Shown one piece after another: positions 1-64,000 of a DNA stretch of 64,000 nt (position 1 is the first letter of the stretch; the number at the start of each line of letters is the position of its first letter). The notes beneath the pieces are model-generated. The model was not told the DNA's origin, made no database searches, and saw only the letters and a program-made list of their open reading frames with translations. Location of the stretch: assembly GCA_964539515.1 (NCBI GenBank), contig CAZIJO010000003.1, positions 21,490 through 85,489 on the forward strand. The letters are read 5' to 3'. The translations under genes were made by a program, and so were the position numbers. The stretch comes from an uncultured Bifidobacterium sp. GTDB lineage: Bacteria; Verrucomicrobiota; Verrucomicrobiia; Limisphaerales; JADLHS01.

Positions 1-1548
1 GTCCTTTTGCTGGTCGTGGCGCTGATGGCCCTTGGGCTGGGAGTTGGGGTGATGGTTTATTACCAGCACGCCAAACGCTCGGTCGCCGATTACCAGAAGC
101 AATTGGTTGCCAACGGCGAAAAGCTGGCTGTCGAGGAGTTGATACCCAAAACCGTTCAGCCCGAGGAAAACGGCGCGAACGCCTTCTTTCGGGCACTTAC
201 GATGATAAATTTCTCGCCGGACGTGCTTTACTCCAATCCGCCGTCCGGTATGACCATGGTCGCCCCCGGCAAAGCCCGCGTTGGCTGGGCGCAACCGGAC
301 ATCCGCTCCAAAGAGGCCACCAACGCGTGGGAGGATGCCTACATCGCGGTGGGCAACTTTTCCGCCGCACTCACGTTGCTGGAAGAATTGATCGAGCACC
401 CGCATCTTGATTTCAATGTGAACTATCGTTTGGGTTTCACTATGCCTCTGCCAAGTCTTGCCCAAACCAAGGGGGCGGCCCAAAAGCTGTACTATGCCGC
501 TCTCTGCGATCTGCATCGGGGCGATACCGCGTCGGCCACAACTCGCCTCCGCGCTCTGCTCGCGATGGTGCAAGGCAGCACCGATGAGCGACTGTTCATT
601 TCTCAGTTGGTGCGCATGGCCATTGCCGCCATCGGGGCGGTCGGCACCTGGGAATTGTTGCAAGCGCCGAATGCCACGGACGAACAACTCGCCAGTATCC
701 AAAACGACTGGAGCCGTCTCGAGTTCATCATCGCTGCTGAAAACGCCCTGGCTATGGAACGCGCCATGAGCCAGATGACAATCGAACATATGCGTGATTC
801 TAGCGCCGAGTTCCGCAAGGCTGCCTCGGGTTTTTCCGGGCTCGGAGCGGGAGCCGCCGGTGGTGGTGGCGAATGGTTCGACCAAGCCAAACAATTCGGT
901 AAAGACACCTGGAATAAGACCCGACTCAAGGCCAAAGAATCAGCCTGGCGCTTTGCTTGGTCATATCCGGATCAATTGCGTGCGCTCAAAGGACAGCAGG
1001 TGTTGATTGAGACTGCGCGTCTTGTTCGGACCAATGGGAATTTCGCCGCCGCTCTGGCGTTACAAAAGGGTCGACTGGCGGCGCTGGAGATTCAGGACAT
1101 CGAGACTGACGACTTCTTCAGCATCGGTCCCGCCGACGTGGATTTTCGCACTCTTTTATCTCAAGGTGTTCTTTCGCTGACGCGTTTCCTCGACAAGGTA
1201 ATGACCATCGAAGTGTCCAGGCAAATGATCGTCACGGCCGTTGCACTCCAACGTTACAAGCTGCGAAAGGGAGACTATCCGCCGGAACTCGCCGCGCTCG
1301 TCCCCGAGCTTCTCCCCATCTTGCCCCGCGATCCTGTGGATGGCAAACCATTGCGTTACAAATCGAACCCGAACGGGACTTTCCTGCTGTATTCCGTTGG
1401 TGAAGACGGCGAAGACAGCGGCGGCGACCTCAAACCAGCCAACCCAGAAAGAGAATCCTTCTACTGGCAACATGGTCGGGACTGGGTCTGGCCGCAACCA
1501 GCGACGCCGAAAGAAGTTGAGGATTTCTATCAGGAGCAGTCCAAATAG
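1..1548 (+). CDS. hypothetical membrane-anchored protein, 5' partial; C-terminal pseudopilin-G-like motif
   Basis: Frame is open from base 1. N-terminal hydrophobic stretch; C-terminal DPVDGKPLRY...LYSVGEDGEDSGG motif typical of PVC-superphylum GspG-like tails. Confidence 0.7.
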   Translation, partial: VLLLVVALMALGLGVGVMVYYQHAKRSVADYQKQLVANGEKLAVEELIPKTVQPEENGANAFFRALTMINFSPDVLYSNPPSGMTMVAPGKARVGWAQPDIRSKEATNAWEDAYIAVGNFSAALTLLEELIEHPHLDFNVNYRLGFTMPLPSLAQTKGAAQKLYYAALCDLHRGDTASATTRLRALLAMVQGSTDERLFISQLVRMAIAAIGAVGTWELLQAPNATDEQLASIQNDWSRLEFIIAAENALAMERAMSQMTIEHMRDSSAEFRKAASGFSGLGAGAAGGGGEWFDQAKQFGKDTWNKTRLKAKESAWRFAWSYPDQLRALKGQQVLIETARLVRTNGNFAAALALQKGRLAALEIQDIETDDFFSIGPADVDFRTLLSQGVLSLTRFLDKVMTIEVSRQMIVTAVALQRYKLRKGDYPPELAALVPELLPILPRDPVDGKPLRYKSNPNGTFLLYSVGEDGEDSGGDLKPANPERESFYWQHGRDWVWPQPATPKEVEDFYQEQSK

Positions 1549-1641
1549 TTTGTCCGCCGCAACATGCTTTTTCAGTGAACCGTAAAGGAGGGGGTGTTCT
1601 GCGTGCGATGGTCGGGCCTGTAACTGCCCGCTTGAATCTGG

Positions 1642-2874
1642 TCACCGTGCCCCATCCACGATCTGGCAGACGAGGGGCTGCAACTTGACGCCAGTCTGCT
1701 TTTCGTATTCGGTCGCCATGTGCGCCATAAACGGCTCCACCTTATGATGGGCGACGAGATTGAGCGTCGCGCCGCCGAAACCGCCGCCCGTCAGTCGCGC
1801 CCCAAGGCAGGCGGGATGCTGCCGCGCGATCGCCACCAGCTCATCGAGTTCGGGGGTGCTGTTCCGGAGAAAATCCCGCGAGCTTTCGTGACTTTGAAAA
1901 AGGTACTGACCGAACTGTGCCAGATCATCCGCCCGCAGCGCCCGTTCCGCCGCCACGACACGCGCGATCTCCCCGACGACGTGGTGCGCACATGCGAATT
2001 CGCGTTCGGTCAGCGTGGCCCGCGCCGCCGGCAGTTGCTTGCGTTCGACGGTGCGCAAAAATTTTGCCCCGAGCTTGCGGGCCGCGGACGCGCAATGGTC
2101 GCGCAGCTCCTTGTATTCGCCGCCCACCAGTGCGTGGTTCACACCGCTCGGACAGACCACCAGGGCCACGCCCGGCAGCGGGGCGTGATCCACGGTCAAC
2201 GACTGGCAGTCAATGCTCATCACGTTCCACGCCCGGCCGAACAGCGACGAAATCTGATCGAGCAGGCCACAGGGCACGCCGACGAATTCGTTTTCCGCCG
2301 CGCGGCACAACCGGGCGTAATGCATCCGCTCGGCGGTCGGGACGGGCGGCAGTTCACCGCGTTCGTTCGGTCGGGGCGGCAGCGCCGTGCCCGTTTCGGT
2401 GAGGGTGAAGGGATGAAGCCGGCGAATCGTCATGGCCGTCGCCACTTCGAGCGCGGCCGAGCTGCTCATGCCCGCGCCCAGGGGCAGCGTGCCGTGGATG
2501 GCGGCGTTGAACCCGCTGAAATGCACCCCGCGGCGGCGCAGTTGCACCAGCACCCCCTTCACATAATCCGCCCACCGGGCCGCCGGGTTCGATTTGATGT
2601 CGCTGACGCTAAATTGTTCCGCCCCGGAGAAGGCGGACGAAATCAATTCCACCCGGCCGTCGGATCGCGGCGCGGACGCGATGAAAATATATTTGTCCAC
2701 GGCCACGGACAGGACGAGGCCCTGGTTGTAATCGGTGTGATTGCCGAGGACTTCAAGCCGGCCGGGCGCGGCGGCGACGTGCGTGGGCGCATACTGGAAG
2801 TGCTTCTTAAACAGGGCGGCCACTGCCGCTGCGGCATCGCCGGTTTTCAAGCTCGGTAATTCGGTATTCAGCAT
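1642..2874 (-). CDS. galK: galactokinase
   Basis: GHMP motifs APGRLEVLGNHTDYNQG, PLGAGMSSSAALE and GARLTGGGFGG; start moved to ATG at 2874. Confidence 0.93.
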   Translation of the reverse strand: MLNTELPSLKTGDAAAAVAALFKKHFQYAPTHVAAAPGRLEVLGNHTDYNQGLVLSVAVDKYIFIASAPRSDGRVELISSAFSGAEQFSVSDIKSNPAARWADYVKGVLVQLRRRGVHFSGFNAAIHGTLPLGAGMSSSAALEVATAMTIRRLHPFTLTETGTALPPRPNERGELPPVPTAERMHYARLCRAAENEFVGVPCGLLDQISSLFGRAWNVMSIDCQSLTVDHAPLPGVALVVCPSGVNHALVGGEYKELRDHCASAARKLGAKFLRTVERKQLPAARATLTEREFACAHHVVGEIARVVAAERALRADDLAQFGQYLFQSHESSRDFLRNSTPELDELVAIARQHPACLGARLTGGGFGGATLNLVAHHKVEPFMAHMATEYEKQTGVKLQPLVCQIVDGAR

Positions 2875-2937
2875 TTCATCACCTGGGAACAAGGCCCGGC
2901 AGGAGTTCCTTTTGGAAACGGAGCCCTTGCCGGCCTT

Positions 2938-3216
2938 TCAGACCAGTCGGTCGAACTTTCGCGCGAGTTTGAAATCCTTCTCCGTGAGCCCGCCTTCGCT
3001 GTGCGTCGTGAGCGTGAGCGTGACTTTGTTCCAGCGGATATCAATATCGGGATGATGCCATGCCTTCTCCGCGTCTCGTGCCACCGCGTTGACGAACCGG
3101 ATCGCGGCGGGGAAATCCTTGAATACAAAGGTGCGGGTAATGGCGCCGCCGGCTCGTTGCCATTCGGGGAGCGCCTCGAGCGCGCTTTTGATTTGGGCGG
3201 CTTTGAGTTTGGCCAT
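2938..3216 (-). CDS. phhB: pterin-4-alpha-carbinolamine dehydratase
   Basis: FKDFPAAIRFVNAVARDAEKAWHHPDIDIRWNKV...THSEGGLTEKDF signature; start at MAKLK (3216). Confidence 0.93.
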   Translation of the reverse strand: MAKLKAAQIKSALEALPEWQRAGGAITRTFVFKDFPAAIRFVNAVARDAEKAWHHPDIDIRWNKVTLTLTTHSEGGLTEKDFKLARKFDRLV

Positions 3217-3247
3217 GTCTGCTTGATGCCAGAAGGCGCGCGATGGG

Positions 3248-3649
3248 TCACGTCGAAACTGGCGGGATCGGTGGCGGCGGAGATGGAATTTCGTCGAAGA
3301 CGCGGAGCGCGTTTCGCCGCGCTTCGCGAACGAGGCCAACCGTAGTCACTAGCGACCACAACCACGCGGCAATGAACAGAACCCCACCGGTCTCCCCAAT
3401 CCATGCGATTGGGGTTATCGGCACGTCCCCGGCAATCTGACCATAATATTGCCGCAGCAACGCCACGAACCAGGCCAAAAGGAATCCAAACCCGATCAAG
3501 GCCAGAATGAGCTGGCCGCAGCCCGCCACCAGCCGTCCGGCCATGAGCGTGCCGAGACCGGGGGTGGCGAGCAGATTAATGAGCGCGGCATTGCGGGCGG
3601 TGGCCGGGCTAAGCGGTTTGCGACCGCGGGGCGGTGAAGATGGTTTCAT
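3248..3649 (-). CDS. hypothetical membrane protein
   Basis: INLLATPGLGTLMAGR followed by 2-3 hydrophobic helices and a Pro-rich tail; overlaps the upstream gene's stop. Confidence 0.65.
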   Translation of the reverse strand: MKPSSPPRGRKPLSPATARNAALINLLATPGLGTLMAGRLVAGCGQLILALIGFGFLLAWFVALLRQYYGQIAGDVPITPIAWIGETGGVLFIAAWLWSLVTTVGLVREARRNALRVFDEIPSPPPPIPPVST

Positions 3650-4571
3650 AGGCGTACATCATGGCCGCAAAACCAAGGGGCATGGAGAAGACCAGGCCCA
3701 CACAACACAGCAGGAAGCCGACGAGATTGATCAAGCCCACCAGGATAAGGAGGCCGCAGAGTTGCCACCAATGTTTGCGCACCATCTTCCAGCTCGCTTG
3801 CATGGCCGGCCAGAAATCCAGGCGTTTGTCCACGATCAGGGGCAGGGTGAACATCCAGTTGACCGTTAGAAAAATCGCGGGCACGAGACAAGCCAACCCG
3901 GCCCCAAAGACCGCGGCGATCGCCGCCGGGTTGGGTTCCTGATGCTGCGTCATCGCGGGCAACAGGGCCACCAAGCCAACGACAATTGCCGGAATGAAAC
4001 ACAGACTCGTCAGAATGGTGGAAACGATGTAACCCAGGACGAGTTGGATAAATGCGCGTCGGAATCCTTCAAACACATCCCCGGCGGTGGCGGGTTGGGC
4101 GCGGATCGCCTGGAGGGTGACGTAGAAAAGCCCACCCATCAGTGGGGCCGCCACGAAGAGATTCGCCAGCGAAAAGAGCGCGCCGATGATCGGAAGGGCG
4201 CCGAGCAGGCTGAAGACGATTTCGATCCCAACATAGATCAAGGTCGCGCCGACCAGCAGGCCCATGTTTTTCTGCAAGAGTTCCCAACCCCGGCTGATGC
4301 ATGCGCCAAGGTCCAGATTGTAATCCTGATCCAGAATTTCGGGTCCCATCTCTGCGCCGGTGGAGGCCGCAAAAGGCGCGGGAGTGGAGGCTGCCTTGGT
4401 GGCTAATGCCTCGGCAAATTCGGGAAAGGTGTCAACGGTTCGCCAGTCGGTCTGACCCTCCGCCTGCGCCAGCGTCTGCCCGCTCGCGCGACCCTGGCGT
4501 ATCCATTCGCGCAATTGCTCGGCACTGACCGGGCCATATTCTTTCTTATCCGCTCCGATGATTTTATACAT
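3609..4571 (-). CDS. GYF_2 (DUF4339) domain multi-pass membrane protein
   Basis: N-terminal MYKIIGADKKEYGPVS...LREWIRQGR...W motif, then about 5 TM helices. Confidence 0.85.
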   Translation of the reverse strand: MYKIIGADKKEYGPVSAEQLREWIRQGRASGQTLAQAEGQTDWRTVDTFPEFAEALATKAASTPAPFAASTGAEMGPEILDQDYNLDLGACISRGWELLQKNMGLLVGATLIYVGIEIVFSLLGALPIIGALFSLANLFVAAPLMGGLFYVTLQAIRAQPATAGDVFEGFRRAFIQLVLGYIVSTILTSLCFIPAIVVGLVALLPAMTQHQEPNPAAIAAVFGAGLACLVPAIFLTVNWMFTLPLIVDKRLDFWPAMQASWKMVRKHWWQLCGLLILVGLINLVGFLLCCVGLVFSMPLGFAAMMYAYETIFTAPRSQTA

Positions 4572-4606
4572 GATTTAGGTGGGTTGGTTTGGGTTGAGTT
4601 ATGGGT

Positions 4607-5029
4607 TCACGGTGACATCCAGGCAAACGCCGGTGCCGGCACATTTCGCAGGACGGTAAACAGAATCACGATGGCGGCAATCACCCAGGCCGTGGCCGGA
4701 CGCGCGAGGGACAGTGCGCTGGAGCGCACGGCCCTCCGGCCGGATTGCTGGCGGACCAAGCCTAACGCCAGCAATGGCAGGGCAGACACCAGCAAGGCAT
4801 TGTGATGAAACGCCGCGGCGAAGTTGCCGTGCGTCAACTGGTGCAACGCGCGCAACGAACCGCAGCCGGGGCAGTGCAGGCCGGTGAATTTATGGAACAG
4901 GCACACCGGGTAGATCGGGCTCCGGGCCGGGTCAAACGCAAATAGCACGACAAACGCGAGCAAACCGGCCGCAATCAGTCCGAGGCCGATAAATGTTTTT
5001 TGCGACAGGGGCGGAAGCTTTTTGGGCAT
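4607..5029 (-). CDS. DUF2752 domain membrane protein
   Basis: YPVCLFHKFTGLHCPGCGSLRALHQL signature; start MPKK overlaps the upstream stop (TGATG). Confidence 0.88.
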   Translation of the reverse strand: MPKKLPPLSQKTFIGLGLIAAGLLAFVVLFAFDPARSPIYPVCLFHKFTGLHCPGCGSLRALHQLTHGNFAAAFHHNALLVSALPLLALGLVRQQSGRRAVRSSALSLARPATAWVIAAIVILFTVLRNVPAPAFAWMSP

Positions 5030-5544
5030 CACAGTCTTTTCCATGGAGCCGGGAATTGGTGCCAGCTCATCGCGAGACCAATGGTCATCAACACCACCGC
5101 CAGCGTCAAACTCACAATCGAGCACAGAAGCCCGGTCACCGCGAGTCCCCGGCCGGAATAGACATCAGGATGCTGCTGGATTTGGACCAGCCCGACGAGG
5201 GAAAAGACAATGCCCAGCAGGTTGAAGGGCAAGCCGTAACAACAGCACAGGCCAAAAGTAAGCGAGACGATGCCCAGAATCAGGCCCGCCACCGCGAAAG
5301 GACTGTTGGTTTGGGGCGTTGTCCTGGTGAGCTGGTTCGGGCCGGGCCGAATCGGCGGCGGTGTGGTTGGGTGGGTGGTAAAGGACGAGAAATCAGGCAG
5401 GGCGCGCAGGGGTTTCCACTCCCCGCCGCCCTCAGGCAACACCTGGGTGTCAGTGTTGACGCGGCCCTCGGTAATCCACTGGCGCAGTTGATTGGCGTCA
5501 ACCGGGCCATATTCGCGTCCGTCCGCCCCGATGATCTTATACAT
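5029..5544 (-). CDS. GYF_2 + DUF4190-like membrane protein
   Basis: MYKIIGADGREYGPV GYF motif; AVAGLILGIVSL...CC...LGIVFSLVGL...GRGLAVTGL DUF4190-like segment. Confidence 0.85.
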   Translation of the reverse strand: MYKIIGADGREYGPVDANQLRQWITEGRVNTDTQVLPEGGGEWKPLRALPDFSSFTTHPTTPPPIRPGPNQLTRTTPQTNSPFAVAGLILGIVSLTFGLCCCYGLPFNLLGIVFSLVGLVQIQQHPDVYSGRGLAVTGLLCSIVSLTLAVVLMTIGLAMSWHQFPAPWKRL

Positions 5545-5821
5545 GGTGAATTCCTGCGGGATGAAGGGTTACATTACCAGAGCATCCGTATCCCGGAGCA
5601 CACGAGGAAGCAAGCACCGAAAAGCCGCCACAGCCGGCCAATCTCAGGTTTTTGGCGGAGGCAGTGGGGGGAGAAAAGGCGGTAGCAACGGGCGTGTGCG
5701 AACGCGCGGCGACCCGCGTGATGCTGGTGTTGGCGGAAGGGGCGCGCGAGGAGATTCATTTTGATTGAATTCGGGAATTCCCTGCCTTGCCTCCTTTTGG
5801 TTTCTTTGGAACCATGTTCCC

Positions 5822-7204
5822 ATGGCAACCAAACCCACCCCCGTGACGCGTCGCCGCTTCCTGACCACCTCAACCAAAGCCGCCGCCACCGTTGCCGCGG
5901 CAAATCTTTGGCTGCAACCCGGCCGGGCGCCCGGTGCGCCCCGGCGCCTGTCACCCAACGAAAAACTGAATCTGGCCTTCATCGGCGTGGGCGGTCAGGG
6001 GGCGGCTGACCTTGATGCCATCACCCAGGCGGAAGATGTAAACGTCGTCGCGCTCTGCGATGTGGATGAAATCCGGCTCAATGGCGCGGCCCAAAAACAC
6101 CCCAGGGCGAAGCTGTATCGGGATTACCGCAAGCTGCTCGAAACCGAGAATTCCGTGGACGCAGTGGTGGTGGCCACGCCGGATCACAATCATGCGCCGG
6201 CAAGCATCATGGCCCTCAAGCTGGGCCGGCATGTGTATTGTGAGAAGCCGCTCACACGCACCGTAAAGGAGGCGCGGGCGGTGACGCTGGCGGCGCGCGA
6301 AGCCAAGGTGGCGACGCAGATGGGGAATCAAGGAATGGCCTTCGAGGGCAATCGCTTCATCAAGGAATGGCTGGCCGACGGCGCGATCGGCGCCGTCCGC
6401 GAAGTGCATGTCTGGTCCGACCGGCCCACCCATCGCGGCAAGCTGCCGTTCTGGTGGCCGCAGGGAGTCGACCGGCCCACCGATACGCCCCCCGTACCGG
6501 CCACGCTGGATTGGGACTTGTGGTTGGGGCCGGCGCCGGCGCGGCCGTATCATCCGGCGTACGTGCCGTTCAAGTGGCGCGGCTGGTGGGACTTTGGTTC
6601 TGGCGGCCTGGGGGACATGGGGATTCACAACCTCGCCCCGGTATTCGCAGCGTTAAACCTTGGCGCGCCGACAAGTCTCGCGGCCAGTTCCACGCCGGTA
6701 TTTCCCGAGACCGTGCCGCTCGCCAATGTCGTCCATTATGAATTCCCGGCGCGCGGAGCGTCGCCGCCGGTCAAATTGCATTGGTACGACGGGGGAATCA
6801 TGCCGCCGCGACCCGCGGAGCTGGAGATCGAGCGGGAATTGAATCACGAAGACGGCATCATCTTCGTCGGCGACAAGGGCAAGATGCTGGTCGAAGGCTG
6901 GGGCGGGGAAAAGCCGCGCCTGATCCCGGAATCGCGCAATCAGGAATACCAAAGGCCACCGAAAACGCTGCCGCGTTCCGTGGGGCATCACAAAGAATGG
7001 TTGCTCGCCTGCCGGACCGGATCGCCAACGCAATCGGATTTTGCCTTCGCCGGGCCGTTGACCGAAGCGGTGTTGCTCGGGATGGTCTGTGTGCGCAACG
7101 GCGGGGACCTCTTGCATTGGGACAGCGCCAATCTCAAGGTCACCAATGACCCGGACGCAAATCGCTTTCTCCATTACGACTATCGACCGAGCTGGGAGCT
7201 GTAA
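5822..7204 (+). CDS. Gfo/Idh/MocA family oxidoreductase with Tat signal
   Basis: TRRRFL twin-arginine signal; IGVGGQG Rossmann motif; ATPDHNH, YCEKPL, GDMGIH. Confidence 0.92.
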   Translation: MATKPTPVTRRRFLTTSTKAAATVAAANLWLQPGRAPGAPRRLSPNEKLNLAFIGVGGQGAADLDAITQAEDVNVVALCDVDEIRLNGAAQKHPRAKLYRDYRKLLETENSVDAVVVATPDHNHAPASIMALKLGRHVYCEKPLTRTVKEARAVTLAAREAKVATQMGNQGMAFEGNRFIKEWLADGAIGAVREVHVWSDRPTHRGKLPFWWPQGVDRPTDTPPVPATLDWDLWLGPAPARPYHPAYVPFKWRGWWDFGSGGLGDMGIHNLAPVFAALNLGAPTSLAASSTPVFPETVPLANVVHYEFPARGASPPVKLHWYDGGIMPPRPAELEIERELNHEDGIIFVGDKGKMLVEGWGGEKPRLIPESRNQEYQRPPKTLPRSVGHHKEWLLACRTGSPTQSDFAFAGPLTEAVLLGMVCVRNGGDLLHWDSANLKVTNDPDANRFLHYDYRPSWEL

Positions 7205-7255
7205 GCGGTGAGTCCGCGGAGCGGTGCGCCGGCGGACCAAGCCAGGTGGCCGGCC

Positions 7256-8575
7256 TTAAGGTGAGCGGATTCGGTAGGCACGAGCGGAATAATTCGTCCA
7301 CTGGGGATCGCCAAAATAAACTGAACCGTTGGTGAGCGTGCAGCTTTTTAGCGCATTCCAAACTGGATTGGCCGGGTTCGTGGAAGCCTCTACCAGGATC
7401 GGAATATTCGGGGTGCCGGTGATGGTGAATCCGAATTGGTTGTTCCGCACGCCAAAGCTGGGATCGCTGGATTGTGCCTGCGGGTTCCAAAGGAGGGTAG
7501 GCCGACCGCCAAACGACGGTCCCCAGCCGCTGGTGCCAGGCAGGTGATATACGATTGCGGAACTGGCATTCTTGAGCGCATCCGCGCCGACGAGGGGCGC
7601 GTTTCCTTGGCCATAGACCGCCGTCAGGTAATAGCAGTTTTCGAAAGCAGAATTTCCGATCCAAGTGACGAGCTTCGGGATCGTGACGCTGGTCAGGCTG
7701 ATGCAATCATAGAATGCCGTGACGCCAATATCGGTGACCCGCTGCGGAATCGTGATCCGGGCAAGGCTGAGGCAGCGATAGAACGCTGCACTGGCAATGC
7801 TGGTGAGGGTTTCGGGGAGCGAGACATTGGTCAGACTCCAGCAGTCATAGAACGCCCCGCCCCCAACGTTGGTGACGCCATGGGGGATCGTGATCGTTCT
7901 CAAGCTGGTGCAGGAATAGAATGCCCCATCCCCGATCCCGGTGACACCGTTGCCGAGCTGGACGCTGGTCAGGCCGGTGCAGTCGTGGAATGCTCCTTCG
8001 CCAATGCGGGCAACGCTATCGGGGAGGATCAGTTTGATCAGGCTGGTGCAGGTGTAGAACGCGTAATTGCCGAGGCGGGCGACCCGGTTGCCGAGCTGCA
8101 CGTCGCTCAGGGCCGAGCAATCATAGAATGCTCCGTTACCGACATTGGTGACGCTGTTCCCGATTGTGACCTTGGCCAGGCTGCGGCAGGAGAAGAATGC
8201 GTAATCTCCAAGGTCGCCGACGTTGTTGCCAACCGTCACGCTGGTCAAGTTGGTAGCGTTCAGGAAGGCAAAGTCGCCAATGCGGGTGACCGGCAAGCCA
8301 TTGATCGAACTGGGAATCGTCACGACGTAGGCGGATCCCGTGTAGGCCGTAATGGTGAGCGTGCCGGCGTTGGTGACATAATTGTACTGCGCTGGCGCTC
8401 CGGCGATTCCCATCCAGAGAATCAACATGGCCAACCTTATGGCGGCGCCAGCGGCTCCCAAACTTCGCTCCGGCTTTGGATCGGTCGGGCAAAAATATCC
8501 GCCGGCTTGTTCGCGCGCTCGCGTTTTGCACCCTTCCGGCCTCATGCGCCGACATTGCGCTTTTGCATTCTTCAC
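7256..8575 (-). CDS. BspA-type leucine-rich-repeat surface protein with Verrucomicrobia-type C-terminal domain
   Basis: About 10 tandem 23-aa repeats (LxxVxIxxxVxxIGxxAFxxCxx); C-terminal FGFTITG...VEASTN...W...F.DP...YRI domain. True start uncertain (8575, 8545 or 8428). Confidence 0.88.
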   Translation of the reverse strand: MKNAKAQCRRMRPEGCKTRAREQAGGYFCPTDPKPERSLGAAGAAIRLAMLILWMGIAGAPAQYNYVTNAGTLTITAYTGSAYVVTIPSSINGLPVTRIGDFAFLNATNLTSVTVGNNVGDLGDYAFFSCRSLAKVTIGNSVTNVGNGAFYDCSALSDVQLGNRVARLGNYAFYTCTSLIKLILPDSVARIGEGAFHDCTGLTSVQLGNGVTGIGDGAFYSCTSLRTITIPHGVTNVGGGAFYDCWSLTNVSLPETLTSIASAAFYRCLSLARITIPQRVTDIGVTAFYDCISLTSVTIPKLVTWIGNSAFENCYYLTAVYGQGNAPLVGADALKNASSAIVYHLPGTSGWGPSFGGRPTLLWNPQAQSSDPSFGVRNNQFGFTITGTPNIPILVEASTNPANPVWNALKSCTLTNGSVYFGDPQWTNYSARAYRIRSP

Positions 8576-9180
8576 GTCAATAGCGGTGAAGTGGTCATCT
8601 GAACCTTAGCCCTTCGATTTGGTAAGATACGGCCGGCTAAAGTAACGAGAAGGTTCCCCGGTTCGCTTGCTGTGCCAGGCTCATCCATTTGTCGCAGAAT
8701 GGTGGCGTTGTGTGTGGCCATCAACTGACCGTCAACCCGCGATGTTGCGCAATTGCTGGGGGAGGGAGGATTTGGGATTATTGCGCATTGGCCGCATCCC
8801 GTGACCGGCTGGAGGTTGCGGTCGGCCCGGAACCCTTTCGGTTGGGCCGGGCGGCTGCGGGCCGGCAAGGTGCTGGGCGCGAGGACGGCAGCGAGCGGGG
8901 TTGCATTTTCCTCCGCCCGCCACGCTATGCGGAACTAATCAATGGCATTAAAAGCTCAAAAAACGTGAATAATTTCACAAAGAGTCTTGCGACGCGATTT
9001 GGGGTTGTTAAGAATGCGGCTGCGTAATCGTGCGATTATGGCGTGGGAGTCCGGGGCGGCTTTATCATGCCGGGGCAGAAGCTTGTTTGTCGCTCGCACG
9101 TTTTTTCGGCAATCCCGACATCAGCCAGAAAGTCTGGCCGGTGAATTTTTGTTTTTTGACGGACTCAGTGGATATCTGAA

Positions 9181-9849
9181 ATGTCAGCAATTTTTCCGAA
9201 ATGGACCAACCGGTTGCCGTTGATGATCATCCTCGGTGGCGGTTTGTTTGCCACAGCGGTGACCGCGGGGGTTTGGTATTACTTCACCCCGAAATATTTC
9301 CTCGTCGGATATCAACCCATCCAGCCGGTGGCCTTTTCGCACGCCACCCATGCCGGACAATTGGGGATGGATTGCCGCTACTGCCATAGCGCGGTGGAGC
9401 AGTCGTGGTTCTCGAACATCCCGTCGTCCTCCACCTGTATGAACTGCCACAATCAGGTGCTCAAAGATGATGATCGTCTGGCCCTCGTCCGCGAAAGCGC
9501 CGCGACCGGGAAGCCGATCCCGTGGGTGCAGATTCATCGCGTGCCGGACTTCGTTTATTTCAACCACTCCGTCCACGTCAATCGGGGCATCAGCTGCGTT
9601 GAGTGCCACGGGCCGATCGACAAGATGGATGAGGTTTATCACGCGAAACCGTTGAGCATGTCGTTCTGCCTCGAATGCCATCGCAATCCGGCGGCGAAAG
9701 TGCGGCCGGCCGACAAGATTACGGATTTGAACTGGCAGTGGAGCCCCGACCCGGCCGTCAATGCACAGCAGCAGAAGGCGTTCGGCGAAAAATTCGTCAC
9801 GGATAACCGGGTGGAATCGCTTCAGAACTGCTCGGCCTGTCACCGATGA
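9181..9849 (+). CDS. actA: alternative complex III pentaheme cytochrome c subunit ActA
   Basis: Five CxxCH motifs (CRYCH, CMNCH, CVECH, CLECH, CSACH); QPIQPVAFSHATH; N-terminal TM; first gene of the act cluster. Confidence 0.93.
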   Translation: MSAIFPKWTNRLPLMIILGGGLFATAVTAGVWYYFTPKYFLVGYQPIQPVAFSHATHAGQLGMDCRYCHSAVEQSWFSNIPSSSTCMNCHNQVLKDDDRLALVRESAATGKPIPWVQIHRVPDFVYFNHSVHVNRGISCVECHGPIDKMDEVYHAKPLSMSFCLECHRNPAAKVRPADKITDLNWQWSPDPAVNAQQQKAFGEKFVTDNRVESLQNCSACHR

Positions 9850-12800
9850 AAACCATTCCCGTAACGGACACCACCCCTGCGACCGGCCGCCAATACTGGC
9901 GCGGTTTGGATCAACTGGCCGAGACGCCGGAGTTCAAGGAATGGCTGCAGCGGGAGTTTCCCGCCGGGGCGAGCGAGATGACGGACCCGGTTTCCCGCCG
10001 GCACTTTGTCAAAATCATGTCCGCCTCCTTCATGCTGGCGGGGCTGGGGTTGGGGGCCACCGGCTGCCGACGGCCGGAGGACAAGTTGATGCCCTTCGGT
10101 AAGGCGGCAGAGAATTTCGTTTACGGCACGTCTCAGCATTTTGCCACCGCCATGCCGACGCGGGGCGGGGCGGTTCCGCTCCTGGTGAAGTCGTATGAGG
10201 GGCGGCCCGTCAAGGTGGAAGGCAATCCACTGTTCCCCGGCGGTAACGGCAGCACGGACCGGTTTGCGCAGGCTTCGTTGCTGAACTTATACGATCCGGA
10301 TCGCGCCACGCGATTTGCGAAGCAGGGCGGCTCGGGCCGGCTGGAATCCGTGCAACCCGAAGTGGCGCTCGATGCGCTCATTGGCCTGGCGGCGAAATTC
10401 GCAGCAACCCAAGGCGAAGGATTGGCCCTGCTCGCCGAGCGCACCCATTCGCCGTCACGCCGGCGGCTGCATCAGGAAATTTCCAAAAAACTCCCCAAGT
10501 CGCAATGGTACCTGTACGACGCGATCGATGCGGACGTGCATCAACGGGCGGCCACCCGGGCATTTGGCAAACCGGTCAAGCCGGTTTTCCGCTACGATGT
10601 GGCCAGCACCATTCTTGCGCTGGATTGTGATTTCATCGGCGGGGAGGAGGATGCGCACAATAACATTGGCCGTTTTGCCAAGGGGCGAAAGATCGAGAAA
10701 CCCGAAGATTCGATGAGCCGCCTGTACGCGGTGGAATCGCTCTTCACGCTCACCGGCGTCAATGCGGATCATCGGTTGCGCTTGCCGGCAAGCGCTGTTG
10801 CCCAGATTGCGGCGGCCATTGCAGCGGAACTGGGCGTGAAGGTCGTAGGCGGCACCTTGCCGGCGGGAGTTGACGCAAAGTGGATTTCCGAATGTGCCAG
10901 GGATTTGAAGGCAAACGCAGGCAAGTCGCTGGTCGTCGCGGGCTATCGCCAGCCGATGGCGGTGCATCTCCTGGCTCACGCCATCAACGCCGCGTTGGGC
11001 AGCGTGGGCACCACGGTGGAATTGATCGAAGTTCCCGCCCCGATTTCGGAGAGTCTCCCGAAACTCGCCGAGGCACTGAATGGCGGCCGGGTCGAGACCC
11101 TCGTGATTCTCGGGGCCAATCCGGTTTACAATGCGCCGGCGGATTTGAATTGGGCGGCGACGCAGCGCAAGGCGAAGGCGGTGGTGCGCCTGGGATATTA
11201 CGAAGACGAAACCGGCGCGGTTTCCGACTGGCATTTTCCACTTGCCCATTACCTGGAGTCGTGGGGTGACACGGTCACCAGTGATGGCACCTTGGTGCCT
11301 GTTCAGCCGCTGATTGCGCCGTTGTTCGGCGGCTTGACCGACCTCGAGTTTCTCTCCCGCCTCGCCGGGTTGCCCGAAACCAGCCCGAACAAGATCGTCC
11401 GCGAAACGTTCGCCAGCATCACCGGTAACCGCACCGAGGCGGCCTGGAACAAGTTCTTGCACGATGGCTTTGCACCCGGCACGGCGGCAAAGAAGGTCAG
11501 CGCCAACTTTAATGCGTCGGCCCTCGGCGGAATCACCACGCCCGCAGGCGCCGGCAAGGACAATCTCGAGGTGGTGCTCTTTCGCGATGCGAAGGTGGAC
11601 GACGGCCGTTACGCGAACAACGGCTGGTTGCAGGAGTTGCCCGAACCCATCACCAAGATGGTATGGGACAACGCCGTGCTGGTCAGCCGCAAAACCGCGC
11701 GTGAGCTTGGCGTGCAGAATGAGGACGTCGTCGAAATAAAGATCGGCGAGCGTTCGATCAAAGGGGCGATTTGGACGCAGCCGGGCATGGCGGATTATTC
11801 ACTCGGCCTGGCGCTCGGTTATGGGCGCACCCGGGTTGGGCGTGTCGGTGTCGGGACCGGTTTCGACGCTTACCCGTTGTTCTCGACCCGGACGGGTTAC
11901 ATTGCAACCGGGGCCACCGTACGCAAGACCGACGAGACCTATCCGCTGGTTTGCACGCAGAGCCATTGGTCCATGGAAGGTCGCGCCATCGTGCGCGAGG
12001 CGAATCTGGCGCAGTTCAAGTCCCATCCGGATTTCGCGGAGCGGATGAATGCTGAGGAAGCGCCGAACGAAAGCCCGATTTATCCAAATCCGCTGGATGA
12101 GGCCAAGAAGACCGCGCTGCATCAGTGGGGCATGTCGGTGGATTTGAATTCCTGCGTCGGCTGCGGCACGTGCGTGATGGCGTGTCAGAGCGAGAACAAC
12201 ATTCCGATTGTCGGCAAGGATCTGGTGAGTCGTGGGCGCGAAATGCAATGGATCCGGATCGATCGCTATTTTTCAACGGATCCAAGCAAGCGCACGTTTG
12301 GCCAGACCTACCAGAAGGACGAGGCCCAGCAGTTCGACACCTGGATTGATGACGTGCAGGCGGTGAACCAGCCGATGTTCTGCCAGCATTGCGAAGCCGC
12401 GCCCTGCGAAAGTGTCTGCCCCGTCAATGCGACGATCCACGACCACGAAGGTTTGAACGTGATGGCGTACAACCGTTGCGTCGGCACGCGGTACTGTTCC
12501 AACAACTGCCCCTATAAAGTCCGGCGGTTCAATTATCTCGATTACAACAAGCGCCCGTTGAAGGAGCTGAAGGGCCCGTTTTATGCCACCACCCTGCTGC
12601 ATCGAACCGGCGGGGAATGGGACCTGGCGCGCTGGTGGAAGGATCAGAATGCCACCATGCGTCCGGATGACGAGCTGGATTTGATCCGGATGATCAAGAA
12701 CCCGGACGTGACGGTGCGCATGCGCGGCGTCATGGAGAAATGCACCTTCTGCCTCCAGCGGATTGAGGGCGCGAAGATCGCGCAGAAGGTCAAGGCCGGC

Positions 12801-13145
12801 GAGTCGGGCGACGTGGTGGTGCCGGATGGCACGATCAAGACGGCCTGCGAGCAGGCGTGCCCGGCCGAAGCGATTGTGTTCGGCAACGTTGCCGATCCGG
12901 AGAGCCGGGTGTCGAAACTCAAGGCGCAGGAACGGGATTACTCGGTGCTGGACTTCCTGAAAACGAAACCGCGCACCACCTACCTGGCGCGCGTTCGCAA
13001 TCCGAATCCCGCCATGCCGGACTACGAAGAAGCGCCACTGACCTTCAAGGAATTTGCGACCAAGAATGGAGACCCCTTTGCCCATGGTGGCCACGGAAAG
13101 GCCGCCGCGCCCCATGAACACGCTGTCGAGAAAGGAGCGCACTAA
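9846..13145 (+). CDS. actB: alternative complex III subunit ActB (molybdopterin-oxidoreductase-like + Fe-S domain)
   Basis: YWRGLDQL and SRRHFVK Tat-variant leader; [10 protein letters not shown]; ferredoxin motifs [44 protein letters not shown]. Confidence 0.94.
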
Positions 13146-14563
13146 TGTCTGAAGCCACCACTCAGATTCAGGTGCCCGTGACGCCGCCGGAACTGGAGCG
13201 GATTCCGCTGGTGCAGAACAATCGCAGCTTCGGCTGGATTTCCGACCGTGTCTCCGCCATCACCGAAGGCAAAACGCCGGCCTGGTGGTGGGCGGCCTTC
13301 ATTCCCAGCATCAGCTTGCTGGCGCTGCTGGGGGCGATGCTGTTCTATCAGGCCACTACGGGCGTTGGCGTCTGGGGGAATCATCACCCCACGATGTGGG
13401 GCTGGGACATTATCAATTTCGTGTGGTGGATCGGTATCGGCCACGCGGGCACATTGATCTCGGCCATTCTTTTCTTGCTGCGCCAGAAATGGCGGACGGG
13501 CGTGAACCGGGCCGCGGAAGCCATGACCATATTCGCCGTCATGTGCGCCGGAATTTATCCGGCGATGCACGTTGGGCGCGTGTGGTTCGACTGGTGGCTG
13601 TTCCCCATCCCGACCTACCAGGGACTCTGGCCGCAATTCCGTTCGCCCCTGATGTGGGACGTGTTTGCCGTTTCCACCTATTTCACGGTTTCCGTTCTGT
13701 TCTGGTACGTCGGTCTGGTCCCTGACCTGGCGACGATGCGGGATCGTGCCAAAACCAAAATCCGGCAGTTTATTTATGGAGTGATGGCCTTCGGCTGGAC
13801 CGGCTCAAACCGGCACTGGAGCAATTACGAGAAGGCGTATCTGATTCTCGCGGGTCTTTCCACGCCGCTGGTGCTTTCCGTTCACTCGATCGTCTCCCTG
13901 GACTTTGCGGTGTCGCAGCTGCCCGGCTGGCACACGACCATTTTTCCCCCGTACTTCGTGGCGGGCGCGGTATTCTCCGGCTTCGGCATGGTGCTCACGC
14001 TGCTGATTCCGTTGCGGAGCATGTGCCATCTCGAGGATGTGATCACGATGCGGCACATTGACGTGATGTGCAAAGTGACGCTGGCGACCGGTTCAATCGT
14101 CGGTTACGCCTACGGCATGGAGTTCTTTATTGCCTGGTACTCCGGCAGTGCCTTCGAGCGCTTCGCCTTCATCAACCGCGCGATGGGTCCTTATTGGTGG
14201 GGTTACTGGCTGATGGTGGGATGCAACGTGATCGTGCCCCAGCTCTTCTGGTTCACCAAGGTGCGGAAGACCCTTTGGCTGGTGTTCATCCTGTCAATCC
14301 TGGTCAATGTCGGCATGTGGTTCGAGCGCTTCGTGATCGTCGTGATCTCGTTGCATCGTGAGTTTCTGCCGGCCAACTGGGATTATTTCAAGCCAACCTG
14401 GGTGGATATTTGCACCTACCTCGGCACGTTTGGATTGTTTTTCACCATGTTCCTCCTGTTCCTGCGCTTCCTGCCGATGGTGGCCATTTCGGAAGTCAAG
14501 GGCGTGACCCCCCAGGCGGATCCGCACCACCCGCTGGCCAAAGGTAACGGAGGCAAGCACTGA
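13145..14563 (+). CDS. actC: alternative complex III NrfD/PsrC-family membrane subunit ActC
   Basis: [56 protein letters not shown]. Confidence 0.94.
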
Positions 14564-15102
14564 TGAGCGCCAACGCCAAACCCTACGGTCTGCTCGCGGA
14601 GTTTGACAACACGGCGGACGTGTTGCACGCGGCGGAAAAAGTTCGTAACGCCGGCTTCCGCATCTGGGATGTGTACATGCCATTCCCGATTCACGGCATG
14701 GACAAGGCCATGGGCCTGAAGAATTCCAAGGTCGGCTGGTTCTCGTTCATCGGCGGCGCGACCGGGTACACGACCGGCATGCTGATGATCTGGTGGATGA
14801 ACGCGGTGGACTACAAGATCCTGATCGGCGGCAAGCCGATGTTCAGTCCGCATGGCGCGTTTCCGCCCTCGTACGAGCTCACCATTCTCTTCGGCGCGTT
14901 CGGTGCCATTCTGGGCATGTTGTTCCTGAACCGTCTGCCGCGATTGCACCATCCGCTGCTCAAGCACAAACGCTTCGCCCTCGCGTCCCATGACAAGTTC
15001 TACGTGGTGATCGAAACCGCCGATCCGAAGTATTCCGAAACGGAAACCCGCAAGTTGCTCGAGGCTGCCGGCAGCAAGCGCATCGAAATGGTGGAGGATT
15101 AA
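14563..15102 (+). CDS. actD: alternative complex III subunit ActD (DUF3341)
   Basis: YMPFPIHGMDKAMG, GGKPMFS, FPPSYELTILF; position after actC. Confidence 0.92.
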   Translation: MSANAKPYGLLAEFDNTADVLHAAEKVRNAGFRIWDVYMPFPIHGMDKAMGLKNSKVGWFSFIGGATGYTTGMLMIWWMNAVDYKILIGGKPMFSPHGAFPPSYELTILFGAFGAILGMLFLNRLPRLHHPLLKHKRFALASHDKFYVVIETADPKYSETETRKLLEAAGSKRIEMVED

Positions 15103-15746
15103 TGCGCTACTTCTTCTTAATCTTTGCGGTGTTGGTCCTCATCGTGGTCGGCATCGCCGGCCGGCGGGGTGATCTGTCGCGCAATCGGCCGGTCCAGATT
15201 TTCCCGGACATGAAACGGCAGCTCAAGCTGCGCCCGCAAACGCCCAATGGTTTTTTTGCCAGCGGCCTGAGTTCGCACCTGCCGCCGTCGGGCACCATTG
15301 CACAGAGCAAGCCGATGGCCGTCGGGGGGCGGGAGGTTTACCCGTTCGAAGACCTGCCGGTGAACACGGGCCGCGTGCCGGGAACGACCAATTTTGTCGA
15401 GCTGACGCCCGTTCCGGTCACGGGTCGATTGCTGGCCCGGGGGCAGCAGCGGTATGCGATTTATTGCGCACCCTGTCATGGCCAGACCGGCGATGGGAAT
15501 GGGATCACCAAGAAGATCGGGGCGATGGCCGTGGTGGCGAACCTGCATGACAAGCGCATCGTGGAATTGACCGATGGCGAAGTGTTCAACACGGTCAGCT
15601 TCGGCAAGAACAACATGCAAGGTTATGCGCCGCAGATCGGGGTCGAGGATCGCTGGGCGATTATTGCGTATCTCCGCGCTTTGCAATTGAGCCGGCTCGG
15701 TTCGGTGGACGACCTCGCGCCGGAGACCCGCGCGAAACTCAAGTAA
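15102..15746 (+). CDS. actE: alternative complex III monoheme cytochrome c ActE
   Basis: FPDMKRQ.K.RPQ, GQQRYAIYCAPCHG, NMQGYA, DRWAIIAYLRALQ. Confidence 0.9.
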   Translation: MRYFFLIFAVLVLIVVGIAGRRGDLSRNRPVQIFPDMKRQLKLRPQTPNGFFASGLSSHLPPSGTIAQSKPMAVGGREVYPFEDLPVNTGRVPGTTNFVELTPVPVTGRLLARGQQRYAIYCAPCHGQTGDGNGITKKIGAMAVVANLHDKRIVELTDGEVFNTVSFGKNNMQGYAPQIGVEDRWAIIAYLRALQLSRLGSVDDLAPETRAKLK

Positions 15747-15750
15747 GCGT

Positions 15751-17064
15751 ATGAGTCAACAAGACGATTTCTCCAACACCGATCCGACGCTGCCCCCGCC
15801 GCTTGACTTGTCCAAATGGCGCAAGTTGCCGGGCCAGTTGATTGCGGTTGGGGGCCTGGTCACGCTGGTCGGGCTGGTGGTCAGCTGGCGGCACGATGGC
15901 CTGGTCAATTTTGGTTTCTCCTGGCTCGTGGCGTTCATGTTTTTCCTGAGCCTGGGGCTCGGTTCGTTGTTCCTCGTGCTGGCGCATCACCTGTTTGACG
16001 CGGGTTGGTCGGTGGCCACCCGCCGCATGTGCGAGCACATGTCATCCCTGCTCTTTCCGTGGCTGGCGATTTTGTTCATCCCCATTGCGTTGTTGGCCTC
16101 TCGAATCTACGCCTGGATGGGGCCGGTGTTGCAGGACCATCCCGATCACGCCCTAAAGGCCAAATCGCCCCTCTTTACGACCGCCGGATTTTACCTCGTC
16201 GCGGTGGCGTGCTTTGCCGTGTGGTGGCTGTTGACGAACCGGTTGAAATACTGGTCGCTCAAGCAGGACGAAACCGGATCGGCGGAATGCACCCGCAAGA
16301 TGCGCCTGCATTCGTATTGGGGCATCTGGCTCTTCGCGTTCACGGTCACCTTCGGCGCGATCATGTGGATGAAGGCGTTGCAACATCAGTGGTTCTCCAC
16401 CATGTATGGCGTCCAATACTTCGCCGGCAGTGTCTGGCTCACCTTGGCGACGATTTATGTTCTCACGATGCTGCTGGATCGGCAACGCGTGCTCACCGAC
16501 GTGTTGCACGAGCATCAGTTTTATTTTCTCGGCACGCTGATGTTTGCGTTCACGGTGTTCTACGCCTACGTGTCGTTCTCCCAATACTTCATCATCTGGA
16601 ACGCCAACATGCCGGAGGAAACCTTCTGGTACGTCGTCCGCGAGAAGGGGACCTGGTTTTATGTCGGCCTCGTCATCATCTTCGGGCATTTCTTCATGCC
16701 CTTCCTGGCGCTGTTGCGCATCGATGTGAAGAGTAATTTTGCGCTCATGATTCCGATCGCGGCCTGGGCCTGGCTCATGCATTTCGTGGACATGACCTTC
16801 AACATCCTGCCGCCCCAGTTCAAGGATGGCTTTCCGTTCCAATGGATCTGGCTGCCGCTCGGCATCATGGCCCTCATGGGCGGTCTGCTGGCGCAGGAGT
16901 TTATCCGGAAATTTGCCAGTGCCTCGCCTTATCCCAAGAAGGACCCGCGGCTCATCGAGGCGATGGGGCTTTATCATCCGGTGGCCACCCAGATCTCCGG
17001 TGGTGAACTCGATCAGGCCGACACGCGGCACGGCGCCCCCATTCAACCCAAAGGAAGTCACTGA
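15751..17064 (+). CDS. actF: alternative complex III membrane subunit ActF
   Basis: About 10 TM helices; WFSTMYG, YVSFSQYFIIWNANMPEETFWY. Confidence 0.9.
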   Translation: MSQQDDFSNTDPTLPPPLDLSKWRKLPGQLIAVGGLVTLVGLVVSWRHDGLVNFGFSWLVAFMFFLSLGLGSLFLVLAHHLFDAGWSVATRRMCEHMSSLLFPWLAILFIPIALLASRIYAWMGPVLQDHPDHALKAKSPLFTTAGFYLVAVACFAVWWLLTNRLKYWSLKQDETGSAECTRKMRLHSYWGIWLFAFTVTFGAIMWMKALQHQWFSTMYGVQYFAGSVWLTLATIYVLTMLLDRQRVLTDVLHEHQFYFLGTLMFAFTVFYAYVSFSQYFIIWNANMPEETFWYVVREKGTWFYVGLVIIFGHFFMPFLALLRIDVKSNFALMIPIAAWAWLMHFVDMTFNILPPQFKDGFPFQWIWLPLGIMALMGGLLAQEFIRKFASASPYPKKDPRLIEAMGLYHPVATQISGGELDQADTRHGAPIQPKGSH

Positions 17065-17447
17065 TGAATGCAGATGTGTCGGAGAGCAATGCTTGCGGCC
17101 GCAATTTCTCCGTGACCGCGGCGGTCGTCATTGTCTGCCTCATCTTTGCCGGGCTCGTCTGGAAGATGCGGGAATACACCACCCCGCCGCCGCTGAACGC
17201 GGTGCGCGCCGCCGAACGGGCCAAGGCCCTGGCCGATTTGCGCGCCGAGGAGGCCACCGCCTTGAACAACGTCGGTTGGGTGGACCAGGCGAAAGGGGTC
17301 GTTCGCCTGCCCATTGCCGACGCGGTGAAGCTCGCGGAAAAGCAATGGCAGAATCCCGCGCAAGCCCGCGCCAATTTGATTGCCCGGGTCGAAAAGGCCA
17401 CGGCCCTCCCGCCCAAAGCGCCGGAGAAACCGAGCCAGTTCGAGTAA
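17064..17447 (+). CDS. ActG-like small membrane-anchored protein
   Basis: One TM helix, then GWVDQAKGVVRLPIADAVKL, resembling the ActG motif; translationally coupled to actF. Confidence 0.6.
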   Translation: MNADVSESNACGRNFSVTAAVVIVCLIFAGLVWKMREYTTPPPLNAVRAAERAKALADLRAEEATALNNVGWVDQAKGVVRLPIADAVKLAEKQWQNPAQARANLIARVEKATALPPKAPEKPSQFE

Positions 17448-17468
17448 TTCCCCGTCTGCCCAGACTGA

Positions 17469-18893
17469 ATGACCGCGACTTCGTCCACCCCGCCGCCGCT
17501 GATTGACAATTCCTGTCGTCTGCCCCTCCTCACGCTTTTTGGAGGTGCGGCCATCTGGCTCGCGCTGAGTTCGGTCTTTGGCGTCATCGCCTCGCTGACG
17601 TTCCACAAGCCCTCGATGTTCGCGGACTGCGCGATGTTCAGCTACGGGCGGGCGCTTCCCGCCTGGTCTTTTCTGCTCGTCTATGGCTTCTGCATCCCGG
17701 CCGGCCTCGGGGTTGGTCTCTGGTTGCTGGCGCGGCTTGGTCGCGTCGCGCTGGCCCGGCCCTGGCTGATCGTCGTGGGGGCTAAACTCTGGTCGCTTGG
17801 CGTCATCGTCGGCTTGATCGCGATTCTCTCCGGTCAAGCCACCGGGTTCGAGTGGCTCGAAATGCCGCGATACGCGGCGGTGATCTTGTTCCTTGCGTTT
17901 CTGCTGATCACGGTGTGGGCCTATGTCACCTACACCCAGCGCACGGAGCGGGCGCTTTATCCCTCGCAATGGTTCGTGCTGGCGGCGTTGCTCTGGTTTC
18001 CCTGGATTTTCTCAACAGCCAGTCTGCTGTTGCAATTTTTCCCTGTGCGGGGGGTCGTGCAGGCTTCGGTCGCGTGGTGGTTTGCCGGCAACCTGCTGAA
18101 TGTGTGGCTGACCCTCGCCGGGCTGGCGTCCACGTTTTATGTGCTGCCCAAGCTCACCGGACGCCCGTTGCAAAGTCATTACCTCGCGTTGTTCGCCTTC
18201 TGGACGCTGATTCTTTTCGGCACTTGGACGGGCATTCCGGCGCACGCCGCGCTCCCGGCTTGGATGCCGACCTTGAGCGGGGCGGCGAGCGTGATGCTGC
18301 TGATTCCGGTGCTCGCGGTCGCCACCAGCGTGATCCTGACTGTGCGCGGCGCCAAGACTCCGTGCGGTGGCGGCCCGCTGTGCTTTACCAAATTCGCCGC
18401 CATGTGCCTGGTGCTGGCGACGCTGCTGCTCGCAGTGGCTGCCTGTCCCCAAGTCAGCCGGGTCACCGATTTTACCTGGTTTAACCACGGGCAGAACACC
18501 CTGCGGATCTACGGTTTCTTTGGCATGACGATGTTCGGCGCCATCTATCACATCCTGCCGCAGCTCGTCGGGCTGGAGCGGGTTTGTCCGCGGTGGATGC
18601 GGATCAATTTCTGGCTGGTGATGCCGGGCACTCTCCTTCTCGCCCTGCCGCTGGTGTTTGGTGGCATCGCGCAAGGCTTGAAGCTCGTCGAGGCGACGAT
18701 TCCGTTTGTGGAGGTGGCCAAGTCCACTTTGATGGCTTTTCGCATCAGTACGCTGGGCGAGACGATGATCGCCCTCGGTAACTTGATTTTCTTGTTCAAT
18801 ATCCTGTCGGCGATGGTGGGCTACTATCGTTCGGTCGGCCGGAAGTGCTATGCCGAGGTCACTGCGCTTGAACCCGCGGGGGTGAAGCCATGA
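17469..18893 (+). CDS. cbb3-type oxidase subunit I (CcoN) homolog lacking metal-ligand histidines
   Basis: About 12 TM helices, co-linear with CcoN (YGRALP, WWFAGN, LPKLTGRPL, ALPAW, GAIYHILP, GIAQG), but His ligand positions read W, G, (no HH), Q, T. Confidence 0.85.
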   Translation: MTATSSTPPPLIDNSCRLPLLTLFGGAAIWLALSSVFGVIASLTFHKPSMFADCAMFSYGRALPAWSFLLVYGFCIPAGLGVGLWLLARLGRVALARPWLIVVGAKLWSLGVIVGLIAILSGQATGFEWLEMPRYAAVILFLAFLLITVWAYVTYTQRTERALYPSQWFVLAALLWFPWIFSTASLLLQFFPVRGVVQASVAWWFAGNLLNVWLTLAGLASTFYVLPKLTGRPLQSHYLALFAFWTLILFGTWTGIPAHAALPAWMPTLSGAASVMLLIPVLAVATSVILTVRGAKTPCGGGPLCFTKFAAMCLVLATLLLAVAACPQVSRVTDFTWFNHGQNTLRIYGFFGMTMFGAIYHILPQLVGLERVCPRWMRINFWLVMPGTLLLALPLVFGGIAQGLKLVEATIPFVEVAKSTLMAFRISTLGETMIALGNLIFLFNILSAMVGYYRSVGRKCYAEVTALEPAGVKP

Positions 18894-19762
18894 AATCCAG
18901 CGTGCTGGTCTTCTTGGCGGCGTTCATTGCGCTTTCGGCGTCCTGGGGCGGATTCGTGCTCGCGCCGCAATTGCAATTGGGCCGCTCAGGGCAGGCCAAG
19001 ACCGTTCCTGGTCAGGCCAATTATCCAATCGCGCGTCCGGGGCTCGCCGCGCAAGGGGCGGAAGTCTATCGCTCCCTGGGTTGTGTTCACTGTCACAGCC
19101 AGTCGGTTCGCCAGGACGGCGTAAAATGTGAGATCATTTTGACCGACGCGGGAACCAATACGGCGGCCACCGCGGCCGCGCTCGCCAAGCTAAACGCCAA
19201 GCTTGGTCAGGCGGATCTCCTCTCCGCGTTGCCGAAAACATTGATGTCGGTCGCCGATATGAACGCCGCGGACCCGATCCTTAAAGCGATCGGTTCGGCC
19301 GGGGCCAAGGCGCAAGTGGTGGTGAGTGCACTGGGACCGGATATGGCGCGCGGCTGGGGCCGCCGGCGTTCCGTCGCCCAGGATTACCTCTATGATTTGC
19401 CCGTGCAACCCGGCTCCCGGCGGGCCGGACCGGACCTTGCGAATGTGGGCCTGCGCCAACCGGATGTGAACTGGCAATTGCGCCATCTCTACGCTCCGGC
19501 CGCCGATGTTCCCGGTTCCACGATGCCGCCCTACCGCTTTTTGTTCGAACTGCGCAAGGTCGGGAAGCAGTCCTCCGCCAGGGCGCTGCAACTTTCCGGC
19601 GACTTCGCGCCGCCGGCCGGCTATGAAATCGTGCCGACCGACGACGCATTGGCTCTGGCCGCCTATCTGGTGAGTTTGCGCGCCGAGGCGCCTTTGTTTG
19701 AATCGCCGTTTACCGCGCCCGCCGCGCCGCCGGTTGCAGCCACCAATTCCCCAGCGAAATGA
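18890..19762 (+). CDS. ccoO: cbb3-type oxidase subunit II (CcoO)-like cytochrome c
   Basis: GAEVYRSLGCVHCHSQSVR, GSRRAGPDLANVG, HLYAP, GSTMPPY. Confidence 0.85.
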   Translation: MKSSVLVFLAAFIALSASWGGFVLAPQLQLGRSGQAKTVPGQANYPIARPGLAAQGAEVYRSLGCVHCHSQSVRQDGVKCEIILTDAGTNTAATAAALAKLNAKLGQADLLSALPKTLMSVADMNAADPILKAIGSAGAKAQVVVSALGPDMARGWGRRRSVAQDYLYDLPVQPGSRRAGPDLANVGLRQPDVNWQLRHLYAPAADVPGSTMPPYRFLFELRKVGKQSSARALQLSGDFAPPAGYEIVPTDDALALAAYLVSLRAEAPLFESPFTAPAAPPVAATNSPAK

Positions 19763-20367
19763 GCGCCGAAGCGAAACAACCGAGCCGCGCTTTGCCGGAA
19801 GCCGAACCGACTTCCGCGGCGACGACCGTGCCAATGTGGTTGATTGCGGCGATGCTGGTGTTGCTGTTTCTCGGCGCGTGGTATTTCGATGCGCGCGGCG
19901 GATGGTTCGAGGCGAAGGTTTATGCGCCGTACCATTCGGTGGCGGATGTCGGACGGTTTCAGCCACGTTCCGGTGGCGAAGCGGTTTTGTTGCGCGGCAA
20001 ATTGTTGTTCGAGCAAAACTGCGCGCTGTGCCATAACCCCGATGGCATGGGCAAGCCGGCGCAGGCACCGCCCTTGGCCGGTTCGGAATGGGTTTTAACC
20101 ACGGGTGTCAATCGTCTGATTCGTATTCCCCAAGTTGGCTTGAACGGGCCGATCGAAGTCAAAGGTCAACCCTGGAACCTGCCCATGGCCGCCATGGGCG
20201 CGATGTATCCGGACGAGGACCTCGCGGCCGTGCTCAGCTACATTCGCAATGCCTGGGGCAACAAGGCTTCCGTGGTTACCGCCGAGCAGGTCAAGAAAGT
20301 GCGCGCGGAATTGGCCGGTCGGAGCCAGCCGTACTCCCCGGACGAGTTGAAGAAAGAGGCGGAGTAA
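19759..20367 (+). CDS. membrane-anchored monoheme cytochrome c
   Basis: TM helix, CALCH, APPLAGSEWV, PMAAM, AAVLSYIRNAWGN. Confidence 0.9.
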   Translation: MSAEAKQPSRALPEAEPTSAATTVPMWLIAAMLVLLFLGAWYFDARGGWFEAKVYAPYHSVADVGRFQPRSGGEAVLLRGKLLFEQNCALCHNPDGMGKPAQAPPLAGSEWVLTTGVNRLIRIPQVGLNGPIEVKGQPWNLPMAAMGAMYPDEDLAAVLSYIRNAWGNKASVVTAEQVKKVRAELAGRSQPYSPDELKKEAE

Positions 20368-20387
20368 GCTGCCGGGGCGTGGGAAGC

Positions 20388-21419
20388 CTATCGCGAGCGC
20401 GCCGTGATGCGCTCAATCGCCCACTGGGCGTGTTCACGAACCAGAGGTTCGGGATCCTGTCGGGCCTTTTCCAAAGTCGCGAGGCTGTTCTCATCCCCCG
20501 TATTTCCCAAGGCCACACAAACATTGCGCAGCAGACCCCGACGTTTCGTTCGCAGTACCGGAGTGCCCGCAAATTTGGTCTTGAACCCAGTTTCGTCGAG
20601 CTTTAGCAATTCAATCAGATCCGGCGTGGCAAGCTCGGGACGGGCGTGTGGTTTCATCAAACTCCCTTCGCGGGCAAAGCGATTCCACGGGCAGACGGCG
20701 AGGCAGTCGTCGCACCCGTAGATGCGATTACCGATGAGCGGCCGCAGTTCCAACGGGATCGCGCCCTTGAGTTCGATGGTGAGGTAGGAGATGCAACGGC
20801 GGGCGTCGAGTTGGAACGGAGCGGTGATGGCTTGCGTCGGGCAGGCCGCGATGCAGCGCGTGCAGGTGCCGCAATGGTTTTTCTCGGGCGAGTCGGGTGG
20901 CAATTCCAGGGTCGTCAAAATTTCAGCCAGAAAAATCCAGTTGCCGAGCTTGCGGCTGATGAGATTGGTATGTTTGCCGACGAAACCCAGGCCGGCGCGT
21001 TGGGCGAAGTCGCGTTCCAAAATCGGCCCGGTGTCCACATACCAAAGCGAGCGGGTGCTTTCCCCGCCGAGTTCCTTCACGGCGGCGGCCAGGGATTTCA
21101 AACGCTCGGCCAGTACATCGTGGTAGTCGGTGAAGCGGGCATAGCGGGCCACCTCGCCGGAGGGCGGAGGGCGGAAGGCGGAGGGCGGAGGATCCGTCGC
21201 ATAGCTGATGGCCAGCATGATCACGCTTTGCGCACCCGGGAGGACCAATTGCGGATTCATCCGCTTGGCTGCGTTGCGTTCGAGCCAGCCCATTTCGCCG
21301 TGGCGTCCGTCGGCCAGCCATTGTCGCAGCTGAGGCGCACTTTGCGGCGGCGCGGCGGTGGTGAAGCGGCAGTCGTCGAAGCCGAGTTCCAAGGCCCGCT
21401 GGCGGATTGCCACTTTCAT
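20388..21419 (-). CDS. queG: epoxyqueuosine reductase
   Basis: YARFTDYH, VDTGPILER, CGTCTRCIAACPT, DARRCISYLTIE, YGCDDCLAVCPWN; start MKVAIR (21419). Confidence 0.95.
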   Translation of the reverse strand: MKVAIRQRALELGFDDCRFTTAAPPQSAPQLRQWLADGRHGEMGWLERNAAKRMNPQLVLPGAQSVIMLAISYATDPPPSAFRPPPSGEVARYARFTDYHDVLAERLKSLAAAVKELGGESTRSLWYVDTGPILERDFAQRAGLGFVGKHTNLISRKLGNWIFLAEILTTLELPPDSPEKNHCGTCTRCIAACPTQAITAPFQLDARRCISYLTIELKGAIPLELRPLIGNRIYGCDDCLAVCPWNRFAREGSLMKPHARPELATPDLIELLKLDETGFKTKFAGTPVLRTKRRGLLRNVCVALGNTGDENSLATLEKARQDPEPLVREHAQWAIERITARSR

Positions 21420-21441
21420 CCTAAATCCGGCAGTTGAAATC

Positions 21442-21588
21442 GCCACAAAGAGGCACAAGAAGCACAAAACACAGGACCACGATGGAAATACTACCGGTGA
21501 CATCCCTCAACGGCCAGGTGGACGATTCCGACGTCGGACAAAGTATGTCGAACCTAATTTCTTTGCGCCTTTTGTGCCTTTTTGTGGC
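21442..21588. repeat. inverted repeat pair with 9-nt periodic GCCACAAAG/AGGCACAAG units
   Basis: gccacaaagaggcacaagaagcacaaa (from 21442) versus tttgcgccttttgtgcctttttgtggc (ending 21588). Confidence 0.8.
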
Positions 21589-21676
21589 TGGTTGGACTGC
21601 GGTTTCCAGGTTCATCGGTGCGGAGTCAGTCAGGCGAAACACAAAGGCGCAACCAGACTTCTAAGGCGTGTGACTT

Positions 21677-21807
21677 AACGCAGAGGTCGCAATGGTTCTC
21701 GCCAAGGCCGCCAAGAAAATCCGCCTCGGCGTTCTTCGGCGCCAACCTCGGCGTCCTCTGCGTTAAAAAATCTTTGCGCCGTTGCATCTTTGCGACTTGG
21801 CGTTAAA
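21677..21807. repeat. AACGCAGAG...CTCTGCGTT inverted repeat plus a single CTTTGCG-type arm
   Basis: aacgcagaggtcgc (21677) pairs with gcgtcctctgcgtt (ending 21764); tctttgcgccgttgcatctttgcgacttggcgtt follows. Confidence 0.75.
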
Positions 21808-21815
21808 GACCGGAT

Positions 21816-22355
21816 TTATTTTCGCGCATGGGTGGCGAGGCGGAACTGGTGGACGACCTGTTGGGCAACCTCGCGAATGGAGCGAAACTCGGTGTTCAAG
21901 AGCACATCGGCCTGGCGGTAAAAGGGTTTTCGGGTGGCCAGCAGGGAGCAAATCTTGGCCCGCGGGTCGGCTTCGAGGAGCAGGGGACGATGGGTCTGGC
22001 TGTGGACGCGCTCGAAGATTTTATCCGGCGATGCCCACAGGCAGACCACCAGCGAGTGTTGCTTGAGGCTTTCCAGATTGACGGGGTTGACCGGCAGTCC
22101 CCCGCCGGTGGCAATCACCGTCCGGCTGCGGGTGGCTAGTTCCGCGACAAGTTGTTGTTCCAGTTCGCGAAAGGCCGGTTCTCCATGTTCGGCAAAAATC
22201 TCCGCGATCCGTTTGCCGGCGCGCGCCTCGATGAGTTCGTCCGTGTCGAGAAACTCAAAGTGTAATTGGTCCGCCACCAGCCGGCCGACGGACGACTTGC
22301 CCGTGCCCATGAATCCAATCAAGGCGACATTGACGATGGTGCGGGCCGCGGTCAC
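21816..22355 (-). CDS. aroK: shikimate kinase
   Basis: LIGFMGTGKSSVG, GEPAFRELE, IATGGG, RPLL. Confidence 0.95.
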   Translation of the reverse strand: MTAARTIVNVALIGFMGTGKSSVGRLVADQLHFEFLDTDELIEARAGKRIAEIFAEHGEPAFRELEQQLVAELATRSRTVIATGGGLPVNPVNLESLKQHSLVVCLWASPDKIFERVHSQTHRPLLLEADPRAKICSLLATRKPFYRQADVLLNTEFRSIREVAQQVVHQFRLATHARK

Positions 22356-22394
22356 GGGAATGAGTTAAACGGTTTTGGACGGGGTTGACACGTT

Positions 22395-22508
22395 CAAAGT
22401 CCAAGAACTGAAGTCGGAAGTCTGACGCCCAAAGTCTAAAGTCAATTGTCTGCCGTGGCGTGGTCAGGTTTGGGACTTTAGGCTTCAGACTTTAGCCTTT
22501 AGCCTTTA
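22395..22508. repeat. heptamer-periodic inverted repeat (AAAGTC / GACTTT)
   Basis: caaagtc caagaac tgaagtc ggaagtc tgacgcc caaagtc taaagtc versus gacttta ggcttca gacttta gccttta gccttta. Confidence 0.75.
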
Positions 22509-22973
22509 AATAACGAAGTCGAGGGCGCTGGCGGGGGTCAGTTCGAGTTTGCGCGCGCGCTCGGCCAGATCGGCCAGCGTGACCCGCTCCATGATGGCAA
22601 CGATGGCGTCGCGCGTGTCCTTCATCACGCTCCGGATGGCGCAGCGGGATTCGTCGGGGCAGGAGCATTTCTCGTAAAAGTTCTCACTCACGCAGCTGAT
22701 CGGTGCGAGTGCACCCTCAATGTGGCGGACAATTTCCGCCAGGTTGATTTTATCGGGCCGCCGCCGCAGGCGATAACCACCCGCCACCCCGCGCTTGCTC
22801 TCAACCAAGTGGGCGGATTTGAGATCGTTGAGGATCTGTTCCAGGAAACGTTTCGGAATGTTCTGCTTCCGCGAGATTTCCTGAATGCGCACCACGGAGT
22901 CATCCTCCTGAAAGTCACGCGCCAGAACCAACAGCGCTCGTAGCGCGTATTCCCCACGAACGGATAGTTTCAT
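22506..22973 (-). CDS. Rrf2 family transcriptional regulator (CymR/IscR-like)
   Basis: MKLSVRGEYALRALL, IPKRFLEQIL, SKRGVAGGYRL; four Cys in C-x8-C-x-C-x5-C; C-terminus LDFVI; divergent from the sulfur operon. Confidence 0.93.
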   Translation of the reverse strand: MKLSVRGEYALRALLVLARDFQEDDSVVRIQEISRKQNIPKRFLEQILNDLKSAHLVESKRGVAGGYRLRRRPDKINLAEIVRHIEGALAPISCVSENFYEKCSCPDESRCAIRSVMKDTRDAIVAIMERVTLADLAERARKLELTPASALDFVI

Positions 22974-23067
22974 GCCAGCAAGTAAACAATCTCTACCTGA
23001 AAAGTAAAGTTTTAGAGAATCAGAGAATATGTCGATATTACAGGCAAAAACAAACTACAAAATAACT

Positions 23068-23093
23068 ATTGACTTAGTAGAGATTAAGTCTAT
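23068..23093 (+). promoter_or_regulatory. candidate Rrf2 operator overlapping a TTGACT -35-like hexamer
   Basis: ATTGACTTA-GTAGAGAT-TAAGTCTAT dyad in the AT-rich divergent intergenic region; the core GTAGAGATT recurs inverted at 22988-22996. Confidence 0.55.
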
Positions 23094-23121
23094 TCTGGTC
23101 GCGTTGTTACGAAAAATAGGT

Positions 23122-23310
23122 ATGAAAACAATCGAAAATTCAGCCAAAACACCAGTGGTGGCGAACCAGGAAACCTGGCTTGAAACGGTGCGTGCCCAAG
23201 TCGCTTCGTTGCGCTTTGGCGTTGTGCAGATTGTTGTTCATGATTCCCAGGTCGTACAGATCGAGCGCACCGAGAAAGTAAGGCTCGACCGTAAACCGTT
23301 GGAAGGGTAA
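23122..23310 (+). CDS. YezD/DUF2292 family small protein
   Basis: SLRFGVVQIVVHDSQVVQIERTEKVRL signature. Confidence 0.9.
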   Translation: MKTIENSAKTPVVANQETWLETVRAQVASLRFGVVQIVVHDSQVVQIERTEKVRLDRKPLEG

Positions 23311-23339
23311 TACCGGTCAGACCACCGAAGGATGATGGA

Positions 23340-25073
23340 ATGAGGAGAATCGCGAAAACAATCCTGTTTGGTTGGAACATGCCAGTCATGGTTTTAGCTG
23401 GCCTGTTGTCACCAGTTGGGGGGAAAGCCCAACCGGTATCTTCGAACACCGTTCCGGCTGCCACGCCCTCCTCCCAAGCGGTCCCTGCTGCCAACGGAGT
23501 TTCTCCGAGCCAGCCAGAACAATCGGAGCTGATCAAAGAACTGCTCGGTCGCTTGGAGCGGCTTGAAAACAAGGAGGCGGAGCAAAAGCAGCGGACCGAA
23601 GCCGCCGAGAAGGCACACCAGGAAGAGGTGCAGAAACTCCTCGGGCGCATCGGTGAACTCGAGGGCAAGGTCGGCTCCCTTGAGTCGGGCAAGGTCCTGC
23701 CCGAGATCGCGGTTTCCCCAAAGGATGGGCCGACAACGCAGGAGCTGGATCAGAAACTTCGGGTGATGGCGCGCAACGAGGAGCTGGCGGCAGAAGCCGC
23801 CGAGGCGCAAGCCGCCGCGCGCGCGAAGGAAACGCCGCGAATCACGGCCGGGGCGAATGGATTCGCCATCAGTTCGGCGGACACGAACTATGTGTTGAAG
23901 CTACGGGGTTTGGTGCAGGTGGATTCGCGTTCCTTTTTTGACGACAATCAATACCTCGAAGGCAATGATGGTTTTTATTTGCGGCGCGCCCGGCCCATTT
24001 TCGAGGGCACGCTCTTTCGTGATTTCGATTTCAATTTGACGCCCGATTTCGGCGGCAACAACGTCCAAATCTTTGATGCCTGGATGAATTACCGTTACCG
24101 GCCCGAGTTGCAGTTGAAGGCCGGAAAGTTCAAGAGCCCGGTCGGATTTGAAATGTTGCAATCCGTCGGCATGCTGCCGTTTAACGAGCGTTCGTTGGTC
24201 AGCAATTTTGTGCCGGCACGAACCCTCGGCCTCCAAATCTGGGGAGACATTGCCGGTGGAGCGGTAAGTTATGCCGCCGGGGTTTTTGATGGCTCCGGGG
24301 ATGCGCGAGTTGCGAGCAACAGCGATATCGATGATGCCAAGGAATTCGCGGGACGGCTTGGGTTTCAACCATTCAAGCAAAGCGCCACCACCATGCTGAC
24401 GGGACTTCGCTTGGGCGCGGGCGGGAGCTTCACCCAGGTGCGTTCCAATACCGCCAGCTTGCCGAACACGACGGGCGGAACTTTGCCCGGTTATGTGACC
24501 TCCGCCTTGCAACAATTCTTTGCCTACAATCCGGCGATCGGGACCGTATATGCCGACGGGGTTCACTGGCGGATTTCCCCCTATGCGGCCTACACCCTGG
24601 GACCATTTGGGCTGTTGGGGGAATACATCGTTGCCCAGCAGGGCGTGGTAAACAGTGTGACCGGGGCGCGCGAGGATTTGTTGGATTCGGCCTGGCAGCT
24701 TTCTGCGCAATGGGTGTTGACGGGTGAAGATGCCTCCTTCACTGGCATCGCGCCGAAGTCGCCATTTGATCCGCGGGCTGGAAAATGGGGAGCCTGGCAG
24801 CTCGTGGCCCGCTTTGCCCAGGCGGATCTTGATTCAGATGCTTTCCCCGTTTTCTCCGATCCCACGCTTTCGGCGCATTCGGCCATGAGTTGGGGAATTG
24901 GGCTGAACTGGTGGCTGAACCGGAATGTCCGGGTGCTTACGAGTTATTCCAGAACCTGGTTTGGCGGCGGGGGCGAGGTGAATCCGGTGTTCATCGGCAC
25001 CCACGTGCCCCCGGCCACGGTTACGCACCAGGACGAAAGCGTATTCATGACCCGGCTCCAGCTTGCGTTTTAA
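23340..25073 (+). CDS. OprO/OprP-family anion-selective porin with N-terminal coiled coil
   Basis: LRGLVQVD, FYLRRARPIFEG, DAWMNYRY, KAGKFKSPVGFE, ERSLV; ends LQLAF (beta-signal Phe). Confidence 0.88.
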   Translation: MRRIAKTILFGWNMPVMVLAGLLSPVGGKAQPVSSNTVPAATPSSQAVPAANGVSPSQPEQSELIKELLGRLERLENKEAEQKQRTEAAEKAHQEEVQKLLGRIGELEGKVGSLESGKVLPEIAVSPKDGPTTQELDQKLRVMARNEELAAEAAEAQAAARAKETPRITAGANGFAISSADTNYVLKLRGLVQVDSRSFFDDNQYLEGNDGFYLRRARPIFEGTLFRDFDFNLTPDFGGNNVQIFDAWMNYRYRPELQLKAGKFKSPVGFEMLQSVGMLPFNERSLVSNFVPARTLGLQIWGDIAGGAVSYAAGVFDGSGDARVASNSDIDDAKEFAGRLGFQPFKQSATTMLTGLRLGAGGSFTQVRSNTASLPNTTGGTLPGYVTSALQQFFAYNPAIGTVYADGVHWRISPYAAYTLGPFGLLGEYIVAQQGVVNSVTGAREDLLDSAWQLSAQWVLTGEDASFTGIAPKSPFDPRAGKWGAWQLVARFAQADLDSDAFPVFSDPTLSAHSAMSWGIGLNWWLNRNVRVLTSYSRTWFGGGGEVNPVFIGTHVPPATVTHQDESVFMTRLQLAF

Positions 25074-25108
25074 GTCCCTGACCTATGAAAGGAATCAATC
25101 AAGTGCAA

Positions 25109-26107
25109 ATGACCAAACTCATCACCCTTTTGGTAGCCGCTTTGGCGGCCTTGGGCTCGGGAGCGGGCGTAAATGCCAAGGACTTCAAGCTCCTCAACGT
25201 CTCCTATGACCCCACGCGCGAGCTCTACACGGAGTACAACGCCGCCTTCGCGAAGTTTTGGAAGGAAAAGACCGGTGACACCGTGAAGATTGATCAATCC
25301 CACGGCGGCTCGGGCAAACAGGCGCGCTCGGTGATGGAAGGACTCTCCGCCGATGTCGTCACCCTCGCGCTGGCTTACGACGTGGACGTCATTGCGGAGA
25401 AGGCGAGACTGTTCCCGGCCACGTGGCAAAAGCGATTGCCCGGCAATAGTGCGCCCTACACCTCGACGATCGTATTCCTGGTGCGCAAAGGGAATCCCAA
25501 AGGCATCAAAGATTGGAACGACCTCGTCAAGCCGGGCGTGGCGATTATTCCGGCCAATCCCAAAACCTCCGGGGCGGCCCGGTGGACGTATCTGGCGGCG
25601 TGGGGCTACGTGTTGAAAAACGGCGGGGACGAGGTGAAGGCGAAAGAATTTGTGGCAAAATTCTACAAGAACGTGCCTGTGCTCGATACCGGCGCGCGGG
25701 GAGCGACCACCACCTTCATCCAGCGCGAAATCGGCGATGTGCTTGTGGGCTGGGAGAACGAGGCGTTCCTTGCGCTCAAGGAATACGGGGCGGACAAATT
25801 CGAAATCGTTGTTCCGTCCGTCAGCATTCTGGCGGAGCCGCCGGTGACGGTCGTGGACAAGGTGGCGAAGAAAAAGGGCACCGAAGCCGTTGCCACGGCA
25901 TATCTCGAATATCTTTACTCGGATGAGGGCCAGGAAATTGCCGGACGGAACTTTTATCGTCCGCGTTCCGAAAAGGCGGCAGCGAAGTACGCCAGCCAAT
26001 TCACCAAGGTCAGTCTGTTCACGATTGATGAAGTGTTCGGTGGCTGGCAGAAGGCGCACAAGGCGCACTTTGCGGACGGCGGCTCCTTTGATCAGATCCA
26101 ACGCTGA
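25109..26107 (+). CDS. sbp: sulfate ABC transporter substrate-binding protein
   Basis: [54 protein letters not shown]-type motif, [11 protein letters not shown]. Confidence 0.95.
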
Positions 26108-26141
26108 ACGCCTCGCGCACCACCGCCAGAGCCCAAAACCC

Positions 26142-27155
26142 ATGAACGTCACCGTTGCCGCAAAACGATTCGCGCTCGGAGCAATGGCCCTTGCTGCGGT
26201 GTCGTTGGCCGCGGCGGCGGAGACGAAGCTCTTGAATGCCTCATTCGACATTTCGCGTGAATTGTTCCAGCGCTACAACGAAGCCTTTGTGCGCCACTGG
26301 CAACAGGCAGGGGGCGCGAGCGTGGCGGTGAATCAGTCGCACGCCGGTTCTTCCAAGCAGGCGCGCGCGGTGATTGATGGCCTGGAGGCCGATGTGGTCA
26401 CTTTCAACCAGGTCACGGATGTGGAAGCGGTGGCCGAGCGTGGTCTGATCGCCCGCGACTGGCGCAAGCTGTTGCCGCATCAAAGTTCGCCTTTCAGCTC
26501 CACGATCGTGTTTCTGGTGCGCCAGGGAAACCCCAAGGGCATCAAGGACTGGAGCGACCTGGTGCAGCCCGGCATCTCGGTGATCGTGCCCAATCCGAAA
26601 ACCTCGGGCAACGGCCGTTACAGTTATTTGGCGGCGTGGGGATACGCGCTGAAGCAATCCGCCGGTGACGAGGCGAAGGCCCGCGAGTTTGTGGGGAAAC
26701 TGTTCGCGAACGTTCCCGTCCTCGACACCGGCGGTCGCGGTGCCACCACGACATTCGCCCAGCGCGAAATCGGCGATGTGCTGCTGACCTTCGAGGCGGA
26801 GGTGTATTTGACGGTGAAGGAATTTGGCGCGGGGAAATTCGAGGCGGTCGTGCCTTCGTGCAGTATTGAGGCCGACATGCCCGTGGCCGTAGTCCAAAAG
26901 GTGGTTGGCAAGCGCGGCACGGAGCAACTCGCACGCGCTTATCTCGAACACCTTTATTCGGACGAAGGGCAGGGGATCATTGCGGCCAATTATTATCGGC
27001 CCCGATCGCAAAAGGTTGCCGGGCAATACGCCGCCCAGTTCGGCAAGCTGGAGTTGTTCTCCGTCGAGAAAGTCTTTGGTGATTGGGCCAGCGCGCAAAA
27101 GACGCATTTCAGCGAGGGCGGCGTGTTCGACCAACTCTACAAAAAATCCAAGTGA
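26142..27155 (+). CDS. cysP: thiosulfate/sulfate ABC transporter substrate-binding protein (CysP-like)
   Basis: SFDISRELF, QSHAGSSKQAR, DVVTFNQVTDV and SGNGRYSYL match CysP rather than Sbp. Confidence 0.85.
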   Translation: MNVTVAAKRFALGAMALAAVSLAAAAETKLLNASFDISRELFQRYNEAFVRHWQQAGGASVAVNQSHAGSSKQARAVIDGLEADVVTFNQVTDVEAVAERGLIARDWRKLLPHQSSPFSSTIVFLVRQGNPKGIKDWSDLVQPGISVIVPNPKTSGNGRYSYLAAWGYALKQSAGDEAKAREFVGKLFANVPVLDTGGRGATTTFAQREIGDVLLTFEAEVYLTVKEFGAGKFEAVVPSCSIEADMPVAVVQKVVGKRGTEQLARAYLEHLYSDEGQGIIAANYYRPRSQKVAGQYAAQFGKLELFSVEKVFGDWASAQKTHFSEGGVFDQLYKKSK

Positions 27156-27157
27156 CC

Positions 27158-27982
27158 ATGAGCACGACCATGATTTCACGCTTCCCGGAAAAGCCGGCGG
27201 CAGCCCGCCTGCGTTCAGCCGGCGACGCCGTTGCGCCATTGGAGGCGCTGGCGGCCAGTTCGCCCAATTTGGTGGCGAATCACGAATTGCGCTTCGATCA
27301 GGCCGGTGAGTCCTATGTGTTGCCGCGTTACACTTATCTCGGGCTCCGCGGGGGCGACCGCCCCATCCGCATCGGCATTTTTGCCGGGATTCATGGCGAT
27401 GAGCCCGAGGGCGTGCGCGCGGCGGTGTTGTTTCTGAAGCTGCTGGAGAGCGTGCCCGAGGTGGCGCGAGGTTACTCCCTCACGGTCTATCCGGTTTGCA
27501 ACCCCACGGGCTACGAGGACAACACTCGCTTGTCACGCCGGGGCAGGGACCTGAACCGTGAATTCTGGACGAACTCGGGCGAGCCAGAGGTGAAACTTCT
27601 CGAAGCCGAGCTGGGCGCGCGTTCATTTGACGGCATCATCTCCCTGCACACGGACGATACCAGCGATGGTTTCTACGGTTATGCGCGGGGCGCCACATTA
27701 ACCAAACACCTGATCGAACCCGCCCTGGCCGCTGCCGAGCGGATTTTGCCGCGTAATGCTCGTGAGACCATCGACGGCTTTCGGGCGCGCAACGGAATCA
27801 TCTTGGAATGCTACCAAGGCGTCCTGAGCGCGCCGGCCAGTGCAAGTCCGCGTCCATTCGAAATCATCCTCGAAACGCCGCAGTCGCCCGCCCCCGAGGT
27901 CAAGGACGCCGCCTTCGTCGCGGCATTGCAAACCATCCTGCTCGAATACCGGAAGTTCATTGCCTACGCGCCCAACATTTGA
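27158..27982 (+). CDS. M14-family Zn metallopeptidase/deacylase (AstE/AspA-like), intact active site
   Basis: IHGDE, NPTG...R...DLNR, SLHTD, ILETP; no signal peptide; ends AYAPNI. Confidence 0.85.
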   Translation: MSTTMISRFPEKPAAARLRSAGDAVAPLEALAASSPNLVANHELRFDQAGESYVLPRYTYLGLRGGDRPIRIGIFAGIHGDEPEGVRAAVLFLKLLESVPEVARGYSLTVYPVCNPTGYEDNTRLSRRGRDLNREFWTNSGEPEVKLLEAELGARSFDGIISLHTDDTSDGFYGYARGATLTKHLIEPALAAAERILPRNARETIDGFRARNGIILECYQGVLSAPASASPRPFEIILETPQSPAPEVKDAAFVAALQTILLEYRKFIAYAPNI

Positions 27983-27992
27983 GCCCGCAACC

Positions 27993-28826
27993 ATGACGCT
28001 CGTGAACTCCAAACGGCACCCGGTCAAAGCGGCGAACGACTCGCGCCAGCCGGACCGGCTGTTGCGCTACTTCGATGCCGTCGCGGAAAAATCCGGCCAC
28101 CTGCTGAGCAAGGCGGTGAAGACGTTCGAGTCCGCTGGCGAACTCTATGGCCTCCCGCGTTTTATTTGGGCCGGGCCAGCGGGTGGTCATGACACGTTTC
28201 GCCTTGGCATTTTCGCCACGTTGAATGGCGATGAGCCGGAGGGCGCGTTTGCCCTGACGCGATTCATCGCGGGATTGGAACAAGCGCCCGAACTGGCGCG
28301 GGGCTATGCTTTCTCGATTTATCCGCTCTGCAACCCCACGGGCTTCGAGGACAACACCCGCCTCTCCCGTGCCGGCGCTGCGTTGAACCGTTTGTTCTGG
28401 ACCGAATCCGACGCGCCCGAAGTCCGCTTTCTCGAATCGGAAATCTGGATGCAGGCGTTTCACGGCATCCTCAACCTGCGCAGTGACGCGGAAACTGCGG
28501 GCGTTTATGGCTTCGCCTCGGGTGGGATCATCTCGCAGGCCTTGCTGCAACCCGCGCTTCAGGCGGCGGGAACCTTTCTCCCGCGCAATCGTCAACGCGA
28601 GATCGACGGCATCCCCGCCCGGCGCGGGATGGTGTATGCGGACATCTACAACGCCGCGCGCGGAGCGTTGCGCGCCGTGCCTGGCCTGGAGAATCCGCCG
28701 TTTGAAATTACCCTGGCCACACCGCGCGCGGCCGCGGTGCATCTGCAAGTCGAGGCGCTGAATGCGGCGTTGCTTGCCATCCTGTCCGAATTCCGCTCAT
28801 TACAGGCCTATGCCCAGAACATTTGA
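27993..28826 (+). CDS. M14-family paralog with degenerate active site
   Basis: Co-linear with paralog 1, but LNGDE (H>N), ALNR (D>A), LRSD (H>R), TLATP (E>A); ends AYAQNI. Confidence 0.82.
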   Translation: MTLVNSKRHPVKAANDSRQPDRLLRYFDAVAEKSGHLLSKAVKTFESAGELYGLPRFIWAGPAGGHDTFRLGIFATLNGDEPEGAFALTRFIAGLEQAPELARGYAFSIYPLCNPTGFEDNTRLSRAGAALNRLFWTESDAPEVRFLESEIWMQAFHGILNLRSDAETAGVYGFASGGIISQALLQPALQAAGTFLPRNRQREIDGIPARRGMVYADIYNAARGALRAVPGLENPPFEITLATPRAAAVHLQVEALNAALLAILSEFRSLQAYAQNI

Positions 28827-28846
28827 ACCACGACCAAGGTGAACCC

Positions 28847-29671
28847 ATGAAAACCACTGCGCTTGCCCCCGCCATCCGTGCCGGATTCAACCTGCGCGAG
28901 CGTCCCACGCTGGCCGATCTGTTGGCGCCCCTGGATCAACTCGCTGCCAAGTCGTCCAATCTGCTTGCCCGGCCCCTTGGGCAGTTTGAGCGCGATGGCC
29001 ACAGTTACGCGATGCCACGCTACATTTTCGTCGGCCCGCAAGGCGGGGATGTGCCGATTCCCGTCGGCATTTTCGCCGGCATCTATGGGGATGAACCGGA
29101 AGGAACACGCGCATTGGTGAAGTTCGCCCAATTGCTCGAAGCGCATCCCGAACTTGCCGCCGGGTATGTCCTGTTCCTCTATCCGGCTTGCAATCCCACC
29201 GGGCTCGCGGCGGGCACGGCGTTTTCCAGCCGCGGCAAGGACCTGAATCTTGAACTTGTGAAGATCTCTCACGAACCCGAGGCGCGCTGGTTGCAAAGTG
29301 AACTCGCGTCGCAACACCTGGAAGGCATCATCAAGCTGCACACCAAGGCCGGGAGCAATACCTTCTACGGGCTGGTTCGGGGCGAGACCCTTGCGCGCCA
29401 ACTGCTGGATCCCGCGCTGGCCGCCGCCGCGGAATTGTTGCCGGTGGCGGAGGACTCAGGCATCGAGGCGTTTCGCGCGCGGGATGTTTCCTACGACCAC
29501 TATGAAGGTGGATCGCCGACGGCGCCAGAAGCTCCGACGCGTCCGTTCGAGGTCATTCTCGAAACGCCCGGGCAGGTTCCGGCTTATCTTCGCGAATGGG
29601 CCTTCGTGCTGGCGCTACGTTCCATTCTGACCGAGTACCGGAAATTCCTCGCCTACGCTCCCAACCTTTGA
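28847..29671 (+). CDS. M14-family paralog, partly degenerate
   Basis: IYGDE (H>Y), DLNL (R>L); LHTK and ILETP retained; ends AYAPNL. Confidence 0.82.
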
Positions 29672-29697
29672 TCCGCCCGAACCAAACCAACATCTCT

Positions 29698-30663
29698 ATG
29701 CCTCGCATCTACAACAACATCACGGAAACGATCGGCAATACGCCGCTCGTGCGCTTGAATCGCACTGCGCAAAACCATGGCGCGGTCGCCGAGGTCCTGC
29801 TCAAACTGGAATTCTTCAATCCGCTGTCCAGCGTGAAGGACCGTATCGGGGTGGCGATGATTGATGACGCCCTGCAAACCGGGAAGATCAACCCGAGCAC
29901 GGTGCTCATCGAACCCACGAGCGGCAACACCGGCATCGCGCTCGCCTTCGTGGCGGCGGCCCGGGGACTGAAGTTGATTCTCACCATGCCCGAAACCATG
30001 AGCCTCGAACGCCGCAAGCTGCTCAAGATTCTTGGCGCAAAATTGGTCCTGACCGAGGGCCCAAAAGGGATGAAAGGCGCCATCGCCAAGGCCGAGGAAT
30101 TGCGCCAGCAGATTCCGAACAGCGTCATTCTTCAGCAGTTCTCCAATCCGTCGAACCCGGCGATTCATCGCAAGACCACGGCGGAGGAAATCTGGCGCGA
30201 CACGGACGGCAAAGTTGACTTTGTTGTCGCGGGTGTTGGAACGGGTGGGACGATCACCGGCGTGGCCGAAGTCATCAAGTCGCGCAAGCCTGCTTTCAAG
30301 GCAATCGCGGTTGAGCCGGTCAAATCGCCGGTCATTTCGGGCGGCCAGCCCGGCCCGCACAAGCTGCAGGGCATCGGCGCGGGTTTCATTCCGGACAATC
30401 TAAACGTGAAGATCGTGGACGAGGTCATCAAGGTGGATGAAGCCGAATCCGGCCCGGTGTCGAAGGAGATCAACCGCCTCGACGGGATTCCCGTTGGCAT
30501 TTCGAGCGGCGCCATTGTTTGGGCGGCGTTGCAAGTGGCAAAGCGCCCGGAGAACTTAGGCAAGCAGATTGTCGCCATCGTGCCGTCCGCCTCGGAACGT
30601 TATCTGTCATCGTGGCTGTTTGCCGACATTGATACGGAGAGCGACAAGCTCGATTTCGTCTAG
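29698..30663 (+). CDS. cysK: cysteine synthase A (O-acetylserine sulfhydrylase)
   Basis: [15 protein letters not shown] (PLP Lys), [41 protein letters not shown]. Confidence 0.96.
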
Positions 30664-30685
30664 CCCGTCACTCATTGATGTTCTC

Positions 30686-30931
30686 ATGACCCGCGCCAAC
30701 AACAACGGCTCCCTTTGGACCCCGCACGCCTGGGCGACCACGCCGGCGGCGGCTGGCTTATGGAACGGCTGGTTGACGGTCGCTGTGGATCTAGTCTGGC
30801 CCACCCCGCCCGGGGAGGTCGTTACAAACTTGAAACCCAAAATTTCAAGAGCTCACCGGACCACCGGAAGTTCTTCGAGGAAGAACAGGAAACCCGGTGA
30901 AGGTCCGCATCCAGTTGCTGCCGGCGAGTAA
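30686..30931 (+). CDS. putative small Trp-rich ORF (81 aa) or structured leader
   Basis: ATG 30686 to TAA 30931, co-directional within the operon gap; five Trp within the first 37 aa; overlaps several hairpins. Confidence 0.35.
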   Translation: MTRANNNGSLWTPHAWATTPAAAGLWNGWLTVAVDLVWPTPPGEVVTNLKPKISRAHRTTGSSSRKNRKPGEGPHPVAAGE

Positions 30932-31062
30932 GCGCTCGCTGATCCTCAGCCTGATTCGTTCCCGCCTTCGGTTGACACCGCTGGCTGCGGTGTCGTCGCG
31001 CCCGTGCGCGGTTGTTTCCCGTGTTTGACCTCATTGAGCACAGAAAACCAAACACAGTGAAA

Positions 31063-32049
31063 ATGAAATCAAATCAAAACCTGAAACCCATCCGCAGCGT
31101 CGCTGCGGTGGTGGGTGGTTTTGCCTGGTTCACCGGGGCGGCGTTCGCAGCGCCATTCCTGTACAGCTCGGGTGATCTCGTGCTGGCGTTCCGCCAGACC
31201 GGATCGGCGAGTGATTACGCCGTGAACATCGGCAAGGCTACCAACTATAACAACCTGCCGGGAGGTTCAACCTTCGCGGTTACCAACTTGTCCGTCTCCC
31301 AACTCGGTGCCGCTTTTCCGAGTGTGAACGAATTGAAGTGGTCCGTGGCGGGCGCCATTCGCACGGCGGGCAATCCAACCTATCCCATCCAGACCCTCTG
31401 GGTGAGCCGGCCCCGCGTGGATGCCGGCACGCCCAGCGCGCCCTGGTTGCGGCGCAGCACTTCGACCCAGGGCACCGCCGGCGCGCAGATTGACGCCGTC
31501 GGAGTGCGCGCTGCCAACGGCAGCAGTTTCCTCGCAGCCGGACCCAACAACACTGTGACCGGAGTCGTCTTGCCCGTGGCCAGCGACTTCAATCTCGGTC
31601 AAGTCATTGGCACGTTCGGTAATTATGACAACACGTTTCAGGGAAATGTGGAGAATCTCACCGCCGCTGATTTTGACGGTGCGCCTGAAAACGTTTCCCG
31701 CTCGGACTTGTATGAACTGTTGCCGGGCAACAGCGCGTTAAATCTGCCGGGACGCTTCCTGGGCTTCTTTGAACTGAAGCCCAACGGCGCGTTGACCTTC
31801 ACGGCGGCCTCCACGGTACTGCCGGCGCCGACAATCACCAGCATCACCCGCACCGGCGATGTCACCACCGTCTCCTTCACGACGGTTTCCGGCGGAACGT
31901 ATCGGTTACGGGCTACTAATGCAGCGGGATTGACCACGCCCGTCTCGACCTGGACCACTGGCAATTCCCTTGCGGGCACGGGCGGAGTGTTGTCGCTCAC
32001 GGACACCAATTCCGCCGACATCCGCTTCTTTGCGGTGGATGTGCAATAA
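31063..32049 (+). CDS. secreted Ser/Thr/Gly-rich protein with Verrucomicrobia-type C-terminal Ig-like domain; no Cys or Met after the start
   Basis: Signal peptide ending AFA-A; GDLVLAFR N-terminus; C-terminal PTITSITRTG...YRL...W...TDTN...RFFAV domain. Confidence 0.85.
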   Translation: MKSNQNLKPIRSVAAVVGGFAWFTGAAFAAPFLYSSGDLVLAFRQTGSASDYAVNIGKATNYNNLPGGSTFAVTNLSVSQLGAAFPSVNELKWSVAGAIRTAGNPTYPIQTLWVSRPRVDAGTPSAPWLRRSTSTQGTAGAQIDAVGVRAANGSSFLAAGPNNTVTGVVLPVASDFNLGQVIGTFGNYDNTFQGNVENLTAADFDGAPENVSRSDLYELLPGNSALNLPGRFLGFFELKPNGALTFTAASTVLPAPTITSITRTGDVTTVSFTTVSGGTYRLRATNAAGLTTPVSTWTTGNSLAGTGGVLSLTDTNSADIRFFAVDVQ

Positions 32050-32126
32050 CCTGAACCGAACTAAACAACTGAAAACGGAATTATCCCTATTTGAAATCGA
32101 AAACTTGAACCTTTGAGAGACTGATT

Positions 32127-33203
32127 ATGAAAACGACAAACTTACTGATAATTGCGGCGGGCGCGGTGCTCGCTGTCACCAGCGCGCAGGCGCAGGTGGA
32201 AATCAACATCTCCGGCGCGGTGGCCTTTCGTGATACGTCCTATCGTGCCATCCGGGCGCTCTATGGAGCAAATCTCGCGTCGGAGAATAACCTCACCCCG
32301 CCGCCCTCTTCACTAAAGGTGACGTGGACGGGGCAGATCACGAACTTGTTCGGCAATCAAACTGTCACCATCCGCACGTTCTACAACGGGGCCAACGCCG
32401 GCATCCAGGACCTGGTGCAGAATCGTAACGTCAACTACCTGGCGTCTTCGACCCCGGGAGGCACCTCCACGGTGAATCTCCAGTCGGACCTGGCGTATTC
32501 CTCGGTATTCCAGGCATCCACGCCATATACCTCGCCCGCCCTGGAAGATGTGCGCTTTGGTCTCACGCCGGTCTTTTTCGTCAAGAGCACCAGTGCTCCG
32601 GCGGGATTGACCAACATCACCGTGCAACAATTCCGCACGCTGGCAGCCAACGGTTCCGTTCCCGGTTGGTTTCTGACCGGCAACACCAATGATACCGCAC
32701 CCATCTACTACGTCAGCCGCGACCCGAGTGCTGGTCAGCGGACGATCATCGAACGCGAACAGGGATTCTACGGCAACGCGATCTTCTACAACTGGAACCC
32801 TGCTACGACCCAGTTCGATCCTGATCCCACCGGGCGCACGTCCACGCAGATTCGCGACCTGCTGAACATCTCCGGCCCGGCAGTCAGTTATTTGACCGGA
32901 GTGGACGCGGTGAACGTCAATGGCGGGGCCAATATCCTGGCTTTGAATGGCTTTCGGCCGGTGTTGAATCCTTACAACTCCGTCAGCAACAATCACGCGC
33001 CGGTCATCAACGGCCAATACACGCAGTGGGGCTATGAGCACATCTTCATTCGGACCACCGCATCGGCCAACCTCCGCAACTTCCGTAATGCGCTGATTGC
33101 GAAGATTGATGAGGACCTGCAAACCTCCGCTTACTCAATTCCGCTGAGTCGCGCCCGGGTCGAGCGCTCGGCGCAAGGTGGCCCGGTCTCGCCCCTTGAT
33201 TAA
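32127..33203 (+). CDS. secreted PstS-like (PBP-fold) solute-binding protein; no Cys or Met after the start
   Basis: Signal peptide ending AQA-Q; ISGAVAFR, GANAGIQ, VSRDPSAGQR and YTQWGYEH resemble PBP/PstS-fold motifs. Confidence 0.65.
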   Translation: MKTTNLLIIAAGAVLAVTSAQAQVEINISGAVAFRDTSYRAIRALYGANLASENNLTPPPSSLKVTWTGQITNLFGNQTVTIRTFYNGANAGIQDLVQNRNVNYLASSTPGGTSTVNLQSDLAYSSVFQASTPYTSPALEDVRFGLTPVFFVKSTSAPAGLTNITVQQFRTLAANGSVPGWFLTGNTNDTAPIYYVSRDPSAGQRTIIEREQGFYGNAIFYNWNPATTQFDPDPTGRTSTQIRDLLNISGPAVSYLTGVDAVNVNGGANILALNGFRPVLNPYNSVSNNHAPVINGQYTQWGYEHIFIRTTASANLRNFRNALIAKIDEDLQTSAYSIPLSRARVERSAQGGPVSPLD

Positions 33204-33269
33204 GTAATACTCGTTGCCGCCGGCGCGGGTCCCTGGCCCGCGCCGGCTTCTGCCCGAGCGACCATACGA

Positions 33270-35768
33270 ATGGAGCCATCTTCAAGATTCAATCGAATGC
33301 CGGGTCTGCAAACCGGAGTTCTGATTATGACCGCCCTGCTCATCGCCGCCCGCTTCAGCGGAACAATGGCGCTGGCGCAGTCCACCAATGCGCCGATCGT
33401 TCCCAGCTATCAGGTCGCGCGCTATGAACTCGATAGTCCGGTGCTCACTCCGGCGGACGTGGAACGGTTGACGGCCGACGCAACCGGTGATGCCGTGACC
33501 GTGGCGGAAATCCGGCGCGCCCTGAACCGATTGCAAACCGCCTTGCGCGAGCGCGGCTATCGACAGGCGGCATTGACGTTGCCACAGCAAGCGCTCACCA
33601 ATGGCGTGGTGCGCGTGCGGGTGTGGGAAGGTCCGGCGCCGGGCCAGGCCGCGCCGGCGGCGACCCCGCCGGTGGAACTGCCGGCGTTGGCTGCGCCGGC
33701 CTACGACATCCGCCACTTTGAAATTCACGGCAACACCAAGCTTTCGCCGGAGGCGATCGACCGCATTCTCGGTCCGGCGGCCGGGCCGTCGGCCAATCTT
33801 GATGCGTTGCGCGAAGCGCTGGTGAAACTGCGTGACGCTTACCGCGAGCGCCGCCTGCCGCTGGCCACGGTCACCGTTCCGGAACAATTGCTGACCGATG
33901 GCACGATTGTCATCCAGGTGAACGAGGGTTGGGATCCCGAGGCGGAAGCGCTCGCCAAAGCACAAACCGTGACGCCAACCAATGTTCCAGCCACTCCCCC
34001 CGAGCGCACGTTTGAGGTGCGTCGTTATGAAGTGCTGGGCAACACGTTGCTCGCCCCGGCTGCAATTGATGCCATCGTCACCAATGGCGTTGGCACGAAC
34101 GTCACGTTCACGCAGGTGCGGAAGGTTCTCGGGGATCTGCAACTCGCCTATCGCGAGCGCGGTTTTGCCAGCGCCAGCGTAGCGCTGCCGCCCCAGCAAC
34201 TCACCAACGCCACCATCAAAATCCAAGTCACCGAAGGCGTGCTCGTGGATGCGCGCGTGACCGGCAATCGCTATTTCAGTTCCAACAACGTCATGCGCGC
34301 TTTGCCGTCGGTGGCCAACGCGCTCATCTGGAAGGACGAGGTAATCAACAGTCGCGTGTTGCAGCGTGAACTGGACCTCGCGAATCAGAACCGGGACCGG
34401 CAGATTTATCCGGTCCTCAATCCCGGCCCCGACCCGGGCACGACCGCCTTGGATTTGCGGGTGAAGGACCGCTTGCCCTTGCACGGGCGATTGGAGCTCA
34501 ACAATCAATCGACCCCCGGCACGCCGGACTGGCGGCTCAACGCCTCTGCTAATTACAACAACCTCTGGCAACGGGAGCACGCTGTTGGCATTTTCTATGG
34601 ATTCACCCCCGAGGAGTTCAAAGTCCCGCAGCCAGACCCGGATTACTTTTTCAACCGGCCGCTCGTGGCGAACTTCGGCGCTTATTACCGCATTCCGTTT
34701 GGCGAGCCGCAATCGGTGCAGGAGATCATCAGCGGCAACCGCAACTTTGGCTTTGACGAGGCGACCAAGCAGTTCCGCCTGCCGCCACCGGGCAGCCGGC
34801 CGGACCTGACATTCTCCGTCAGTGGTTCTTCCAGCGACACTGGTGTCAATTACGGCCCGACCACCGTGGTTTCCCAGACGCCGTTGCTGACGATTCTCTC
34901 CCGGGACAGCGGCCAGGATTTGAACTTAAATCAAAGCGCTGGCTACAACCTCAATCTGCCGCGCGCTTTGAGTGACACCCGCCGCCTCAACTTCTCCCTC
35001 GGCATGGACTGGAAGCGCAGCGAGAAGGAGAGTTACAACACGAACAACTTTCTGATCATTACCGTCATCACCAATTCCCAAGGGTCGCAGATTATTACCA
35101 GCGAGGTGTCGTCGCCACAGCCCCCGCGCAAGACCGAGGTCAACTATCTGCCGCTTAACTTCGGGTTCAGTTTCGCGGATGCAAGTCCGAAAGCCACCTT
35201 GTTTGCCAGCGTGGTCTTGAGCGCCAATTTTCTGGGCAACGACTCTGATTTTGTTGCCGCCTCGTACACCCCTGAAGCGCAGGCGGAATATGCGAAGGCC
35301 GTCTTTGCGCTGAGCTACGATCGCAAAGTGTTCAACGACTGGTCGCTGTTGTGGCGACTCAATGGGCAGGCGGCGACGGGACCGTTGATCAACAACGAAC
35401 AATTTGCCGTCGGCGGCATCAACAGCGTGCGGGGCTATTATGAGGGCGATGAGTACGGAGACGTCGGTTGGTTTACCAGTGCGGAGCTGCGCACGCCATA
35501 CCTTGCCACTGAAGCCGGAGTGGTGGATGGCTTCACGCCGGTTTGGTTGCGGGGTTCGATATTTCTCGACGCCGGCCAGCCGATCTATCTCGACGATGTT
35601 CCTTGGGTCGCGCCGGACCGCTTTCTCTGGAGCACGGGTTTTGGCCTCTCAGCAAACATCAACAACCACTTTGACGCGAAAGTTGCAGTCGGTTGGCCGC
35701 TGGCCGACTCCGCCAACACCCAGGCTTATCAACCGCGCGTGCTCTTCTCATTGGGAGGACAGTTTTGA
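33270..35768 (+). CDS. ShlB/FhaC/HecB-family two-partner-secretion outer-membrane transporter (TpsB)
   Basis: Repeated POTRA motifs (YRERG...LPxQ.LT.G...I.V.EG), PGPDPGTT, conserved VRGY loop; ends LGGQF. Confidence 0.92.
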   Translation: MEPSSRFNRMPGLQTGVLIMTALLIAARFSGTMALAQSTNAPIVPSYQVARYELDSPVLTPADVERLTADATGDAVTVAEIRRALNRLQTALRERGYRQAALTLPQQALTNGVVRVRVWEGPAPGQAAPAATPPVELPALAAPAYDIRHFEIHGNTKLSPEAIDRILGPAAGPSANLDALREALVKLRDAYRERRLPLATVTVPEQLLTDGTIVIQVNEGWDPEAEALAKAQTVTPTNVPATPPERTFEVRRYEVLGNTLLAPAAIDAIVTNGVGTNVTFTQVRKVLGDLQLAYRERGFASASVALPPQQLTNATIKIQVTEGVLVDARVTGNRYFSSNNVMRALPSVANALIWKDEVINSRVLQRELDLANQNRDRQIYPVLNPGPDPGTTALDLRVKDRLPLHGRLELNNQSTPGTPDWRLNASANYNNLWQREHAVGIFYGFTPEEFKVPQPDPDYFFNRPLVANFGAYYRIPFGEPQSVQEIISGNRNFGFDEATKQFRLPPPGSRPDLTFSVSGSSSDTGVNYGPTTVVSQTPLLTILSRDSGQDLNLNQSAGYNLNLPRALSDTRRLNFSLGMDWKRSEKESYNTNNFLIITVITNSQGSQIITSEVSSPQPPRKTEVNYLPLNFGFSFADASPKATLFASVVLSANFLGNDSDFVAASYTPEAQAEYAKAVFALSYDRKVFNDWSLLWRLNGQAATGPLINNEQFAVGGINSVRGYYEGDEYGDVGWFTSAELRTPYLATEAGVVDGFTPVWLRGSIFLDAGQPIYLDDVPWVAPDRFLWSTGFGLSANINNHFDAKVAVGWPLADSANTQAYQPRVLFSLGGQF

Positions 35769-38700
35769 ATGAAGACTATTGAGCCAAAAAATTTGAAGGA
35801 CGCTCGCCCTCACCCCGTCCCTCTCCCTCGGGGAGAGGGAGGGCCAATCAGCGTCAACGAAAGCTCCGGTCGTCTTGGTTGCATCCGCCGCCAAATAATT
35901 CGTCAAGGTGGGTCTCATCAGCAAACTGGTGATGTTTCAAATGGCAAGACGCGGCGAGAATTTCTCCCTCTCCTGGGGGAGAGGGCCGGGGTAAGGGCGG
36001 GTGTTGTCACAAATCTCATACGAGTCTTCTCGGTTACGGTGGCGTTCCTGATCACCACAAACGTGTTGGCCAACCCGAATGGTCTCAGCGTTCAGAGCGG
36101 CAATGCCAGCGTCACTGTCAACGGCAACCAATACCACATCACGGCGTCGCACAATGCCATCCTCAACTGGCAGTCCTTCAACATCGCTGCGGGCGAAACC
36201 ACCCGTTTCATTCAACCCTCGGCATCCTCCGTTGTTTGGAATCGCATCCACGACGCCAGTCCATCGCAAATTTACGGCAATCTTGCCGCCAACGGGGTAG
36301 TGGTGTTGATGAACCAGAACGGCTTTTACTTCGGGCCGAATTCGTTCGTGAGCGCGGCGGGGCTGATTGTTTCCACCGCGCCGTTTGTGCCGGCGGAAAG
36401 TGGCGGCGGATTGTTCTGGCAATTCACCGGTCCAGCACCTGGGGCAAGCATCATCAACTACGGTCAGTTTAGCGTGGGGCAGGGCGGCTCAGCGTTTCTG
36501 ATTGCCGAAACCATCGAGAATCACGGTAGTATCACCGCGCCCGGCGGCAGCATCGGCCTGATCGCCGGACAGGAAATCTTGCTGAGTGAACGGCCCGATG
36601 GGCGCGGCTTGAGCGCTTCGGTCACGCTGCCCACGGGGGCGGTCAACAACTCCGGCGATCTGATTGCGGATGCCGGCACGATTGCCCTGAACGCGCGTGT
36701 GGTGAACCAGCATGGATTGGTGCAGGCCAACTCGATTCGCGAGCGCAACGGCATCATCGAATTGATTGCCTCGGATTCGCTCACCCTCGGGCAAGACTCC
36801 ATTGTTTCTGCCAGTGGAGATTCGGTTGGTGTGAGCGCCGGCGGCGCGATTGTCATCAAGTCCGCCGGCACATTCGCGGACGAGACTGGTTCTCAGATTG
36901 AAGTCCGGGGTGGGTCGCTGGGCGGTGACGGAGGCTTCGCGGAAGTCTCCGCGCCGCTCATGGATTCCATCGAGTCGCAAATTGATGGCCGTGCGGCTGT
37001 CGGTTATCGCGGCGGACGATTGCTGATTGATCCGCAGGACATCGTGATCGGTTTCAGCGGTGGCACCCTTGGTTCGGGCACGGTAGGAGCGAATGATCCG
37101 CCCGTCCCCGGCACGCTCAACCTCGACGTGAACTCGTCGTTCCTGGGCTTCTCTCAAATTATACTGCAAGCCACGCGCAACATCACCCTGGCATCGGGGG
37201 TCACCTGGGATCTCGTCGCCAGTACCGGCCTCAGCGAACCCGGCAGCCTCTTGAAACTTGAGGCCGGCAACAACATCACGCTTTCCAGCGGCGCGAGCAT
37301 TCTCGCCGGTGAGAACTGGTCGGTGACTTTGCAGGCCGGGCGTGACTTTTCACTGGCGGACTCAGTGATTGCCGGCACCGGCAACATTCTGTTCTCGGGG
37401 ACAGGTTCGTTGCAGGCGCAAAATGGAAACATCAGTTTGCTGGCGGGCAACAACCTCAGCGTGGGCAGCGGCCACGTGCGGACAATTGGCGGCGGCCGCA
37501 TCAGTGCCCATGCGGTGGGCGGCAGCATCAACACCGGCACGAAGGCGAACGGTTTTATCTTTGTGCCCACCGGTTCGGGCTACAACGTGAGCGCCGACCT
37601 CGGCGGCATCAGCACGGCCAGCGGTGGCGATGTGTCGCTGACGGCCGGATTGGATGTGTTGAGCTATCTTCCGATCGCGGGCGGGGTGCAAACTGACGCC
37701 GGCAGCGGCGCTTTCGGTGCGGCCCCTGGCAACGTGACCATTACTGCCGGTCGGGATGTTGGCGGGCATTTTGTCGTGCGCAATGGTGTGGGCAGTATCA
37801 CTGCCGGCCGCAACGCCGGCCTCGCCACGCGTCTGCTTGCGCTGAGTCTGGTGAGCGGTGGCTGGACGGTCAACGCCGCCAACGACATTCTGCTGCAGGA
37901 GGTGCGCAATCCGAACGGGGTGTTCAACAATCTCGGATCGAGCACCTCGCCCAATCGGCATCGCTTCGACTACGCCGCCAATGCCTACACGATCTTGAAC
38001 GGCGGTCACTCCGTGCAATTGCGCGGGACGGCGCTGCCGCGTTATCTCGACGTCTTTTCGCAAGGCATTCCGGCGATTTATCCCGGGCTGCTTGAAATCA
38101 CCGCCGGTGCGGGCGGTGTGGTCCTTGGCAACGATGTCATTCTGTTTCCCGCGCCCAACGGCAACCTCAGCATCGCCACCACGGACGGCGGTTCGCTCTT
38201 TGGCACGCGCGCCGGCGATCTCACCCAGCTGGTCTTTTCCGACAGTGGCAAGACGCAGTATCGGGCATTCGGTGATTTCGGGATCGCGGATCGCTCGGGC
38301 AACCTGCTGCACCTGAACGACCCGGTGCCGGTCACACTGGACATTGCGGGCGACATGGACGGCATTCTGCTGGGCGTGCCCAAACGCGCGGAGATCAGCA
38401 TTGGCGGCAACATGGTCAACAGCCGGTTCGACGGGCAGAATCTTCGCGCCACGGATGAAACCCGCATCACGGTTGCGGGCAACATCATCAATCGAAACGA
38501 ATTCACGACGGTCGCCAGTCCGCAGCCGAATTTCCGGTTGTTCGATCCGCTGCTTGATTTGATTTATCCGCCGCTGACCGGTGGCGCTGCCGGTGTTCAA
38601 AACCAGTTCATCTACAATCCGACGACTGGTGAGCTGACGTTCCAGGGCCGCATGACGGGCGAACAGTTGCAGGCGTTGCTGAATCTGACCGTGCGGGCCT

Positions 38701-40025
38701 TCGATGCCGATGGGATTCCGTTGTATCAACCAAACGGTGAACCGGTCACCGTGACGGCGGAATTCGCGAGTGCCGCCGTGCTTCAGCAACTTTACAACAA
38801 CAGCCAGGACGTGCCGCTCAACCCCGACACCGGTTATCGTATCGGCGGCGGTGGCAGATTCACCCTCCGGGCCAACAACCTCGACCTGGGCGCGACGGTT
38901 GGCATCGTGTCCCAGGGCCCGCGCGCCAATGCCCGACTGGCAAACCTTTTCACGGAGGGCGCGGACATCAATGTATTCCTGACCGGCAACCTCGACATGT
39001 TTTCCACCAAGATTGCGTCGCTGAATGGCGGTGAGATCAATGTATATGCGGACGGCCATGTCAGCGTCGGTTCGCGCACCTTCACGACGAGTGGCCAGGC
39101 GGCCCGCGGCATTTTTACGGTGGACGAGAGCGACATCACCGTCATCGCGCGTGGCGACATCAACGTGAACGGCTCGCGCATTGCGGCCTACGACGGCGGC
39201 CATGTGCTGGTGCGGTCGCTGGAAGGGGATGTGGACGCGGGCACGGGCGGGGGAGGCGCGGCGACCGTGGAGAAGATTTACGTGGACCCGGTCACCCGGG
39301 CCATTCAGACTTACGCACCGACGATACCCGGCAGCGGCATTCTGGCGACCACCTTTCCGCCATCGCAGGATTCTGCATTTCCCCGTTCGCTCAACACTGT
39401 GGGGGACATTGTCGTCGAAACGCCCCAAGGCAACATCATCGCGAGTTCGGGCGGCATTGTGCAGATCCCGCTCAACGGCGTGGGCAGCAGCCTCGGCACG
39501 GTCACGCTGCGCGCGGGAACGCAGGATGAGCGCGGCAATGTGATTTATCGCGGCAACATTGACGCGAGCGGTTCGGGCGTCATTGGCAGCACGGTGAAGT
39601 TGGAAGCGAGTGGCGACATCAAGGGGTTGGTCTTTGCGCGGGACAACCTGGACATTGAGGCCAATCAGAGCGTGAACGTAACCGCCCTGGCCGTGGGCAG
39701 CGCCAACGTCAGCGCCGGTGACACCATCTCGGGAACGATCATTGGCGTCGGCAGTGTCAACGCCAGCGGGTCGAGCGTGGATGCGTCGCTGCTGTCCCAG
39801 AACGTGACCGCCAGCGGCGACGTGACTTCTTCGCAGGTTGGCTTTGCCCAGGCCAACGTGGCGGCAACCACCAGCCAGGGTTTGCAGTCGGACGACAGCG
39901 CGAAAGAAGCTGCCGCCGGTGAAAAGCAGGACGAGGAAGACGAGTTGAAGAAGAATCGTCCCGGCCCGCGTATCGCCAAAACCACCGGCCGCGTCACGGT
40001 GATTCTGCCCGAGAAAAAATCCTGA
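35769..40025 (+). CDS. filamentous-haemagglutinin-like exoprotein (TpsA)
   Basis: ANPNG after the signal peptide; TPS domain ILNWQSFNI...NRI...SQIYG.L.ANG.V.LMNQNG; Gly/Ser/Asn-rich beta-helix repeats; starts 1 nt after the tpsB stop. Confidence 0.92.
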   Translation: MKTIEPKNLKDARPHPVPLPRGEGGPISVNESSGRLGCIRRQIIRQGGSHQQTGDVSNGKTRREFLPLLGERAGVRAGVVTNLIRVFSVTVAFLITTNVLANPNGLSVQSGNASVTVNGNQYHITASHNAILNWQSFNIAAGETTRFIQPSASSVVWNRIHDASPSQIYGNLAANGVVVLMNQNGFYFGPNSFVSAAGLIVSTAPFVPAESGGGLFWQFTGPAPGASIINYGQFSVGQGGSAFLIAETIENHGSITAPGGSIGLIAGQEILLSERPDGRGLSASVTLPTGAVNNSGDLIADAGTIALNARVVNQHGLVQANSIRERNGIIELIASDSLTLGQDSIVSASGDSVGVSAGGAIVIKSAGTFADETGSQIEVRGGSLGGDGGFAEVSAPLMDSIESQIDGRAAVGYRGGRLLIDPQDIVIGFSGGTLGSGTVGANDPPVPGTLNLDVNSSFLGFSQIILQATRNITLASGVTWDLVASTGLSEPGSLLKLEAGNNITLSSGASILAGENWSVTLQAGRDFSLADSVIAGTGNILFSGTGSLQAQNGNISLLAGNNLSVGSGHVRTIGGGRISAHAVGGSINTGTKANGFIFVPTGSGYNVSADLGGISTASGGDVSLTAGLDVLSYLPIAGGVQTDAGSGAFGAAPGNVTITAGRDVGGHFVVRNGVGSITAGRNAGLATRLLALSLVSGGWTVNAANDILLQEVRNPNGVFNNLGSSTSPNRHRFDYAANAYTILNGGHSVQLRGTALPRYLDVFSQGIPAIYPGLLEITAGAGGVVLGNDVILFPAPNGNLSIATTDGGSLFGTRAGDLTQLVFSDSGKTQYRAFGDFGIADRSGNLLHLNDPVPVTLDIAGDMDGILLGVPKRAEISIGGNMVNSRFDGQNLRATDETRITVAGNIINRNEFTTVASPQPNFRLFDPLLDLIYPPLTGGAAGVQNQFIYNPTTGELTFQGRMTGEQLQALLNLTVRAFDADGIPLYQPNGEPVTVTAEFASAAVLQQLYNNSQDVPLNPDTGYRIGGGGRFTLRANNLDLGATVGIVSQGPRANARLANLFTEGADINVFLTGNLDMFSTKIASLNGGEINVYADGHVSVGSRTFTTSGQAARGIFTVDESDITVIARGDINVNGSRIAAYDGGHVLVRSLEGDVDAGTGGGGAATVEKIYVDPVTRAIQTYAPTIPGSGILATTFPPSQDSAFPRSLNTVGDIVVETPQGNIIASSGGIVQIPLNGVGSSLGTVTLRAGTQDERGNVIYRGNIDASGSGVIGSTVKLEASGDIKGLVFARDNLDIEANQSVNVTALAVGSANVSAGDTISGTIIGVGSVNASGSSVDASLLSQNVTASGDVTSSQVGFAQANVAATTSQGLQSDDSAKEAAAGEKQDEEDELKKNRPGPRIAKTTGRVTVILPEKKS
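35805..35999. mobile_element. 195-bp MITE/REP-like element inserted in frame in the tpsA 5' end
   Basis: 37-nt inverted units cgccctcaccccgtccctctccctcggggagagggag and its near reverse complement ending ...cggggtaagggcg; length is exactly 65 codons. Confidence 0.8.
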
Positions 40026-40056
40026 GCCACTACCGCAATCCATTTCCAAAACCTCT

Positions 40057-40869
40057 ATGCTAACCGAAACCCTCCTCACTCCCATGTTCGCCTCGGGCGC
40101 GCTCCAGTTCGCGTTCGAAAAAGCCACGCTCGAAGGCAAGCTCACCATCGGCGCGCTCGTCATCGTGTCGCTGTTCAGTTGGTCGGTCATTATTACCAAA
40201 ATCCTCCAACTCTGGCGCGCGAGCCGGGTGTCGAAAAGGTTCTTTGACGCCTATCACGAGACGCGCGACCCGCTGGAGTTGCAGCGCAAGGGGCTGAAGT
40301 TCGATGGCGCGCCGGCTTACGAATTGTACGAGGCCGGGCAAAAGGAACTTCAGTTCCAAATCACGAAACATCCCGTGGTCGTGAAGGGCGAGGCCAGGAT
40401 TACCCAGGCCAGTTTTGATTCGGTGCGGGTCTCACTGGAAGAAGCCGCGATGCACGAGGCGCTCGCGCTGGAGAAGGGGATGATTGTGCTGTCCACGGCC
40501 GTGGCGGGCGGGCCGTTCATTGGTTTGCTCGGCACTGTCTGGGGCGTCATGGAGACTTTCTCCGGCATCGCGAAGGCAAATTCCGCCAGCCTCACTGCTA
40601 TGGCACCCGGTGTCGCGGGCGCGTTGATTGCCACGGTCATTGGCCTGCTGGTCGCGATTCCCGCGATGTTCGCCTACAACTTCATGGTGACGCGGATTCG
40701 CGCGTTCACACAGGAACTGGACGCGTTTGCCATCCGGTTCGCCACGCAGATCGAACACACCTACGTGGACGCGCGGCCCATCGGCGAGGAGGTTTCCGAA
40801 GCCATCACCCGCGCCATTCGCAAGGAGGGCTATGATGCCAACACCGTCATTCAGGCGGCGCATATATGA
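40057..40869 (+). CDS. exbB: MotA/TolQ/ExbB proton channel protein
   Basis: AGGPFIGLLGTVWGVMETF, APGVAGALIATVIGLLVAIPA. Confidence 0.93.
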   Translation: MLTETLLTPMFASGALQFAFEKATLEGKLTIGALVIVSLFSWSVIITKILQLWRASRVSKRFFDAYHETRDPLELQRKGLKFDGAPAYELYEAGQKELQFQITKHPVVVKGEARITQASFDSVRVSLEEAAMHEALALEKGMIVLSTAVAGGPFIGLLGTVWGVMETFSGIAKANSASLTAMAPGVAGALIATVIGLLVAIPAMFAYNFMVTRIRAFTQELDAFAIRFATQIEHTYVDARPIGEEVSEAITRAIRKEGYDANTVIQAAHI

Positions 40870-41279
40870 GAAAGTGCTCCAAGAGCTTGCATCAGTCGCT
40901 GACGGAGCTGAATATCACTCCGTTGCTCGATCTCGCGTTCGTGTTGCTGGTGATTTTCATCATCACCACAACCCCCATTGTGAACGATCTGGATTTGAAC
41001 CTGCCGACGGCATCGAAGAAGCAAAAGGATTCACCGCCCAAAGCGAACTACGTGACGGTGGACGCGGCGGGCACGATTCACCTGAACAAGCAGCAGGTCA
41101 CACTCGAAGGATTGCTCTCGGAACTCATCCAGTTGCGCGTGGACGACCCGGATTTGAGTGTCATTGTCCGCGGTGACAGCAAGACGAAGTACCGGCACAT
41201 CGTGACCGTGATGGATGCCCTGCAACAGGCCAACGTCGTGAAAGTGGATCTGGCCACCGAGCCGAACGGAAAGAACTGA
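40866..41279 (+). CDS. exbD: biopolymer transporter ExbD
   Basis: ELNITPLLDLAFVLLVIFIITTP, IVRGD, VMDAL. Confidence 0.93.
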   Translation: MRKCSKSLHQSLTELNITPLLDLAFVLLVIFIITTTPIVNDLDLNLPTASKKQKDSPPKANYVTVDAAGTIHLNKQQVTLEGLLSELIQLRVDDPDLSVIVRGDSKTKYRHIVTVMDALQQANVVKVDLATEPNGKN

Positions 41280-41283
41280 GCAA

Positions 41284-41967
41284 ATGGCGGATCGTCGAAA
41301 AGAGCAACGCGCGTCGCGATTGAGTGTCGTGATTTCCCTGGGGTTCCACGCCGTCATCATTGGTGGCTTGGTGTTCATCGCGGCCCGCGAGGGTATGCTT
41401 GGCAAGGAACTCAAAAAGATTGCCGTGACGATGGTGCCAAAGGAAAAGCCGCCGGAGGAAAAGCCCAAGGAAAAAGAACCGGAACCCAAGCCGCCCGTGG
41501 AAGAACCAAAACCGGAGCAAACCAAGCCGGTGGAAACCGCGCCCCAAATTGCCAAGCCCACCGCCACACCCCCGCCGGCCGCCTCCGTGGCCGTCCCGGC
41601 CGCCGCTCCCGCGCCGACTGCTTTGCCGGCGTTCGCTTTCGAGGGCGGCAAGCAAGTTGAGACTACGGCCGACCCTGATTTGATCTACAAAGGATTTGTC
41701 GAATACACGCTGCGCTCCCGCTGGAGCCGGCCCGAGGGAATTGATGACGCCAAATTCGTCGCCGAGGTGGAATTGGCGTTAGACAGCTCAGGACGCGTGC
41801 AGGGGACAACCTGGAAGAAAGGTTCCGGAAATTCGGCTTGGGATGCCTCCGTGAGGAGGGTGTTGGCAGCGACGGCCAACATCGGCCGTCCGCCGCCGAA
41901 GGGCTTTCCCGCGCAAGTGCTCGTCCGGTTTGATGTGCAGACCGTTGAGGAGATCGGAATCGAATGA
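41284..41967 (+). CDS. tonB: TonB/TolA-like energy transducer
   Basis: N-terminal TM with SLGFH (SxxxH-type motif), Pro/Lys/Glu-rich spacer, C-terminal W.RP...G.V...SG...WD.SV domain. Confidence 0.85.
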   Translation: MADRRKEQRASRLSVVISLGFHAVIIGGLVFIAAREGMLGKELKKIAVTMVPKEKPPEEKPKEKEPEPKPPVEEPKPEQTKPVETAPQIAKPTATPPPAASVAVPAAAPAPTALPAFAFEGGKQVETTADPDLIYKGFVEYTLRSRWSRPEGIDDAKFVAEVELALDSSGRVQGTTWKKGSGNSAWDASVRRVLAATANIGRPPPKGFPAQVLVRFDVQTVEEIGIE

Positions 41968-42404
41968 AAAAGCGGCGCGCGTTCAGAAAAGTTCACCGTG
42001 AAGGCCACGGCTCGCTGAACGAGTTGAACATCACGCCGCTGCTCGACTTGGTGTTCGTGCTGCTGGTGATTTTCATCATCACGACCCCGCAGTTGACCAA
42101 CAGCCTCGAGATCAATCTGCCCTCCGGCAAACCGCCGCCACCGAAAGCTGACGCGCCCAAGCCGAAGGTCAACCGTATCATCGTGGACGATACCGGGCAG
42201 GCATTCTTTAATCGCGAACCGTTAACGATCCCCGCGCTAAAAACAAAGTTGCAGCAGATGAAAACCGCCGATCCGGAGTTGGGCGTGGTCGTCGAGGGTT
42301 CGGAGGAAGTGGATTATCAAAACATGATCAACGTGCTGGATGTGTTGCAGCAATTGGACATCACCAAGGTTGGGCTTGCGACGGAGGCCGCATCGAATCC
42401 GTAA
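41964..42404 (+). CDS. exbD: second ExbD/TolR
   Basis: ELNITPLLDLVFVLLVIFIITTP, VLDVLQQLDITKVGL. Confidence 0.92.
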   Translation: MKKRRAFRKVHREGHGSLNELNITPLLDLVFVLLVIFIITTPQLTNSLEINLPSGKPPPPKADAPKPKVNRIIVDDTGQAFFNREPLTIPALKTKLQQMKTADPELGVVVEGSEEVDYQNMINVLDVLQQLDITKVGLATEAASNP

Positions 42405-42461
42405 GGAGCTGACTGGTTTCCAGCGCACAGCTTGCGGCCCGCTACATTCTAGGATTGTGCG

Positions 42462-42484
42462 GTAAACAAGTAAAAAGTTAGTCT
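42462..42484 (+). promoter_or_regulatory. possible second Rrf2-type site upstream of cysT
   Basis: GTAAACAAGTAAAAAGTTAGTCT matches the yezD-proximal site TTGACTTAGTAGAGATTAAGTCT at 14/23 positions; AT-rich patch in a GC-rich background. Confidence 0.35.
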
Positions 42485-42499
42485 GTGCGCCGCACTCGG

Positions 42500-43327
42500 A
42501 TGGAACAAAAGAAATTCAATGTCATGCCCGGCTTCGGTCTGACGATGGGCTTTACGCTCTTCTATTTGAGCGCGATTGTGCTCATTCCCATCGGCGCGAT
42601 CGTGCTCAAGACGCTTGGCATTCCGTGGAGCGAGTTCTGGCGGTTGGCGACGACCGACCGGGCGCTGGCAGCCTACAAACTCACCTTCGGAGCCTCGTTG
42701 GTCGCGGCGTTTGCGAACGCCGTTTTCGGCACGTTGCTTGCCTGGGTGCTGACGCGGTACGAATTTCCCGGACGCCGGTTCATCGATGCCATGGTGGATT
42801 TTCCCTTCGCCCTGCCAACCGCGGTGGCGGGGCTGACCCTGGCCAGCCTTTTCGCGGCCAACGGCTGGCTGGGAAAATACCTGGTGCCGTTGGGAGTCAA
42901 GGGCGCTTTCACCCCGCTGGGGGTCATCATTGCGTTGACCTTCGTCGGAATGCCGTTTGTCGTGCGCACGCTCCAACCGGTGATTGAGAACTTCGAACGC
43001 GAGGTCGAGGAATCGGCCGCGACGCTGGGGGCCGGGCGGCTGCGAACGTTTTTGACCGTGATTGCCCCGTCGCTGCTGCCATCCATCATCACGGGTTTCG
43101 CGCTGGCGTTTGCCCGGGCAATTGGCGAATACGGGTCCATCGTTTTTATTTCCAGCCACCACCGGTACGTGGACGAGATTGTTCCGTTCCTGATTGTCGA
43201 ACACCTGGATCAATTCGAGCATGCCGGGGCCATGACGCTGGCGGTGGTGCTATTGATCTTCTCGTTTGCCTTGCTCGGAGTCATCAATGTGCTCGAACAG
43301 TGGGCCAACAAGTTTGTGAAGGGATGA
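42500..43327 (+). CDS. cysT: sulfate ABC transporter permease CysT
   Basis: PGFGLTMG, DAMVDFPFALPTAVAG, PFVVRTLQPV, EESAATLGA, RAIGEYGS. Confidence 0.95.
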   Translation: MEQKKFNVMPGFGLTMGFTLFYLSAIVLIPIGAIVLKTLGIPWSEFWRLATTDRALAAYKLTFGASLVAAFANAVFGTLLAWVLTRYEFPGRRFIDAMVDFPFALPTAVAGLTLASLFAANGWLGKYLVPLGVKGAFTPLGVIIALTFVGMPFVVRTLQPVIENFEREVEESAATLGAGRLRTFLTVIAPSLLPSIITGFALAFARAIGEYGSIVFISSHHRYVDEIVPFLIVEHLDQFEHAGAMTLAVVLLIFSFALLGVINVLEQWANKFVKG

Positions 43328-43427
43328 GCGCTACTTTTCAAAAGGCTGATCTTTGTCTCCCCGCCGGGTTCAAGTCGCCAGTACTTTGCAGAGTAGATCG
43401 TTTGCGGTCGGATTAACGGACGCTTAA

Positions 43428-44363
43428 ATGGCTGGCATTACCAAAAAACAATGGGCCGGAGGGCGCAAGAAATCGCAACGCGGGACGGAAGAATCCCCGT
43501 TTGCGAAATGGACGCTCATTGCCCTGGCGATGCTGTTTTGCCTGGTTTTTCTGCTCCTGCCGCTGATCAACGTGTTTGCGCAGGCGTTTGCCAAAGGTTG
43601 GACGGCTTACTGGTCCGCGCTGACGCATCCGGATTCCTGGTCGGCGATCAAACTCACCCTGCTGGTGGCGGCGATCAGCGTGCCGTTGAATGTGCTGTTC
43701 GGGCTCGCGGCCGCCTGGGCGATTGCCAAGTTCGAGTTTCGCGGCAAGGCGCTGCTCATCACCTTGATCGATCTGCCCTTCTCGGTTTCGCCGGTGGTGG
43801 CGGGCTTGATGTTCATCGTGTTGTTTGGTCTGCAGGGTTTTTTTGGCGAATGGCTGAACGATCATGACTTCAAAGTCATTTTTGCGGTACCCGGGATTGT
43901 GCTGGCGACGGTGTTCATCACCTTCCCGTTCGTGGCCCGGGAGTTGATCCCCGTGATGCAGGCGACCGGCACGGACCAGGAGCAGGCGGCCCTCACCCTG
44001 GGCGCCAACGGCTGGCAGACTTTCTGGCACGTCACGCTGCCGTCCGTAAAGTGGGGGCTGATCTACGGGATTATTTTGTGCAACGCCCGCGCGATGGGCG
44101 AATTCGGCGCCGTGTCGGTGGTGAGCGGTCACATCACCGGGCAGACGGATACAATGCCTTTGCGGGTGGAGAAACTTTACAACGAGTATCAGGGGCCGGC
44201 GGCTTTCGCCGTCGCCAGTCTCCTGGCGATGCTGGCGCTGGTAACATTGGCTATCAAAACCTTCCTGGAATGGAAGCAGCACCGGGAATTTGAACTCGCC
44301 CAGCAGGCGACGCTGGGGGAGACCGGCGACACGGTTTTCCTGGCGCAACCCAAATCTGAATGA
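43428..44363 (+). CDS. cysW: sulfate ABC transporter permease CysW
   Basis: LIDLPFSVSPVVAG, FPFVARELIP, ARAMGEFGAVSVVSG, TMPLRVE. Confidence 0.95.
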   Translation: MAGITKKQWAGGRKKSQRGTEESPFAKWTLIALAMLFCLVFLLLPLINVFAQAFAKGWTAYWSALTHPDSWSAIKLTLLVAAISVPLNVLFGLAAAWAIAKFEFRGKALLITLIDLPFSVSPVVAGLMFIVLFGLQGFFGEWLNDHDFKVIFAVPGIVLATVFITFPFVARELIPVMQATGTDQEQAALTLGANGWQTFWHVTLPSVKWGLIYGIILCNARAMGEFGAVSVVSGHITGQTDTMPLRVEKLYNEYQGPAAFAVASLLAMLALVTLAIKTFLEWKQHREFELAQQATLGETGDTVFLAQPKSE

Positions 44364-45463
44364 GCATCGAACTGAAAGGCGTCACCAAGAAATTCGGCGA
44401 GGTCACCGCCGTGAATGATGTCAATTTCTCCGTCAACGACGGGGAATTGATGGCCTTGCTGGGGCCCAGCGGCGGCGGCAAGACGACGGTGCTGCGGATG
44501 ATTGCGGGCCTCGAAGTGCCGACCGAAGGGGACATCTTCGTCCGGGGCGAGCGGGTGAACGATGTGCCGGTGCAGAAGCGCAACATCGGGTTCGTCTTTC
44601 AGAGTTACGCGCTGTTCAAGAGCATGACGGTGTTCAAAAACATTGCCTTCGGTCTGAAGATAAAAAAGTGGAAGCCGGCGGAGGCCGAGGCCCGGGTGAT
44701 GGAATTATTGCAACTTTTTGGTCTGGCCGGCCTGGAGAATCGTTATCCGCACCAGCTATCCGGCGGGCAGCGGCAACGCGTGGCCATCGCCCGCTCCCTG
44801 GCGCCCAAGCCCGGCGTGCTGTTGCTGGATGAACCGTTTGGCGCCGTGGACGCAAAGATCCGCCAGGAGTTGCGCGAGTGGCTCGTGACCCTGCACCACG
44901 AGCTGAATGTGACTACGATTTTCGTCACGCACGACCAGGAGGAAGCGATGGAAGTTTCGAATCGCATCGTGATTTTCTCGAAGGGAAATCTCGAACAGAT
45001 CGGGACGCCGCGCGAAGTCTATGAACAACCGGCGAACGAATTCGTGGCGCGCTTTGTAGGTGTAATGAACGTCCTCGACACCGAGGTGTCGGGGGGCGTC
45101 GCCCGGATCAATGAAATGGCGTTTCCGGCCGGTGGTCACGCCGACGGCATGCGCCTGCGGATAGGTTTCCGGCCGTACGCGGTGCAGGTTTCCAATGATC
45201 TGGCCCTGCTTCCCTATCGCGCCGTATTGCGGCACACTTTCTTCCTCGGAATCCTGCTACGGCTCGAATTGGAACTGGCCTCCGGCCTGATCATTCGTAG
45301 CCGTATGACAAAGGAAGAATATGCCCAGCTGGGCCTGGTTGACGGTCGGGAGGTGTCGTTTCAAATCAAAAGTTACCGTGTGCTGGCGAGCGAAGATGCC
45401 CGGCTGGCGCCGGAGTTGGAGGCGACGTACCAAGCCCCGCCAACCATCGGCGAGCACATTTGA
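44360..45463 (+). CDS. cysA: sulfate ABC transporter ATP-binding protein CysA
   Basis: GPSGGGKT Walker A, FVFQSYALF, LSGGQRQRVA, LLLDEPFGA, THDQEEA; TOBE-like tail. Confidence 0.95.
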   Translation: MSIELKGVTKKFGEVTAVNDVNFSVNDGELMALLGPSGGGKTTVLRMIAGLEVPTEGDIFVRGERVNDVPVQKRNIGFVFQSYALFKSMTVFKNIAFGLKIKKWKPAEAEARVMELLQLFGLAGLENRYPHQLSGGQRQRVAIARSLAPKPGVLLLDEPFGAVDAKIRQELREWLVTLHHELNVTTIFVTHDQEEAMEVSNRIVIFSKGNLEQIGTPREVYEQPANEFVARFVGVMNVLDTEVSGGVARINEMAFPAGGHADGMRLRIGFRPYAVQVSNDLALLPYRAVLRHTFFLGILLRLELELASGLIIRSRMTKEEYAQLGLVDGREVSFQIKSYRVLASEDARLAPELEATYQAPPTIGEHI

Positions 45464-45658
45464 GAGTCTCGTGCCCTCCTTCGGCACTTTTTGGTTGCCG
45501 ACAGGATTTTCGGAGCTCATCCCGTTTGACAGCGGGAGGGCGCGCCGAGGCGAACTGTGGCGGAGGGTTGCTACGCGGGCTGGGGTGTCGGCCGGCAACC
45601 TGGGCTACGTGCTGCCGAACATCGCAAACTTCCCGAACCCTATTGGTTTCATGTTGCC

Positions 45659-46258
45659 TTGAAGCGTTTTGGGCTCATTGCTTGCGCGACCTTGCTCGCG
45701 GTCATCCTCTGGCTGGGCATTCCGCTGCGCGAAGAGTCCACCCAGTCGCGGAGCGTGTCTCCGCCCGAAAGCGATCCCATGGCCGGCGCGGTCGCCGTCA
45801 CCACCGTGCCCACCCCGGGCGCAGTTGGTTCCGGACCGGTGGCGCCATTGTTGGGCGAGACCATCCTGCGGGACTATGCCAATTCCAATCTCCCGCCGGC
45901 GAACGATCTCACCCTGATGTCACGCTTGATGGAGAACTCCTTGCTCCTGCTGAAGTCCGCCGGGAATCGACCGTTAAGTGCGAATGAAGACTGGGCGGAA
46001 CTGTTGCGGGGCCAGAACGGCGCTGGCGAGCGATTTCTGCCGGACCGGCACCCCGCGCTGGCCCCCGACGGGAAACTGGTGGATCGCTGGGGCACGCCGT
46101 TGTTCATCCACGCGCTGGGGGGCGGCCGTTTTGAACTCCGTTCGGGAGGGCCGGACCAGCGGCTTTGGACGGCGGATGACATTCATCGAAATGCGGACGG
46201 CTCCTTTCGCCGCGGCGCAAGCTTGAATGCGGACAGCTTGCTGCCTCCGGTTTATTGA
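45659..46258 (+). CDS. hypothetical membrane-anchored protein with GspG-like C-terminal motif
   Basis: N-terminal TM; LVDRWGTPL...ELRSGGPDQRLWTADD. Start uncertain (ORF open from 45557). Confidence 0.65.
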   Translation: MKRFGLIACATLLAVILWLGIPLREESTQSRSVSPPESDPMAGAVAVTTVPTPGAVGSGPVAPLLGETILRDYANSNLPPANDLTLMSRLMENSLLLLKSAGNRPLSANEDWAELLRGQNGAGERFLPDRHPALAPDGKLVDRWGTPLFIHALGGGRFELRSGGPDQRLWTADDIHRNADGSFRRGASLNADSLLPPVY

Positions 46259-47115
46259 CCCGCAAGGCCCTGCAAGTAGGCGAAGATCAGTTTCGGCAGC
46301 TCGCGGCTGTAACCACCTTCCAGCAGGCTGAACATGGGCACGCCGATTTGGCGTAACTCCGTCCCTAGCCAGTGAAAATCATCCTCTTCGAGCGACCCTT
46401 GCGCCAACGGATCTCGCACATAAGCGTCAAAGCCGGCGGAGACCGCGATTAATTCCGGGCGGAACGACTTCAAGTCCGACAAGGCGTGCGCCAATCGCTG
46501 GCGGTATTCACCGCGCGGCGAATGTGGGGCCACCGGATAGTTGAAGCAATTGTTACCGACGTGGGCCGCGCCCGTGCCGGGGTAGCAGGGGTGCTCGTGA
46601 ATGGAAAAAAACGCCGCGCCCGGATGATTCACCAGAATGTCCTCCGTCCCGTTGCCGTGATGGACATCAAAGTCGAAGACGGCAATGCGTTTGGTCCCGC
46701 TGGCCAGGGCCTGCAACGCCGCGATGGCGACGCTGTTCAGGTAGCAGAATCCCATGACCTCGTTCCGGGTGGCATGATGCCCCGGGGGACGCATGAGACT
46801 GAAAACGGCTTCGCCTTTGCGGGCAAATGCGAGGGCGAGCAACGCTGCGCCGGCCGCGTTGCGGGCCAGGGTCTCAATCTCCGGAAAGAACGAGGTGTCG
46901 GCATCGAAATCGCGGGGAACGCGGAGACGGGCAATGTACTCGGGGGTGTGCGCGCGGAGGATGGCTTCATCATTGGCGGGCGTGGGCGATACCCAGGTCA
47001 ACGGGAGTTCCGTTTGGTCGCGCAACAACTCCTGTGTCAGGGCAACCCGGGCCGGGCGTTCGGGATGACCCGGGCGGTGATAGCTCGTGCAGTTTTGGTC
47101 CGTGATGATCGTCAC
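46252..47115 (-). CDS. histone deacetylase family protein
   Basis: HPERPAR, RPPGHHA, GFCYLN, DFDVHHGNGT, SAGFDAY, LEGGY. Confidence 0.94.
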   Translation of the reverse strand: MTIITDQNCTSYHRPGHPERPARVALTQELLRDQTELPLTWVSPTPANDEAILRAHTPEYIARLRVPRDFDADTSFFPEIETLARNAAGAALLALAFARKGEAVFSLMRPPGHHATRNEVMGFCYLNSVAIAALQALASGTKRIAVFDFDVHHGNGTEDILVNHPGAAFFSIHEHPCYPGTGAAHVGNNCFNYPVAPHSPRGEYRQRLAHALSDLKSFRPELIAVSAGFDAYVRDPLAQGSLEEDDFHWLGTELRQIGVPMFSLLEGGYSRELPKLIFAYLQGLAGQ

Positions 47116-47316
47116 GCGAAAAATTTAACCACGGACGCGGCTGGAAAGACACGGATTATTTGACTCCCCACTGGCGGTCGGACCAGTGATTGGGCGGGTA
47201 GGAAAGCTGATCGTGTTCGCTTCGGGGCTGAGGTCGGCGCTCCCGGCGGCGCACGATTTGAATTTTTCTTTTCCCGCCCCGTCGTTACATTTGCCAACGC
47301 TGGATTTTATTACGCC

Positions 47317-48351
47317 ATGAAAATAAGAGTCATCGCCGTCGCCCTGTTGGCCGTGCTGACAGCCTTTATGCCGCCCATGGCTCGCGCCTGGGATTATGAG
47401 GGTCACCGGGTCGTGAATCAGCTGGCCCTGGCCGCCTTGCCGGCGAGTTTTCCGGCCTTTGCGCTAACGCCGCAAGCGCGCGAGCGCATTGCCTTCCTCG
47501 GGGGCGAACCCGATCGCTGGCGCAACATCACGAACGATCCGGCGCTCCCGCATGCCAATGGACCGGATCATTACCTGGATTTGGAGGAGCTGGCCGCATA
47601 CGGCCTGACCGCCGACACGTTGCCGAATCTGCGTTACGACCTGGCGGCCCGTCTGGCGATTGCCCGGGCCGCCCACCCGGAGCGCTTCGATCCGATTGAT
47701 CCTTTGAAGAACCGGGACCACACGCGGGAACTCATCGGTTTCGCGCCGTACACCATCACGGAGTATTGCGGCAAGCTGCGGTCCGGTTTTTCCTACCTCA
47801 AAGCATATCAGGAGTACGGCGGCACGCCGGAGGAAATCGCCAATGCCCAGGCCAACATCGTTTACGTCATGGGGGTGATGGGGCACTTCGTTGGCGATGG
47901 CGCCCAACCCTTGCACGTGACCCGGCATCATCACGGTTGGGTGGGCGCCAATCCGAAGGGCTACACGACGAACGCCAGTTTTCATGCCTGGATTGACGGT
48001 GGCTTTTTCAAAAAAACCGGTGGCATCAACGCCGCACCACTGGTGGGAAGAATCCGTCCGGCGATCATCGTGGGCGATCCCCTGAAACCAGAAGATCTGT
48101 TCCGCCAGGTCATGATTTATCTCGGTCAGACCTATCAACAGCTCGAACCGCTTTACCAGCTGGAGAAGGAGAAGAAACTAACTTCGGAGAATGCGCCGGC
48201 GGGCGAGGGCCGGGCGTTTCTCGAGGGCCAGCTCGTGAAGGGCGGGCAGATGCTGGGCAATTTGTGGTTTTCCGCGTGGCAACAGGCGACGGAAGACAAA
48301 TACCTCATCCGCCAACTGACCGAACGGATGGCGGCGAACAGTGGCAAGTGA
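47317..48351 (+). CDS. secreted S1/P1 nuclease-like (Zn-dependent PLC/nuclease fold) protein
   Basis: Signal peptide then W-DYEGH; PDRWR, HYLD, GHFVGDGAQPLH, FHAWID. Confidence 0.8.
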   Translation: MKIRVIAVALLAVLTAFMPPMARAWDYEGHRVVNQLALAALPASFPAFALTPQARERIAFLGGEPDRWRNITNDPALPHANGPDHYLDLEELAAYGLTADTLPNLRYDLAARLAIARAAHPERFDPIDPLKNRDHTRELIGFAPYTITEYCGKLRSGFSYLKAYQEYGGTPEEIANAQANIVYVMGVMGHFVGDGAQPLHVTRHHHGWVGANPKGYTTNASFHAWIDGGFFKKTGGINAAPLVGRIRPAIIVGDPLKPEDLFRQVMIYLGQTYQQLEPLYQLEKEKKLTSENAPAGEGRAFLEGQLVKGGQMLGNLWFSAWQQATEDKYLIRQLTERMAANSGK

Positions 48352-48374
48352 GCGAACCTGTTTCTCGAGCGAAC

Positions 48375-48740
48375 ATGACCAACCCTACGGCCATCCGTGT
48401 GGCAGCGCTGCTGGGCTTTCTGGCCGTGGCGCTCGGGGCGTTTGGGGCGCACGGATTGAAAGACTTGCTGGCACAAAACCACACCGCGGCCATCTGGGAG
48501 AAAGCGGTGTTCTACCACTTCATCCATACCCTGATGCTGTTCGTGCTGGCGCAACGCCGGCCGATACCCAGCGGCCCCTGGCTGAGTTTCCTGGCGGGAA
48601 TCCTGATTTTCTCCGGTTCGCTCTACCTGCTCGCCGTGACGAATACAAAATGGCTAGGTGCCATCACGCCGCTCGGCGGGCTGAGCTTTCTGGTGGGCTG
48701 GGGATGGCTTTTGCTGCGGGCGCGAAAACTGGCGGAATAG
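48375..48740 (+). CDS. DUF423 membrane protein
   Basis: ALGAFGAHGL, AVFYHFIH, FSGSLYLLA, GAITPLGG. Confidence 0.93.
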   Translation: MTNPTAIRVAALLGFLAVALGAFGAHGLKDLLAQNHTAAIWEKAVFYHFIHTLMLFVLAQRRPIPSGPWLSFLAGILIFSGSLYLLAVTNTKWLGAITPLGGLSFLVGWGWLLLRARKLAE

Positions 48741-48860
48741 ATCGGTGCTGTTCTAAAGGTGGTGGCTTCAGGCAGAAACCAACCTGCCGTTGCTTTCGAT
48801 TGTAACGCCTAGGTGGAAATCCCCGTTGCCAGACCGAGAGGCGTCCGTTATATCGACAGC

Positions 48861-49490
48861 ATGAAATCAACCCGGCCAGGACGTCGCCGTCCGGTGACCC
48901 AGTTCCGTGCCGGAGGATTTTCCCTCATTGAAATGATGATTGTGCTGGCAATCATTCTGGTCTTGTACGCGATGTATTTCGGTTTTGGCTCCCGTCAAAA
49001 TCAAATGCAGCAAAAGAAAAAGTGTTCGACCAACCTGCAAAAAATCGCCGTGGCAATGCAGATTTATGCCAATGACAGCGCCGACCGGTATCCCGTGGTT
49101 CCCGGCGCGCGGTCGGCCGAGGAAGCTCTGGCCGGCCTGGTGCCGCGCTATGCCGCGGACACGGCCATCTTCGTTTGTCCGGGGAGCAAGGATTCGCCCT
49201 TGCCGCCGGGCGAGCCGCTGCCGAAAGGCCGGATCAGTTACGCCTATTACATGGGACGAGCGGTGTCCAATCCGCAGGCGGTGCTGATGAGCGATCGGCA
49301 GACCGACGCCCTCGCAAAGGCGGCCGGGCAGGCGGCCTTTTCCCCGACGGGCAAGCCACCGGGCAACAACCATCACAAGTACGGTGGCAACCTGCTATTG
49401 GGTGACGGCAGCGTGCTGGGATCGCCAGCGGTGTTGGTGATGCCGCTGCCGCTCGCGACAAACGTGGTGCTGTTAAACCCAAAACCGTAG
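48861..49490 (+). CDS. prepilin-type N-terminal cleavage/methylation protein with H-X9-DG-like tail
   Basis: GGFSLIEMMIVLAII, KCSTNLQKI, FVCP, NHHKYGGNLLLGDGSV. Confidence 0.85.
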   Translation: MKSTRPGRRRPVTQFRAGGFSLIEMMIVLAIILVLYAMYFGFGSRQNQMQQKKKCSTNLQKIAVAMQIYANDSADRYPVVPGARSAEEALAGLVPRYAADTAIFVCPGSKDSPLPPGEPLPKGRISYAYYMGRAVSNPQAVLMSDRQTDALAKAAGQAAFSPTGKPPGNNHHKYGGNLLLGDGSVLGSPAVLVMPLPLATNVVLLNPKP

Positions 49491-49496
49491 TGGCCA

Positions 49497-51926
49497 ATGA
49501 AGATCCAATGTGATTGCGGCGCAAAATACGCCTTCGACGTTTCGGTCGAAATGGTCCGGCAGCCAGTGAAATTTGTCTGCCCTGGCTGCGGGTTGGATTC
49601 GTCCGTGCGAGTGAATGCGCTGATTCAGCAGCAGTTCAGCCAGGCAAGCGGGACCGGGGAGGACGCTGCTCCGGCGGTGGCCATAGTGCCGCCACCAACG
49701 TCAACCCCGGAGCCGACGGCGCCGTCCGCGCCCGCGCCAATGGCGCCACGTGTCCGGTTGAGTCACGGCGGGCAGGCGGCATCGGCTGCCGAGACAGCGG
49801 ATGTGAAGGACACGCGGTTTTGTTCCAAGCATCCGCAACAGCGGGTGACGGGCCAATGTCGCGTCTGCGGGAAATCGATCTGTCCGAAGTGCATGGAGCT
49901 GTTTGGCTATGTCTGTTCGCCGCATTGCCAGGAAAAGGCGGATTTGCAGGGCATTGACATTCCGGTTTATGCCGGCCGGAAATCCGTGGTCGAGCGTCAA
50001 CGCTGGAACAAGATTGGCCTGGTGTTCAAACTGGCCGCCTTGCTGGTGGTTGTGTTCATCGGGCTGTGGATTTGGTTCGAGTTCTTTCTCTCGCGACCCC
50101 ATACCGCTTTCGCGGTTCGCTTTGAGAATGAACCGGCCATGTCCGGTGTGAGTGCGCTGAGCGACCCTGGGCAGCTGGTGTTCATTCATGGCGACAAACT
50201 GGCCCGATACGATCTCAAAACCAAAAAGGAAGTCTGGCGTCGCCAGCTCGTCGACAAGAAGACAATGGCCGAGAAGGCCGCCCGGGAACTCAAAGAGATG
50301 CAGTCCGCGGAGCAAAGAGGCGAGAGCTTGTTCAAGGTTCCACAACTTGAGGAACTGATCCGCGACAGGACCCGGGCGGCCGAGCGTGACTTGGATTTGT
50401 ATGTGCACGATCAAAACCTCTGGGTGGCGGTGGATGGCAAGCTGGTGCGCTACGATTGGGATTCCGGTGCGCCCCGGCAGGAGCTCGCCGTCACGGACGA
50501 TTCCTCCCGCGCCCGGAAGCTCGGGGAGGAGATCGAATGGCGCACCGGGTACGGTGAAGGGCTCATGACCATTACCCGCTTCAATTTGGCGTCCGGGAAG
50601 GCGCGGACGAACCAGCTCGGCGAGGTGCCCGTTTCCCCGGGCGCGCCGACGGCCACGAACGCGGTTGTCGGCAAAACCACCCGCCCGCCCGCCGCGAAGT
50701 CAGCCGCCGCCCGGAAAGCACCGGTCGAGCCCGCCCAAAAACTGGATCCGCAGAAGCTCGCCACGCAACTGGCCGAAGCCCCGGCCGCAGCAAAGATTGC
50801 TGGCCCGGCGACGATTGCCACTGCGGCCAACCAGGAACGCACGCTGGCCGAAATGCGTTCCCAGGACGAAAACATTCCCGTTCGCCCGGCGGCGAAAACC
50901 GGGCCGAATTACGCCGATCATTTCACGGTCGTTCCCACGCGGGATGGTTTTGTGCAGTTTTCCCGGCGACTGATCGAGGAAAAGTTCATCAGTCACACGG
51001 CCATGAAAGCGCCGCCCAAGAAATCCGCCCTCAATGGGAACTTGTCGGTGACGGCCACGGTGGATGTGGCCAACGAATTACTCAACGAAATGCAACGCAA
51101 CGCGGGCGGTGATCAAGTGGTGGAGGATGTGAGCCGATACGCCGTGAAGGTGCGGATCGGTGATGGGAAGAATGCGGCCGACTGGGTGGGCGAAGTCGTC
51201 GGTCGGCCCGCGCTGTATCCGCTATCCAGCGGCAATGCGATCGTCGCGGGCAAGACCCTCGTGGTCCTCGATAAATCCAACCGGCAAAAATGGCAGAGTG
51301 CGCTCAGTTACCCGGTCCTCGGCGGCGGTGGGGAATCCGTTGACGACGGGGACGAAGCGGAGGAGCACAGCGGGCTCGGTCCCGTGGTGGAGCGCGGTGA
51401 TACCCTCTACGTTTTCGATCAAGGTGTATTGAGCGCGTTCGAACTTGCGACCGGCAACGCCCATTGGCGGCTGCCCTCGGTCGGTATCTCCGGACTTTAC
51501 TTTGATGATTCCGGGATGATTTATGTGAACACCACGACGGCCAGCCCGGAGAACATCAAGTATTCCAAACAGATTGACGTGAGTGATCGGATTAATCCTG
51601 TGGTTCTCAAACTGGATCCCAAGACGGGCAAGGAACTTTGGCAGCAAACGCTGAGCGGCAACATCAGCTATCTCGCCGGCCAGTATATCTATTGCATCGC
51701 TTTCACCGGCCCGCGCGACGATGAGGACGAGATCAACTCTGATCTGGCGGTGCTGGGCATGGAAAAAAGGCCCTATCTGCGCATCCGGCGGATCAATCCC
51801 AAGAACGGCCGGATCCTGTGGGAGCACTTTCAGCAGCGCGGGCCGCTGAACGTGCAGATTGACCGCAACACCATCCAACTGGTCTTCAAACGCGAGGTGC
51901 AGGTGCTGAAATACCTGTCCTTCTGA
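49497..51926 (+). CDS. Zn-ribbon/B-box + TM + PQQ-like beta-propeller protein
   Basis: CDCG...CPGCG; CSKH...CRVCGKSICPKC; one TM helix; propeller-like repeats (AFELATGNAHW, KLDPKTGKELW, RINPKNGRILW). Confidence 0.75.
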   Translation: MKIQCDCGAKYAFDVSVEMVRQPVKFVCPGCGLDSSVRVNALIQQQFSQASGTGEDAAPAVAIVPPPTSTPEPTAPSAPAPMAPRVRLSHGGQAASAAETADVKDTRFCSKHPQQRVTGQCRVCGKSICPKCMELFGYVCSPHCQEKADLQGIDIPVYAGRKSVVERQRWNKIGLVFKLAALLVVVFIGLWIWFEFFLSRPHTAFAVRFENEPAMSGVSALSDPGQLVFIHGDKLARYDLKTKKEVWRRQLVDKKTMAEKAARELKEMQSAEQRGESLFKVPQLEELIRDRTRAAERDLDLYVHDQNLWVAVDGKLVRYDWDSGAPRQELAVTDDSSRARKLGEEIEWRTGYGEGLMTITRFNLASGKARTNQLGEVPVSPGAPTATNAVVGKTTRPPAAKSAAARKAPVEPAQKLDPQKLATQLAEAPAAAKIAGPATIATAANQERTLAEMRSQDENIPVRPAAKTGPNYADHFTVVPTRDGFVQFSRRLIEEKFISHTAMKAPPKKSALNGNLSVTATVDVANELLNEMQRNAGGDQVVEDVSRYAVKVRIGDGKNAADWVGEVVGRPALYPLSSGNAIVAGKTLVVLDKSNRQKWQSALSYPVLGGGGESVDDGDEAEEHSGLGPVVERGDTLYVFDQGVLSAFELATGNAHWRLPSVGISGLYFDDSGMIYVNTTTASPENIKYSKQIDVSDRINPVVLKLDPKTGKELWQQTLSGNISYLAGQYIYCIAFTGPRDDEDEINSDLAVLGMEKRPYLRIRRINPKNGRILWEHFQQRGPLNVQIDRNTIQLVFKREVQVLKYLSF

Positions 51927-51945
51927 TCTCGCGGGCCGGCTGCAA

Positions 51946-53061
51946 TCAAACCGTTTCCGGTAGCTGGCGGAGCAAATTCTGGAGAAACACCACGTTGTCG
52001 CATTCGACGTAGTTCATCGTGCCGCCCATGCGGGCGAAGCTCTTGCAAAACCGAAGGTAGTACGCGGGATTGTCCTTGGGCGGTTCGCCGGTGCTCCAGT
52101 CCCAGTTCCCGCCGTCTTGAATGTCCACGACGTAAATCGTATGGCCACTGACGATTTTGCGCCCGGCTTGCAGGCGCAGATTGTTCACGCAACTGAGGCT
52201 CTTCTCAAACACCTGCGGCGCCATGATGGCCGAACCGACGGACAAGACCACGCCGCCGTCCAGTCCGTCCACCGCGCGGCCAAAGAGTCCGAAGTCGGTC
52301 GTGGCGGCCCGGCCGATGGCCGCGCCGTTGAACATCGGGTGATTGGAAATGATGTCGTAACCAATGCCGGGATGAACGGTGAGCGGAACATTGTGCCGGA
52401 AAGCCTGCGCGAGAATGGAACTCGCCGGATGCCGGTGCTTGACTTCGATCCGGCCGGCCGGAAGGGTGTGCGCGATCATGGCCTGCAACAATTCGGCGCG
52501 GGCCGGCGCGAGCGGGTGCGTCGGCTCGGTGCTCAAAGATTGCTTGAGGGCATCCATCGCGGGCAGCGTCGTGCCGTCCTCAACGATGAAGCGACCCAGG
52601 CTGCGTCCGTAACCTTCCCCGCGCAACGCGCCCGCCAGCAGGGCCAGATGAATATTACGACCGGTTTCGTCCCAGGTGCCGAACGTGCCGGTGGCGACAT
52701 TATCGCGAACACTCTCCGCGGTCCGGCCCTGGAAGGCGAGTTCCCAATCGTGGATCGTGCCGGCGCCGTTGGTGGCCAGGTGCGTGACCCACCCTCCCGC
52801 GACGAGCCCATTGACCACCTCCAGCAAGCCATTTTTTACAAGGTGCGCGCCGTAGAGCAGCATGACGCTTGCGCCGCGGTTGCGAGCCGCGGTGACTTTC
52901 GCCACGCAGTCACGGATATGCGCCGTCATCCCCGCGGAACAGGCGGTGTCTCCACTGCTGACTCCCGTCAGGAGTTCTTCCAAGGTGCTGAGATTTCGCC
53001 GCTGGGCCAGCGGGTAGGCTTTGATCTTTTTGAGGTCGAGCGGCGTTGGGAAGTCTTTCAT
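51946..53061 (-). CDS. conserved hypothetical protein, deoxyhypusine-synthase-like fold
   Basis: YGAHLVKNG, ATNGAGTIHDWE, TVHPGIGYDII, VGSAIMAPQVFEK. Confidence 0.65.
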   Translation of the reverse strand: MKDFPTPLDLKKIKAYPLAQRRNLSTLEELLTGVSSGDTACSAGMTAHIRDCVAKVTAARNRGASVMLLYGAHLVKNGLLEVVNGLVAGGWVTHLATNGAGTIHDWELAFQGRTAESVRDNVATGTFGTWDETGRNIHLALLAGALRGEGYGRSLGRFIVEDGTTLPAMDALKQSLSTEPTHPLAPARAELLQAMIAHTLPAGRIEVKHRHPASSILAQAFRHNVPLTVHPGIGYDIISNHPMFNGAAIGRAATTDFGLFGRAVDGLDGGVVLSVGSAIMAPQVFEKSLSCVNNLRLQAGRKIVSGHTIYVVDIQDGGNWDWSTGEPPKDNPAYYLRFCKSFARMGGTMNYVECDNVVFLQNLLRQLPETV

Positions 53062-53269
53062 GTCGCGCCGGTATTTAAGCAGGGTGGAACTCGGATGAAA
53101 ACGGATTTCTTGCCCGGTCGCCTTCGAGGGGCAGGGCTTCCGTGCGCCGTCGCGGAGTGGCGGTTCACCCGCCAGTCGTTGAGCCGGCGCATCCTGGCCG
53201 ACGGAAAGTGCTCACGTATATCCGGGTGGTTTGAAGGTTTCGTGTGGCGTCACCGGCTTCGACCGCATT

Positions 53270-53319
53270 CCGGTTGGCAGGATGCCAACCTCCACGCCAG
53301 GCAAGATGGCCGACCCTAC
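53270..53319. repeat. REP-like palindrome (GGCAGGATGCC family)
   Basis: GGTTGGCA-GGA-TGCCAACC hairpin followed by caggcaagatggccgaccctac. Confidence 0.65.
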
Positions 53320-53361
53320 ATTCCCTGTCCGATTCTGCCCTTGGCGGCTACTATAGGGTGA

Positions 53362-54882
53362 GTGAAAGACCAGACCGACGCCCAATTGCTGCGCGCCTAT
53401 GCGGAACACCGCTCCGATCCGGCCTTTGCCGAACTGGTGCGCCGCCATGTGGATATCGTCTATTCCGCCGCGTTGCGCATGGTTTGTGACGCGCACCTCG
53501 CGCAAGACGTGACCCAAGGCGTGTTCCTCGCCCTCGCCCGGAACGCCGCCAGGCTCACGGATCGAGCGGTTTTGTCCGGTTGGCTACATCGCACCGCGCA
53601 GAACATCGCTGCGCAGACCGTCCGCACGGATGTGCGCCGCCGGAGCCGGGAACAGGAGGCCGCCGCCATGAACGAATTGCTTGCCGCTGAACCAAACGCC
53701 GTCTGGGAGCACATTGCGCCGTTGCTCGACACCGCGCTCGGCGAACTGAGCGATGCGGACCGTGACGCGCTGTTGCTCCGCTACTTTGAACGCAAGTCCG
53801 CGAACGAGATGGCGGCAACGCTGGGCATCAGCGACGAAGCCGCGCAAAAGAGAGTAAACCGCGCCGTGGAACGCCTCCGCGGGCTATTTGCCAATCGCGG
53901 CATTACCGTTGGCGCGAGCGGACTCGTCGTCGTAATCACGGCCAATGCCGTCCACGCCGCGCCCCCTGGGTTGGTCGTCACGATTTCATCCGTTGCCACG
54001 CTGGCTGCGACAACCTTGATGACCACCGCCACCAATGCCGTGACCATGACCACCATGCAAAAGCTTGTGGTTGCCACCATCTTGGTGGCCAGTTTAGGCA
54101 CGCCCGTGCTCGTTCAAGTCCACGCTCAAAAACAATTGGCTGAACAAGTGCGCGCGTTGCAGCGCCAGGCAGATCTTTTGGCCGAACTAAAAGCGAGGAA
54201 TGAAAAGCTCACAAACCTCCTGACCGAAACCAAAAGTTCGAGTGCGGTCCACGGAGACCAATTCATGGAACTGTTGCGGCTTCGTGGTCAGGTGGGTCGC
54301 TTGAGCCGGGAGGTTCAGGCACTGAAACAACTGAACGCTTCAAGTTCGACAAACGCCGGCAATAACTTCGCAACTACGAGTAGAATCTGGTCGGAACGTG
54401 CAACCCAACTCCGGCAATGGCTGGAGGCGAATCCGGCTGGAAGAATTCCCGAACTGCAGTTTCTCACCGAGCAGGAATGGATTGAGTCCATCCATCCGCT
54501 GGCGCTTAGCACCGACGAGGAATACCGTCGTGCTGTCAGTAATCTCCGAGCCAATGCGGAGTCGCGCGTGCTCGACGTCCTGCAGGGTGCGCTTTGGCAG
54601 TTTGGACTGTCAAATGCAGGCCGATTCCCAAGCGAACTCACCCAACTGAAACCCTATTTGGGCTCAAGCTTGGATGACGCTATTCTCAATCGTTACGAGA
54701 TCGTGCGCACGAAAGATTTGGTCGGGGAACTGCAACTCGGGGAAGATTGGGCGATCACCCAGAAAGTTCCGGTGGACGACGTTTGGGACGCGCGGCTGAC
54801 GATCGGGATGACGGGTGGTGGCATGGCCGACAGCCGGGTGACCAATCGCTGGCGGCAACGGCACGGACAAGGTAATGAGTAG
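53362..54882 (+). CDS. ECF sigma factor with long C-terminal extension (TM + coiled coil + globular domain)
   Basis: TDAQLL...AFAELVRRH..IVYSAALR, AQDVTQGVF, GWL (sigma region 2); DRDALLLRYFE...MAATLGISDEAAQKRVNRA (region 4). Confidence 0.92.
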   Translation: MKDQTDAQLLRAYAEHRSDPAFAELVRRHVDIVYSAALRMVCDAHLAQDVTQGVFLALARNAARLTDRAVLSGWLHRTAQNIAAQTVRTDVRRRSREQEAAAMNELLAAEPNAVWEHIAPLLDTALGELSDADRDALLLRYFERKSANEMAATLGISDEAAQKRVNRAVERLRGLFANRGITVGASGLVVVITANAVHAAPPGLVVTISSVATLAATTLMTTATNAVTMTTMQKLVVATILVASLGTPVLVQVHAQKQLAEQVRALQRQADLLAELKARNEKLTNLLTETKSSSAVHGDQFMELLRLRGQVGRLSREVQALKQLNASSSTNAGNNFATTSRIWSERATQLRQWLEANPAGRIPELQFLTEQEWIESIHPLALSTDEEYRRAVSNLRANAESRVLDVLQGALWQFGLSNAGRFPSELTQLKPYLGSSLDDAILNRYEIVRTKDLVGELQLGEDWAITQKVPVDDVWDARLTIGMTGGGMADSRVTNRWRQRHGQGNE

Positions 54883-54909
54883 TATCCATCGGTCTTTGGG
54901 GGACGAACT

Positions 54910-55644
54910 ATGACAAAATTCAAACTCACTCTGCTGCTTGCCACCATCGCTGCGAGTCTGGTGGTGACTTTGTTTCTCTTCCGCACCGCCCAGGTGAAGT
55001 TGCGCGAAAATGATAAGACGGTGCTTTGGCAGGACGAGCAGGTGGCCGGGTTGATGGCCGAGCAAGAAAGGATGTCAAACCAATGGGTGGCCGCCGGGAG
55101 CGCCACCAGGAATCAGGAGAGCGAGCTCGCGCGGCTCCGCCGACTGGCGCAGGCGCTGCAGGTGCAGACCAATGAGCTTGCGAATAATCTCGCCCGCCAG
55201 CGACCGATGCAAGTATCCCCGACTGCTGCAAAACGGGAACCGCGTCCGCCCGAATACTACGACGAATTACACCGCCGGGCGGGGGGCAAAACCCGGGATG
55301 CCGTGAATCTCAGCCAGGTGTTCACCAGGTATGCTTCGGATCATCAAGGTCGCTTTCCCTCGAGTTTGGATCAGACAACAACCTATTTACAAAGGGACAA
55401 CCTGCCGCTCAGCGGAACAAACCAATTTGAAATCCTCTATCACGGCTCCATCGACGACCTTAAGGGAATTCCCGGGGGCGCGGTGGCGTTGTTTCGCGAC
55501 CGGCAAACCTGGCTTGCGCCCAGCGGTAAGCCGGCCCGCGTTTATGGCCTGGCCAATGGTTCCTCCCAGATTGTGGAATCGGACGACGATTTCAAGACGT
55601 GGGAAGCGGAGCATGTTTTTTCTTCCTCAGCTGCCAGCCAATGA
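54910..55644 (+). CDS. membrane-anchored protein paralogous to the ECF C-terminal extension
   Basis: TM helix, coiled coil ELARLR, YASDHQGRFPSSLDQ (versus ELLRLR and FGLSNAGRFPSELTQL in the ECF). Confidence 0.7.
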   Translation: MTKFKLTLLLATIAASLVVTLFLFRTAQVKLRENDKTVLWQDEQVAGLMAEQERMSNQWVAAGSATRNQESELARLRRLAQALQVQTNELANNLARQRPMQVSPTAAKREPRPPEYYDELHRRAGGKTRDAVNLSQVFTRYASDHQGRFPSSLDQTTTYLQRDNLPLSGTNQFEILYHGSIDDLKGIPGGAVALFRDRQTWLAPSGKPARVYGLANGSSQIVESDDDFKTWEAEHVFSSSAASQ

Positions 55645-55735
55645 AATCGCCGTCCAATTCAGCGATATGGTTCCGTGATCGTCAACTGGAGAGGGAGTCG
55701 CTTTTTAGGCGCTCGTTTAAGCCGAGGTCGCCGGG

Positions 55736-56623
55736 TTAGATGTCACAAATCCGCACGCCTTGTTTGAGGGAAGCCAGAGCGTCCGGACGCTTCGGAACAA
55801 ATTCCTGCGCGACGAACCCTTTGTAGCCCGTATCCAGGATCGCCTGCATGATGCGGGGGTAGTGGAGTTCCTGGGTATCATCAATCTCCCCGCGGCCCGG
55901 CACGCCGCCTGTATGATAGTGCGCGATAGCTTCGTGGCTCTGTTTGATGGTGGCGCAAATGTCCCCGTCCATGATTTGCATGTGGTAAATGTCGTAGAGG
56001 AGTTTGAAGCGCTCGGAGCCGACCTGCCTGACCAACTCCACCCCCCAGCGGGCGTGATCACACATGTAATCGTGGTGGTCCACCTTGCTGTTGAGCAATT
56101 CCATGATGACCGTGACCTTGTGTTTCTCGGCGAGGGGTGCGATGCGTTTCAACCCCACCGCGCAGTTCGCCAGACCTTGCTCGTCGCTCATGCCTTTGCG
56201 GTTGCCGGAAAAGCAAATCACATTCGGTGCGCCGAACTCAGCGGCGACGGGCAGCGTCTGCGCCATGAACTCGACAATTTTGTCGTGGTTCTCCACGCGG
56301 TTCAGTCCCGAGGTGATGCCGCCGGGCACGCCACTCACGACGGCGCAGGTGAGTCCGTGCTTCTTGAGCGTGGGAAAATCCTTCACTTCGAGCAGTTCAA
56401 CGGATTGCAGCCCGATCTCCTTGGCGGCAACACAGAATTCCTCGAGGGGAATCTTGCCGTAACACCATTTGCAGACGGAGTGGTTGATGCGGCCCTTGAG
56501 TTTGGGAGCGATGGCGGCTTCTGCGGCAGTGAGACGATGCGAGAGACCTGAGGCGACGGCGGCGGCAGCTGAAGTTGCGGCGATTGTGCGAAGCGCGGAA
56601 CGACGGGAGAGTTGCTTTCTCAT
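55736..56623 (-). CDS. hydroxypyruvate isomerase (Hyi)/xylose-isomerase-like TIM-barrel protein with Tat signal
   Basis: SRRSAL Tat motif; ICFSGNR, ELLNSKVDH, LYDIYHMQIMDG, HYHTGGVPGRGE, QEFVP. Confidence 0.9.
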   Translation of the reverse strand: MRKQLSRRSALRTIAATSAAAAVASGLSHRLTAAEAAIAPKLKGRINHSVCKWCYGKIPLEEFCVAAKEIGLQSVELLEVKDFPTLKKHGLTCAVVSGVPGGITSGLNRVENHDKIVEFMAQTLPVAAEFGAPNVICFSGNRKGMSDEQGLANCAVGLKRIAPLAEKHKVTVIMELLNSKVDHHDYMCDHARWGVELVRQVGSERFKLLYDIYHMQIMDGDICATIKQSHEAIAHYHTGGVPGRGEIDDTQELHYPRIMQAILDTGYKGFVAQEFVPKRPDALASLKQGVRICDI

Positions 56624-56721
56624 GAATGGATTCTTACCACGGATGGACCGTGATGGGCACTGATTTTTTATGCGGACTGGCTGGTGGTGGAGACGAATTG
56701 CCGGAGCGGGTTATAATCCGT

Positions 56722-56815
56722 TCTTAATCCTAATCTTCGTCTTGATCGTAATGCCTTTGCCGATCGCGCCGTTCTGCCGGGGAGAATAAGAATACGATTA
56801 AGATTATGATTATGA
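56722..56815. repeat. hexamer-periodic inverted repeat (TAATCT / AGATTA)
   Basis: tcttaatcctaatcttcgtcttgatcgtaat versus aataagaatacgattaagattatgattatga. Confidence 0.7.
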
Positions 56816-56829
56816 ACCTTGGCCCGACG

Positions 56830-58269
56830 CTACCCGAGCGCCAGCGCGCCGGTGCTGTCGCCAAACTTTTCCACCGGCGTGCCCATGTGTTCGAGCATCG
56901 AAACGTAGAGATTGCAGAGCGGCGTGCCCTTTGGGCTGGCGATATGGCGGCCGGGCTTGAGTTTGCCGCCGCCCCGCCCGGCCAGGAGGATGGGTAGGTT
57001 GGCCGGATCATGCCGGTTGCCGTCGGACATGCTCGAACCGAACAACACCATGCTGTTGTCGAGCAGCGTGCGTTCGCCCTCCTTGATCGCGGCGAGTTTG
57101 TCCATCAAATAAGCGAGCTGCTCGTTATGCCAGCGGTTGATTTTGGTGTACGGCTCGAACTTCTCGGGCTTGTCCTGGTGATGGCTGAATTCGTGATGGC
57201 CGCCGCCGGCACCGGGAATGAGCTGGCCGAAATTCTTGCCGGAAACGTCGTTGGCAAACATGAAAGTGCCGACGCGGGTGCTGTCGGTCCAAAAGGCCAG
57301 CGCCATCAAATCGAGCATCAGCCGGACGTGTTCCTGGTGATCGCCAGGTTCGCCCTTCGGCGCCGCGATCTCGCCCGGTTGCGTTTCGGGCTTCCACCCG
57401 CGTGGATCGGGCTTGGAGAAGAACTCGAGTCGTTTCTCCACTTCGCGGACGGCATCAAGGTATTCGTCGAGTTTGTATTGATCGTCCCGGCCCAGGCGGT
57501 TGCGCAACGATTTGGCATCGTCAAGAACGAGATCCAGGAGCGCGGCCCGATCCGCCTGCTGGCGACGGTCGGCGTTCGATATGCGGTTGGCCTTCATCAC
57601 GCTAAAGAGCCGCTCGTAGGCGAGCCGGGGGTTGATCTCCTTCGCCAACGGCATGCTGGGCGAGCGCCAGGCGATGTAACAGCCATAGAGCCGGGTATAA
57701 CCGACGTTGGTGTCAATGCCCGAGATCACCGGGTCAATGCCCAGTTCGAGCGAGGGCAGGGGAGTCAGGTGGCCGATTTGCTGCGCACAGAGCTGGTCAA
57801 TCGAAAGCCCGCCCACGCTGATGTCTTTCCCGGCGGTCTTACGCACCGGCAGGCCGGTCAGGAAGTTTGCAGTCTTGGCGTAATGACCGTCGCCTTGATG
57901 GCTGTGTTGTTTGTCGAGGCCGGAGAAAACCAGCAAGTTTTCGCGATGCCGGGCCAGCGGTTCGAGGGCGTAGGGTAATTCAAATTCGGCGCCAGCCTGC
58001 TTGGGAAACCAGTTTTTCTCCCACACCCCGTTCGGGAAATAAATGCCGGCCATGCGCACCGGCGCTTGCACGTTGGTGGCGGCTTTGGTCGAAGCGACCG
58101 CATCCGGCGCCGCCAAAGCGGCGACCTTACCCATGGCATCCAGCAGGGGCAGTCCCAGCAACGCCCCCGTGCCTTTGAGAAACGAACGGCGGGGCATGCG
58201 CCAGTTTCTTTTCAGAATGGCGGGCGTTTGGGGGACGAATTCCAAGCCGGATCGGTTGGCGGATTCCAT
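56830..58269 (-). CDS. DUF1552 domain protein
   Basis: RRSFLKG...LPLLDAM, YFPNG, SIDQL, LPSLEL, LDEYLDAVREVEKR, HHEFSHH, DNSMVLFGS.MSDGN.H. Confidence 0.92.
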   Translation of the reverse strand: MESANRSGLEFVPQTPAILKRNWRMPRRSFLKGTGALLGLPLLDAMGKVAALAAPDAVASTKAATNVQAPVRMAGIYFPNGVWEKNWFPKQAGAEFELPYALEPLARHRENLLVFSGLDKQHSHQGDGHYAKTANFLTGLPVRKTAGKDISVGGLSIDQLCAQQIGHLTPLPSLELGIDPVISGIDTNVGYTRLYGCYIAWRSPSMPLAKEINPRLAYERLFSVMKANRISNADRRQQADRAALLDLVLDDAKSLRNRLGRDDQYKLDEYLDAVREVEKRLEFFSKPDPRGWKPETQPGEIAAPKGEPGDHQEHVRLMLDLMALAFWTDSTRVGTFMFANDVSGKNFGQLIPGAGGGHHEFSHHQDKPEKFEPYTKINRWHNEQLAYLMDKLAAIKEGERTLLDNSMVLFGSSMSDGNRHDPANLPILLAGRGGGKLKPGRHIASPKGTPLCNLYVSMLEHMGTPVEKFGDSTGALALG

Positions 58270-58270
58270 G

Positions 58271-60232
58271 TCAGGACTCTGGTGCGTTGAGCTTCGGATA
58301 GAAGCGATGTTGAAACGGGTAGCTCATCGCGATCGTCTCGATCAATACGGTGGTGCGCCAGTTGTTCTGCGCGAGGGCTTTCATGGCCTCATCAATAACA
58401 CAGTCGTCAAATTTGTTCAATTCGCGTCCGAAAGCGAAGCCGGTCATTTTGCGGGCCAGGTGACGGATGATCTTCTCCTTGCGCGCCAAGAGCACCTGTT
58501 TTAATCCAGCCGGACCTTCGTAGACCTCGCCCGAGGGCAGCGTCCCCTTGGTGTCCAGCGGCGTGCCTTGCAAATGGTCGCGCCAGCGGCCGAGGACATC
58601 ATAGTTTTCGAGGCCAAAGCCGAGTGGATCCATCTTGTCGTGGCACGATGCGCATTCGGCCTTGAGGCGATGTTGCTCGAGCTGTTGCCGCAGGGAAAGA
58701 CCGGCGGTCTCGGCGGCCCTCTCATTCAGTGCGGGCACATCCGGTGGCGGCGGTGGAATCTTTTCACCCAGCAACGCCTCGATCACCCAGCGTCCGCGCA
58801 AGACTGGACTGGTGCGCAATGGGAACGAAGTTGCCGCATGCACGGCGGCCATGCCCAGCAGGCCGCCGCGCCGGGCATCCGCCACTTCCACGAGTCGCAG
58901 CTCATTGCCCGTGACATCTGGAAGGCCATACAGATTCGCGAGCCGCTGGTTGGCAAAGGTGTAATTACTATCAAGCAGTTCGAGCAAGGATCGGTCCGCT
59001 TGAATTAGGTAATTGAAAAACGCCGTGACCTCACCTTTCATGGCCTGGGCGAGCGCAGGGTCGAACTCCGGATACTTCGTGGCGTCGGGCTTCACCTCGC
59101 TGCCGAGCCGGTCCAGATCCAGCCATTGGAGGGCGAAGCGTTCGCCAAACGCGGCGGCTTTCGGATCTTTCAGCATTCGACGAATCTGCGCACGATAAAC
59201 ATTGGTGTGGGCGAGGTGGCCCGCCTCGGCGAGCGCGAGCAGTTCTTCATCGGGCATCGAGGACCAAAGAAAATAGGACAGCTTGCTGGCGAGGGGAACA
59301 TCCGCGAGCCGTTGGATCCCGTTGGTGGCGGGCTCGGGCTCCGCGAGGAATAGAAAGTGGGGCGAGATAAGCACGCCCTGAAGAGCTAGCCGTACCGCAG
59401 CCGCGAAATTATCGCCCCGCCTGTTCGCCCGTGCATACAAACTGTGCAGGTCATTCACTTCCTCGCGGCTCACCGGTCGGCGCCAGGCGCGACGGGCAAA
59501 CGCGGCAATTACTTCCCGCGCGAACGTCTCCGATTTTTCGAACCAGCCCGGCGTGCGAAACAGGATGCGTTCGCGGGCCGAGCGCAATTCGCGGGCTTGT
59601 CCGCGGGGGCGATCCGGCAGGATCAACTGCGTGATTTGCTCGGCCGCCGCGAGATACTTCTCCACGTGAATGGAGGACGTGAACAGCGTGTCGCCGGTCG
59701 TGTCAAAGCCCTCGCCGCCGCCGCCGTCCGCGGGCAGCAGGTGTTCCAGTTGGAGGTCGAGTTCGACGCCGAAAAGATCGCGGATGGTGTTGATGTATTC
59801 GGCGCGGTTAAGCCGCCGGCTCATTACGTAGCCGCGGTAGAAATTGGCCGTGCGGTCGGAAGCGATCTGATTGCAATCGGGCTTTTCGGGCTGGGGCAGT
59901 TGCCGGAGGAATCCCGTGAGTTTCTGGAACTGATTAAAGTCCAGCTCGCCGGACTTCTTGGGCGGCATCTCATAGGCCTGGACCTTCTCCAGCACCGCCT
60001 GCCAGAGCTCCGGCTCGGTCTTGATCGCGTCGAAATTCTCGAACCGCTCGAGATTCAGGTCTCCCTTGGTCTGGGTCGCGTTGTGACACTCGTAGCATTT
60101 CTTCGCCATCAACGGGCGGATGTGCTTGGCGTAATCCTCCGCCAGTTCGGCGCGGCTGACGAGGGTGAAGCCCAAAAGGGCCGCAAATACTGTCGGCTTC
60201 ACTCGTGACGCGAGTTTAAGGATGTGGATCAC
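58271..60232 (-). CDS. planctomycete cytochrome c + DUF1587/1592/1595/1588/1585 (PSD) domain protein
   Basis: CYECH, RRLNRAEYINTIRDL, LSYFLWSSMPD, RTSPVLRGRW, CASCHDKMDPLGFGLE. Confidence 0.92.
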   Translation of the reverse strand: MIHILKLASRVKPTVFAALLGFTLVSRAELAEDYAKHIRPLMAKKCYECHNATQTKGDLNLERFENFDAIKTEPELWQAVLEKVQAYEMPPKKSGELDFNQFQKLTGFLRQLPQPEKPDCNQIASDRTANFYRGYVMSRRLNRAEYINTIRDLFGVELDLQLEHLLPADGGGGEGFDTTGDTLFTSSIHVEKYLAAAEQITQLILPDRPRGQARELRSARERILFRTPGWFEKSETFAREVIAAFARRAWRRPVSREEVNDLHSLYARANRRGDNFAAAVRLALQGVLISPHFLFLAEPEPATNGIQRLADVPLASKLSYFLWSSMPDEELLALAEAGHLAHTNVYRAQIRRMLKDPKAAAFGERFALQWLDLDRLGSEVKPDATKYPEFDPALAQAMKGEVTAFFNYLIQADRSLLELLDSNYTFANQRLANLYGLPDVTGNELRLVEVADARRGGLLGMAAVHAATSFPLRTSPVLRGRWVIEALLGEKIPPPPPDVPALNERAAETAGLSLRQQLEQHRLKAECASCHDKMDPLGFGLENYDVLGRWRDHLQGTPLDTKGTLPSGEVYEGPAGLKQVLLARKEKIIRHLARKMTGFAFGRELNKFDDCVIDEAMKALAQNNWRTTVLIETIAMSYPFQHRFYPKLNAPES

Positions 60233-60316
60233 GAGCAGTTCCTGGGGCGCAAGCCGTGCTGAATATCCATTGCTGGAATCAGCGATCGCATCAGCGGGAG
60301 AAGGCAGCTCGGGGCG

Positions 60317-61042
60317 TTACTTTGCAAATTGCGCGTAGCGCTCGGCCACGAAGTCCCAATTCACAACGTTCCACCAGGCGGCGATGTAGTCCGCGCGCTT
60401 GTTCTGGTACTTCAAGTAGTAGGCGTGCTCCCAGACGTCCAAGCCGAGGAGGATTTGTGCACCCTGCGCCAGCGGACTGTCCTGGTTGGGTGTGGCGTGA
60501 ATGGCGAGCTTGCCGTTCGAATAAGCCAACCACGCCCAACCGCTACCGAATTGGCCGAGCCCCGCCTTGCCCAAGGATTCCTTGAAGGCATTGAACCCGC
60601 CGAAGGATTTCTCGATGGCCCTGAGCAACTCACCCTTTGGCTCGCCGCCGCCGTTCTTTTTCATCATCTGCCAGAAGAGAGAATGGTTATAGTGTCCACC
60701 ACCGTTATTGCGGACGGCAGTGCGGATTTTTTCCGGGAGGGCATTCAGATTCGCGACCATTTCTTCAACCGATTTTTTGCCCGCCGCGGGATGGTCTGCC
60801 ACCGCCTTGTTCAAATTGGCCACGTAGGCAGCATGGTGTTTGTCGTGGTGAATCTCCATCGTGCGTGCGTCGATGTGGGGTTCGAGCGCGTCAAAGGCGT
60901 AGGGCAGCGGTGGTAACGTAAACGGGCCGGCGGGCGTGGCGGAGGCAACCGCGGGTGTGGTTTGGGCAATGGCGCCGGGCACGGTCGCGAAGGCGGCCGA
61001 AACGAGGGCAGTGGTTTTGAGGGCTTGACGACGGCTTATCAT
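60317..61042 (-). CDS. sodA: Mn-type superoxide dismutase with Tat signal peptide
   Basis: SRRQALK Tat leader; [47 protein letters not shown]. Confidence 0.93.
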
Positions 61043-61321
61043 ATTCGTTGTGGATTGAAAGTTTCTGGGGCGAAGCTAACACGAACGGTCGCGCCGAGGC
61101 AATTGTCCAGCTGGTTTATTTCTAGGAGGTCGTCCCTGTCACCCCCTGCCGGGAACATCGCGATTCCAAGATTATTGGCGGGCTGCCTGAATTCGGTACA
61201 AGCGGTGAGACAGGTCGGGGGAATGTCATGCATTCATTTCGCCAAAGCTTGCAATGTCGGGCCGGAATCACGACTGCGGTGCCGTGGCGTGGGCACAACA
61301 TCTGCATGATCCACTGCGCTT

Positions 61322-62782
61322 ATGGAGAAGTATTATGTCGCTTGTGATTTTGGCGTGCGAACCAGTCGCATTCTGTTGGGTACCTTGCACAATCAAACGC
61401 TCAAGGTGAATGAGTTGCGTCGGTTCAAAACCTCGGTCATCAGTGAGAAGAATTCTTTGCAATGGAACGTCCCCGAAATCTATCGCGAAACGCTGGCTGC
61501 GCTGACTGAATTGGGCGAGCAGGAGGTGGGGGTGGCGGGCGTGAGTTGCAGCTCGTGGGGCGGAGATTACATGTTGTTTGATTCGGACGGGGCCCTGTTG
61601 ACACCCGTATTTCACCGTGCGGATCAACGGACTGCCGCCGGGATGAAGACGGTCCTGTCGAAGCTGCAGCCGGATACCATTTATGAAGAAGCCGGGGTGC
61701 AAAGCCGGCCCGGTTGCACTTTGTTTCAGTTGGGCGCGGAAGGTTCCCGCCGGCTTAAACGGGGCAATCATCTGCTGCCATTTGCTGATGGGTTCAACCA
61801 TCTGCTCGGAGGCGACCGTAGCGCGGAATTATCTTCAGCGAGCACAACCCAGCTTCTGAATCCGGCCACGCAAACCTGGTCGAAGCCGTTGGCGAGCCGC
61901 TTAGGGCTGGCCATGGAGTTGTTACCGAACCTTGTTTCTCCAGGCACGAAGCTCGGCCGGCTGCGGCCCGACCTGATAAAACAGACGCGGCTCGAGGATG
62001 CGACAGTGATTGCTTCGTGTTCGAACGAACTTTCAGCCGCCTTGGCTGGCCTGCCGCTCGGACATGGCAAGGATTGGGCCTACATGCGGGTCGGCAGCGA
62101 ATCGCTCATCGGGACGCAAGTGCCCGCACCCCTAATGAGTAAAGCGGCGCAGGAACTGGGTTACTCAAATGAAATCTGTCTGGATGGGACGACCAATCTC
62201 TACAAGCCCACTTTAGGCCTCGAATTGCTGGAGGATTGCCGGCGGTTTTGGATCGCCCAGGACCGCGAACTATCGGACGACGTCCTGCTTCATCTCGCGA
62301 CCACTTCACCCGCGTTCGAATGCCTGATCAACCTTGCCGATCCCCGCTTTGCGGAGCCGGGTGATCTCCCCTTGAAGGTTCAAGCTTTTTGTCGCGAGAC
62401 GGGCCAGGAGATTCCCCGCAAACCCGGGCAGATTATCCGGTGTGTGCTGGAAAGCCTCGCGTTGGAGTATCGCAAGGAGTTTCTTCTGCTTGAACAGTTG
62501 ACCGGCAGCAAATTCACCCGGCTCTACTTGTTCGGTGGGGCGGAAAATGGACTTCTCAATCACTTCATTGTCAACGCGCTGCAAGTGCCGGTCATCCTCA
62601 CTTCCCCGGACAGTGGCGCGATCGGCAACGTGCTCGTGCAAACGTTGGCTTTGCGGCATATCCCGTCGCTGGGCGAAGCCCGGGAGATTCTACGCAATTC
62701 CATCAAGACTCAAGCGATTGTGCCGCATCCGGCCTCGTGGGAAATGGTTGCGAATCGGATGGCGGAACTGGTGGCAAGTTAG
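61322..62782 (+). CDS. rhamnulokinase-like FGGY carbohydrate kinase homolog with degenerate motifs
   Basis: Co-linear with RhaB (WGGDYMLFD, ASTTQLLN, SNE, FCRETGQ, ESLAL, AIGNVL), but DFGVRTSR replaces DLGASSGR and NEL replaces HDT. Confidence 0.8.
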   Translation: MEKYYVACDFGVRTSRILLGTLHNQTLKVNELRRFKTSVISEKNSLQWNVPEIYRETLAALTELGEQEVGVAGVSCSSWGGDYMLFDSDGALLTPVFHRADQRTAAGMKTVLSKLQPDTIYEEAGVQSRPGCTLFQLGAEGSRRLKRGNHLLPFADGFNHLLGGDRSAELSSASTTQLLNPATQTWSKPLASRLGLAMELLPNLVSPGTKLGRLRPDLIKQTRLEDATVIASCSNELSAALAGLPLGHGKDWAYMRVGSESLIGTQVPAPLMSKAAQELGYSNEICLDGTTNLYKPTLGLELLEDCRRFWIAQDRELSDDVLLHLATTSPAFECLINLADPRFAEPGDLPLKVQAFCRETGQEIPRKPGQIIRCVLESLALEYRKEFLLLEQLTGSKFTRLYLFGGAENGLLNHFIVNALQVPVILTSPDSGAIGNVLVQTLALRHIPSLGEAREILRNSIKTQAIVPHPASWEMVANRMAELVAS

Positions 62783-62835
62783 CAATTCGGTTCAGTTAAT
62801 TGAGCGCTAACAGTACGGCCCTGGCTACGGGCTGG

Positions 62836-63261
62836 CTACGATCGCTTCTCGTCGGCATCAATGAAGTCTACAAAGTTTTTGAGATCATCGCGGTGGCTTA
62901 ACCCGGCCTGGGCTTTGCGCATTTTCAACCGGGCGATGCCTTCTGCATCATCGGCCTTGGGGTAATCGAGCATGCTGGCCAGCAACGCGGCTTTGTCGGT
63001 CGGAGACTTTCTAACGTGGTGGAGAACCCAATCGCACACCTCGCCGTCGCTGACTGTTTCTTTCACCACCGCGATCATCTGCTCGTGGGTCACGCCTGCC
63101 GCCTTCAGCCAGGCACCATCAAAGCCTTTGCCGAAGTTGTTCTGGTAGTCAGCGTGGAGTTTTCCGGCCAGATGCAGCCGGATCTTATCCACGTAACGCG
63201 GCAAATGCGGCCAGCCGTTCATGGTTTCGCGGGGACTGCGGGGATAAATTATTTCACTCAT
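62836..63261 (-). CDS. DUF5069 domain protein
   Basis: PRSPRE.MNGWPHLPRYVDKIRL...D.IDADE; start MSEII. Confidence 0.85.
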   Translation of the reverse strand: MSEIIYPRSPRETMNGWPHLPRYVDKIRLHLAGKLHADYQNNFGKGFDGAWLKAAGVTHEQMIAVVKETVSDGEVCDWVLHHVRKSPTDKAALLASMLDYPKADDAEGIARLKMRKAQAGLSHRDDLKNFVDFIDADEKRS

Positions 63262-63378
63262 GGGTGGAATGATTGGCCGGCTGGCGGGCGGTGTCAACCG
63301 TTGCCCGCTGAATGCCAGGAAAGCAAAAAAGCGTGAGATTCTGACGCTTGCTCGCGATCCGGACCAACTCCGTCCCGG

Positions 63379-64000
63379 TTAGGGATTGTCGGTAGCGGAA
63401 AGTAGCTTCAAACCGCGCCGCAGGTCATCCTGGCGCAGGCCAATCTGTTCAACGGGAATGCGTCGGAATCCCAGAGCCCAGGCTGGCGAATCTTTCTTCA
63501 GCTTGAAGTCCACCGCGCGCCACTTGTCATCTGGCAAGGATTTGAGACTTGAGGCGGCGTTGGTAAGATTGTTTTCAAGTTGGAACAAGCGAGCCGTGGC
63601 ATGCCAGCCGATATCCAGCCATTTGCCGACGCAGATATTGCGGGCAATCACGTTGTCCTCCGGCGGCACCCCTTTGAACGCCCCGCCGGTGATCGCTGGA
63701 CCTTGGGGCGGACCGTAATAGCGGTCGAGCGATTTCATTTCCGGATATCGCTCACGATAGAGCGCCAGGGGCACGTCACCCAGCCGCTTCCGCATGGTGT
63801 CGTCCACCATGTTGTGCCAGACAGTTGACGGGTCAAGGCCACGGCCATCCGCGCGCACGGCTGGGTCGCAGTCCACAAACAAGTTGTTCTCCACGCGATG
63901 ATCCCGGCCCCCGCCGATGAACATGGCCCAGTGAACCTTGTAAAACACATTGCCGAACACCTCCGTGCCGCTCACGCAGTCGTCCATATAGACACCCATG
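63379..64000 (-). CDS. right-handed parallel beta-helix repeat protein, 5' partial
   Basis: GVYMDDCVSGTEVFGNVF, FIGGGRDHRVENNLFV; C-terminal DF.LK.DSPA..LGF..IP.EQIG motif; runs off the window. Confidence 0.8.
   Translation of the reverse strand, partial: MGVYMDDCVSGTEVFGNVFYKVHWAMFIGGGRDHRVENNLFVDCDPAVRADGRGLDPSTVWHNMVDDTMRKRLGDVPLALYRERYPEMKSLDRYYGPPQGPAITGGAFKGVPPEDNVIARNICVGKWLDIGWHATARLFQLENNLTNAASSLKSLPDDKWRAVDFKLKKDSPAWALGFRRIPVEQIGLRQDDLRRGLKLLSATDNP

Follow-up and report, generated by a model that had tools for sequence, protein, structure and literature searches.

In the window, by which we mean the whole 64,000-nucleotide stretch of DNA analysed here, an ACIII operon ends in three genes (17469-20367) that we interpret as the remnant of a cbb3 oxidase. 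Its CcoN is probably dead and would be retained as a scaffold for two c-haems at the exit of ACIII; we put the probability of this reading at about 0.55. The CcoN-like protein has lost the ligand set of its superfamily, strong purifying selection has kept it across Verrucomicrobiota in a conserved gene neighbourhood, it descends from intact relatives, and its two partner cytochromes are still competent to carry haem c. Read in this way, the module is predicted to be no longer capable of O2 or NO reduction.

Gene order of the ACIII operon

The window encodes together the ACIII gene set, with ActA to ActE and an ActF assigned by position, as judged from Pfam, NCBIfam and counts of haem motifs. 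The genes concerned are the following:

9181..9849, + strand: ActA, pentahaem cytochrome c of ACIII, with five CxxCH motifs and matches to Pfam Cytochrome_C7 and to NCBIfam QrcA-like
9846..13145, + strand: ActB, Fe-S/molybdopterin-like, with Fer4 and QrcB/QrcC-like matches and a TAT signal (TAT-variant domain)
13145..14563, + strand: ActC, NrfD-type quinol-binding membrane subunit (Pfam NrfD, E = 1e-21)
14563..15102, + strand: ActD (Pfam ActD, 217 bits)
15102..15746, + strand: ActE, monohaem cytochrome c with a single CxxCH at residue 122 (Pfam Cytochrome_CBB3)
15751..17064, + strand: membrane subunit at the ActF position, assigned solely from its place in the operon, with no Pfam match
17064..17447, + strand: small 127-aa protein in an ActG-like position, with a predicted N-terminal hydrophobic helix
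17469..18893, + strand: CcoN-like protein with a predicted subunit I fold of 12 TM helices and without the conserved cofactor ligands (COX1 profile, AF2, Foldseek)
18890..19762, + strand: CcoO-like monohaem cytochrome c with an N-terminal TM helix (Pfam FixO, PF02433, E = 5e-22)
19759..20367, + strand: membrane-anchored monohaem cytochrome c at the CcoP position (Pfam Cytochrom_C/Cytochrome_CBB3)
20388-21503, - strand: queG, after the cytochrome c gene

Start and stop codons overlap by 4 nt both between the CcoN-like and CcoO-like genes and between the CcoO-like and cytochrome c genes. The order ActABCDEF, small protein, CcoN-like, CcoO-like, cytochrome c is conserved: all 51 genome loci compared match the gene order of the window operon up to the ends of their contigs, over identities that fall from 88% to 35%, and a distant ligand-less representative is likewise linked to ACIII. 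The gene at the ActF position is kept at the same place in all loci that extend that far upstream. The small protein has no family match in Pfam or NCBIfam. Its homologue is found at the same place in nearly all loci that cover this part of the operon and was not detected in two of them (L048 and L049); in L052 and L054 the slot is taken by proteins of 98-153 aa, that of L052 weakly matching two loci.

Between the ACIII genes and queG we found no other gene of the COX1 family, in agreement with the original prediction that no functional subunit I lies there, and no second oxidase was seen among the larger ORFs of the window scanned against Pfam. Within 10 kb of the gene at the 51 loci no second CcoN-like homologue was found, a search that would probably miss a distant A-family coxA.

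Ligand loss in the CcoN-like protein

The CcoN-like ORF is 474 aa long and its frame is intact. With the COX1 profile (PF00115), for which the cut-off is 34.8 bits, it scores 132.3 bits in a match that spans positions 6-435 of 436, and its AF2 model (pLDDT 85, pTM 0.87) is aligned by Foldseek to 3mk7_A with a TM score of 0.84-0.86 and an rmsd of 2.3 A over 452 columns. By homology and by its predicted 12-TM fold the protein is a subunit I of the haem-copper oxidoreductase (HCO) superfamily. Its score against the NCBIfam ccoN equivalog TIGR00780 is 115.1 bits, far under the cut-off of 583.15. Many structural residues are common to the CcoN-like protein and CcoN, including W204, Y224, P227, E128/E131 (equivalent to E122/E125) and Gly and Pro positions.

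Ligand positions were checked in HMMER pairwise alignments with the solved CcoN chains 8smr_E, 9g6b_A and 3mk7_A and in two MAFFT L-INS-i alignments; ligand columns were located by motif, and Pseudomonas stutzeri numbers were taken from a printed alignment fragment. The His pair of the low-spin haem is replaced, H60 by W66 and H347 by T344, and across the family these columns are mostly Ala/Phe/Gln and Gln/Leu, respectively. The His of the high-spin haem, H345, has become Q342 (Leu/Gln/Arg/Val in the family). At the CuB site H207 is replaced by G207, and the pair H257/H258 corresponds to P257/A258 according to MAFFT or to A258/H259 according to HMMER. In place of the cross-link Tyr, Y251, stands G251, with Gly or Ala found in 108 of 130 representatives. 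The claim made from the sequence that all six His had been lost thus stands for H60, H207, H257, H345 and H347, as does the loss of Tyr251, and needs correction at the last position: the motif, given as GTWTGIPA, reads GTWTGIPAH, and the overlooked His directly after it (H259) may fill the position of H258. This residue is not a conserved one, being His in 81 of 120 close homologues, with the column mostly Gly in 126 distant family members. The proton path is affected as well. At the equivalents of S240 and H243, which we take to be proton-path residues in the P. stutzeri enzyme, the family has Ala in 105 of 126 sequences and Gly/Ala, respectively.

An alignment artefact was considered and rejected, as HMMER and both MAFFT alignments agree except in the placement of H257/H258 and the predicted fold is CcoN-like; a proper alignment, one of the checks proposed for the original prediction, does not recover six His. 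We also scanned the family for substitute axial ligands, looking for columns in which His, Cys, Met, Lys or Tyr reaches 60% or more. The only His-rich columns are 46 and 380, although the window protein itself has Asn at 380, and no Cys or Met column is conserved. Positions 46 and 380 lie on opposite faces of the membrane and so cannot form a haem site. The best-conserved residues of the CcoN-like protein are Gly, Pro, Trp and Arg, and metal ligands are not among them. At the ligand columns the residues are variable across the family (Ala, Gln, Asn, Gly, His) and are not simply hydrophobic fillers, so that they tell little about how the former haem pockets are filled at present. Judged from its sequence, the protein is without the ligand sets by which a functional HCO holds its low-spin haem, its high-spin haem and CuB/FeB.

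Selection, descent and the partner cytochromes

The CcoN-like gene has a dN/dS ratio of 0.109; the ratios of the CcoO-like and cytochrome c genes are 0.155 and 0.121, respectively, and those of ActA-F span 0.035-0.106; the CcoN-like value is close to those of ActB, ActE and ActF, and the operon minimum is that of ActC (0.035). A full-length CcoN-like ORF is present in nearly all loci with a contig that spans the gene, and near-identical copies occur in many independent metagenomes. The CcoN-like family contains 336 clusters (50% identity) at E <= 1e-30, and the ligand-less family more than 120 clusters at 50% identity, which supports the view that the family is large and old. Given a dN/dS of 0.11, far from 1, and a family of this size, the gene is maintained and not decaying, which confirms what had been proposed from a 474-aa CcoN homolog with no frameshift. 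Parts of the gene are matched at 97-99% identity by metatranscriptome contigs, which, at low depth and with DNA carry-over possible, hint at its expression.

Among 130 full-length top representatives of the 336 clusters, the six ligand columns hold no His in 77, one in 39 and two in nine, and three representatives have all six together with the Tyr. In a NJ tree the intact sequences and a 4-His intermediate lie at the base, and the ligand-less sequences form one derived radiation. The intact relatives carry HHYHHHH; one of them (P0190) has the same ACIII operon, with FixS/CcoS directly upstream and a P-type (CcoI-like) ATPase directly downstream. The intermediate (P0194), also linked to ACIII, keeps both pairs of haem ligands and has lost the Tyr and two CuB His. 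Of the intact sequences, those from ACIII-linked cbb3 operons lie nearest in the tree. The L052 operon (CP074694.1) is like the window operon in its succession of ActA-F, small protein, subunit I, FixO and monohaem cytochrome c, but it keeps HHYHHHH and its oxidase genes are flanked by FixS/CcoS and the P-type ATPase. For ccoS and ccoI, tblastn gave no match in the 64-kb window or within 10 kb at the 51 loci. ACIII-linked cbb3 operons are reported for verrucomicrobial methanotrophs and Opitutaceae in what PMC8498564 relates of Refojo et al. (2010).

Both partners were expected to be haem-competent, and they are. The CcoO-like protein keeps C65/C68/H69 and M212, and the 202-aa product of the cytochrome c gene keeps C88/C91/H92 and M143. 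These ligands are at least 90% conserved across the loci, which argues that redox function, beyond mere bulk, is under selection. The CcoO-like protein, a FixO-type monohaem partner encoded directly downstream of the CcoN-like gene, is under the ccoO equivalog cut-off (70 versus 200) and aligns to solved CcoO chains in two blocks and has an insertion of ~80 aa (residues 76-159). The cytochrome at the CcoP position has one CxxCH and is not a dihaem CcoP; intact ACIII-linked relatives are likewise monohaem in the third subunit. Compared with the cbb3 CcoNOP of P. stutzeri (3MK7/5DJQ), the module has the same gene order (subunit I, monohaem CcoO, membrane-anchored cytochrome c), the 12-TM fold (TM 0.85), and in its CcoO-like protein the haem motif and the SxMPxY Met ligand. 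In contrast to that enzyme, it is without haem b/b3 ligands, a conserved CuB set, the cross-link Tyr and the proton-path residues, its third subunit has one haem and not two, its CcoO-like protein carries the insertion of ~80 aa, and ccoS and ccoI are not nearby.

The exit of ACIII: a proposed scaffold and its alternatives

We propose that an ancestor of these Verrucomicrobiota had a cbb3-type (C-family) reductase in one operon with ACIII. In this lineage its catalytic subunit has lost the ligand pair of haem b and the single ligand of haem b3, together with the cross-linked Tyr and two or more of the three CuB His, a non-conserved His being all that stands at the third CuB position. Residues of the proton-uptake path are lost too, and so are ccoS and ccoI, the assembly genes linked to the oxidase. 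The 12-helix protein may then have been retained, under strong purifying selection, as a membrane scaffold that anchors the CcoO-like and CcoP-like monohaem cytochromes beside the ActA/ActE haem chain. Electrons could pass from menaquinol through ActC/ActB to ActA (five haems), to ActE and on to the two extra c-haems, and the final acceptor would be encoded elsewhere, possibly an aa3/caa3 oxidase, a soluble cytochrome or a nitrogen-oxide reductase. A metal-free scaffold positioning c-type cytochromes is consistent with, if not proven by, the conserved gene order, the 4-base overlaps, the conservation of the periplasmic, CcoO-facing loops (mean 0.49, versus 0.29 for the cytoplasmic loops) and the existence of intact ACIII-linked cbb3 relatives. 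In Flavobacterium johnsoniae and Rhodothermus marinus, ACIII is physically coupled to the aa3/caa3 oxidase of the neighbouring genes, and c-haems form the bridge between them (PMC8552683, PMC5928083). Unlike these active A-family oxidases, the neighbour in the window is of the C-family and apparently catalytically dead, and its physical association with ACIII, like the scaffold role and the electron path, is what we infer from the genes.

It should be noted, however, that CcoO and CcoP each have a TM anchor of their own, so that a 474-aa scaffold seems costly if it does nothing but anchor, and that the extra c-haems may be dispensable as an electron exit. The CcoN-like protein might instead be kept only to bear structural load in an ACIII supercomplex, for assembly or stability, with the c-haems unnecessary for exit. 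The strict co-linearity with ACIII at every level of divergence and a strength of selection similar to that on the Act subunits would fit this explanation, which we nevertheless regard as unlikely, since at least 90% of loci retain the haem-c ligands of both partners. Former catalytic or cofactor-binding folds kept as structural subunits are familiar from other protein families: cytochrome bd has in CydB a relative of CydA that carries no haem, and mitochondrial bc1 has core proteins that are peptidase-like but inactive. An equivalent relic for HCO subunit I was not found in the literature searched.

It is less probable again that the emptied 12-helix bundle gained a new membrane function, such as a quinone or lipid site, an ACIII-coupled ion or proton path, or sensing and regulation. 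Such a function might explain why the TM segments are conserved to the same degree as the periplasmic loops (0.46-0.53) and why the family has a conserved N-terminal cytoplasmic motif of its own, I12-D13-x-S15-x-R17-x-P19, and H46, neither with a counterpart in CcoN. Yet we saw no conserved series of polar or charged side chains inside the membrane, Ala/Gly have taken the place of the known proton-path residues, and Pfam and NCBIfam revealed no regulatory domain or signalling partner in the operon; a sensor, suggested earlier as an alternative, found no specific support. A slightly fainter prospect is that the vacated haem and copper cavities were repurposed, either to bind menaquinone or a specific lipid or as a gated path, the protein being a neo-functionalised part of ACIII. 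If true, verrucomicrobial ACIII would have a second membrane-embedded functional site and would represent a new type of supercomplex.

We consider it very improbable that the CcoN-like protein is still a redox enzyme, for O2, NO or another substrate, with unconventional haem or metal ligands. Some changes of ligand are indeed tolerated in the HCO superfamily: in gNOR an Asp replaces one His, and in nNOR and eNOR the low-spin haem is held by His/Met or His/Lys (PMC11214002). In the present family, too, one or two His remain at the ligand columns of some members. All six of these columns vary freely across the family, however, its His-rich columns are on opposite membrane faces with no Cys or Met column conserved, and the neighbourhood contains neither ccoS nor ccoI. 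The latest broad HCO survey treats the active-site His as conserved in every family bar one single-His replacement, and it describes gNOR as the first case in the superfamily where one of these His is exchanged (Murali et al. 2024, PMC11214002). Like gNOR, NOD and the putative 'N2O red' (PMC11214002), which are subunit I homologues with no O2 reduction, the window protein is without the active-site Tyr; unlike them, with their haems and at least most metal ligands, it has these ligands replaced, barring possible H259. Finally, a decaying pseudogene or assembly artefact, which the absence of every catalytic residue might suggest, is refuted by the intact frame, the full-length ORFs in nearly all spanning loci, the dN/dS of 0.11, the hundreds of divergent clusters and the near-identical copies across independent metagenomes.

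Databases label the CcoN-like proteins 'cbb3-type cytochrome c oxidase subunit I', a label that is misleading for this family on the evidence of its sequences. Genome papers on Verrucomicrobiota take a cbb3 oxidase as a sign of high-affinity aerobic respiration (PMC13608581, PMC7914226); where the gene proves to be of the present family, inferences with ccoN as a marker may be wrong in this widespread soil, freshwater and wastewater lineage. The full-text literature searched describes neither a ligand-less CcoN nor a 'cbb3-like' subunit of ACIII, an absence that is not proof. The protein would represent the first known HCO subunit I lineage that has persisted after its set of haem and copper ligands was dismantled. 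With the extant series, which leads from an intact ACIII-linked cbb3 through haem ligands without CuB ligands to the ligand-less form, the possibility that these bacteria have an ACIII-cbb3 supercomplex can be put to a direct test.

The operon and its CcoN homologue

Ten genes, overlapping or tightly packed, occupy 9181–20367 on the forward strand, and the first six of them encode alternative complex III (ACIII).

Genes of the run and its downstream neighbour, in order
+, ActA, five CxxCH motifs
+, ActB, Fe-S domains and a TAT-variant signal
+, ActC, NrfD type
+, ActD, Pfam model match of 217 bits
+, ActE, monohaem cytochrome
+, ActF-position membrane protein, 437 aa, placed by operon position
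+, small protein, 127 aa, no family match, between the ActF-position and CcoN-like genes
17469–18893, +, CcoN-like protein, 474 aa, COX1 family
18890–19762, +, FixO/CcoO-like cytochrome, 290 aa
19759–20367, +, monohaem cytochrome c, 202 aa
downstream of the cytochrome c gene, −, queG

The CcoO-like and cytochrome c genes each start 4 nt upstream of the preceding stop codon. AT skew is strongly negative (–0.13 to –0.21) over 14000–20000, the membrane-protein part of the operon, which we attribute to coding composition (T-rich codons for hydrophobic residues) and do not count as a separate feature.

Judged from its sequence, the 474-aa protein is a clear CcoN homologue: it covers the whole Pfam COX1 profile at 132 bits and scores only 115 bits with the NCBIfam ccoN equivalog, whose curated cut-off is 583. 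Ligand positions were read from HMMER alignments to three solved CcoN chains and from two MAFFT alignments, which agree except at the H257/H258 pair.

Ligand and active-site positions of P. stutzeri CcoN and their counterparts in the window protein
H60 (haem b): W66
H207 (CuB): G207
Y251 (cross-linked Tyr): G251
H257/H258 pair: P257/A258 (MAFFT) or A258/H259 (HMMER)
H345 (haem b3): Q342
H347 (haem b): T344

The original prediction was of a full-length CcoN homologue with all six His ligands lost. Ligand loss as such is confirmed by both kinds of alignment and by the AlphaFold2 model (pLDDT 85, pTM 0.87), whose superposition on P. stutzeri CcoN (TM 0.84–0.86, rmsd 2.3 Å) predicts an intact fold. 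Five His positions and the Tyr are replaced; the count of six is less secure, since H259, which had been overlooked, may occupy the place of H258. Among 120 close homologues 81 have His there, and across 126 distant members of the family Gly predominates, so the residue is not conserved. By homology and fold the protein is a member of the haem-copper superfamily, derived from its C family; on its aligned residues it lacks every functional hallmark of a cbb3 oxidase or NOR.

The gene is nevertheless maintained and not decaying, as had been proposed, which is seen both from its dN/dS of 0.109 (Nei-Gojobori, window and its five closest genome loci) and from the size of the family. Values for its neighbours are 0.035 (ActC), 0.098 (ActB), 0.091 (ActF), 0.106 (ActE), 0.155 (CcoO-like) and 0.121 (cytochrome c). 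Among the candidates scored there are >1000 clusters at 90% identity, and 336 clusters at 50% identity have E ≤ 1e–30. Expression is represented by sparse metatranscriptome contigs only. Across the 130 full-length top representatives, the six ligand columns hold no His in 77, one in 39, two in 9, three in one and four in one, and three sequences keep all six together with the Tyr. The ligand columns freely accept Ala, Gln, Asn, Gly, Leu and other residues, neither Cys nor Met is conserved in any column of the family alignment, and His reaches at least 60% at two columns only, position 46, where TM1 ends on the periplasmic side, and position 380 (Asn in the window protein). It is therefore very unlikely that other, unconventional ligands form a cofactor site in this family.

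Linkage to ACIII and origin

The 51 loci recovered from species-representative genomes all share the gene order of the window operon up to the ends of their contigs (ActA-F, small protein, CcoN-like, CcoO-like, cytochrome c), with CcoN-like identity from 88% down to 35%; within 10 kb, none encodes another homologue of the CcoN-like protein. A distant ligand-less representative on an environmental contig is ACIII-linked too. Informatively named records are mostly Verrucomicrobiota (Limisphaerales, Pedosphaera, Verrucomicrobiaceae). Eight third-party MAG records with the verrucomicrobial operon (L001, L010, L011, L012, L015, L017, L034, L040) bear the title 'uncultured Bifidobacterium sp.' or 'Bifidobacteriaceae', and L039 that of 'Candidatus Methylomirabilota'; these labels look wrong for the operon content. 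Metagenomes from bioreactors, sand filters, drinking water, wetland and sludge contain sequence near-identical to 13000–20500, so the window organism is a common freshwater or engineered-system verrucomicrobium.

In a neighbour-joining distance tree rooted on P. stutzeri CcoN, a rough one without support values, the three intact representatives and a 4-His intermediate are basal, and all ligand-less sequences form one derived radiation. One intact representative, P0190, comes from a complete 6.6-Mb genome and shares an operon with ACIII. Unlike the window operon, it has FixS/CcoS immediately before subunit I and, immediately after the cytochrome, a P-type ATPase in the position of CcoI; tblastn with these two found no match in the window or the 51 loci. 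Another intact relative, P0263, lies in a stand-alone ccoNO-cytochrome c cluster. The 4-His protein P0194 (L054, 5791–7251; pattern HHAQYHH) is ACIII-linked without FixS. It retains H60, H207, H345 and H347, that is, both haem-ligand pairs and one CuB His, and lacks Y251, H257 and H258. Verrucomicrobiaceae loci L048–L050 retain H60 and H207 only. By their residues these are intermediate states of ligand loss, and they could be haem-binding, copper-free forms. That ACIII genes can adjoin cbb3 genes was already on record for verrucomicrobial methanotrophs and Opitutaceae (PMC8498564, with reference to Refojo et al. 2010). The most parsimonious history would be that an ACIII-cbb3 operon came first, that one lineage lost CuB and then the haems, and that this ligand-less lineage radiated.

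Possible role beside the partner cytochromes

The protein is predicted to be incapable of redox chemistry. The residues S240 and H243, which we take to belong to the cbb3 proton-uptake path, are replaced as well: 105 of 126 sequences have Ala in place of S240, and H243 has become Gly or Ala. What the family conserves is Gly, Pro, Trp and Arg, and mean conservation is higher in periplasmic loops (0.49) than in cytoplasmic ones (0.29). In solved cbb3 structures CcoO sits on the periplasmic-loop face of CcoN, and an E128/E131 pair in the conserved periplasmic loops aligns with E122/E125 of CcoN. Because redox chemistry appears excluded, the proton path is replaced and the CcoO-facing loops are the more conserved, we favour a scaffold role for the two monohaem cytochromes. 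The dead CcoN would hold the CcoO-like and CcoP-like proteins beside the ActA/ActE haem chain, and the periplasmic electron exit of ACIII would thereby be extended towards acceptors encoded elsewhere.

The chief alternative is that the protein serves structure alone and the extra haems are dispensable. Against it, haem ligands are conserved in both partners, as originally noted: C65/C68/H69 and M212 (SxMPxY motif) of the CcoO-like protein and C88/C91/H92 and M143 of the cytochrome c are kept in at least 90% of loci. The protein may also, less probably, have gained a new membrane function, for which speaks the family-specific conservation of the N-terminal motif I12-D13-x-S15-x-R17-x-P19 and of H46, neither of which has a counterpart in CcoN. 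The motif is cytoplasmic (residues 12–19, window 17502–17525); the H46 codon is at 17604–17606.

The CcoO-like protein also carries an insertion of ∼80 aa (residues 76–159, window 19115–19366) between CxxCH and the conserved YDxPxQxGSxRxGPDL block. It has no family match and has conserved residues of its own (G88-T89-N90, P115, G149, D151); it is present in loci with the ∼290-aa protein and missing from several distant loci and the intact relatives (203–210 aa).

Annotation and other features of the window

We rate the CcoN-like protein as a pseudo-enzyme that branched off the cbb3 family and became a fixed component of the ACIII operon. A full-text literature search of incomplete coverage turned up neither a subunit I lacking its ligands nor an ACIII accessory module of this kind. 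Source databases name family members 'cbb3-type cytochrome c oxidase subunit I', and recent genome descriptions of Limisphaera and of one Pedosphaeraceae MAG list a cbb3 oxidase, possibly of this family, among the oxygen reductases (PMC13608581, PMC7914226). Over-calling of high-affinity respiration in this lineage is a real risk.

Elsewhere in the window, a two-partner secretion pair (33270–40025) begins with a transporter of the ShlB/FhaC type (832 aa, with POTRA domains); the protein after it, of 1418 aa, has a TPS domain at its N terminus. Directly downstream (40057–41967) lie an ExbB-like gene (MotA_ExbB), two small genes and one for a TonB C-terminal domain protein. The reverse strand at 56830–60232 contains a pairing characteristic of Planctomycetes and Verrucomicrobia, in which the gene for a DUF1552 (HXXSHH) protein adjoins one for a protein of 653 aa with PSCyt1/PSD2-5/PSCyt3 domains (haem-c motif region).

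What the first reader, a model, noticed from the sequence alone, without database searches (positions are those of the whole stretch)
22506..22973. Rrf2 regulator combining a four-Cys cluster with a CysK-docking-type C-terminus (-LDFVI)
Established: B. subtilis CymR forms a complex with CysK, and serine acetyltransferases dock into the CysK active site via a C-terminal Ile (plant SAT ends -DYVI). This Rrf2 ends -DFVI and also keeps four Cys (C-x8-C-x-C-x5-C) where IscR/NsrR bind Fe-S. It may integrate O-acetylserine status through CysK with an Fe-S, metal or redox input.
Basis: partly seen in the sequence, partly recalled or inferred. Interest (0 to 1): 0.62.

Follow-up and report, generated by a model that had tools for sequence, protein, structure and literature searches.

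The report
CymR-like sulfur repressor with iron-sulfur cysteines
A small DNA-binding regulator beside a sulfate-uptake and cysteine-synthase operon has a conserved tail of the kind that plugs into cysteine synthase, plus four cysteines where its relatives hold an iron-sulfur cluster, so it probably senses sulfur supply in two ways.

Summary
ORF 22506-22973 (-) encodes a 155-aa Rrf2 protein with C94-x8-C103-x-C105-x5-C111, ending in -DFVI.

- **Conservation.** In 80 species-level orthologues (68-96% identity), Ile(-1), Phe/Tyr(-3), Asp/Glu(-4) and all four Cys are invariant. The linker varies and codons vary synonymously.
- **Gene context.** The gene is divergent from an operon of YezD, porin, two sulfate-binding proteins, three M14-like genes and cysK.
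- **Operator.** A conserved 25-bp dyad (AATCTCTA-N9-TAGAGATT) covers that operon's -35 box.
- **Partner enzymes.** The genome's serine acetyltransferase ends -DFQI. The operon's CysK is closest to M. tuberculosis CysK1, which was crystallised with the peptide DFSI.
- **Known part.** Docking of the CymR tail into CysK has been shown in S. aureus, so that half of the idea is not new.
- **New part.** The tail is combined here with NsrR/IscR-type cluster cysteines, which Firmicute CymR lacks. The combination occurs in several phyla, in five of six contexts examined at the head of sulfur-assimilation operons.

Most likely this is a CymR-like repressor that uses CysK/O-acetylserine as one input and an Fe-S (or thiol) site as a second. 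No binding was tested. It is a new variant of a known kind.

The parts
22506..22973 (-). rrf2 gene (155 aa plus TAA stop): the CymR-like/IscR-like regulator
   Evidence: PF02082 E 3.2e-39. Best fold match is B. subtilis CymR 2y75 (TM 0.74/0.88), then T. potens IscR 4cic.
22509..22520 (-). Codons for D152-F153-V154-I155, the proposed CysK-docking tail
   Evidence: [DE]-[FY]-x-I in 80/80 orthologues with synonymous codon variation. AF2 pLDDT is about 54 for residues 151-155, which suggests a flexible tail. The motif matches the MtbCysE peptide DFSI crystallised in MtbCysK1 (PDB 2Q3C; PMC9547175).
22641..22694 (-). Cys loop C94...C103-x-C105...C111, the putative Fe-S (or metal/thiol) site
   Evidence: Four Cys in 80/80 orthologues. 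C94, C105 and C111 align with S. coelicolor NsrR Cys93/99/105, and C103 lies in a 5-residue insertion. The loop has low pLDDT (54-64) in the cofactor-free AF2 model.
23061..23085 (.). Operator 1: 25-bp dyad (family consensus AATCTCTA-CTATGTCAA-TAGAGATT) overlapping the -35 box of the sulfur operon promoter
   Evidence: Conserved in 61 orthologous intergenic regions. It is one of the two best dyad matches in the whole 6.1-Mb assembly.
22988..23012 (.). Operator 2: second dyad-like site (AATCTCTAC...) 15 bp upstream of the rrf2 start codon; possible autoregulation
   Evidence: 2 mismatches in 16 arm positions, tied best in the genome. The arm AGAGATT at -21 is seen only in the closest relatives.
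23069..23096 (+). Sigma-70-like promoter TTGACT-16-TATTCT of the divergent sulfur operon
   Evidence: The -35 box is conserved as TTGACA/TTGACT in the orthologues.
23122..23310 (+). YezD/DUF2292 small protein, first gene of the operon
   Evidence: PF10055 E 3.2e-16. It follows the rrf2 gene in Verrucomicrobiota and in distant phyla.
23340..25073 (+). Porin of the O/P type (anion-selective)
   Evidence: PF07396 E 4.6e-32.
25085..27155 (+). Two sulfate/thiosulfate ABC substrate-binding proteins (25085-26107 and 26151-27155)
   Evidence: TIGR00971 at 494 and 461 bits, NF008022 at 524 and 441 bits.
27083..29671 (+). Three AstE/AspA (M14-like) deacylase paralogues, role unknown
Evidence: PF24827 gives weak hits for two of them.
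29716..30663 (+). cysK (O-acetylserine sulfhydrylase A), the proposed docking partner
   Evidence: TIGR01139 at 444.5 bits, cut-off 350.95. Closest solved structure is M. tuberculosis CysK1 (3zei, 2q3b/c/d; E 2e-120), and the TSGNTG and QQF active-site stretches are conserved.

Best explanation
The gene encodes a CymR-type repressor of sulfur assimilation. As an Rrf2 dimer it binds a 25-bp dyad that covers the -35 box of the divergent promoter. That promoter drives yezD, a porin, two sulfate-binding proteins, three M14-like genes and cysK, and probably the rest of the long sulfur locus. A second dyad-like site next to the regulator's own start codon may give autoregulation. The flexible C-terminal tail ends in D-F-V-I with a free Ile carboxylate. 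I propose that it inserts into the active site of CysK, as the tails of serine acetyltransferase and of Firmicute CymR do. In that model, CysK stabilises the repressor on DNA when O-acetylserine (OAS) is low, meaning sulfur is sufficient. When sulfide or cysteine is short, OAS accumulates, competes for the CysK active site and releases the tail, and the operon is derepressed. SAT (-DFQI) competes for the same site. Because cysK is in the regulated operon, the co-repressor would feed back on its own synthesis. Unlike CymR, this protein keeps the cluster-binding loop of IscR/NsrR-type Rrf2 proteins: C94, C105 and C111, plus an extra C103. It therefore probably also carries an Fe-S cluster whose presence tunes DNA binding. 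That would couple sulfur uptake to Fe-S status. What is shown here: the sequence features, their conservation, the gene context, the operator, and the tail match to SAT and to MtbCysE. What is inferred: CysK binding, release by OAS, cluster binding, and the direction of regulation.
For: (1) The protein is an Rrf2 family member, and its best fold match is B. subtilis CymR. (2) The tail [DE]-[FY]-x-I and the four Cys are invariant in 80 species while the linker varies and codons vary synonymously. (3) cysK scores above the cysK equivalog cut-off and lies in the divergent operon. Its nearest solved relative is MtbCysK1, which was crystallised with the native SAT tetrapeptide DFSI, and six orthologues end in exactly DFSI. 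(4) The same genome's SAT ends -VDFQI. In 30 families of the order, 30/30 SATs end in Ile and 27/30 in [DE][FY]xI. (5) Docking of the CymR tail into CysK has been shown experimentally in S. aureus. (6) Synteny with the sulfate-uptake operon is conserved in most of the 80 loci and in other orders of the phylum. A conserved dyad overlaps the -35 box. (7) In other phyla (source names among the matching proteins include Syntrophaceae and Bryobacteraceae), homologues with the Cys loop end in -MYYI or -D[FY]xI. In 5 of 6 contexts examined they head sulfate/sulfonate transporter or sulfite reductase operons. (8) The two other Rrf2 paralogues in this genome have no Ile tail. (9) C94, C105 and C111 align with the NsrR [4Fe-4S] ligands.
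Against: No physical test of CysK binding, of OAS release or of cluster content was possible. The protein scores far below the CymR and IscR equivalog cut-offs (84 vs 195 bits and 87 vs 207 bits), so it is a member of neither curated family. Four sulfate-operon-linked homologues in other Verrucomicrobial orders lack the Ile tail although their genomes encode CysK, so the tail is not obligatory for controlling this operon. The residue equivalent to the IscR His107 ligand is Arg114 by my own alignment from memory of the IscR sequence, so the fourth ligand is uncertain. The genome-wide dyad scan found convincing sites only at this locus, so a wider cysteine regulon is not shown. The SAT candidate scores below the TIGR01172 cut-off (146 vs 211 bits).
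Confidence: 0.55

Rival explanations
1. The protein is a CymR-like, CysK-dependent repressor as above, but the four Cys do not hold an Fe-S cluster. Instead they bind Zn as a structural site, or act as a thiol/persulfide (reactive sulfur or oxidant) switch.
For: Four conserved Cys in a short loop (CxC plus two flanking Cys) could equally form a Zn(Cys)4 site or disulfides or persulfides. S. aureus CymR is known in an oxidised form (PDB 3t8t, listed). The His ligand of IscR is not conserved (Arg114).
Against: Three of the Cys align exactly with the [4Fe-4S] ligands of NsrR. They sit in the loop that holds the cluster in every characterised Fe-S Rrf2 protein. Invariant Glu8 occupies the position of the trans ligand in NsrR (Asp8) and RsrR (Glu8); that comparison rests on established knowledge.
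Confidence: 0.2
2. The protein is an IscR/NsrR-like Fe-S sensor only. The conserved tail serves another purpose, such as contact with another partner (YezD or the M14-like proteins), dimer packing or proteolytic control, and does not dock into CysK.
For: There is no direct binding evidence. Some sulfate-operon-linked homologues lack the tail. The protein scores as well against the IscR model as against the CymR model.
Against: The tail matches the SAT tail of the same lineage ([DE][FY]xI) and the crystallised MtbCysE peptide. A C-terminal Ile with a free carboxylate is the defining anchor of all known CysK ligands. cysK is in the regulated operon. The paralogues lack the tail.
Confidence: 0.15
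3. The tail and the extra Cys are lineage noise without function.
For: None beyond the absence of experiments.
Against: Both are invariant across 80 species at 68-96% identity, with synonymous codon turnover and a variable neighbouring linker. Both recur in other phyla.
Confidence: 0.03

Closest known systems
CymR-CysK regulatory complex of Bacillus subtilis and Staphylococcus aureus
   Same: Both are Rrf2 repressors of sulfur and cysteine genes, and CymR is the best structural match (2y75). Both have a short flexible C-terminus ending aromatic-x-Ile. S. aureus CymR ends ..GYMFYI, which docks in the CysK active site with KD 25 nM. In both cases the CysK partner is encoded in the genome.
   Different: CymR has no Cys in the cluster loop (alignments), whereas this protein has four invariant Cys. 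Identity is only about 30%, and the score is 84 bits against the CymR equivalog cut-off of 195. The tail is of the SAT type (DFxI) rather than MFYI. The organism is a Verrucomicrobiota bacterium, and cysK lies inside the regulated operon.
IscR / NsrR / RsrR (Fe-S cluster Rrf2 regulators; T. potens IscR 4cic is the best sequence match in the PDB)
   Same: The fold is the same and the Cys loop is in the same place. C94, C105 and C111 align with the NsrR cluster ligands.
   Different: This protein is not next to isc, suf or NO-detoxification genes. It has a fourth Cys (C103) in a 5-residue insertion. The IscR His107 equivalent is Arg. It has a C-terminal Ile tail. It scores 87 bits against the IscR cut-off of 207.
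Cysteine synthase complex (SAT C-terminus in the CysK active site), e.g. M. tuberculosis CysK1 with DFSI (PDB 2Q3C)
   Same: The four-residue motif is the same, Asp-Phe-x-Ile-COOH. The CysK here is closest to MtbCysK1. This lineage's SAT ends -DFQI.
   Different: Here the tail sits on a transcription factor and not on an enzyme.
CdiA-CT toxin activation by CysK (E. coli 536)
   Same: It is another unrelated protein that borrows a C-terminal ..GYGI tail to dock into CysK (background in PMC4961446, found).
   Different: That protein is a toxin and not a regulator. There is no sequence relationship.

Membership tests
Rrf2 superfamily (PF02082 / TIGR00738) | Winged-helix N-terminal domain plus dimerisation helix; score above the curated cut-off | tested here: met
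   PF02082 at 134.5 bits (cut-off 30) and TIGR00738 at 128.5 bits (cut-off 73.3). The AF2 fold matches CymR, IscR, RsrR and NsrR.
CymR (NCBIfam NF047409 equivalog) | Score above the equivalog cut-off | tested here: not met
   84.2 bits against a cut-off of 195.
CymR | C-terminal peptide ending in Ile that docks into CysK | tested here: inconclusive
   The sequence motif is present and invariant. Physical docking cannot be tested with these tools.
CymR | Controls sulfur and cysteine metabolism genes | tested here: inconclusive
   Conserved divergent synteny with the sulfate-uptake/cysK operon, and a conserved dyad over its -35 box. No expression or binding data.
CymR | No Fe-S ligand cysteines in the loop after the wing | tested here: not met
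   Four invariant Cys are present here and none in B. subtilis or S. aureus CymR.
IscR (TIGR02010 equivalog) | Score above the cut-off; Cys92/98/104 plus His107 ligand set; adjacent isc or suf genes | tested here: not met
   87.3 bits against a cut-off of 207.55. Three Cys are conserved, but the His position is Arg114 (my alignment from memory of E. coli IscR). The neighbours are sulfate-uptake genes and not isc or suf genes.
Fe-S cluster-binding Rrf2 proteins in general | Three conserved Cys in the loop between the wing and the dimerisation helix that ligate a cluster | tested here: inconclusive
   The Cys are positionally conserved with the NsrR ligands. Cofactor content cannot be tested here.
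CysK-docking C-terminal peptides (SAT, CymR, CdiA-CT) | Free C-terminal Ile preceded by a hydrophobic or aromatic residue on a flexible linker, with a CysK (not CysM) partner whose active-site residues are conserved | tested here: met
   The tail is DFVI-COOH. Tail pLDDT is about 54. CysK scores above the TIGR01139 cut-off with TSGNTG and QQF conserved. The SAT of the same lineage uses the same motif. Only sequence-level criteria were tested; binding itself was not.

The most novel reading that the evidence does not exclude
This gene represents a widespread class of dual-input sulfur regulators found in several phyla. The window's organism is a Verrucomicrobiota bacterium, and source names among the distant matches include Syntrophaceae (Desulfobacterota) and Bryobacteraceae (Acidobacteriota). 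In this reading, one Rrf2 protein combines an Fe-S cluster with a CysK/O-acetylserine-sensing tail and usually works with the uncharacterised YezD/DUF2292 micro-protein. The class would be the master switch of assimilatory sulfur uptake in many non-model bacteria. It would also be the ancestral form from which the cluster-less Firmicute CymR derives.
Probability: 0.35. Interest if true: 0.75.

Novelty: new variant of a known kind. Interest (0 to 1): 0.55.

Why it matters
Regulation of sulfate assimilation is understood mainly for CysB in Proteobacteria and CymR in Bacillales. For Verrucomicrobiota, Acidobacteriota and many other abundant soil and freshwater phyla it is essentially unknown. This locus offers a concrete, testable regulator, a defined operator and a defined protein partner. 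If the Cys loop does hold a cluster, it would be the first case known to me of one transcription factor reading both the O-acetylserine/CysK signal and Fe-S status. That would link cysteine supply directly to its largest consumer. It would also suggest how CymR evolved from an IscR-like ancestor. The tails (DFxI, MYYI) are further natural high-affinity CysK ligands.

Tried and rejected
1. **Profile scan for related loci.** The search for related loci with the 43-sequence diverse alignment failed because no stretch was conserved enough. A narrower alignment worked.
2. **Second homologue search.** The search with the diverse profile returned only the same Verrucomicrobial clade and gave no new diversity. 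A profile of the MYYI group was needed.
3. **Wider regulon.** A genome-wide dyad scan (at most 4 mismatches in 16 arm positions) found only the two sites at this locus as convincing. The four next-best sites lie inside or beside unrelated genes.
4. **Tail loss versus CysK loss.** I tested whether tail-less homologues in other orders sit in genomes without CysK. They do not: all four tail-less genomes, and the tail-bearing control, have CysK. In only one genome (G045) do both SAT and the regulator lack the Ile tail, which is anecdotal.
5. **Literature.** Searches for an Rrf2 regulator of sulfate assimilation in Verrucomicrobia, and for DUF2292/YezD function, found nothing relevant.
6. **Not attempted.** I did not try a complex model of regulator plus CysK, because the structure tool takes one unmodified protein.

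Full report
**1. The observation**

The window has an ATG-to-TAA ORF at 22506-22973 on the minus strand that encodes 155 residues. It is a clear Rrf2-family protein: PF02082 E 3.2e-39, and TIGR00738 128.5 bits against a cut-off of 73.3. It scores far below the curated cut-offs of every named subfamily: IscR 87/207, CymR 84/195, RirA 73/193 and NsrR 52/182 bits.

**2. Conservation**

- Of the 120 closest database proteins (79-95% identity), 119 end in Ile (118 in D-F-x-I), and 119 keep the Cys motif.
- A scan of one genome per GTDB species gave 80 loci at 68-96% identity. All come from Verrucomicrobiota of the Pedosphaera/Limisphaerales group; some records carry obviously wrong binning labels.
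- In those 80 loci, Ile(-1), Phe/Tyr(-3), Asp/Glu(-4) and the four Cys are each present in 80 of 80. Positions -5 to -12 are variable.
- Codons at the conserved positions turn over synonymously (Ile: ATT 42, ATC 36, ATA 2; Asp: GAT 40, GAC 37; Cys: TGC/TGT mixed), and the stop codon varies. The constraint is therefore on the amino acids, not on the repeat-rich DNA around the stop.

**3. Surroundings**

The gene is transcribed divergently from a long sulfur locus:

- a YezD/DUF2292 micro-protein (23122-23310);
- an O/P-type porin (23340-25073);
- two sulfate/thiosulfate-binding proteins (25085-27155);
- three M14/AstE-like paralogues (27083-29671);
- cysK (29716-30663; TIGR01139 444 bits against a cut-off of 351).

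The divergent arrangement of YezD, porin and Sbp recurs in most of the 80 orthologous loci. It also recurs in 44-51%-identical homologues from other orders of the phylum.

Aligning the intergenic regions of 61 loci reveals a 25-bp dyad, AATCTCTA-CTATGTCAA-TAGAGATT. Its centre is the -35 box (TTGACA/TTGACT) of the sulfur-operon promoter. In the window this is 23061-23085, over the promoter TTGACT-16-TATTCT. A second dyad-like site (22988-23012) lies next to the rrf2 start. These two sites are the best matches in the whole 6.1-Mb assembly, and the next-best matches are not near sulfur genes. The geometry is that of a repressor occluding the promoter, possibly with autoregulation.

**4. The tail**

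Established knowledge, confirmed in the literature held here, is as follows:

- The C-terminal Ile carboxylate of SAT anchors in the CysK active site.
- M. tuberculosis CysK1 was crystallised with the native MtbCysE tetrapeptide DFSI (2Q3C) (PMC9547175).
- The S. aureus CymR C-terminal decapeptide EDLDGYMFYI docks into CysK with KD 25 nM, and a pentapeptide suffices (bioRxiv 10.1101/2024.09.19.614015).

A CysK-docking tail on an Rrf2 regulator is therefore the known CymR mechanism, not a new idea.

Four findings here are specific to this locus:

- The operon's CysK is most similar, among all solved structures, to MtbCysK1 (E 2e-120), with the TSGNTG and QQF active-site stretches intact.
- The regulator's motif D-F-x-I is the MtbCysE motif, and six orthologues end in exactly DFSI.
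- The best SAT candidate of this genome ends -VVDFQI. In 30 families of the same order, all 30 SATs end in Ile and 27 in [DE][FY]xI. Regulator and SAT of this lineage thus share one four-residue consensus.
- The two other Rrf2 paralogues of this genome have no such tail.

An AlphaFold2 model (mean pLDDT 82) gives a confident Rrf2 fold whose last residues (151-155) have pLDDT of about 54, which fits a flexible tail. Its best structural match in the PDB is B. subtilis CymR, followed by T. potens IscR.

**5. The cysteines**

In the alignment with the [4Fe-4S] form of S. coelicolor NsrR (5n07), C94, C105 and C111 fall on Cys93, Cys99 and Cys105, which are the cluster ligands according to established knowledge of NsrR. 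C103 lies in a five-residue insertion. B. subtilis and S. aureus CymR have no Cys in this loop. The loop has low confidence (pLDDT 54-64) in the cofactor-free model, as is usual for cluster loops. Glu8 is invariant in the 44 aligned sequences and sits where NsrR (Asp8) and RsrR (Glu8) supply a ligand in trans. The IscR His107 position is Arg114 by my own alignment. The protein is therefore plausibly an Fe-S protein with either all-Cys or Cys3-Glu ligation, but this is inference only.

**6. How general is it?**

Of 101 full-length representatives of 50%-identity clusters closest to the query, 50 end in Ile and 45 in aromatic-x-Ile. Forty of those 45 also have at least three Cys in the loop.

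A profile of the distant -MYYI group recovered 117 further proteins, of which 113 end in Ile, 68 in MYYI and most of the rest in [FY]-x-I. Nearly all have a C-x8-C-x2-C-x5-C or a three-Cys loop, and source names include Syntrophaceae and Bryobacteraceae. MYYI is close to the Firmicute CymR tail MFYI.

Gene contexts of six such proteins were examined, and five head sulfur operons:

- L164/L165: Rrf2, YezD, porin, Sbp, CysT, CysW, CysA.
- L166 and L170: Rrf2, YezD, a putative sulfur transporter, sulfite reductase, TusA.
- L168: Rrf2, Sbp.
- L169: Rrf2, Sbp, CysTWA, YezD, a sulfonate ABC transporter.

The combination of cluster-type Cys, a CysK-type tail and a sulfur operon is therefore a recurrent design and not a single-genome curiosity. 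Some annotation pipelines already label members "cysteine metabolism repressor". I found no paper that describes the class.

**7. Caveats**

- Four homologues in other Verrucomicrobial orders sit next to the same operon but lack the Ile tail, although their genomes have CysK. The tail is therefore dispensable in some lineages.
- In one genome both SAT and the regulator lack the tail. This is suggestive, but it is a single case.
- No binding, cofactor or expression data exist.
- The assembly is 86% complete.

**8. Verdict**

The CysK-docking reading is well supported comparatively, but it is the known CymR mechanism. Its combination with NsrR/IscR-type cysteines, in a regulator of sulfate uptake outside the Firmicutes, appears to be undescribed and widespread. 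I rate it a new variant of a known kind, with interest 0.55.

An earlier follow-up in this scan (e1-5142920) had already noted this regulator's Ile tail while studying the neighbouring genes. My analysis agrees with it. It adds conservation statistics, the SAT and MtbCysE motif match, the operator, the mapping of the Cys ligands, and the distribution in other phyla.

Noticed in passing
window 44360-45463 (+); L164:13130-14197; L169:4838-5911: The sulfate ABC ATPase CysA also ends in Ile. The window copy ends ...TIGEHI, and in two distant phyla the CysA next to a tail-bearing Rrf2 ends ...FVEDYVI and ...FVDDYQI, which is a SAT-like [DE]-Y-x-I tail. This hints that CysK may also dock onto the transporter ATPase.
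   Followed up: partly
window 23122-23310; L165:8512-8691; L166:8518-8703; L170:1756-1947; L169:5923-6081: The YezD/DUF2292 micro-protein (about 60 aa) follows the tail-bearing Rrf2 gene, or sits inside the sulfur operon, in Verrucomicrobiota and in distant phyla. I found no functional literature on it.
   Followed up: partly
L143, L145-L147, L149, L150 (six genomes, most of one genus, from the phylum sample): A 146-aa IscR-like Rrf2 with three Cys (C-x7-C-x5-C) ends ...CDYGAGI. A Gly-Ile C-terminus is reminiscent of the CdiA-CT ..GYGI tail that docks into CysK. No sulfur genes lie within the 1.5-kb flanks.
   Followed up: no
window 27083-29671: Three tandem AstE/AspA (M14-like) paralogues sit between the sulfate-binding proteins and cysK, with only weak Pfam hits. 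One or two copies recur in many orthologous loci. Their role in sulfur metabolism is unknown.
   Followed up: no
window 22395-22508: A repeat-rich stretch (AAAGTC/GACTTT-type heptamers) lies immediately downstream of, and overlaps, the rrf2 stop codon. It does not explain the tail conservation, because the tail codons and the stop codon vary among orthologues.
   Followed up: partly
L030, L015, L024, L025, L028 and others: Several public MAG records that carry this clearly Verrucomicrobial locus are labelled Bifidobacterium, Bifidobacteriaceae, Akkermansia muciniphila, Nitrospirae, Candidatus Acidoferrum and so on. These are probably mis-binned or mislabelled assemblies.
   Followed up: no
G000:C185 (L002:1453-2418): A second, divergent CysK/CysM-like PLP enzyme (321 aa; 311 bits, below the cysK cut-off) lies next to a threonine-dehydrogenase-like gene. 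Its function was not resolved.
   Followed up: no

Follow-up and report, generated by a model that had tools for sequence, protein, structure and literature searches.

The combination of a TPS system with a Ton system for nutrient acquisition has a precedent in the haem system HxuCBA, and in P. aeruginosa phosphate starvation induces a cluster of TPS, ExbBD and TonB-homologue genes. In most of the literature searches we ran, a sulfur role for a TPS/Ton module appears to be undescribed. Here we analyse a 64-kb stretch of DNA (hereafter the window) from a Limisphaerales/Pedosphaera-type member of the Verrucomicrobiota, a soil or freshwater bacterium, in which such a module is located between the genes of a sulfate import system. 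We favour, with a probability of approximately 60%, the interpretation that this region is a sulfur-starvation locus, wherein an envelope block of eight genes (unkA, unkB, TpsB, TpsA, ExbB, ExbD, TonB and ExbD) and an OprO/P-type porin form a sulfur-specialised module for scavenging sulfate or a related oxyanion. It would most likely represent a previously undescribed device for obtaining sulfate when sulfur is scarce.

Searches with Pfam and NCBIfam profiles, combined with refinement of gene starts, reveal 19 genes between positions 23122 and 45463, all of which are encoded on the plus strand. An earlier note on this DNA had described about 20 same-strand genes extending from yezD to cysA within these limits, with sbp/cysP and cysTWA approximately 15 kb apart, and both descriptions are accurate, given that 15.3 kb separates the end of sbp2 from the start of cysT. 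Every gene it named is present, although it listed neither the OprO/P porin nor the divergent Rrf2 regulator. The overlapping or near-abutting junctions it reported are likewise evident: there are three overlaps of 4 nt, tpsB and tpsA abut, and all intergenic gaps are 100 nt or shorter (95-100 nt around cysT) except for the 399 nt between cysK and unkA. The features of the region are as follows.

22506-22973, minus strand: Rrf2-family transcriptional regulator, encoded divergently to the cluster (Pfam Rrf2, E = 3e-39)
22974-23121: divergent promoter/operator region, with TTGACT-16-TATTCT at 23069-23096 (promoter scan)
23122-23310, plus strand: oscA/yezD-like small protein, DUF2292 (PF10055, 59 bits; NCBIfam OscA model, 46 bits, under the cut-off of 85)
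23340-25073, plus strand: OprO/OprP-family anion porin (PF07396, E = 4.6e-32); alignment of the N-terminal region reveals an extra coiled-coil of ~150 residues
25085-26107, plus strand: sbp1, sulfate/thiosulfate-binding protein (NF008022, 524 bits, cut-off 288; TIGR00971, 494 bits, cut-off 155.5)
26142-27155, plus strand: sbp2 or cysP-like, second sulfate/thiosulfate-binding protein (TIGR00971, 460 bits, cut-off 155.5; CysP model, 396 bits, cut-off 308)
27158-27982, plus strand: AstE/AspA-type (M14-related) zinc hydrolase, cytoplasmic (PF24827, 37.9 bits)
27993-28826, plus strand: degenerate AstE-like paralogue (His replaced by Asn, His by Arg and the catalytic Glu by Ala)
28847-29671, plus strand: second degenerate AstE-like paralogue (His to Tyr; NR motif gone)
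29698-30663, plus strand: cysK, O-acetylserine sulfhydrylase A (TIGR01139, 444.5 bits, cut-off 351)
30789-31062, plus strand: conserved leader of ~280 nt before unkA (alignments and nhmmer profile)
31063-32049, plus strand: unkA, exported sulfur-free protein matching no Pfam or NCBIfam family
32127-33203, plus strand: unkB, exported sulfur-free PstS-fold protein (AlphaFold2 pLDDT 86)
33270-35768, plus strand: TpsB transporter, Omp85/ShlB type, with four POTRA repeats (PF08479, 141 bits in three stretches; also PF07244 and PF03865)
35769-40025, plus strand: TpsA exoprotein, 1,418 aa (PF05860, 86.6 bits; TIGR01901, 65.6 bits)
40057-40869, plus strand: ExbB/TolQ-family proton channel (PF01618, 102 bits; NCBIfam TolQ and ExbB models, under their cut-offs)
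40866-41279, plus strand: ExbD/TolR-family protein 1 (PF02472, 101 bits)
41284-41967, plus strand: TonB-like protein (PF13103, 43 bits), with an N-terminal anchor, a Pro/Glu/Lys linker and a TonB_2 C-terminal domain
41964-42404, plus strand: ExbD/TolR-family protein 2 (PF02472, 96 bits)
42500-43327, plus strand: cysT, sulfate ABC permease (TIGR02139, 366 bits, cut-off 246); the ORF is already open from a GTG at 42485
43428-44363, plus strand: cysW, sulfate ABC permease (TIGR02140, 419 bits, cut-off 329)
44360-45463, plus strand: cysA, sulfate ABC ATPase (TIGR00968, 355 bits, cut-off 343)
45471-45497, plus strand: terminator-like hairpin and T-run directly 3' of the cysA stop (consensus match only)

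The products of the cluster are poor in sulfur. Only nine Cys residues occur in 7,131 aa, compared with 151 in 10,952 aa (1.38%) for the other ORFs of the window, an approximately 10-fold depletion (Fisher p = 5e-23) that includes ExbB, TonB and TpsB. Met is also reduced, to 1.16% from 2.25% in the other ORFs, with the exception that ExbB is not Met-poor (eight Met in 270 aa). The two secreted proteins that had been noted as sulfur-free, unkA and unkB, indeed each contain the initiator Met only and no Cys. Among homologues, mature unkA lacks Cys in 119 of 120 sequences and Met in 116 of 120, and mature unkB lacks Cys in 116 of 117 and Met in 112 of 117. When the unkB superfamily was surveyed using 131 full-length representatives of 50%-identity clusters, both representatives of this orthogroup were sulfur-free, as were two of the 129 others; the remaining representatives contain 0.4-0.7% Cys and 1.1-1.7% Met. 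TpsA carries 0.56 Cys plus Met per 100 aa here and 0.74-1.15 in the phosphate-type modules described below, whose TpsA proteins are sulfur-poor as well, and therefore its composition is not diagnostic.

Our searches of Pfam and NCBIfam yielded no family match for unkB, whereas its predicted structure most closely resembles PstS (Foldseek best matches 4exl and 4lat, E ~1e-12), and a profile match to 4exl was also obtained (E = 0.0034). Paralogues of unkB keep all canonical phosphate ligands within the motifs GSTAFR, SGS, FSDVFQ and GRxxxSGTR. In the sulfur-linked orthogroup, all 30 sequences instead carry SGAVAFR, NGA, (F/Y)SSVFQ and RDP(T/S)AGQR, such that all five phosphate-ligand positions are invariantly altered, including a change of Asp to Ser. 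According to established structural work, Asp56 of PstS acts as hydrogen-bond acceptor for protonated phosphate and excludes sulfate, and Sbp has no acidic ligand. The equivalence of the altered residue to Asp56 is assigned from the weak profile match and motif correspondence rather than from superposed coordinates. On this basis, unkB is predicted to be a PstS-fold oxyanion binder with an altered ligand set, and sulfate or another sulfur oxyanion is its probable ligand. Since several hydroxyl donors are lost together with the Asp, the ligand could also be something other than sulfate. The model of unkA (AlphaFold2 pLDDT 85) comprises an N-terminal domain without an assigned fold and a C-terminal Ig/FN3-like domain; a Foldseek search of the PDB with unkA returned only weak Ig-like matches. 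Every one of its 171 homologues that has a source name derives from Verrucomicrobiota.

The wider module family to which this block belongs has as its majority form a phosphate-type, PstS-like binder. In one such locus (L063), PstS and PhoU adjoin the gene series unkA-unkA-unkB-TpsB-TpsA-ExbB-ExbD-TonB-ExbD, and three others (L043, L035 and L089) are of the same module type. Two modules of the family combine a phosphate-type binder with the same TPS and Ton genes; one of the two adjoins PhoU and PstS. In the matched paralogous modules L035, L043 and L063, the sulfur content of unkA, unkB and TpsB is ordinary, whereas most Met has also been lost from these three proteins in the sulfur version. 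The sulfur version differs from the phosphate-type modules in its replaced ligands, in the near loss of Cys from its exported and outer-membrane proteins, and in its placement within a sulfate ABC operon. We regard the family as a previously undescribed group of oxyanion-scavenging envelope modules, and the conserved linkage, Cys depletion, unkB ligand change and paralogous modules together argue that the present locus is its sulfur-specialised member. The same evidence supports the proposal in the earlier note that the inserted genes serve sulfur scavenging.

The arrangement recurs in 30 genome loci and thus is not due to chance. The core order of anion porin, unkA, unkB, TpsB, TpsA, ExbB, ExbD, TonB and ExbD is colinear in every related locus whose contig is long enough, and oscA, sbp, cysK, cysT or Rrf2 genes flank it in most loci with sufficient flanking sequence (L001, L006-L008, L011-L015, L017, L019-L023, L025, L027-L032 and L034). 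These flanking genes occur in several permutations; for example, exbD2 is followed by cysT in some loci, by oscA-sbp in L012 and by cysK in L006. The linkage persists down to ~52% unkB identity. Synteny among relatives, which the earlier note had put forward as a check, therefore speaks against a refuting outcome that it named, in which the TPS/TonB block would be unlinked to cys genes.

Sulfur-responsive control of the cluster is suggested by its composition and linkage, from which we infer that it is probably induced by sulfur starvation. The divergent Rrf2 regulator belongs to the same unit, and its gene also adjoins the cluster in L001, L012, L013, L019, L020, L022 and L034. It carries the Cys motif C94-x8-C103-x-C105-x5-C111, and its NCBIfam matches to IscR (87 bits) and to CymR (84 bits) both stay under the model cut-offs. 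In the intervening promoter region, TAGAGATT occurs twice in opposite orientation (22988-22995, minus; 23078-23085, plus); this 8-mer is found four times in the window, compared with 0.32 expected. A promoter block, TTGACWWRGTNNNGWTT, is kept in eight related loci, including L027, which was left out of its derivation, and across loci the region 5' of oscA is ~100-fold enriched in the 7-mer TAGAGAT. The leader before unkA includes an invariant core (CTCACCGGACCACCGG, 30852-30867), a small ORF of 33 codons (30830-30931) and a terminator-like GC hairpin (30996-31011) followed by TTGTTTCC. An nhmmer profile detects full copies 5' of unkA in eight distinct loci, a search of Rfam returned no match to the leader, and its fold z-score is only -1.85. 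Because of this leader and its terminator-like hairpin, transcription or control of the TPS/Ton part may be separate from that of the upstream genes.

If the region functions as a sulfur-scavenging locus, sulfur limitation would lead the cell to assemble the apparatus at low sulfur cost. Either at the outer membrane or across it, the apparatus would capture sulfate or a related sulfur oxyanion that is fully ionised, for example thiosulfate. This ion would cross the porin, be passed to Sbp/CysP and be imported by CysTWA, and CysK would make cysteine from the imported sulfur after its reduction by enzymes whose genes reside outside this cluster. In TpsA, a beta-helix-like passenger follows an N-terminal TPS domain, and we speculate that unkA and unkB use this protein as a scaffold or antenna on the cell surface. 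Equally speculative is the notion that the Ton motor drives a step at the outer membrane in which no classical TonB-dependent receptor takes part; no such receptor is encoded in the window, nor within 10 kb on either side in L001 and L003.

Sulfur depletion and linkage would fit equally well with a block that sulfur starvation induces but that serves to forage for organic sulfur instead of capturing sulfate. As an adhesin or a cytolysin, TpsA could attach to sulfur-rich material, for example sulfated polymers or other cells, or break it open, and unkA and unkB could bind an organosulfate, sulfonate or sulfated sugar. The closest solved TPS domains are those of the adhesin or binding TpsAs HMW1, EtpA and HxuA, the Ig/FN3-like domain of unkA is in keeping with such a role, and the lost small-anion hydroxyl ligands in unkB could make room for a larger molecule. 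Nevertheless, we consider this explanation unlikely. Profile searches revealed no sulfatase, sulfonate monooxygenase or desulfonation genes in the cluster or the flanks examined, the sulfate/thiosulfate ABC system is the sole importer in the cluster, and the porin is of a small-anion family. Moreover, the sister modules pair TPS/Ton genes with phosphate-ligand binders, which points to small oxyanions. The TpsA passengers are ~58-82% identical among the matches listed (1,066 matches in total), unlike diversifying adhesins or toxins, and Pfam detected no C-terminal toxin domain in TpsA.

Rather less probable is that the block is a sulfur-sparing isoform of the module that scavenges phosphate, a low-sulfur stand-in that would be activated when sulfur is limiting, preserve this function at a saving of Cys and Met, and have no part in sulfur uptake. 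It is established that proteins can be replaced by sulfur-poor paralogues when sulfur runs short (sulfur-sparing references are listed in PMC4357790), paralogous modules of ordinary sulfur content do exist, and the complete genome that contains L032 has one sulfur-free and one sulfur-containing unkA-unkB pair. However, the second pair in this genome is of a third ligand type rather than the phosphate type, the invariant change of all five ligand positions argues for a new specificity, and most sulfur-type loci include an AstE-like gene, whereas tblastn finds none in any phosphate-type locus. A coincidental insertion, by which an unrelated TPS/Ton island hitch-hikes in a cys operon and is used independently of sulfur status, seems very improbable. 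The leader with its hairpin and the gaps around cysT would allow separate transcription units, and sulfur genes are absent from the available flanks of the L003/L016 contig and of L033. Against this stand the retention of linkage across divergent unkB sequences and several gene orders, the Cys depletion even of ExbB, TonB and TpsB, the restriction of the sulfur-free state to this orthogroup, and a GC content of 0.56-0.62 across the whole region with no island signature.

The genes at 27158-29671 had been described as three M14 paralogues. Three are present, but the best score is to AstE_AspA_cat, and by motif inspection the first alone has an intact set of zinc and catalytic residues, comprising HxxE, NR, the second His and the catalytic Glu. 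Its closest solved relatives are REP34 (4oko) and 3b2y. These AstE-like proteins are cytoplasmic and lie outside the envelope module. The second paralogue is predicted from its residues to be a conserved pseudoenzyme, and its substitutions are shared with L001, L010, L020 and L034.

All 19 protein-coding genes of the cluster lie on the + strand between positions 23122 and 45463, and each is backed by a family or homologue match. The earlier note, made from the sequence alone, had described a 22-kb run of genes on one strand in which the sulfate ABC genes are split, and this layout was borne out. The genes that it named are likewise present, but its list omitted an OprO/P-family porin of 577 amino acids. 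The genes are as follows, with bit scores given against the respective cut-offs.

First of the 19 genes, + strand: oscA/yezD-like DUF2292 gene (DUF2292, 59 bits versus 22)
From 23340, + strand: OprO/P-family porin (PF07396, 112 bits versus 20.9)
+ strand: two sulfate/thiosulfate-binding proteins (Sbp, 494 and 460 bits versus 155.5)
+ strand: three AstE/AspA (M14-related) paralogues, the second at 27993-28826 and the third at 28847-29671
+ strand, between the AstE/AspA paralogues and unkA: cysK
31063-32049 and 32127-33203, + strand: unkA and unkB, our names for the genes of two exported, sulfur-free proteins (no Pfam or NCBIfam match)
33270-35768, + strand: TpsB, 832 amino acids (PF08479, 141 bits; PF03865, 49 bits)
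35769-40025, + strand: TpsA, 1,418 amino acids (PF05860, 86.6 bits versus 33.5; TIGR01901, 65.6 versus 29.1)
+ strand: exbB-exbD-tonB-exbD (PF01618, PF02472 twice and PF13103, all above gathering thresholds)
+ strand: cysT, cysW and cysA (366 versus 246, 419 versus 329 and 355 versus 343 bits, curated cut-offs)

As family members the sulfate ABC genes are unremarkable, and Sbp, CysT, CysW and CysA each pass the curated cut-offs of NCBIfam, but their split arrangement is not ordinary. A distance of 15.3 kb separates the end of the second binding-protein gene from the start of cysT, and 14 genes lie between the binding proteins and the permeases. With refined start sites, every junction measures 100 nucleotides or less, the sole exception being that between cysK and unkA (399 nucleotides); 4-nucleotide overlaps occur at three junctions, and tpsB and tpsA abut. 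GC content is even over the whole region, which has a promoter-like site 5' of oscA and a terminator-like hairpin 3' of cysA. The product of the oscA-like gene matches the DUF2292 domain itself but falls below the OscA equivalog model (46 bits versus a cut-off of 85). No sulfatase was found among the window ORFs scanned. The surroundings at 56830-60232 (- strand) and 9846-18893 (+ strand) carry genes typical of the Planctomycetes-Verrucomicrobia group, including those for a DUF1552 protein, a PSD/PSCyt-domain protein, an Fe-S protein and haem-copper oxidase subunit I.

The known kinds of system closest to this locus are nutrient-starvation TPS/Ton systems and sulfate-uptake operons. As in E. 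coli cysPTWAM and Pseudomonas oscA-sbp-cysTWA, the locus has Sbp/CysP, CysT, CysW, CysA and CysK with an oscA-like gene in front, and oscA, sbp and cysA have been listed jointly as sulfur-homeostasis genes (PMC10433965). Unlike in these operons, the binding-protein and permease genes of the window are not contiguous and the adjoining regulator is of the Rrf2 type. Moreover, the locus contains extra genes for a dedicated anion porin, AstE-like proteins, the two TPS partners, a Ton motor and two uncharacterised exported proteins.

A genome scan using one genome per species yielded 30 loci, onto which the window proteins were then mapped (related genome and metagenome loci carry handles beginning with L). 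These loci derive from Verrucomicrobiota metagenome-assembled genomes (Limisphaerales, Pedosphaera, subdivision 3) except for one record titled Bifidobacterium, which was taken as mislabelled. There are 236 detectable homologues of unkB and 171 of unkA, and all of those with a named source are from Verrucomicrobiota. The gene order porin-unkA-unkB-tpsB-tpsA-exbB-exbD-tonB-exbD, which constitutes the core of the module, is kept in every locus with a long enough contig; in the subgroup to which the window belongs, the porin is located farther upstream, directly after oscA. In most loci the core has sulfur genes beside it, albeit in varying arrangements. The complete window layout recurs in L001, L020 and L034, whereas cysT lies 3' of the second exbD gene in L007, L011 and L013, a position occupied by oscA-sbp in L012 and by cysK in L006. 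In the window, L007, L011, L013 and L034, the binding-protein genes are separated from the permease genes, whereas the two sets are contiguous in L029, where an unbroken sbp-cysTWA series lies upstream of the core. Among the mapped loci, only the L003/L016 contig and L033 have no sulfur gene in their available flanks. The opposite outcome, a block unlinked to cys genes in relatives, was looked for and, because sulfur genes flank the core in most of them, was not observed.

The closest relative overall is L034 (93% identity for the Rrf2 regulator and 92% each for CysK and CysT). Frameshifts at 8500-12300 of this locus break unkA, unkB and tpsB; as the contig name points to a nanopore assembly, they probably reflect errors in sequencing and not true pseudogenes. 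The low identity of its unkA and unkB had been considered as a second 'cassette type', which was withdrawn given this frameshift-ridden assembly.

The proteins of the cluster contain very little sulfur. Only 9 cysteines occur among their 7,131 residues (0.13%), versus 151 among 10,952 (1.38%) in the 27 other window ORFs that served as the comparison set (Fisher p = 5e-23), and methionine amounts to 1.16% versus 2.25% (p = 5e-8). The unkA and unkB proteins have no cysteine at all, and the sole methionine of each is the initiator. This absence extends to their homologues, such that mature unkB proteins have no cysteine in 116 of 117 cases and no methionine in 112, and mature unkA proteins have no cysteine in 119 of 120 cases and no methionine in 116. 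The sulfur-free state is not a property of the unkB fold. The unkB superfamily, as recovered by an exhaustive profile search, has 1,124 cluster representatives, and among 131 full-length ones, both that belong to the sulfur orthogroup (the sulfur-linked unkB sequences including the window's) are sulfur-free, versus 2 of the 129 others; the remaining full-length representatives contain 0.4-0.7% cysteine and 1.1-1.7% methionine. The unkA, unkB and TpsB proteins of the homologous modules L035, L043 and L063 also have ordinary sulfur content. TpsA is sulfur-poor in every module type, including the phosphate-type modules, and therefore its composition is not diagnostic and was set aside as evidence.

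We read this pattern of cysteine and methionine depletion as selection for expression during sulfur starvation. Sulfur depletion in proteins made under sulfur limitation is established (primary references in PMC4357790). Like known sulfur-sparing proteins, those of the cluster exhibit strong, lineage-conserved loss of both amino acids and are expected to be abundant in sulfur starvation. Unlike in known sulfur sparing, the depletion spans an entire multi-protein envelope apparatus, reaches zero sulfur in unkA and unkB once the signal peptide is removed, and is accompanied by sulfur-rich paralogous modules that serve as internal controls.

The best Foldseek matches to an AlphaFold2 model of unkB (pLDDT 86) are the PstS structures 4exl and 4lat (E of about 1e-12), with TM-scores normalised to the target of 0.73-0.85 for this predicted model, which thus has the type II periplasmic binding fold seen in PstS. 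The unkB family profile also recovers S. pneumoniae PstS1 (4exl) as a weak match (E = 0.0034), and unkB has no match to the Pfam family PBP_like_2. The paralogues aligned with the sulfur orthogroup keep all four PstS ligand motifs (G-(S/A)-T-A-F-R, S-G-S, F-S-D-V-F-Q and G-R-x-x-x-S-G-T-R), and the aspartate of the third motif is present in 28 of 29 sequences. All 30 sequences of the sulfur orthogroup instead carry S-G-A-V-A-F-R, N-G-A, (F/Y)-S-S-V-F-Q and R-D-P-(T/S)-A-G-Q-R, and the canonical set of phosphate ligands (Thr10, Ser38, Asp56, Arg135 and Ser139-Gly140-Thr141) is not kept. By this correspondence, which is one of sequence alignment and not of superposed coordinates, the ligand positions are Thr, Ser, Asp, Arg and Ser-Gly-Thr in the paralogues, whereas they are Val, Ala, Ser, Arg and Ala-Gly-Gln in the sulfur orthogroup (30 of 30). 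By accepting a hydrogen bond, the aspartate of PstS recognises phosphate in its protonated form and excludes sulfate, which is fully ionised, and the sulfate-binding site of Sbp is formed without an acidic group. Replacement of aspartate by serine with retention of the arginine is what a shift to a fully ionised oxyanion would require. For unkA, the model (pLDDT 85) has an Ig/FN3-like C-terminal domain, and a fold search of the PDB returned only generic matches to this Ig-like domain and no counterpart of the N-terminal domain.

The combination of TPS pair, Ton motor, binder and porin is a recurring module, given its occurrence in L035/L036, L043, L063 and L089, and the window carries its sulfur-linked type. 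The closest sulfur-containing paralogue of unkB, P0363 (L035/L036), is preceded by genes for a regulator with HTH and PBP_like domains, a TrmO-like protein and an unkA-like protein, and is followed by those for Porin_O_P, TpsB, TpsA, ExbB, ExbD, TonB and ExbD. Every protein of this module, from the unkA-like protein through ExbD, is 40-62% identical to that of the window. A metagenome scan whose query was an alignment of phosphate-type paralogues gave two informative loci, L043 (unkA, unkB, TpsB, TpsA, ExbB, ExbD) and L063 (unkA, unkA, unkB, TpsB, TpsA, ExbB, ExbD, TonB, ExbD), the latter adjoining PhoU and PstS genes that fit a phosphate-starvation setting. L089 carries another variant, which has Porin_5 as well as an ExbB fusion. 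Judged from their sequences, the binders of these modules fall into at least three ligand types, of which the majority type looks phosphate-specific.

Other unkA-unkB pairs reside beside ArsC-like and MIP genes (L087) or beside a gene resembling MGDG synthase (L062 and L071). Phosphate-type pairs, located at 1-7650 of L063, 11396-12447 of L043 and 11883-13291 of L087 and also present in L062 and L071, have as neighbours PhoU fused to a low-molecular-weight phosphatase domain, PstS, ArsC-like phosphatases, a MIP channel and an MGDG-synthase-like glycosyltransferase with a PHP domain. A link to arsenate through the ArsC-like and MIP genes and a role of the glycosyltransferase in lipid remodelling are our own reading of the gene names. 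The complete Limisphaerales chromosome of L032 (OZ260084.1) carries, immediately 5' of oscA (2441-4530), another unkA-unkB pair that is about 40% identical to the first. Its unkB has 3 cysteines and 6 methionines past the first 25 residues and a third ligand pattern (GAVSLK, FSVVFQ, RDIGAAHR) in common with P0363 in L035.

The N-terminal TPS domain of TpsA matches those of HMW1, EtpA and HxuA (E = 1e-29 to 4e-18), and no C-terminal toxin or known domain was found in this protein. Its passenger gave 1,066 matches; most of the 120 cluster representatives listed are 58-82% identical across all or nearly all of the passenger, an unusual degree of conservation in a TPS exoprotein. Well-characterised TpsB proteins are about 580 amino acids long and contain two POTRA domains. 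The TpsB of the window is an Omp85-type protein with a ShlB-type barrel and four POTRA-like repeats (three of the ShlB type and one generic) rather than the usual two, and the lengths of TpsB in sister modules range from 532 to 952 amino acids. The motor proteins score below the equivalog cut-offs for both Tol and Ton (TolQ, 147 versus 221; ExbB, 116 versus 206; TolR and ExbD also below), and the linker, rich in proline, glutamate and lysine, is TonB-like.

No TonB-dependent receptor (Plug, TonB_dep_Rec) was found in the 48 window ORFs scanned or within 10 kb on either side in L001 and L003; the genome might encode one in another region. Inspection by eye gave no convincing TonB box in the porin N-terminal extension or at the N-terminal ends of TpsB and unkA; it did reveal a conserved VLPEIAV segment in the porin. 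The extension (23340-23900 in the window, and in homologues) has about 150 residues and consists of a coiled coil followed by a strongly conserved G-R-V-L-P-E-I-A-V-x-x-x-D-G-P-T, and we raise the idea that it might contact the Ton motor.

Three known systems share some of these parts. As at the window locus, H. influenzae HxuCBA has a TPS pair and a Ton motor, and the TPS domain of HxuA is among the closest solved relatives of the window TpsA. In HxuCBA, a surface TpsA exported by TpsB captures a source of the nutrient haem, and uptake needs Ton energy (PMC4873976). However, that system includes the classical TonB-dependent receptor HxuC, a component not found at the window locus, its ligand is a host protein (haem-haemopexin) rather than an oxyanion, and it operates without a PstS-like binder or porin. 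A similar parts list is offered by P. aeruginosa PdtA/PdtB (PA0690-PA0698), as compared by gene lists alone (PMC2729926, PMC9769906). The genes for TpsA, TpsB, ExbB2, ExbD2, a TonB homologue and secreted hypothetical proteins are adjacent and co-regulated there (PMC2729926), and PdtA, PA0696 and PA0698 are among the most-induced proteins at phosphate limitation, together with OprO and OprP (PMC9769906). This induction parallels the phosphate-type sister modules found here. In contrast to the window module, the nutrient concerned is phosphate and not sulfur, the role of the Pdt cluster is described as virulence-related or unknown, and no sulfur depletion is reported for it. Finally, the combination of an OprO/P-family porin with a PstS-fold binding protein resembles Pho-regulon capture (OprP/OprO and PstS), as do the sister modules in retaining the full PstS ligand set and, in L063, in adjoining PhoU and PstS. 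Unlike in Pho-regulon capture, unkB is without a Pfam PstS match, has its phosphate ligands replaced, is linked to cys rather than pst genes, and is coupled to a TPS pair and a Ton motor.

An Rrf2 regulator is encoded divergently and directly upstream of oscA (22506-22973, - strand). Only the Rrf2 superfamily model is matched by this protein, which scores below the cut-offs for IscR (87 versus 208) and CymR (84 versus 195). It has four clustered cysteines, C94-x8-C103-x-C105-x5-C111, a spacing that differs from the C-x5-C-x5-C of IscR and NsrR. Through a bound Fe-S cluster, the regulator might sense whether cysteine or sulfur is in sufficient supply. The 7-mer TAGAGAT is a candidate Rrf2 operator because it is about 100-fold enriched upstream of oscA across related loci (13 in 3.1 kb versus 16 in 377 kb). 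It took the place of the perfect palindrome GACTTA-N8-TAAGTC (23071-23090), which was dropped as a conserved operator and is absent from all related loci. The 8-mer TAGAGATT occurs four times in the window (0.32 expected), with copies at 22988-22995 (- strand) and 23078-23085 (+ strand) placed in opposite orientation within the Rrf2-oscA intergenic region, and two distant copies at 56906-56913 and 62195-62202.

Within the gap between cysK and unkA resides a leader of about 280 nucleotides (30789-31062) that is conserved in 8 distinct related loci and has an invariant 16-nucleotide core, CTCACCGGACCACCGG (30852-30867). It includes a small ORF of 33 codons (30830-30931) with the product MKxxIYGSSPDHRRF..KNLKPGE.. 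in seven loci and a good ribosome-binding site in seven, and two compensating frameshifts keep its frame open in the window. A GC hairpin (30996-31011) is followed by a U-rich tail. No Rfam family was found in this gap or in the whole window. The predicted fold is barely more stable than shuffled sequence (z-score of -1.85) and covariation is scant, and a stable RNA structure is left as a candidate only. The leader could be an attenuator, a riboregulator or an internal control point for the genes from unkA to the second exbD.

The earlier note had proposed that the genes inserted between the sulfate ABC genes serve sulfur scavenging, and this role is supported computationally by the linkage, composition, fold and ligand switch established for the module and its parts. 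Our broader reading, to which we assign a probability of roughly 40%, is that the window holds one specificity variant of an unrecognised class of envelope machine that harvests oxyanions without a classical receptor. Such a machine would comprise a PstS-fold binder, a partner of new fold, an anion porin, a TPS pair and ExbB-ExbD-TonB-ExbD, would exist in phosphate, sulfur and at least one further ligand type, and may be related to Pdt; in the sulfur variant, unkA and unkB are free of cysteine and methionine after the signal peptide and the other exported proteins are sulfur-poor. We found no description in the literature of TPS/Ton systems in sulfur acquisition or starvation, or of this module in Verrucomicrobiota.

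We infer that sulfur limitation would lead to production of the apparatus, probably through the Rrf2 regulator, and that the apparatus would capture sulfate or a related sulfur oxyanion. The anion would cross the outer membrane via the porin and be imported by Sbp/CysP and CysTWA, and CysK would make cysteine after reduction of the sulfur by products of genes outside the cluster. More speculatively, TpsA exported by TpsB might form a surface scaffold for unkA and unkB, and the Ton motor might drive release or gating at the outer membrane.

If this reading is correct, TPS exoproteins and the Ton motor gain a role in acquiring a mineral anion, and sulfate acquisition has a mechanism beyond the classical route of porin, binding protein and ABC transporter. 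The unkB family would provide a clean natural example of a PstS-fold specificity switch from phosphate type to sulfur type that includes the phosphate/sulfate-discriminating aspartate, and the cluster an example of element sparing that extends over an entire multi-protein apparatus and has its controls in the paralogous modules. The same reading may explain, in physiological terms, why P. aeruginosa has a TPS/ExbBD cluster that responds to phosphate starvation, and it bears on the survival at low sulfate of abundant, rarely cultured soil and freshwater Verrucomicrobiota.

An AstE-like gene is present at most sulfur-type loci whose upstream flank is long enough, among them the L003 contig, which otherwise shows no sulfur gene, and tblastn found none in phosphate-type loci. 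The first paralogue of the window (PF24827, 37.9 versus a cut-off of 25) contains GIHGDEPEG, NREFW, LHTDD and LETP, and is the only one of the three with the HxxE...H zinc ligands and catalytic glutamate. This enzyme is cytoplasmic with its catalytic residues kept, and our guess is a deacylase for an N-acyl amino acid of cysteine metabolism. The second and third paralogues have lost zinc ligands. In the second, the changes are His to Asn and His to Arg, together with loss of the catalytic glutamate (Glu to Ala); the third carries a His to Tyr change and no longer has the NR motif. Orthologues in L001, L010, L020 and L034 share these substitutions, and the two degenerate paralogues are therefore conserved pseudoenzymes beside a single active copy.
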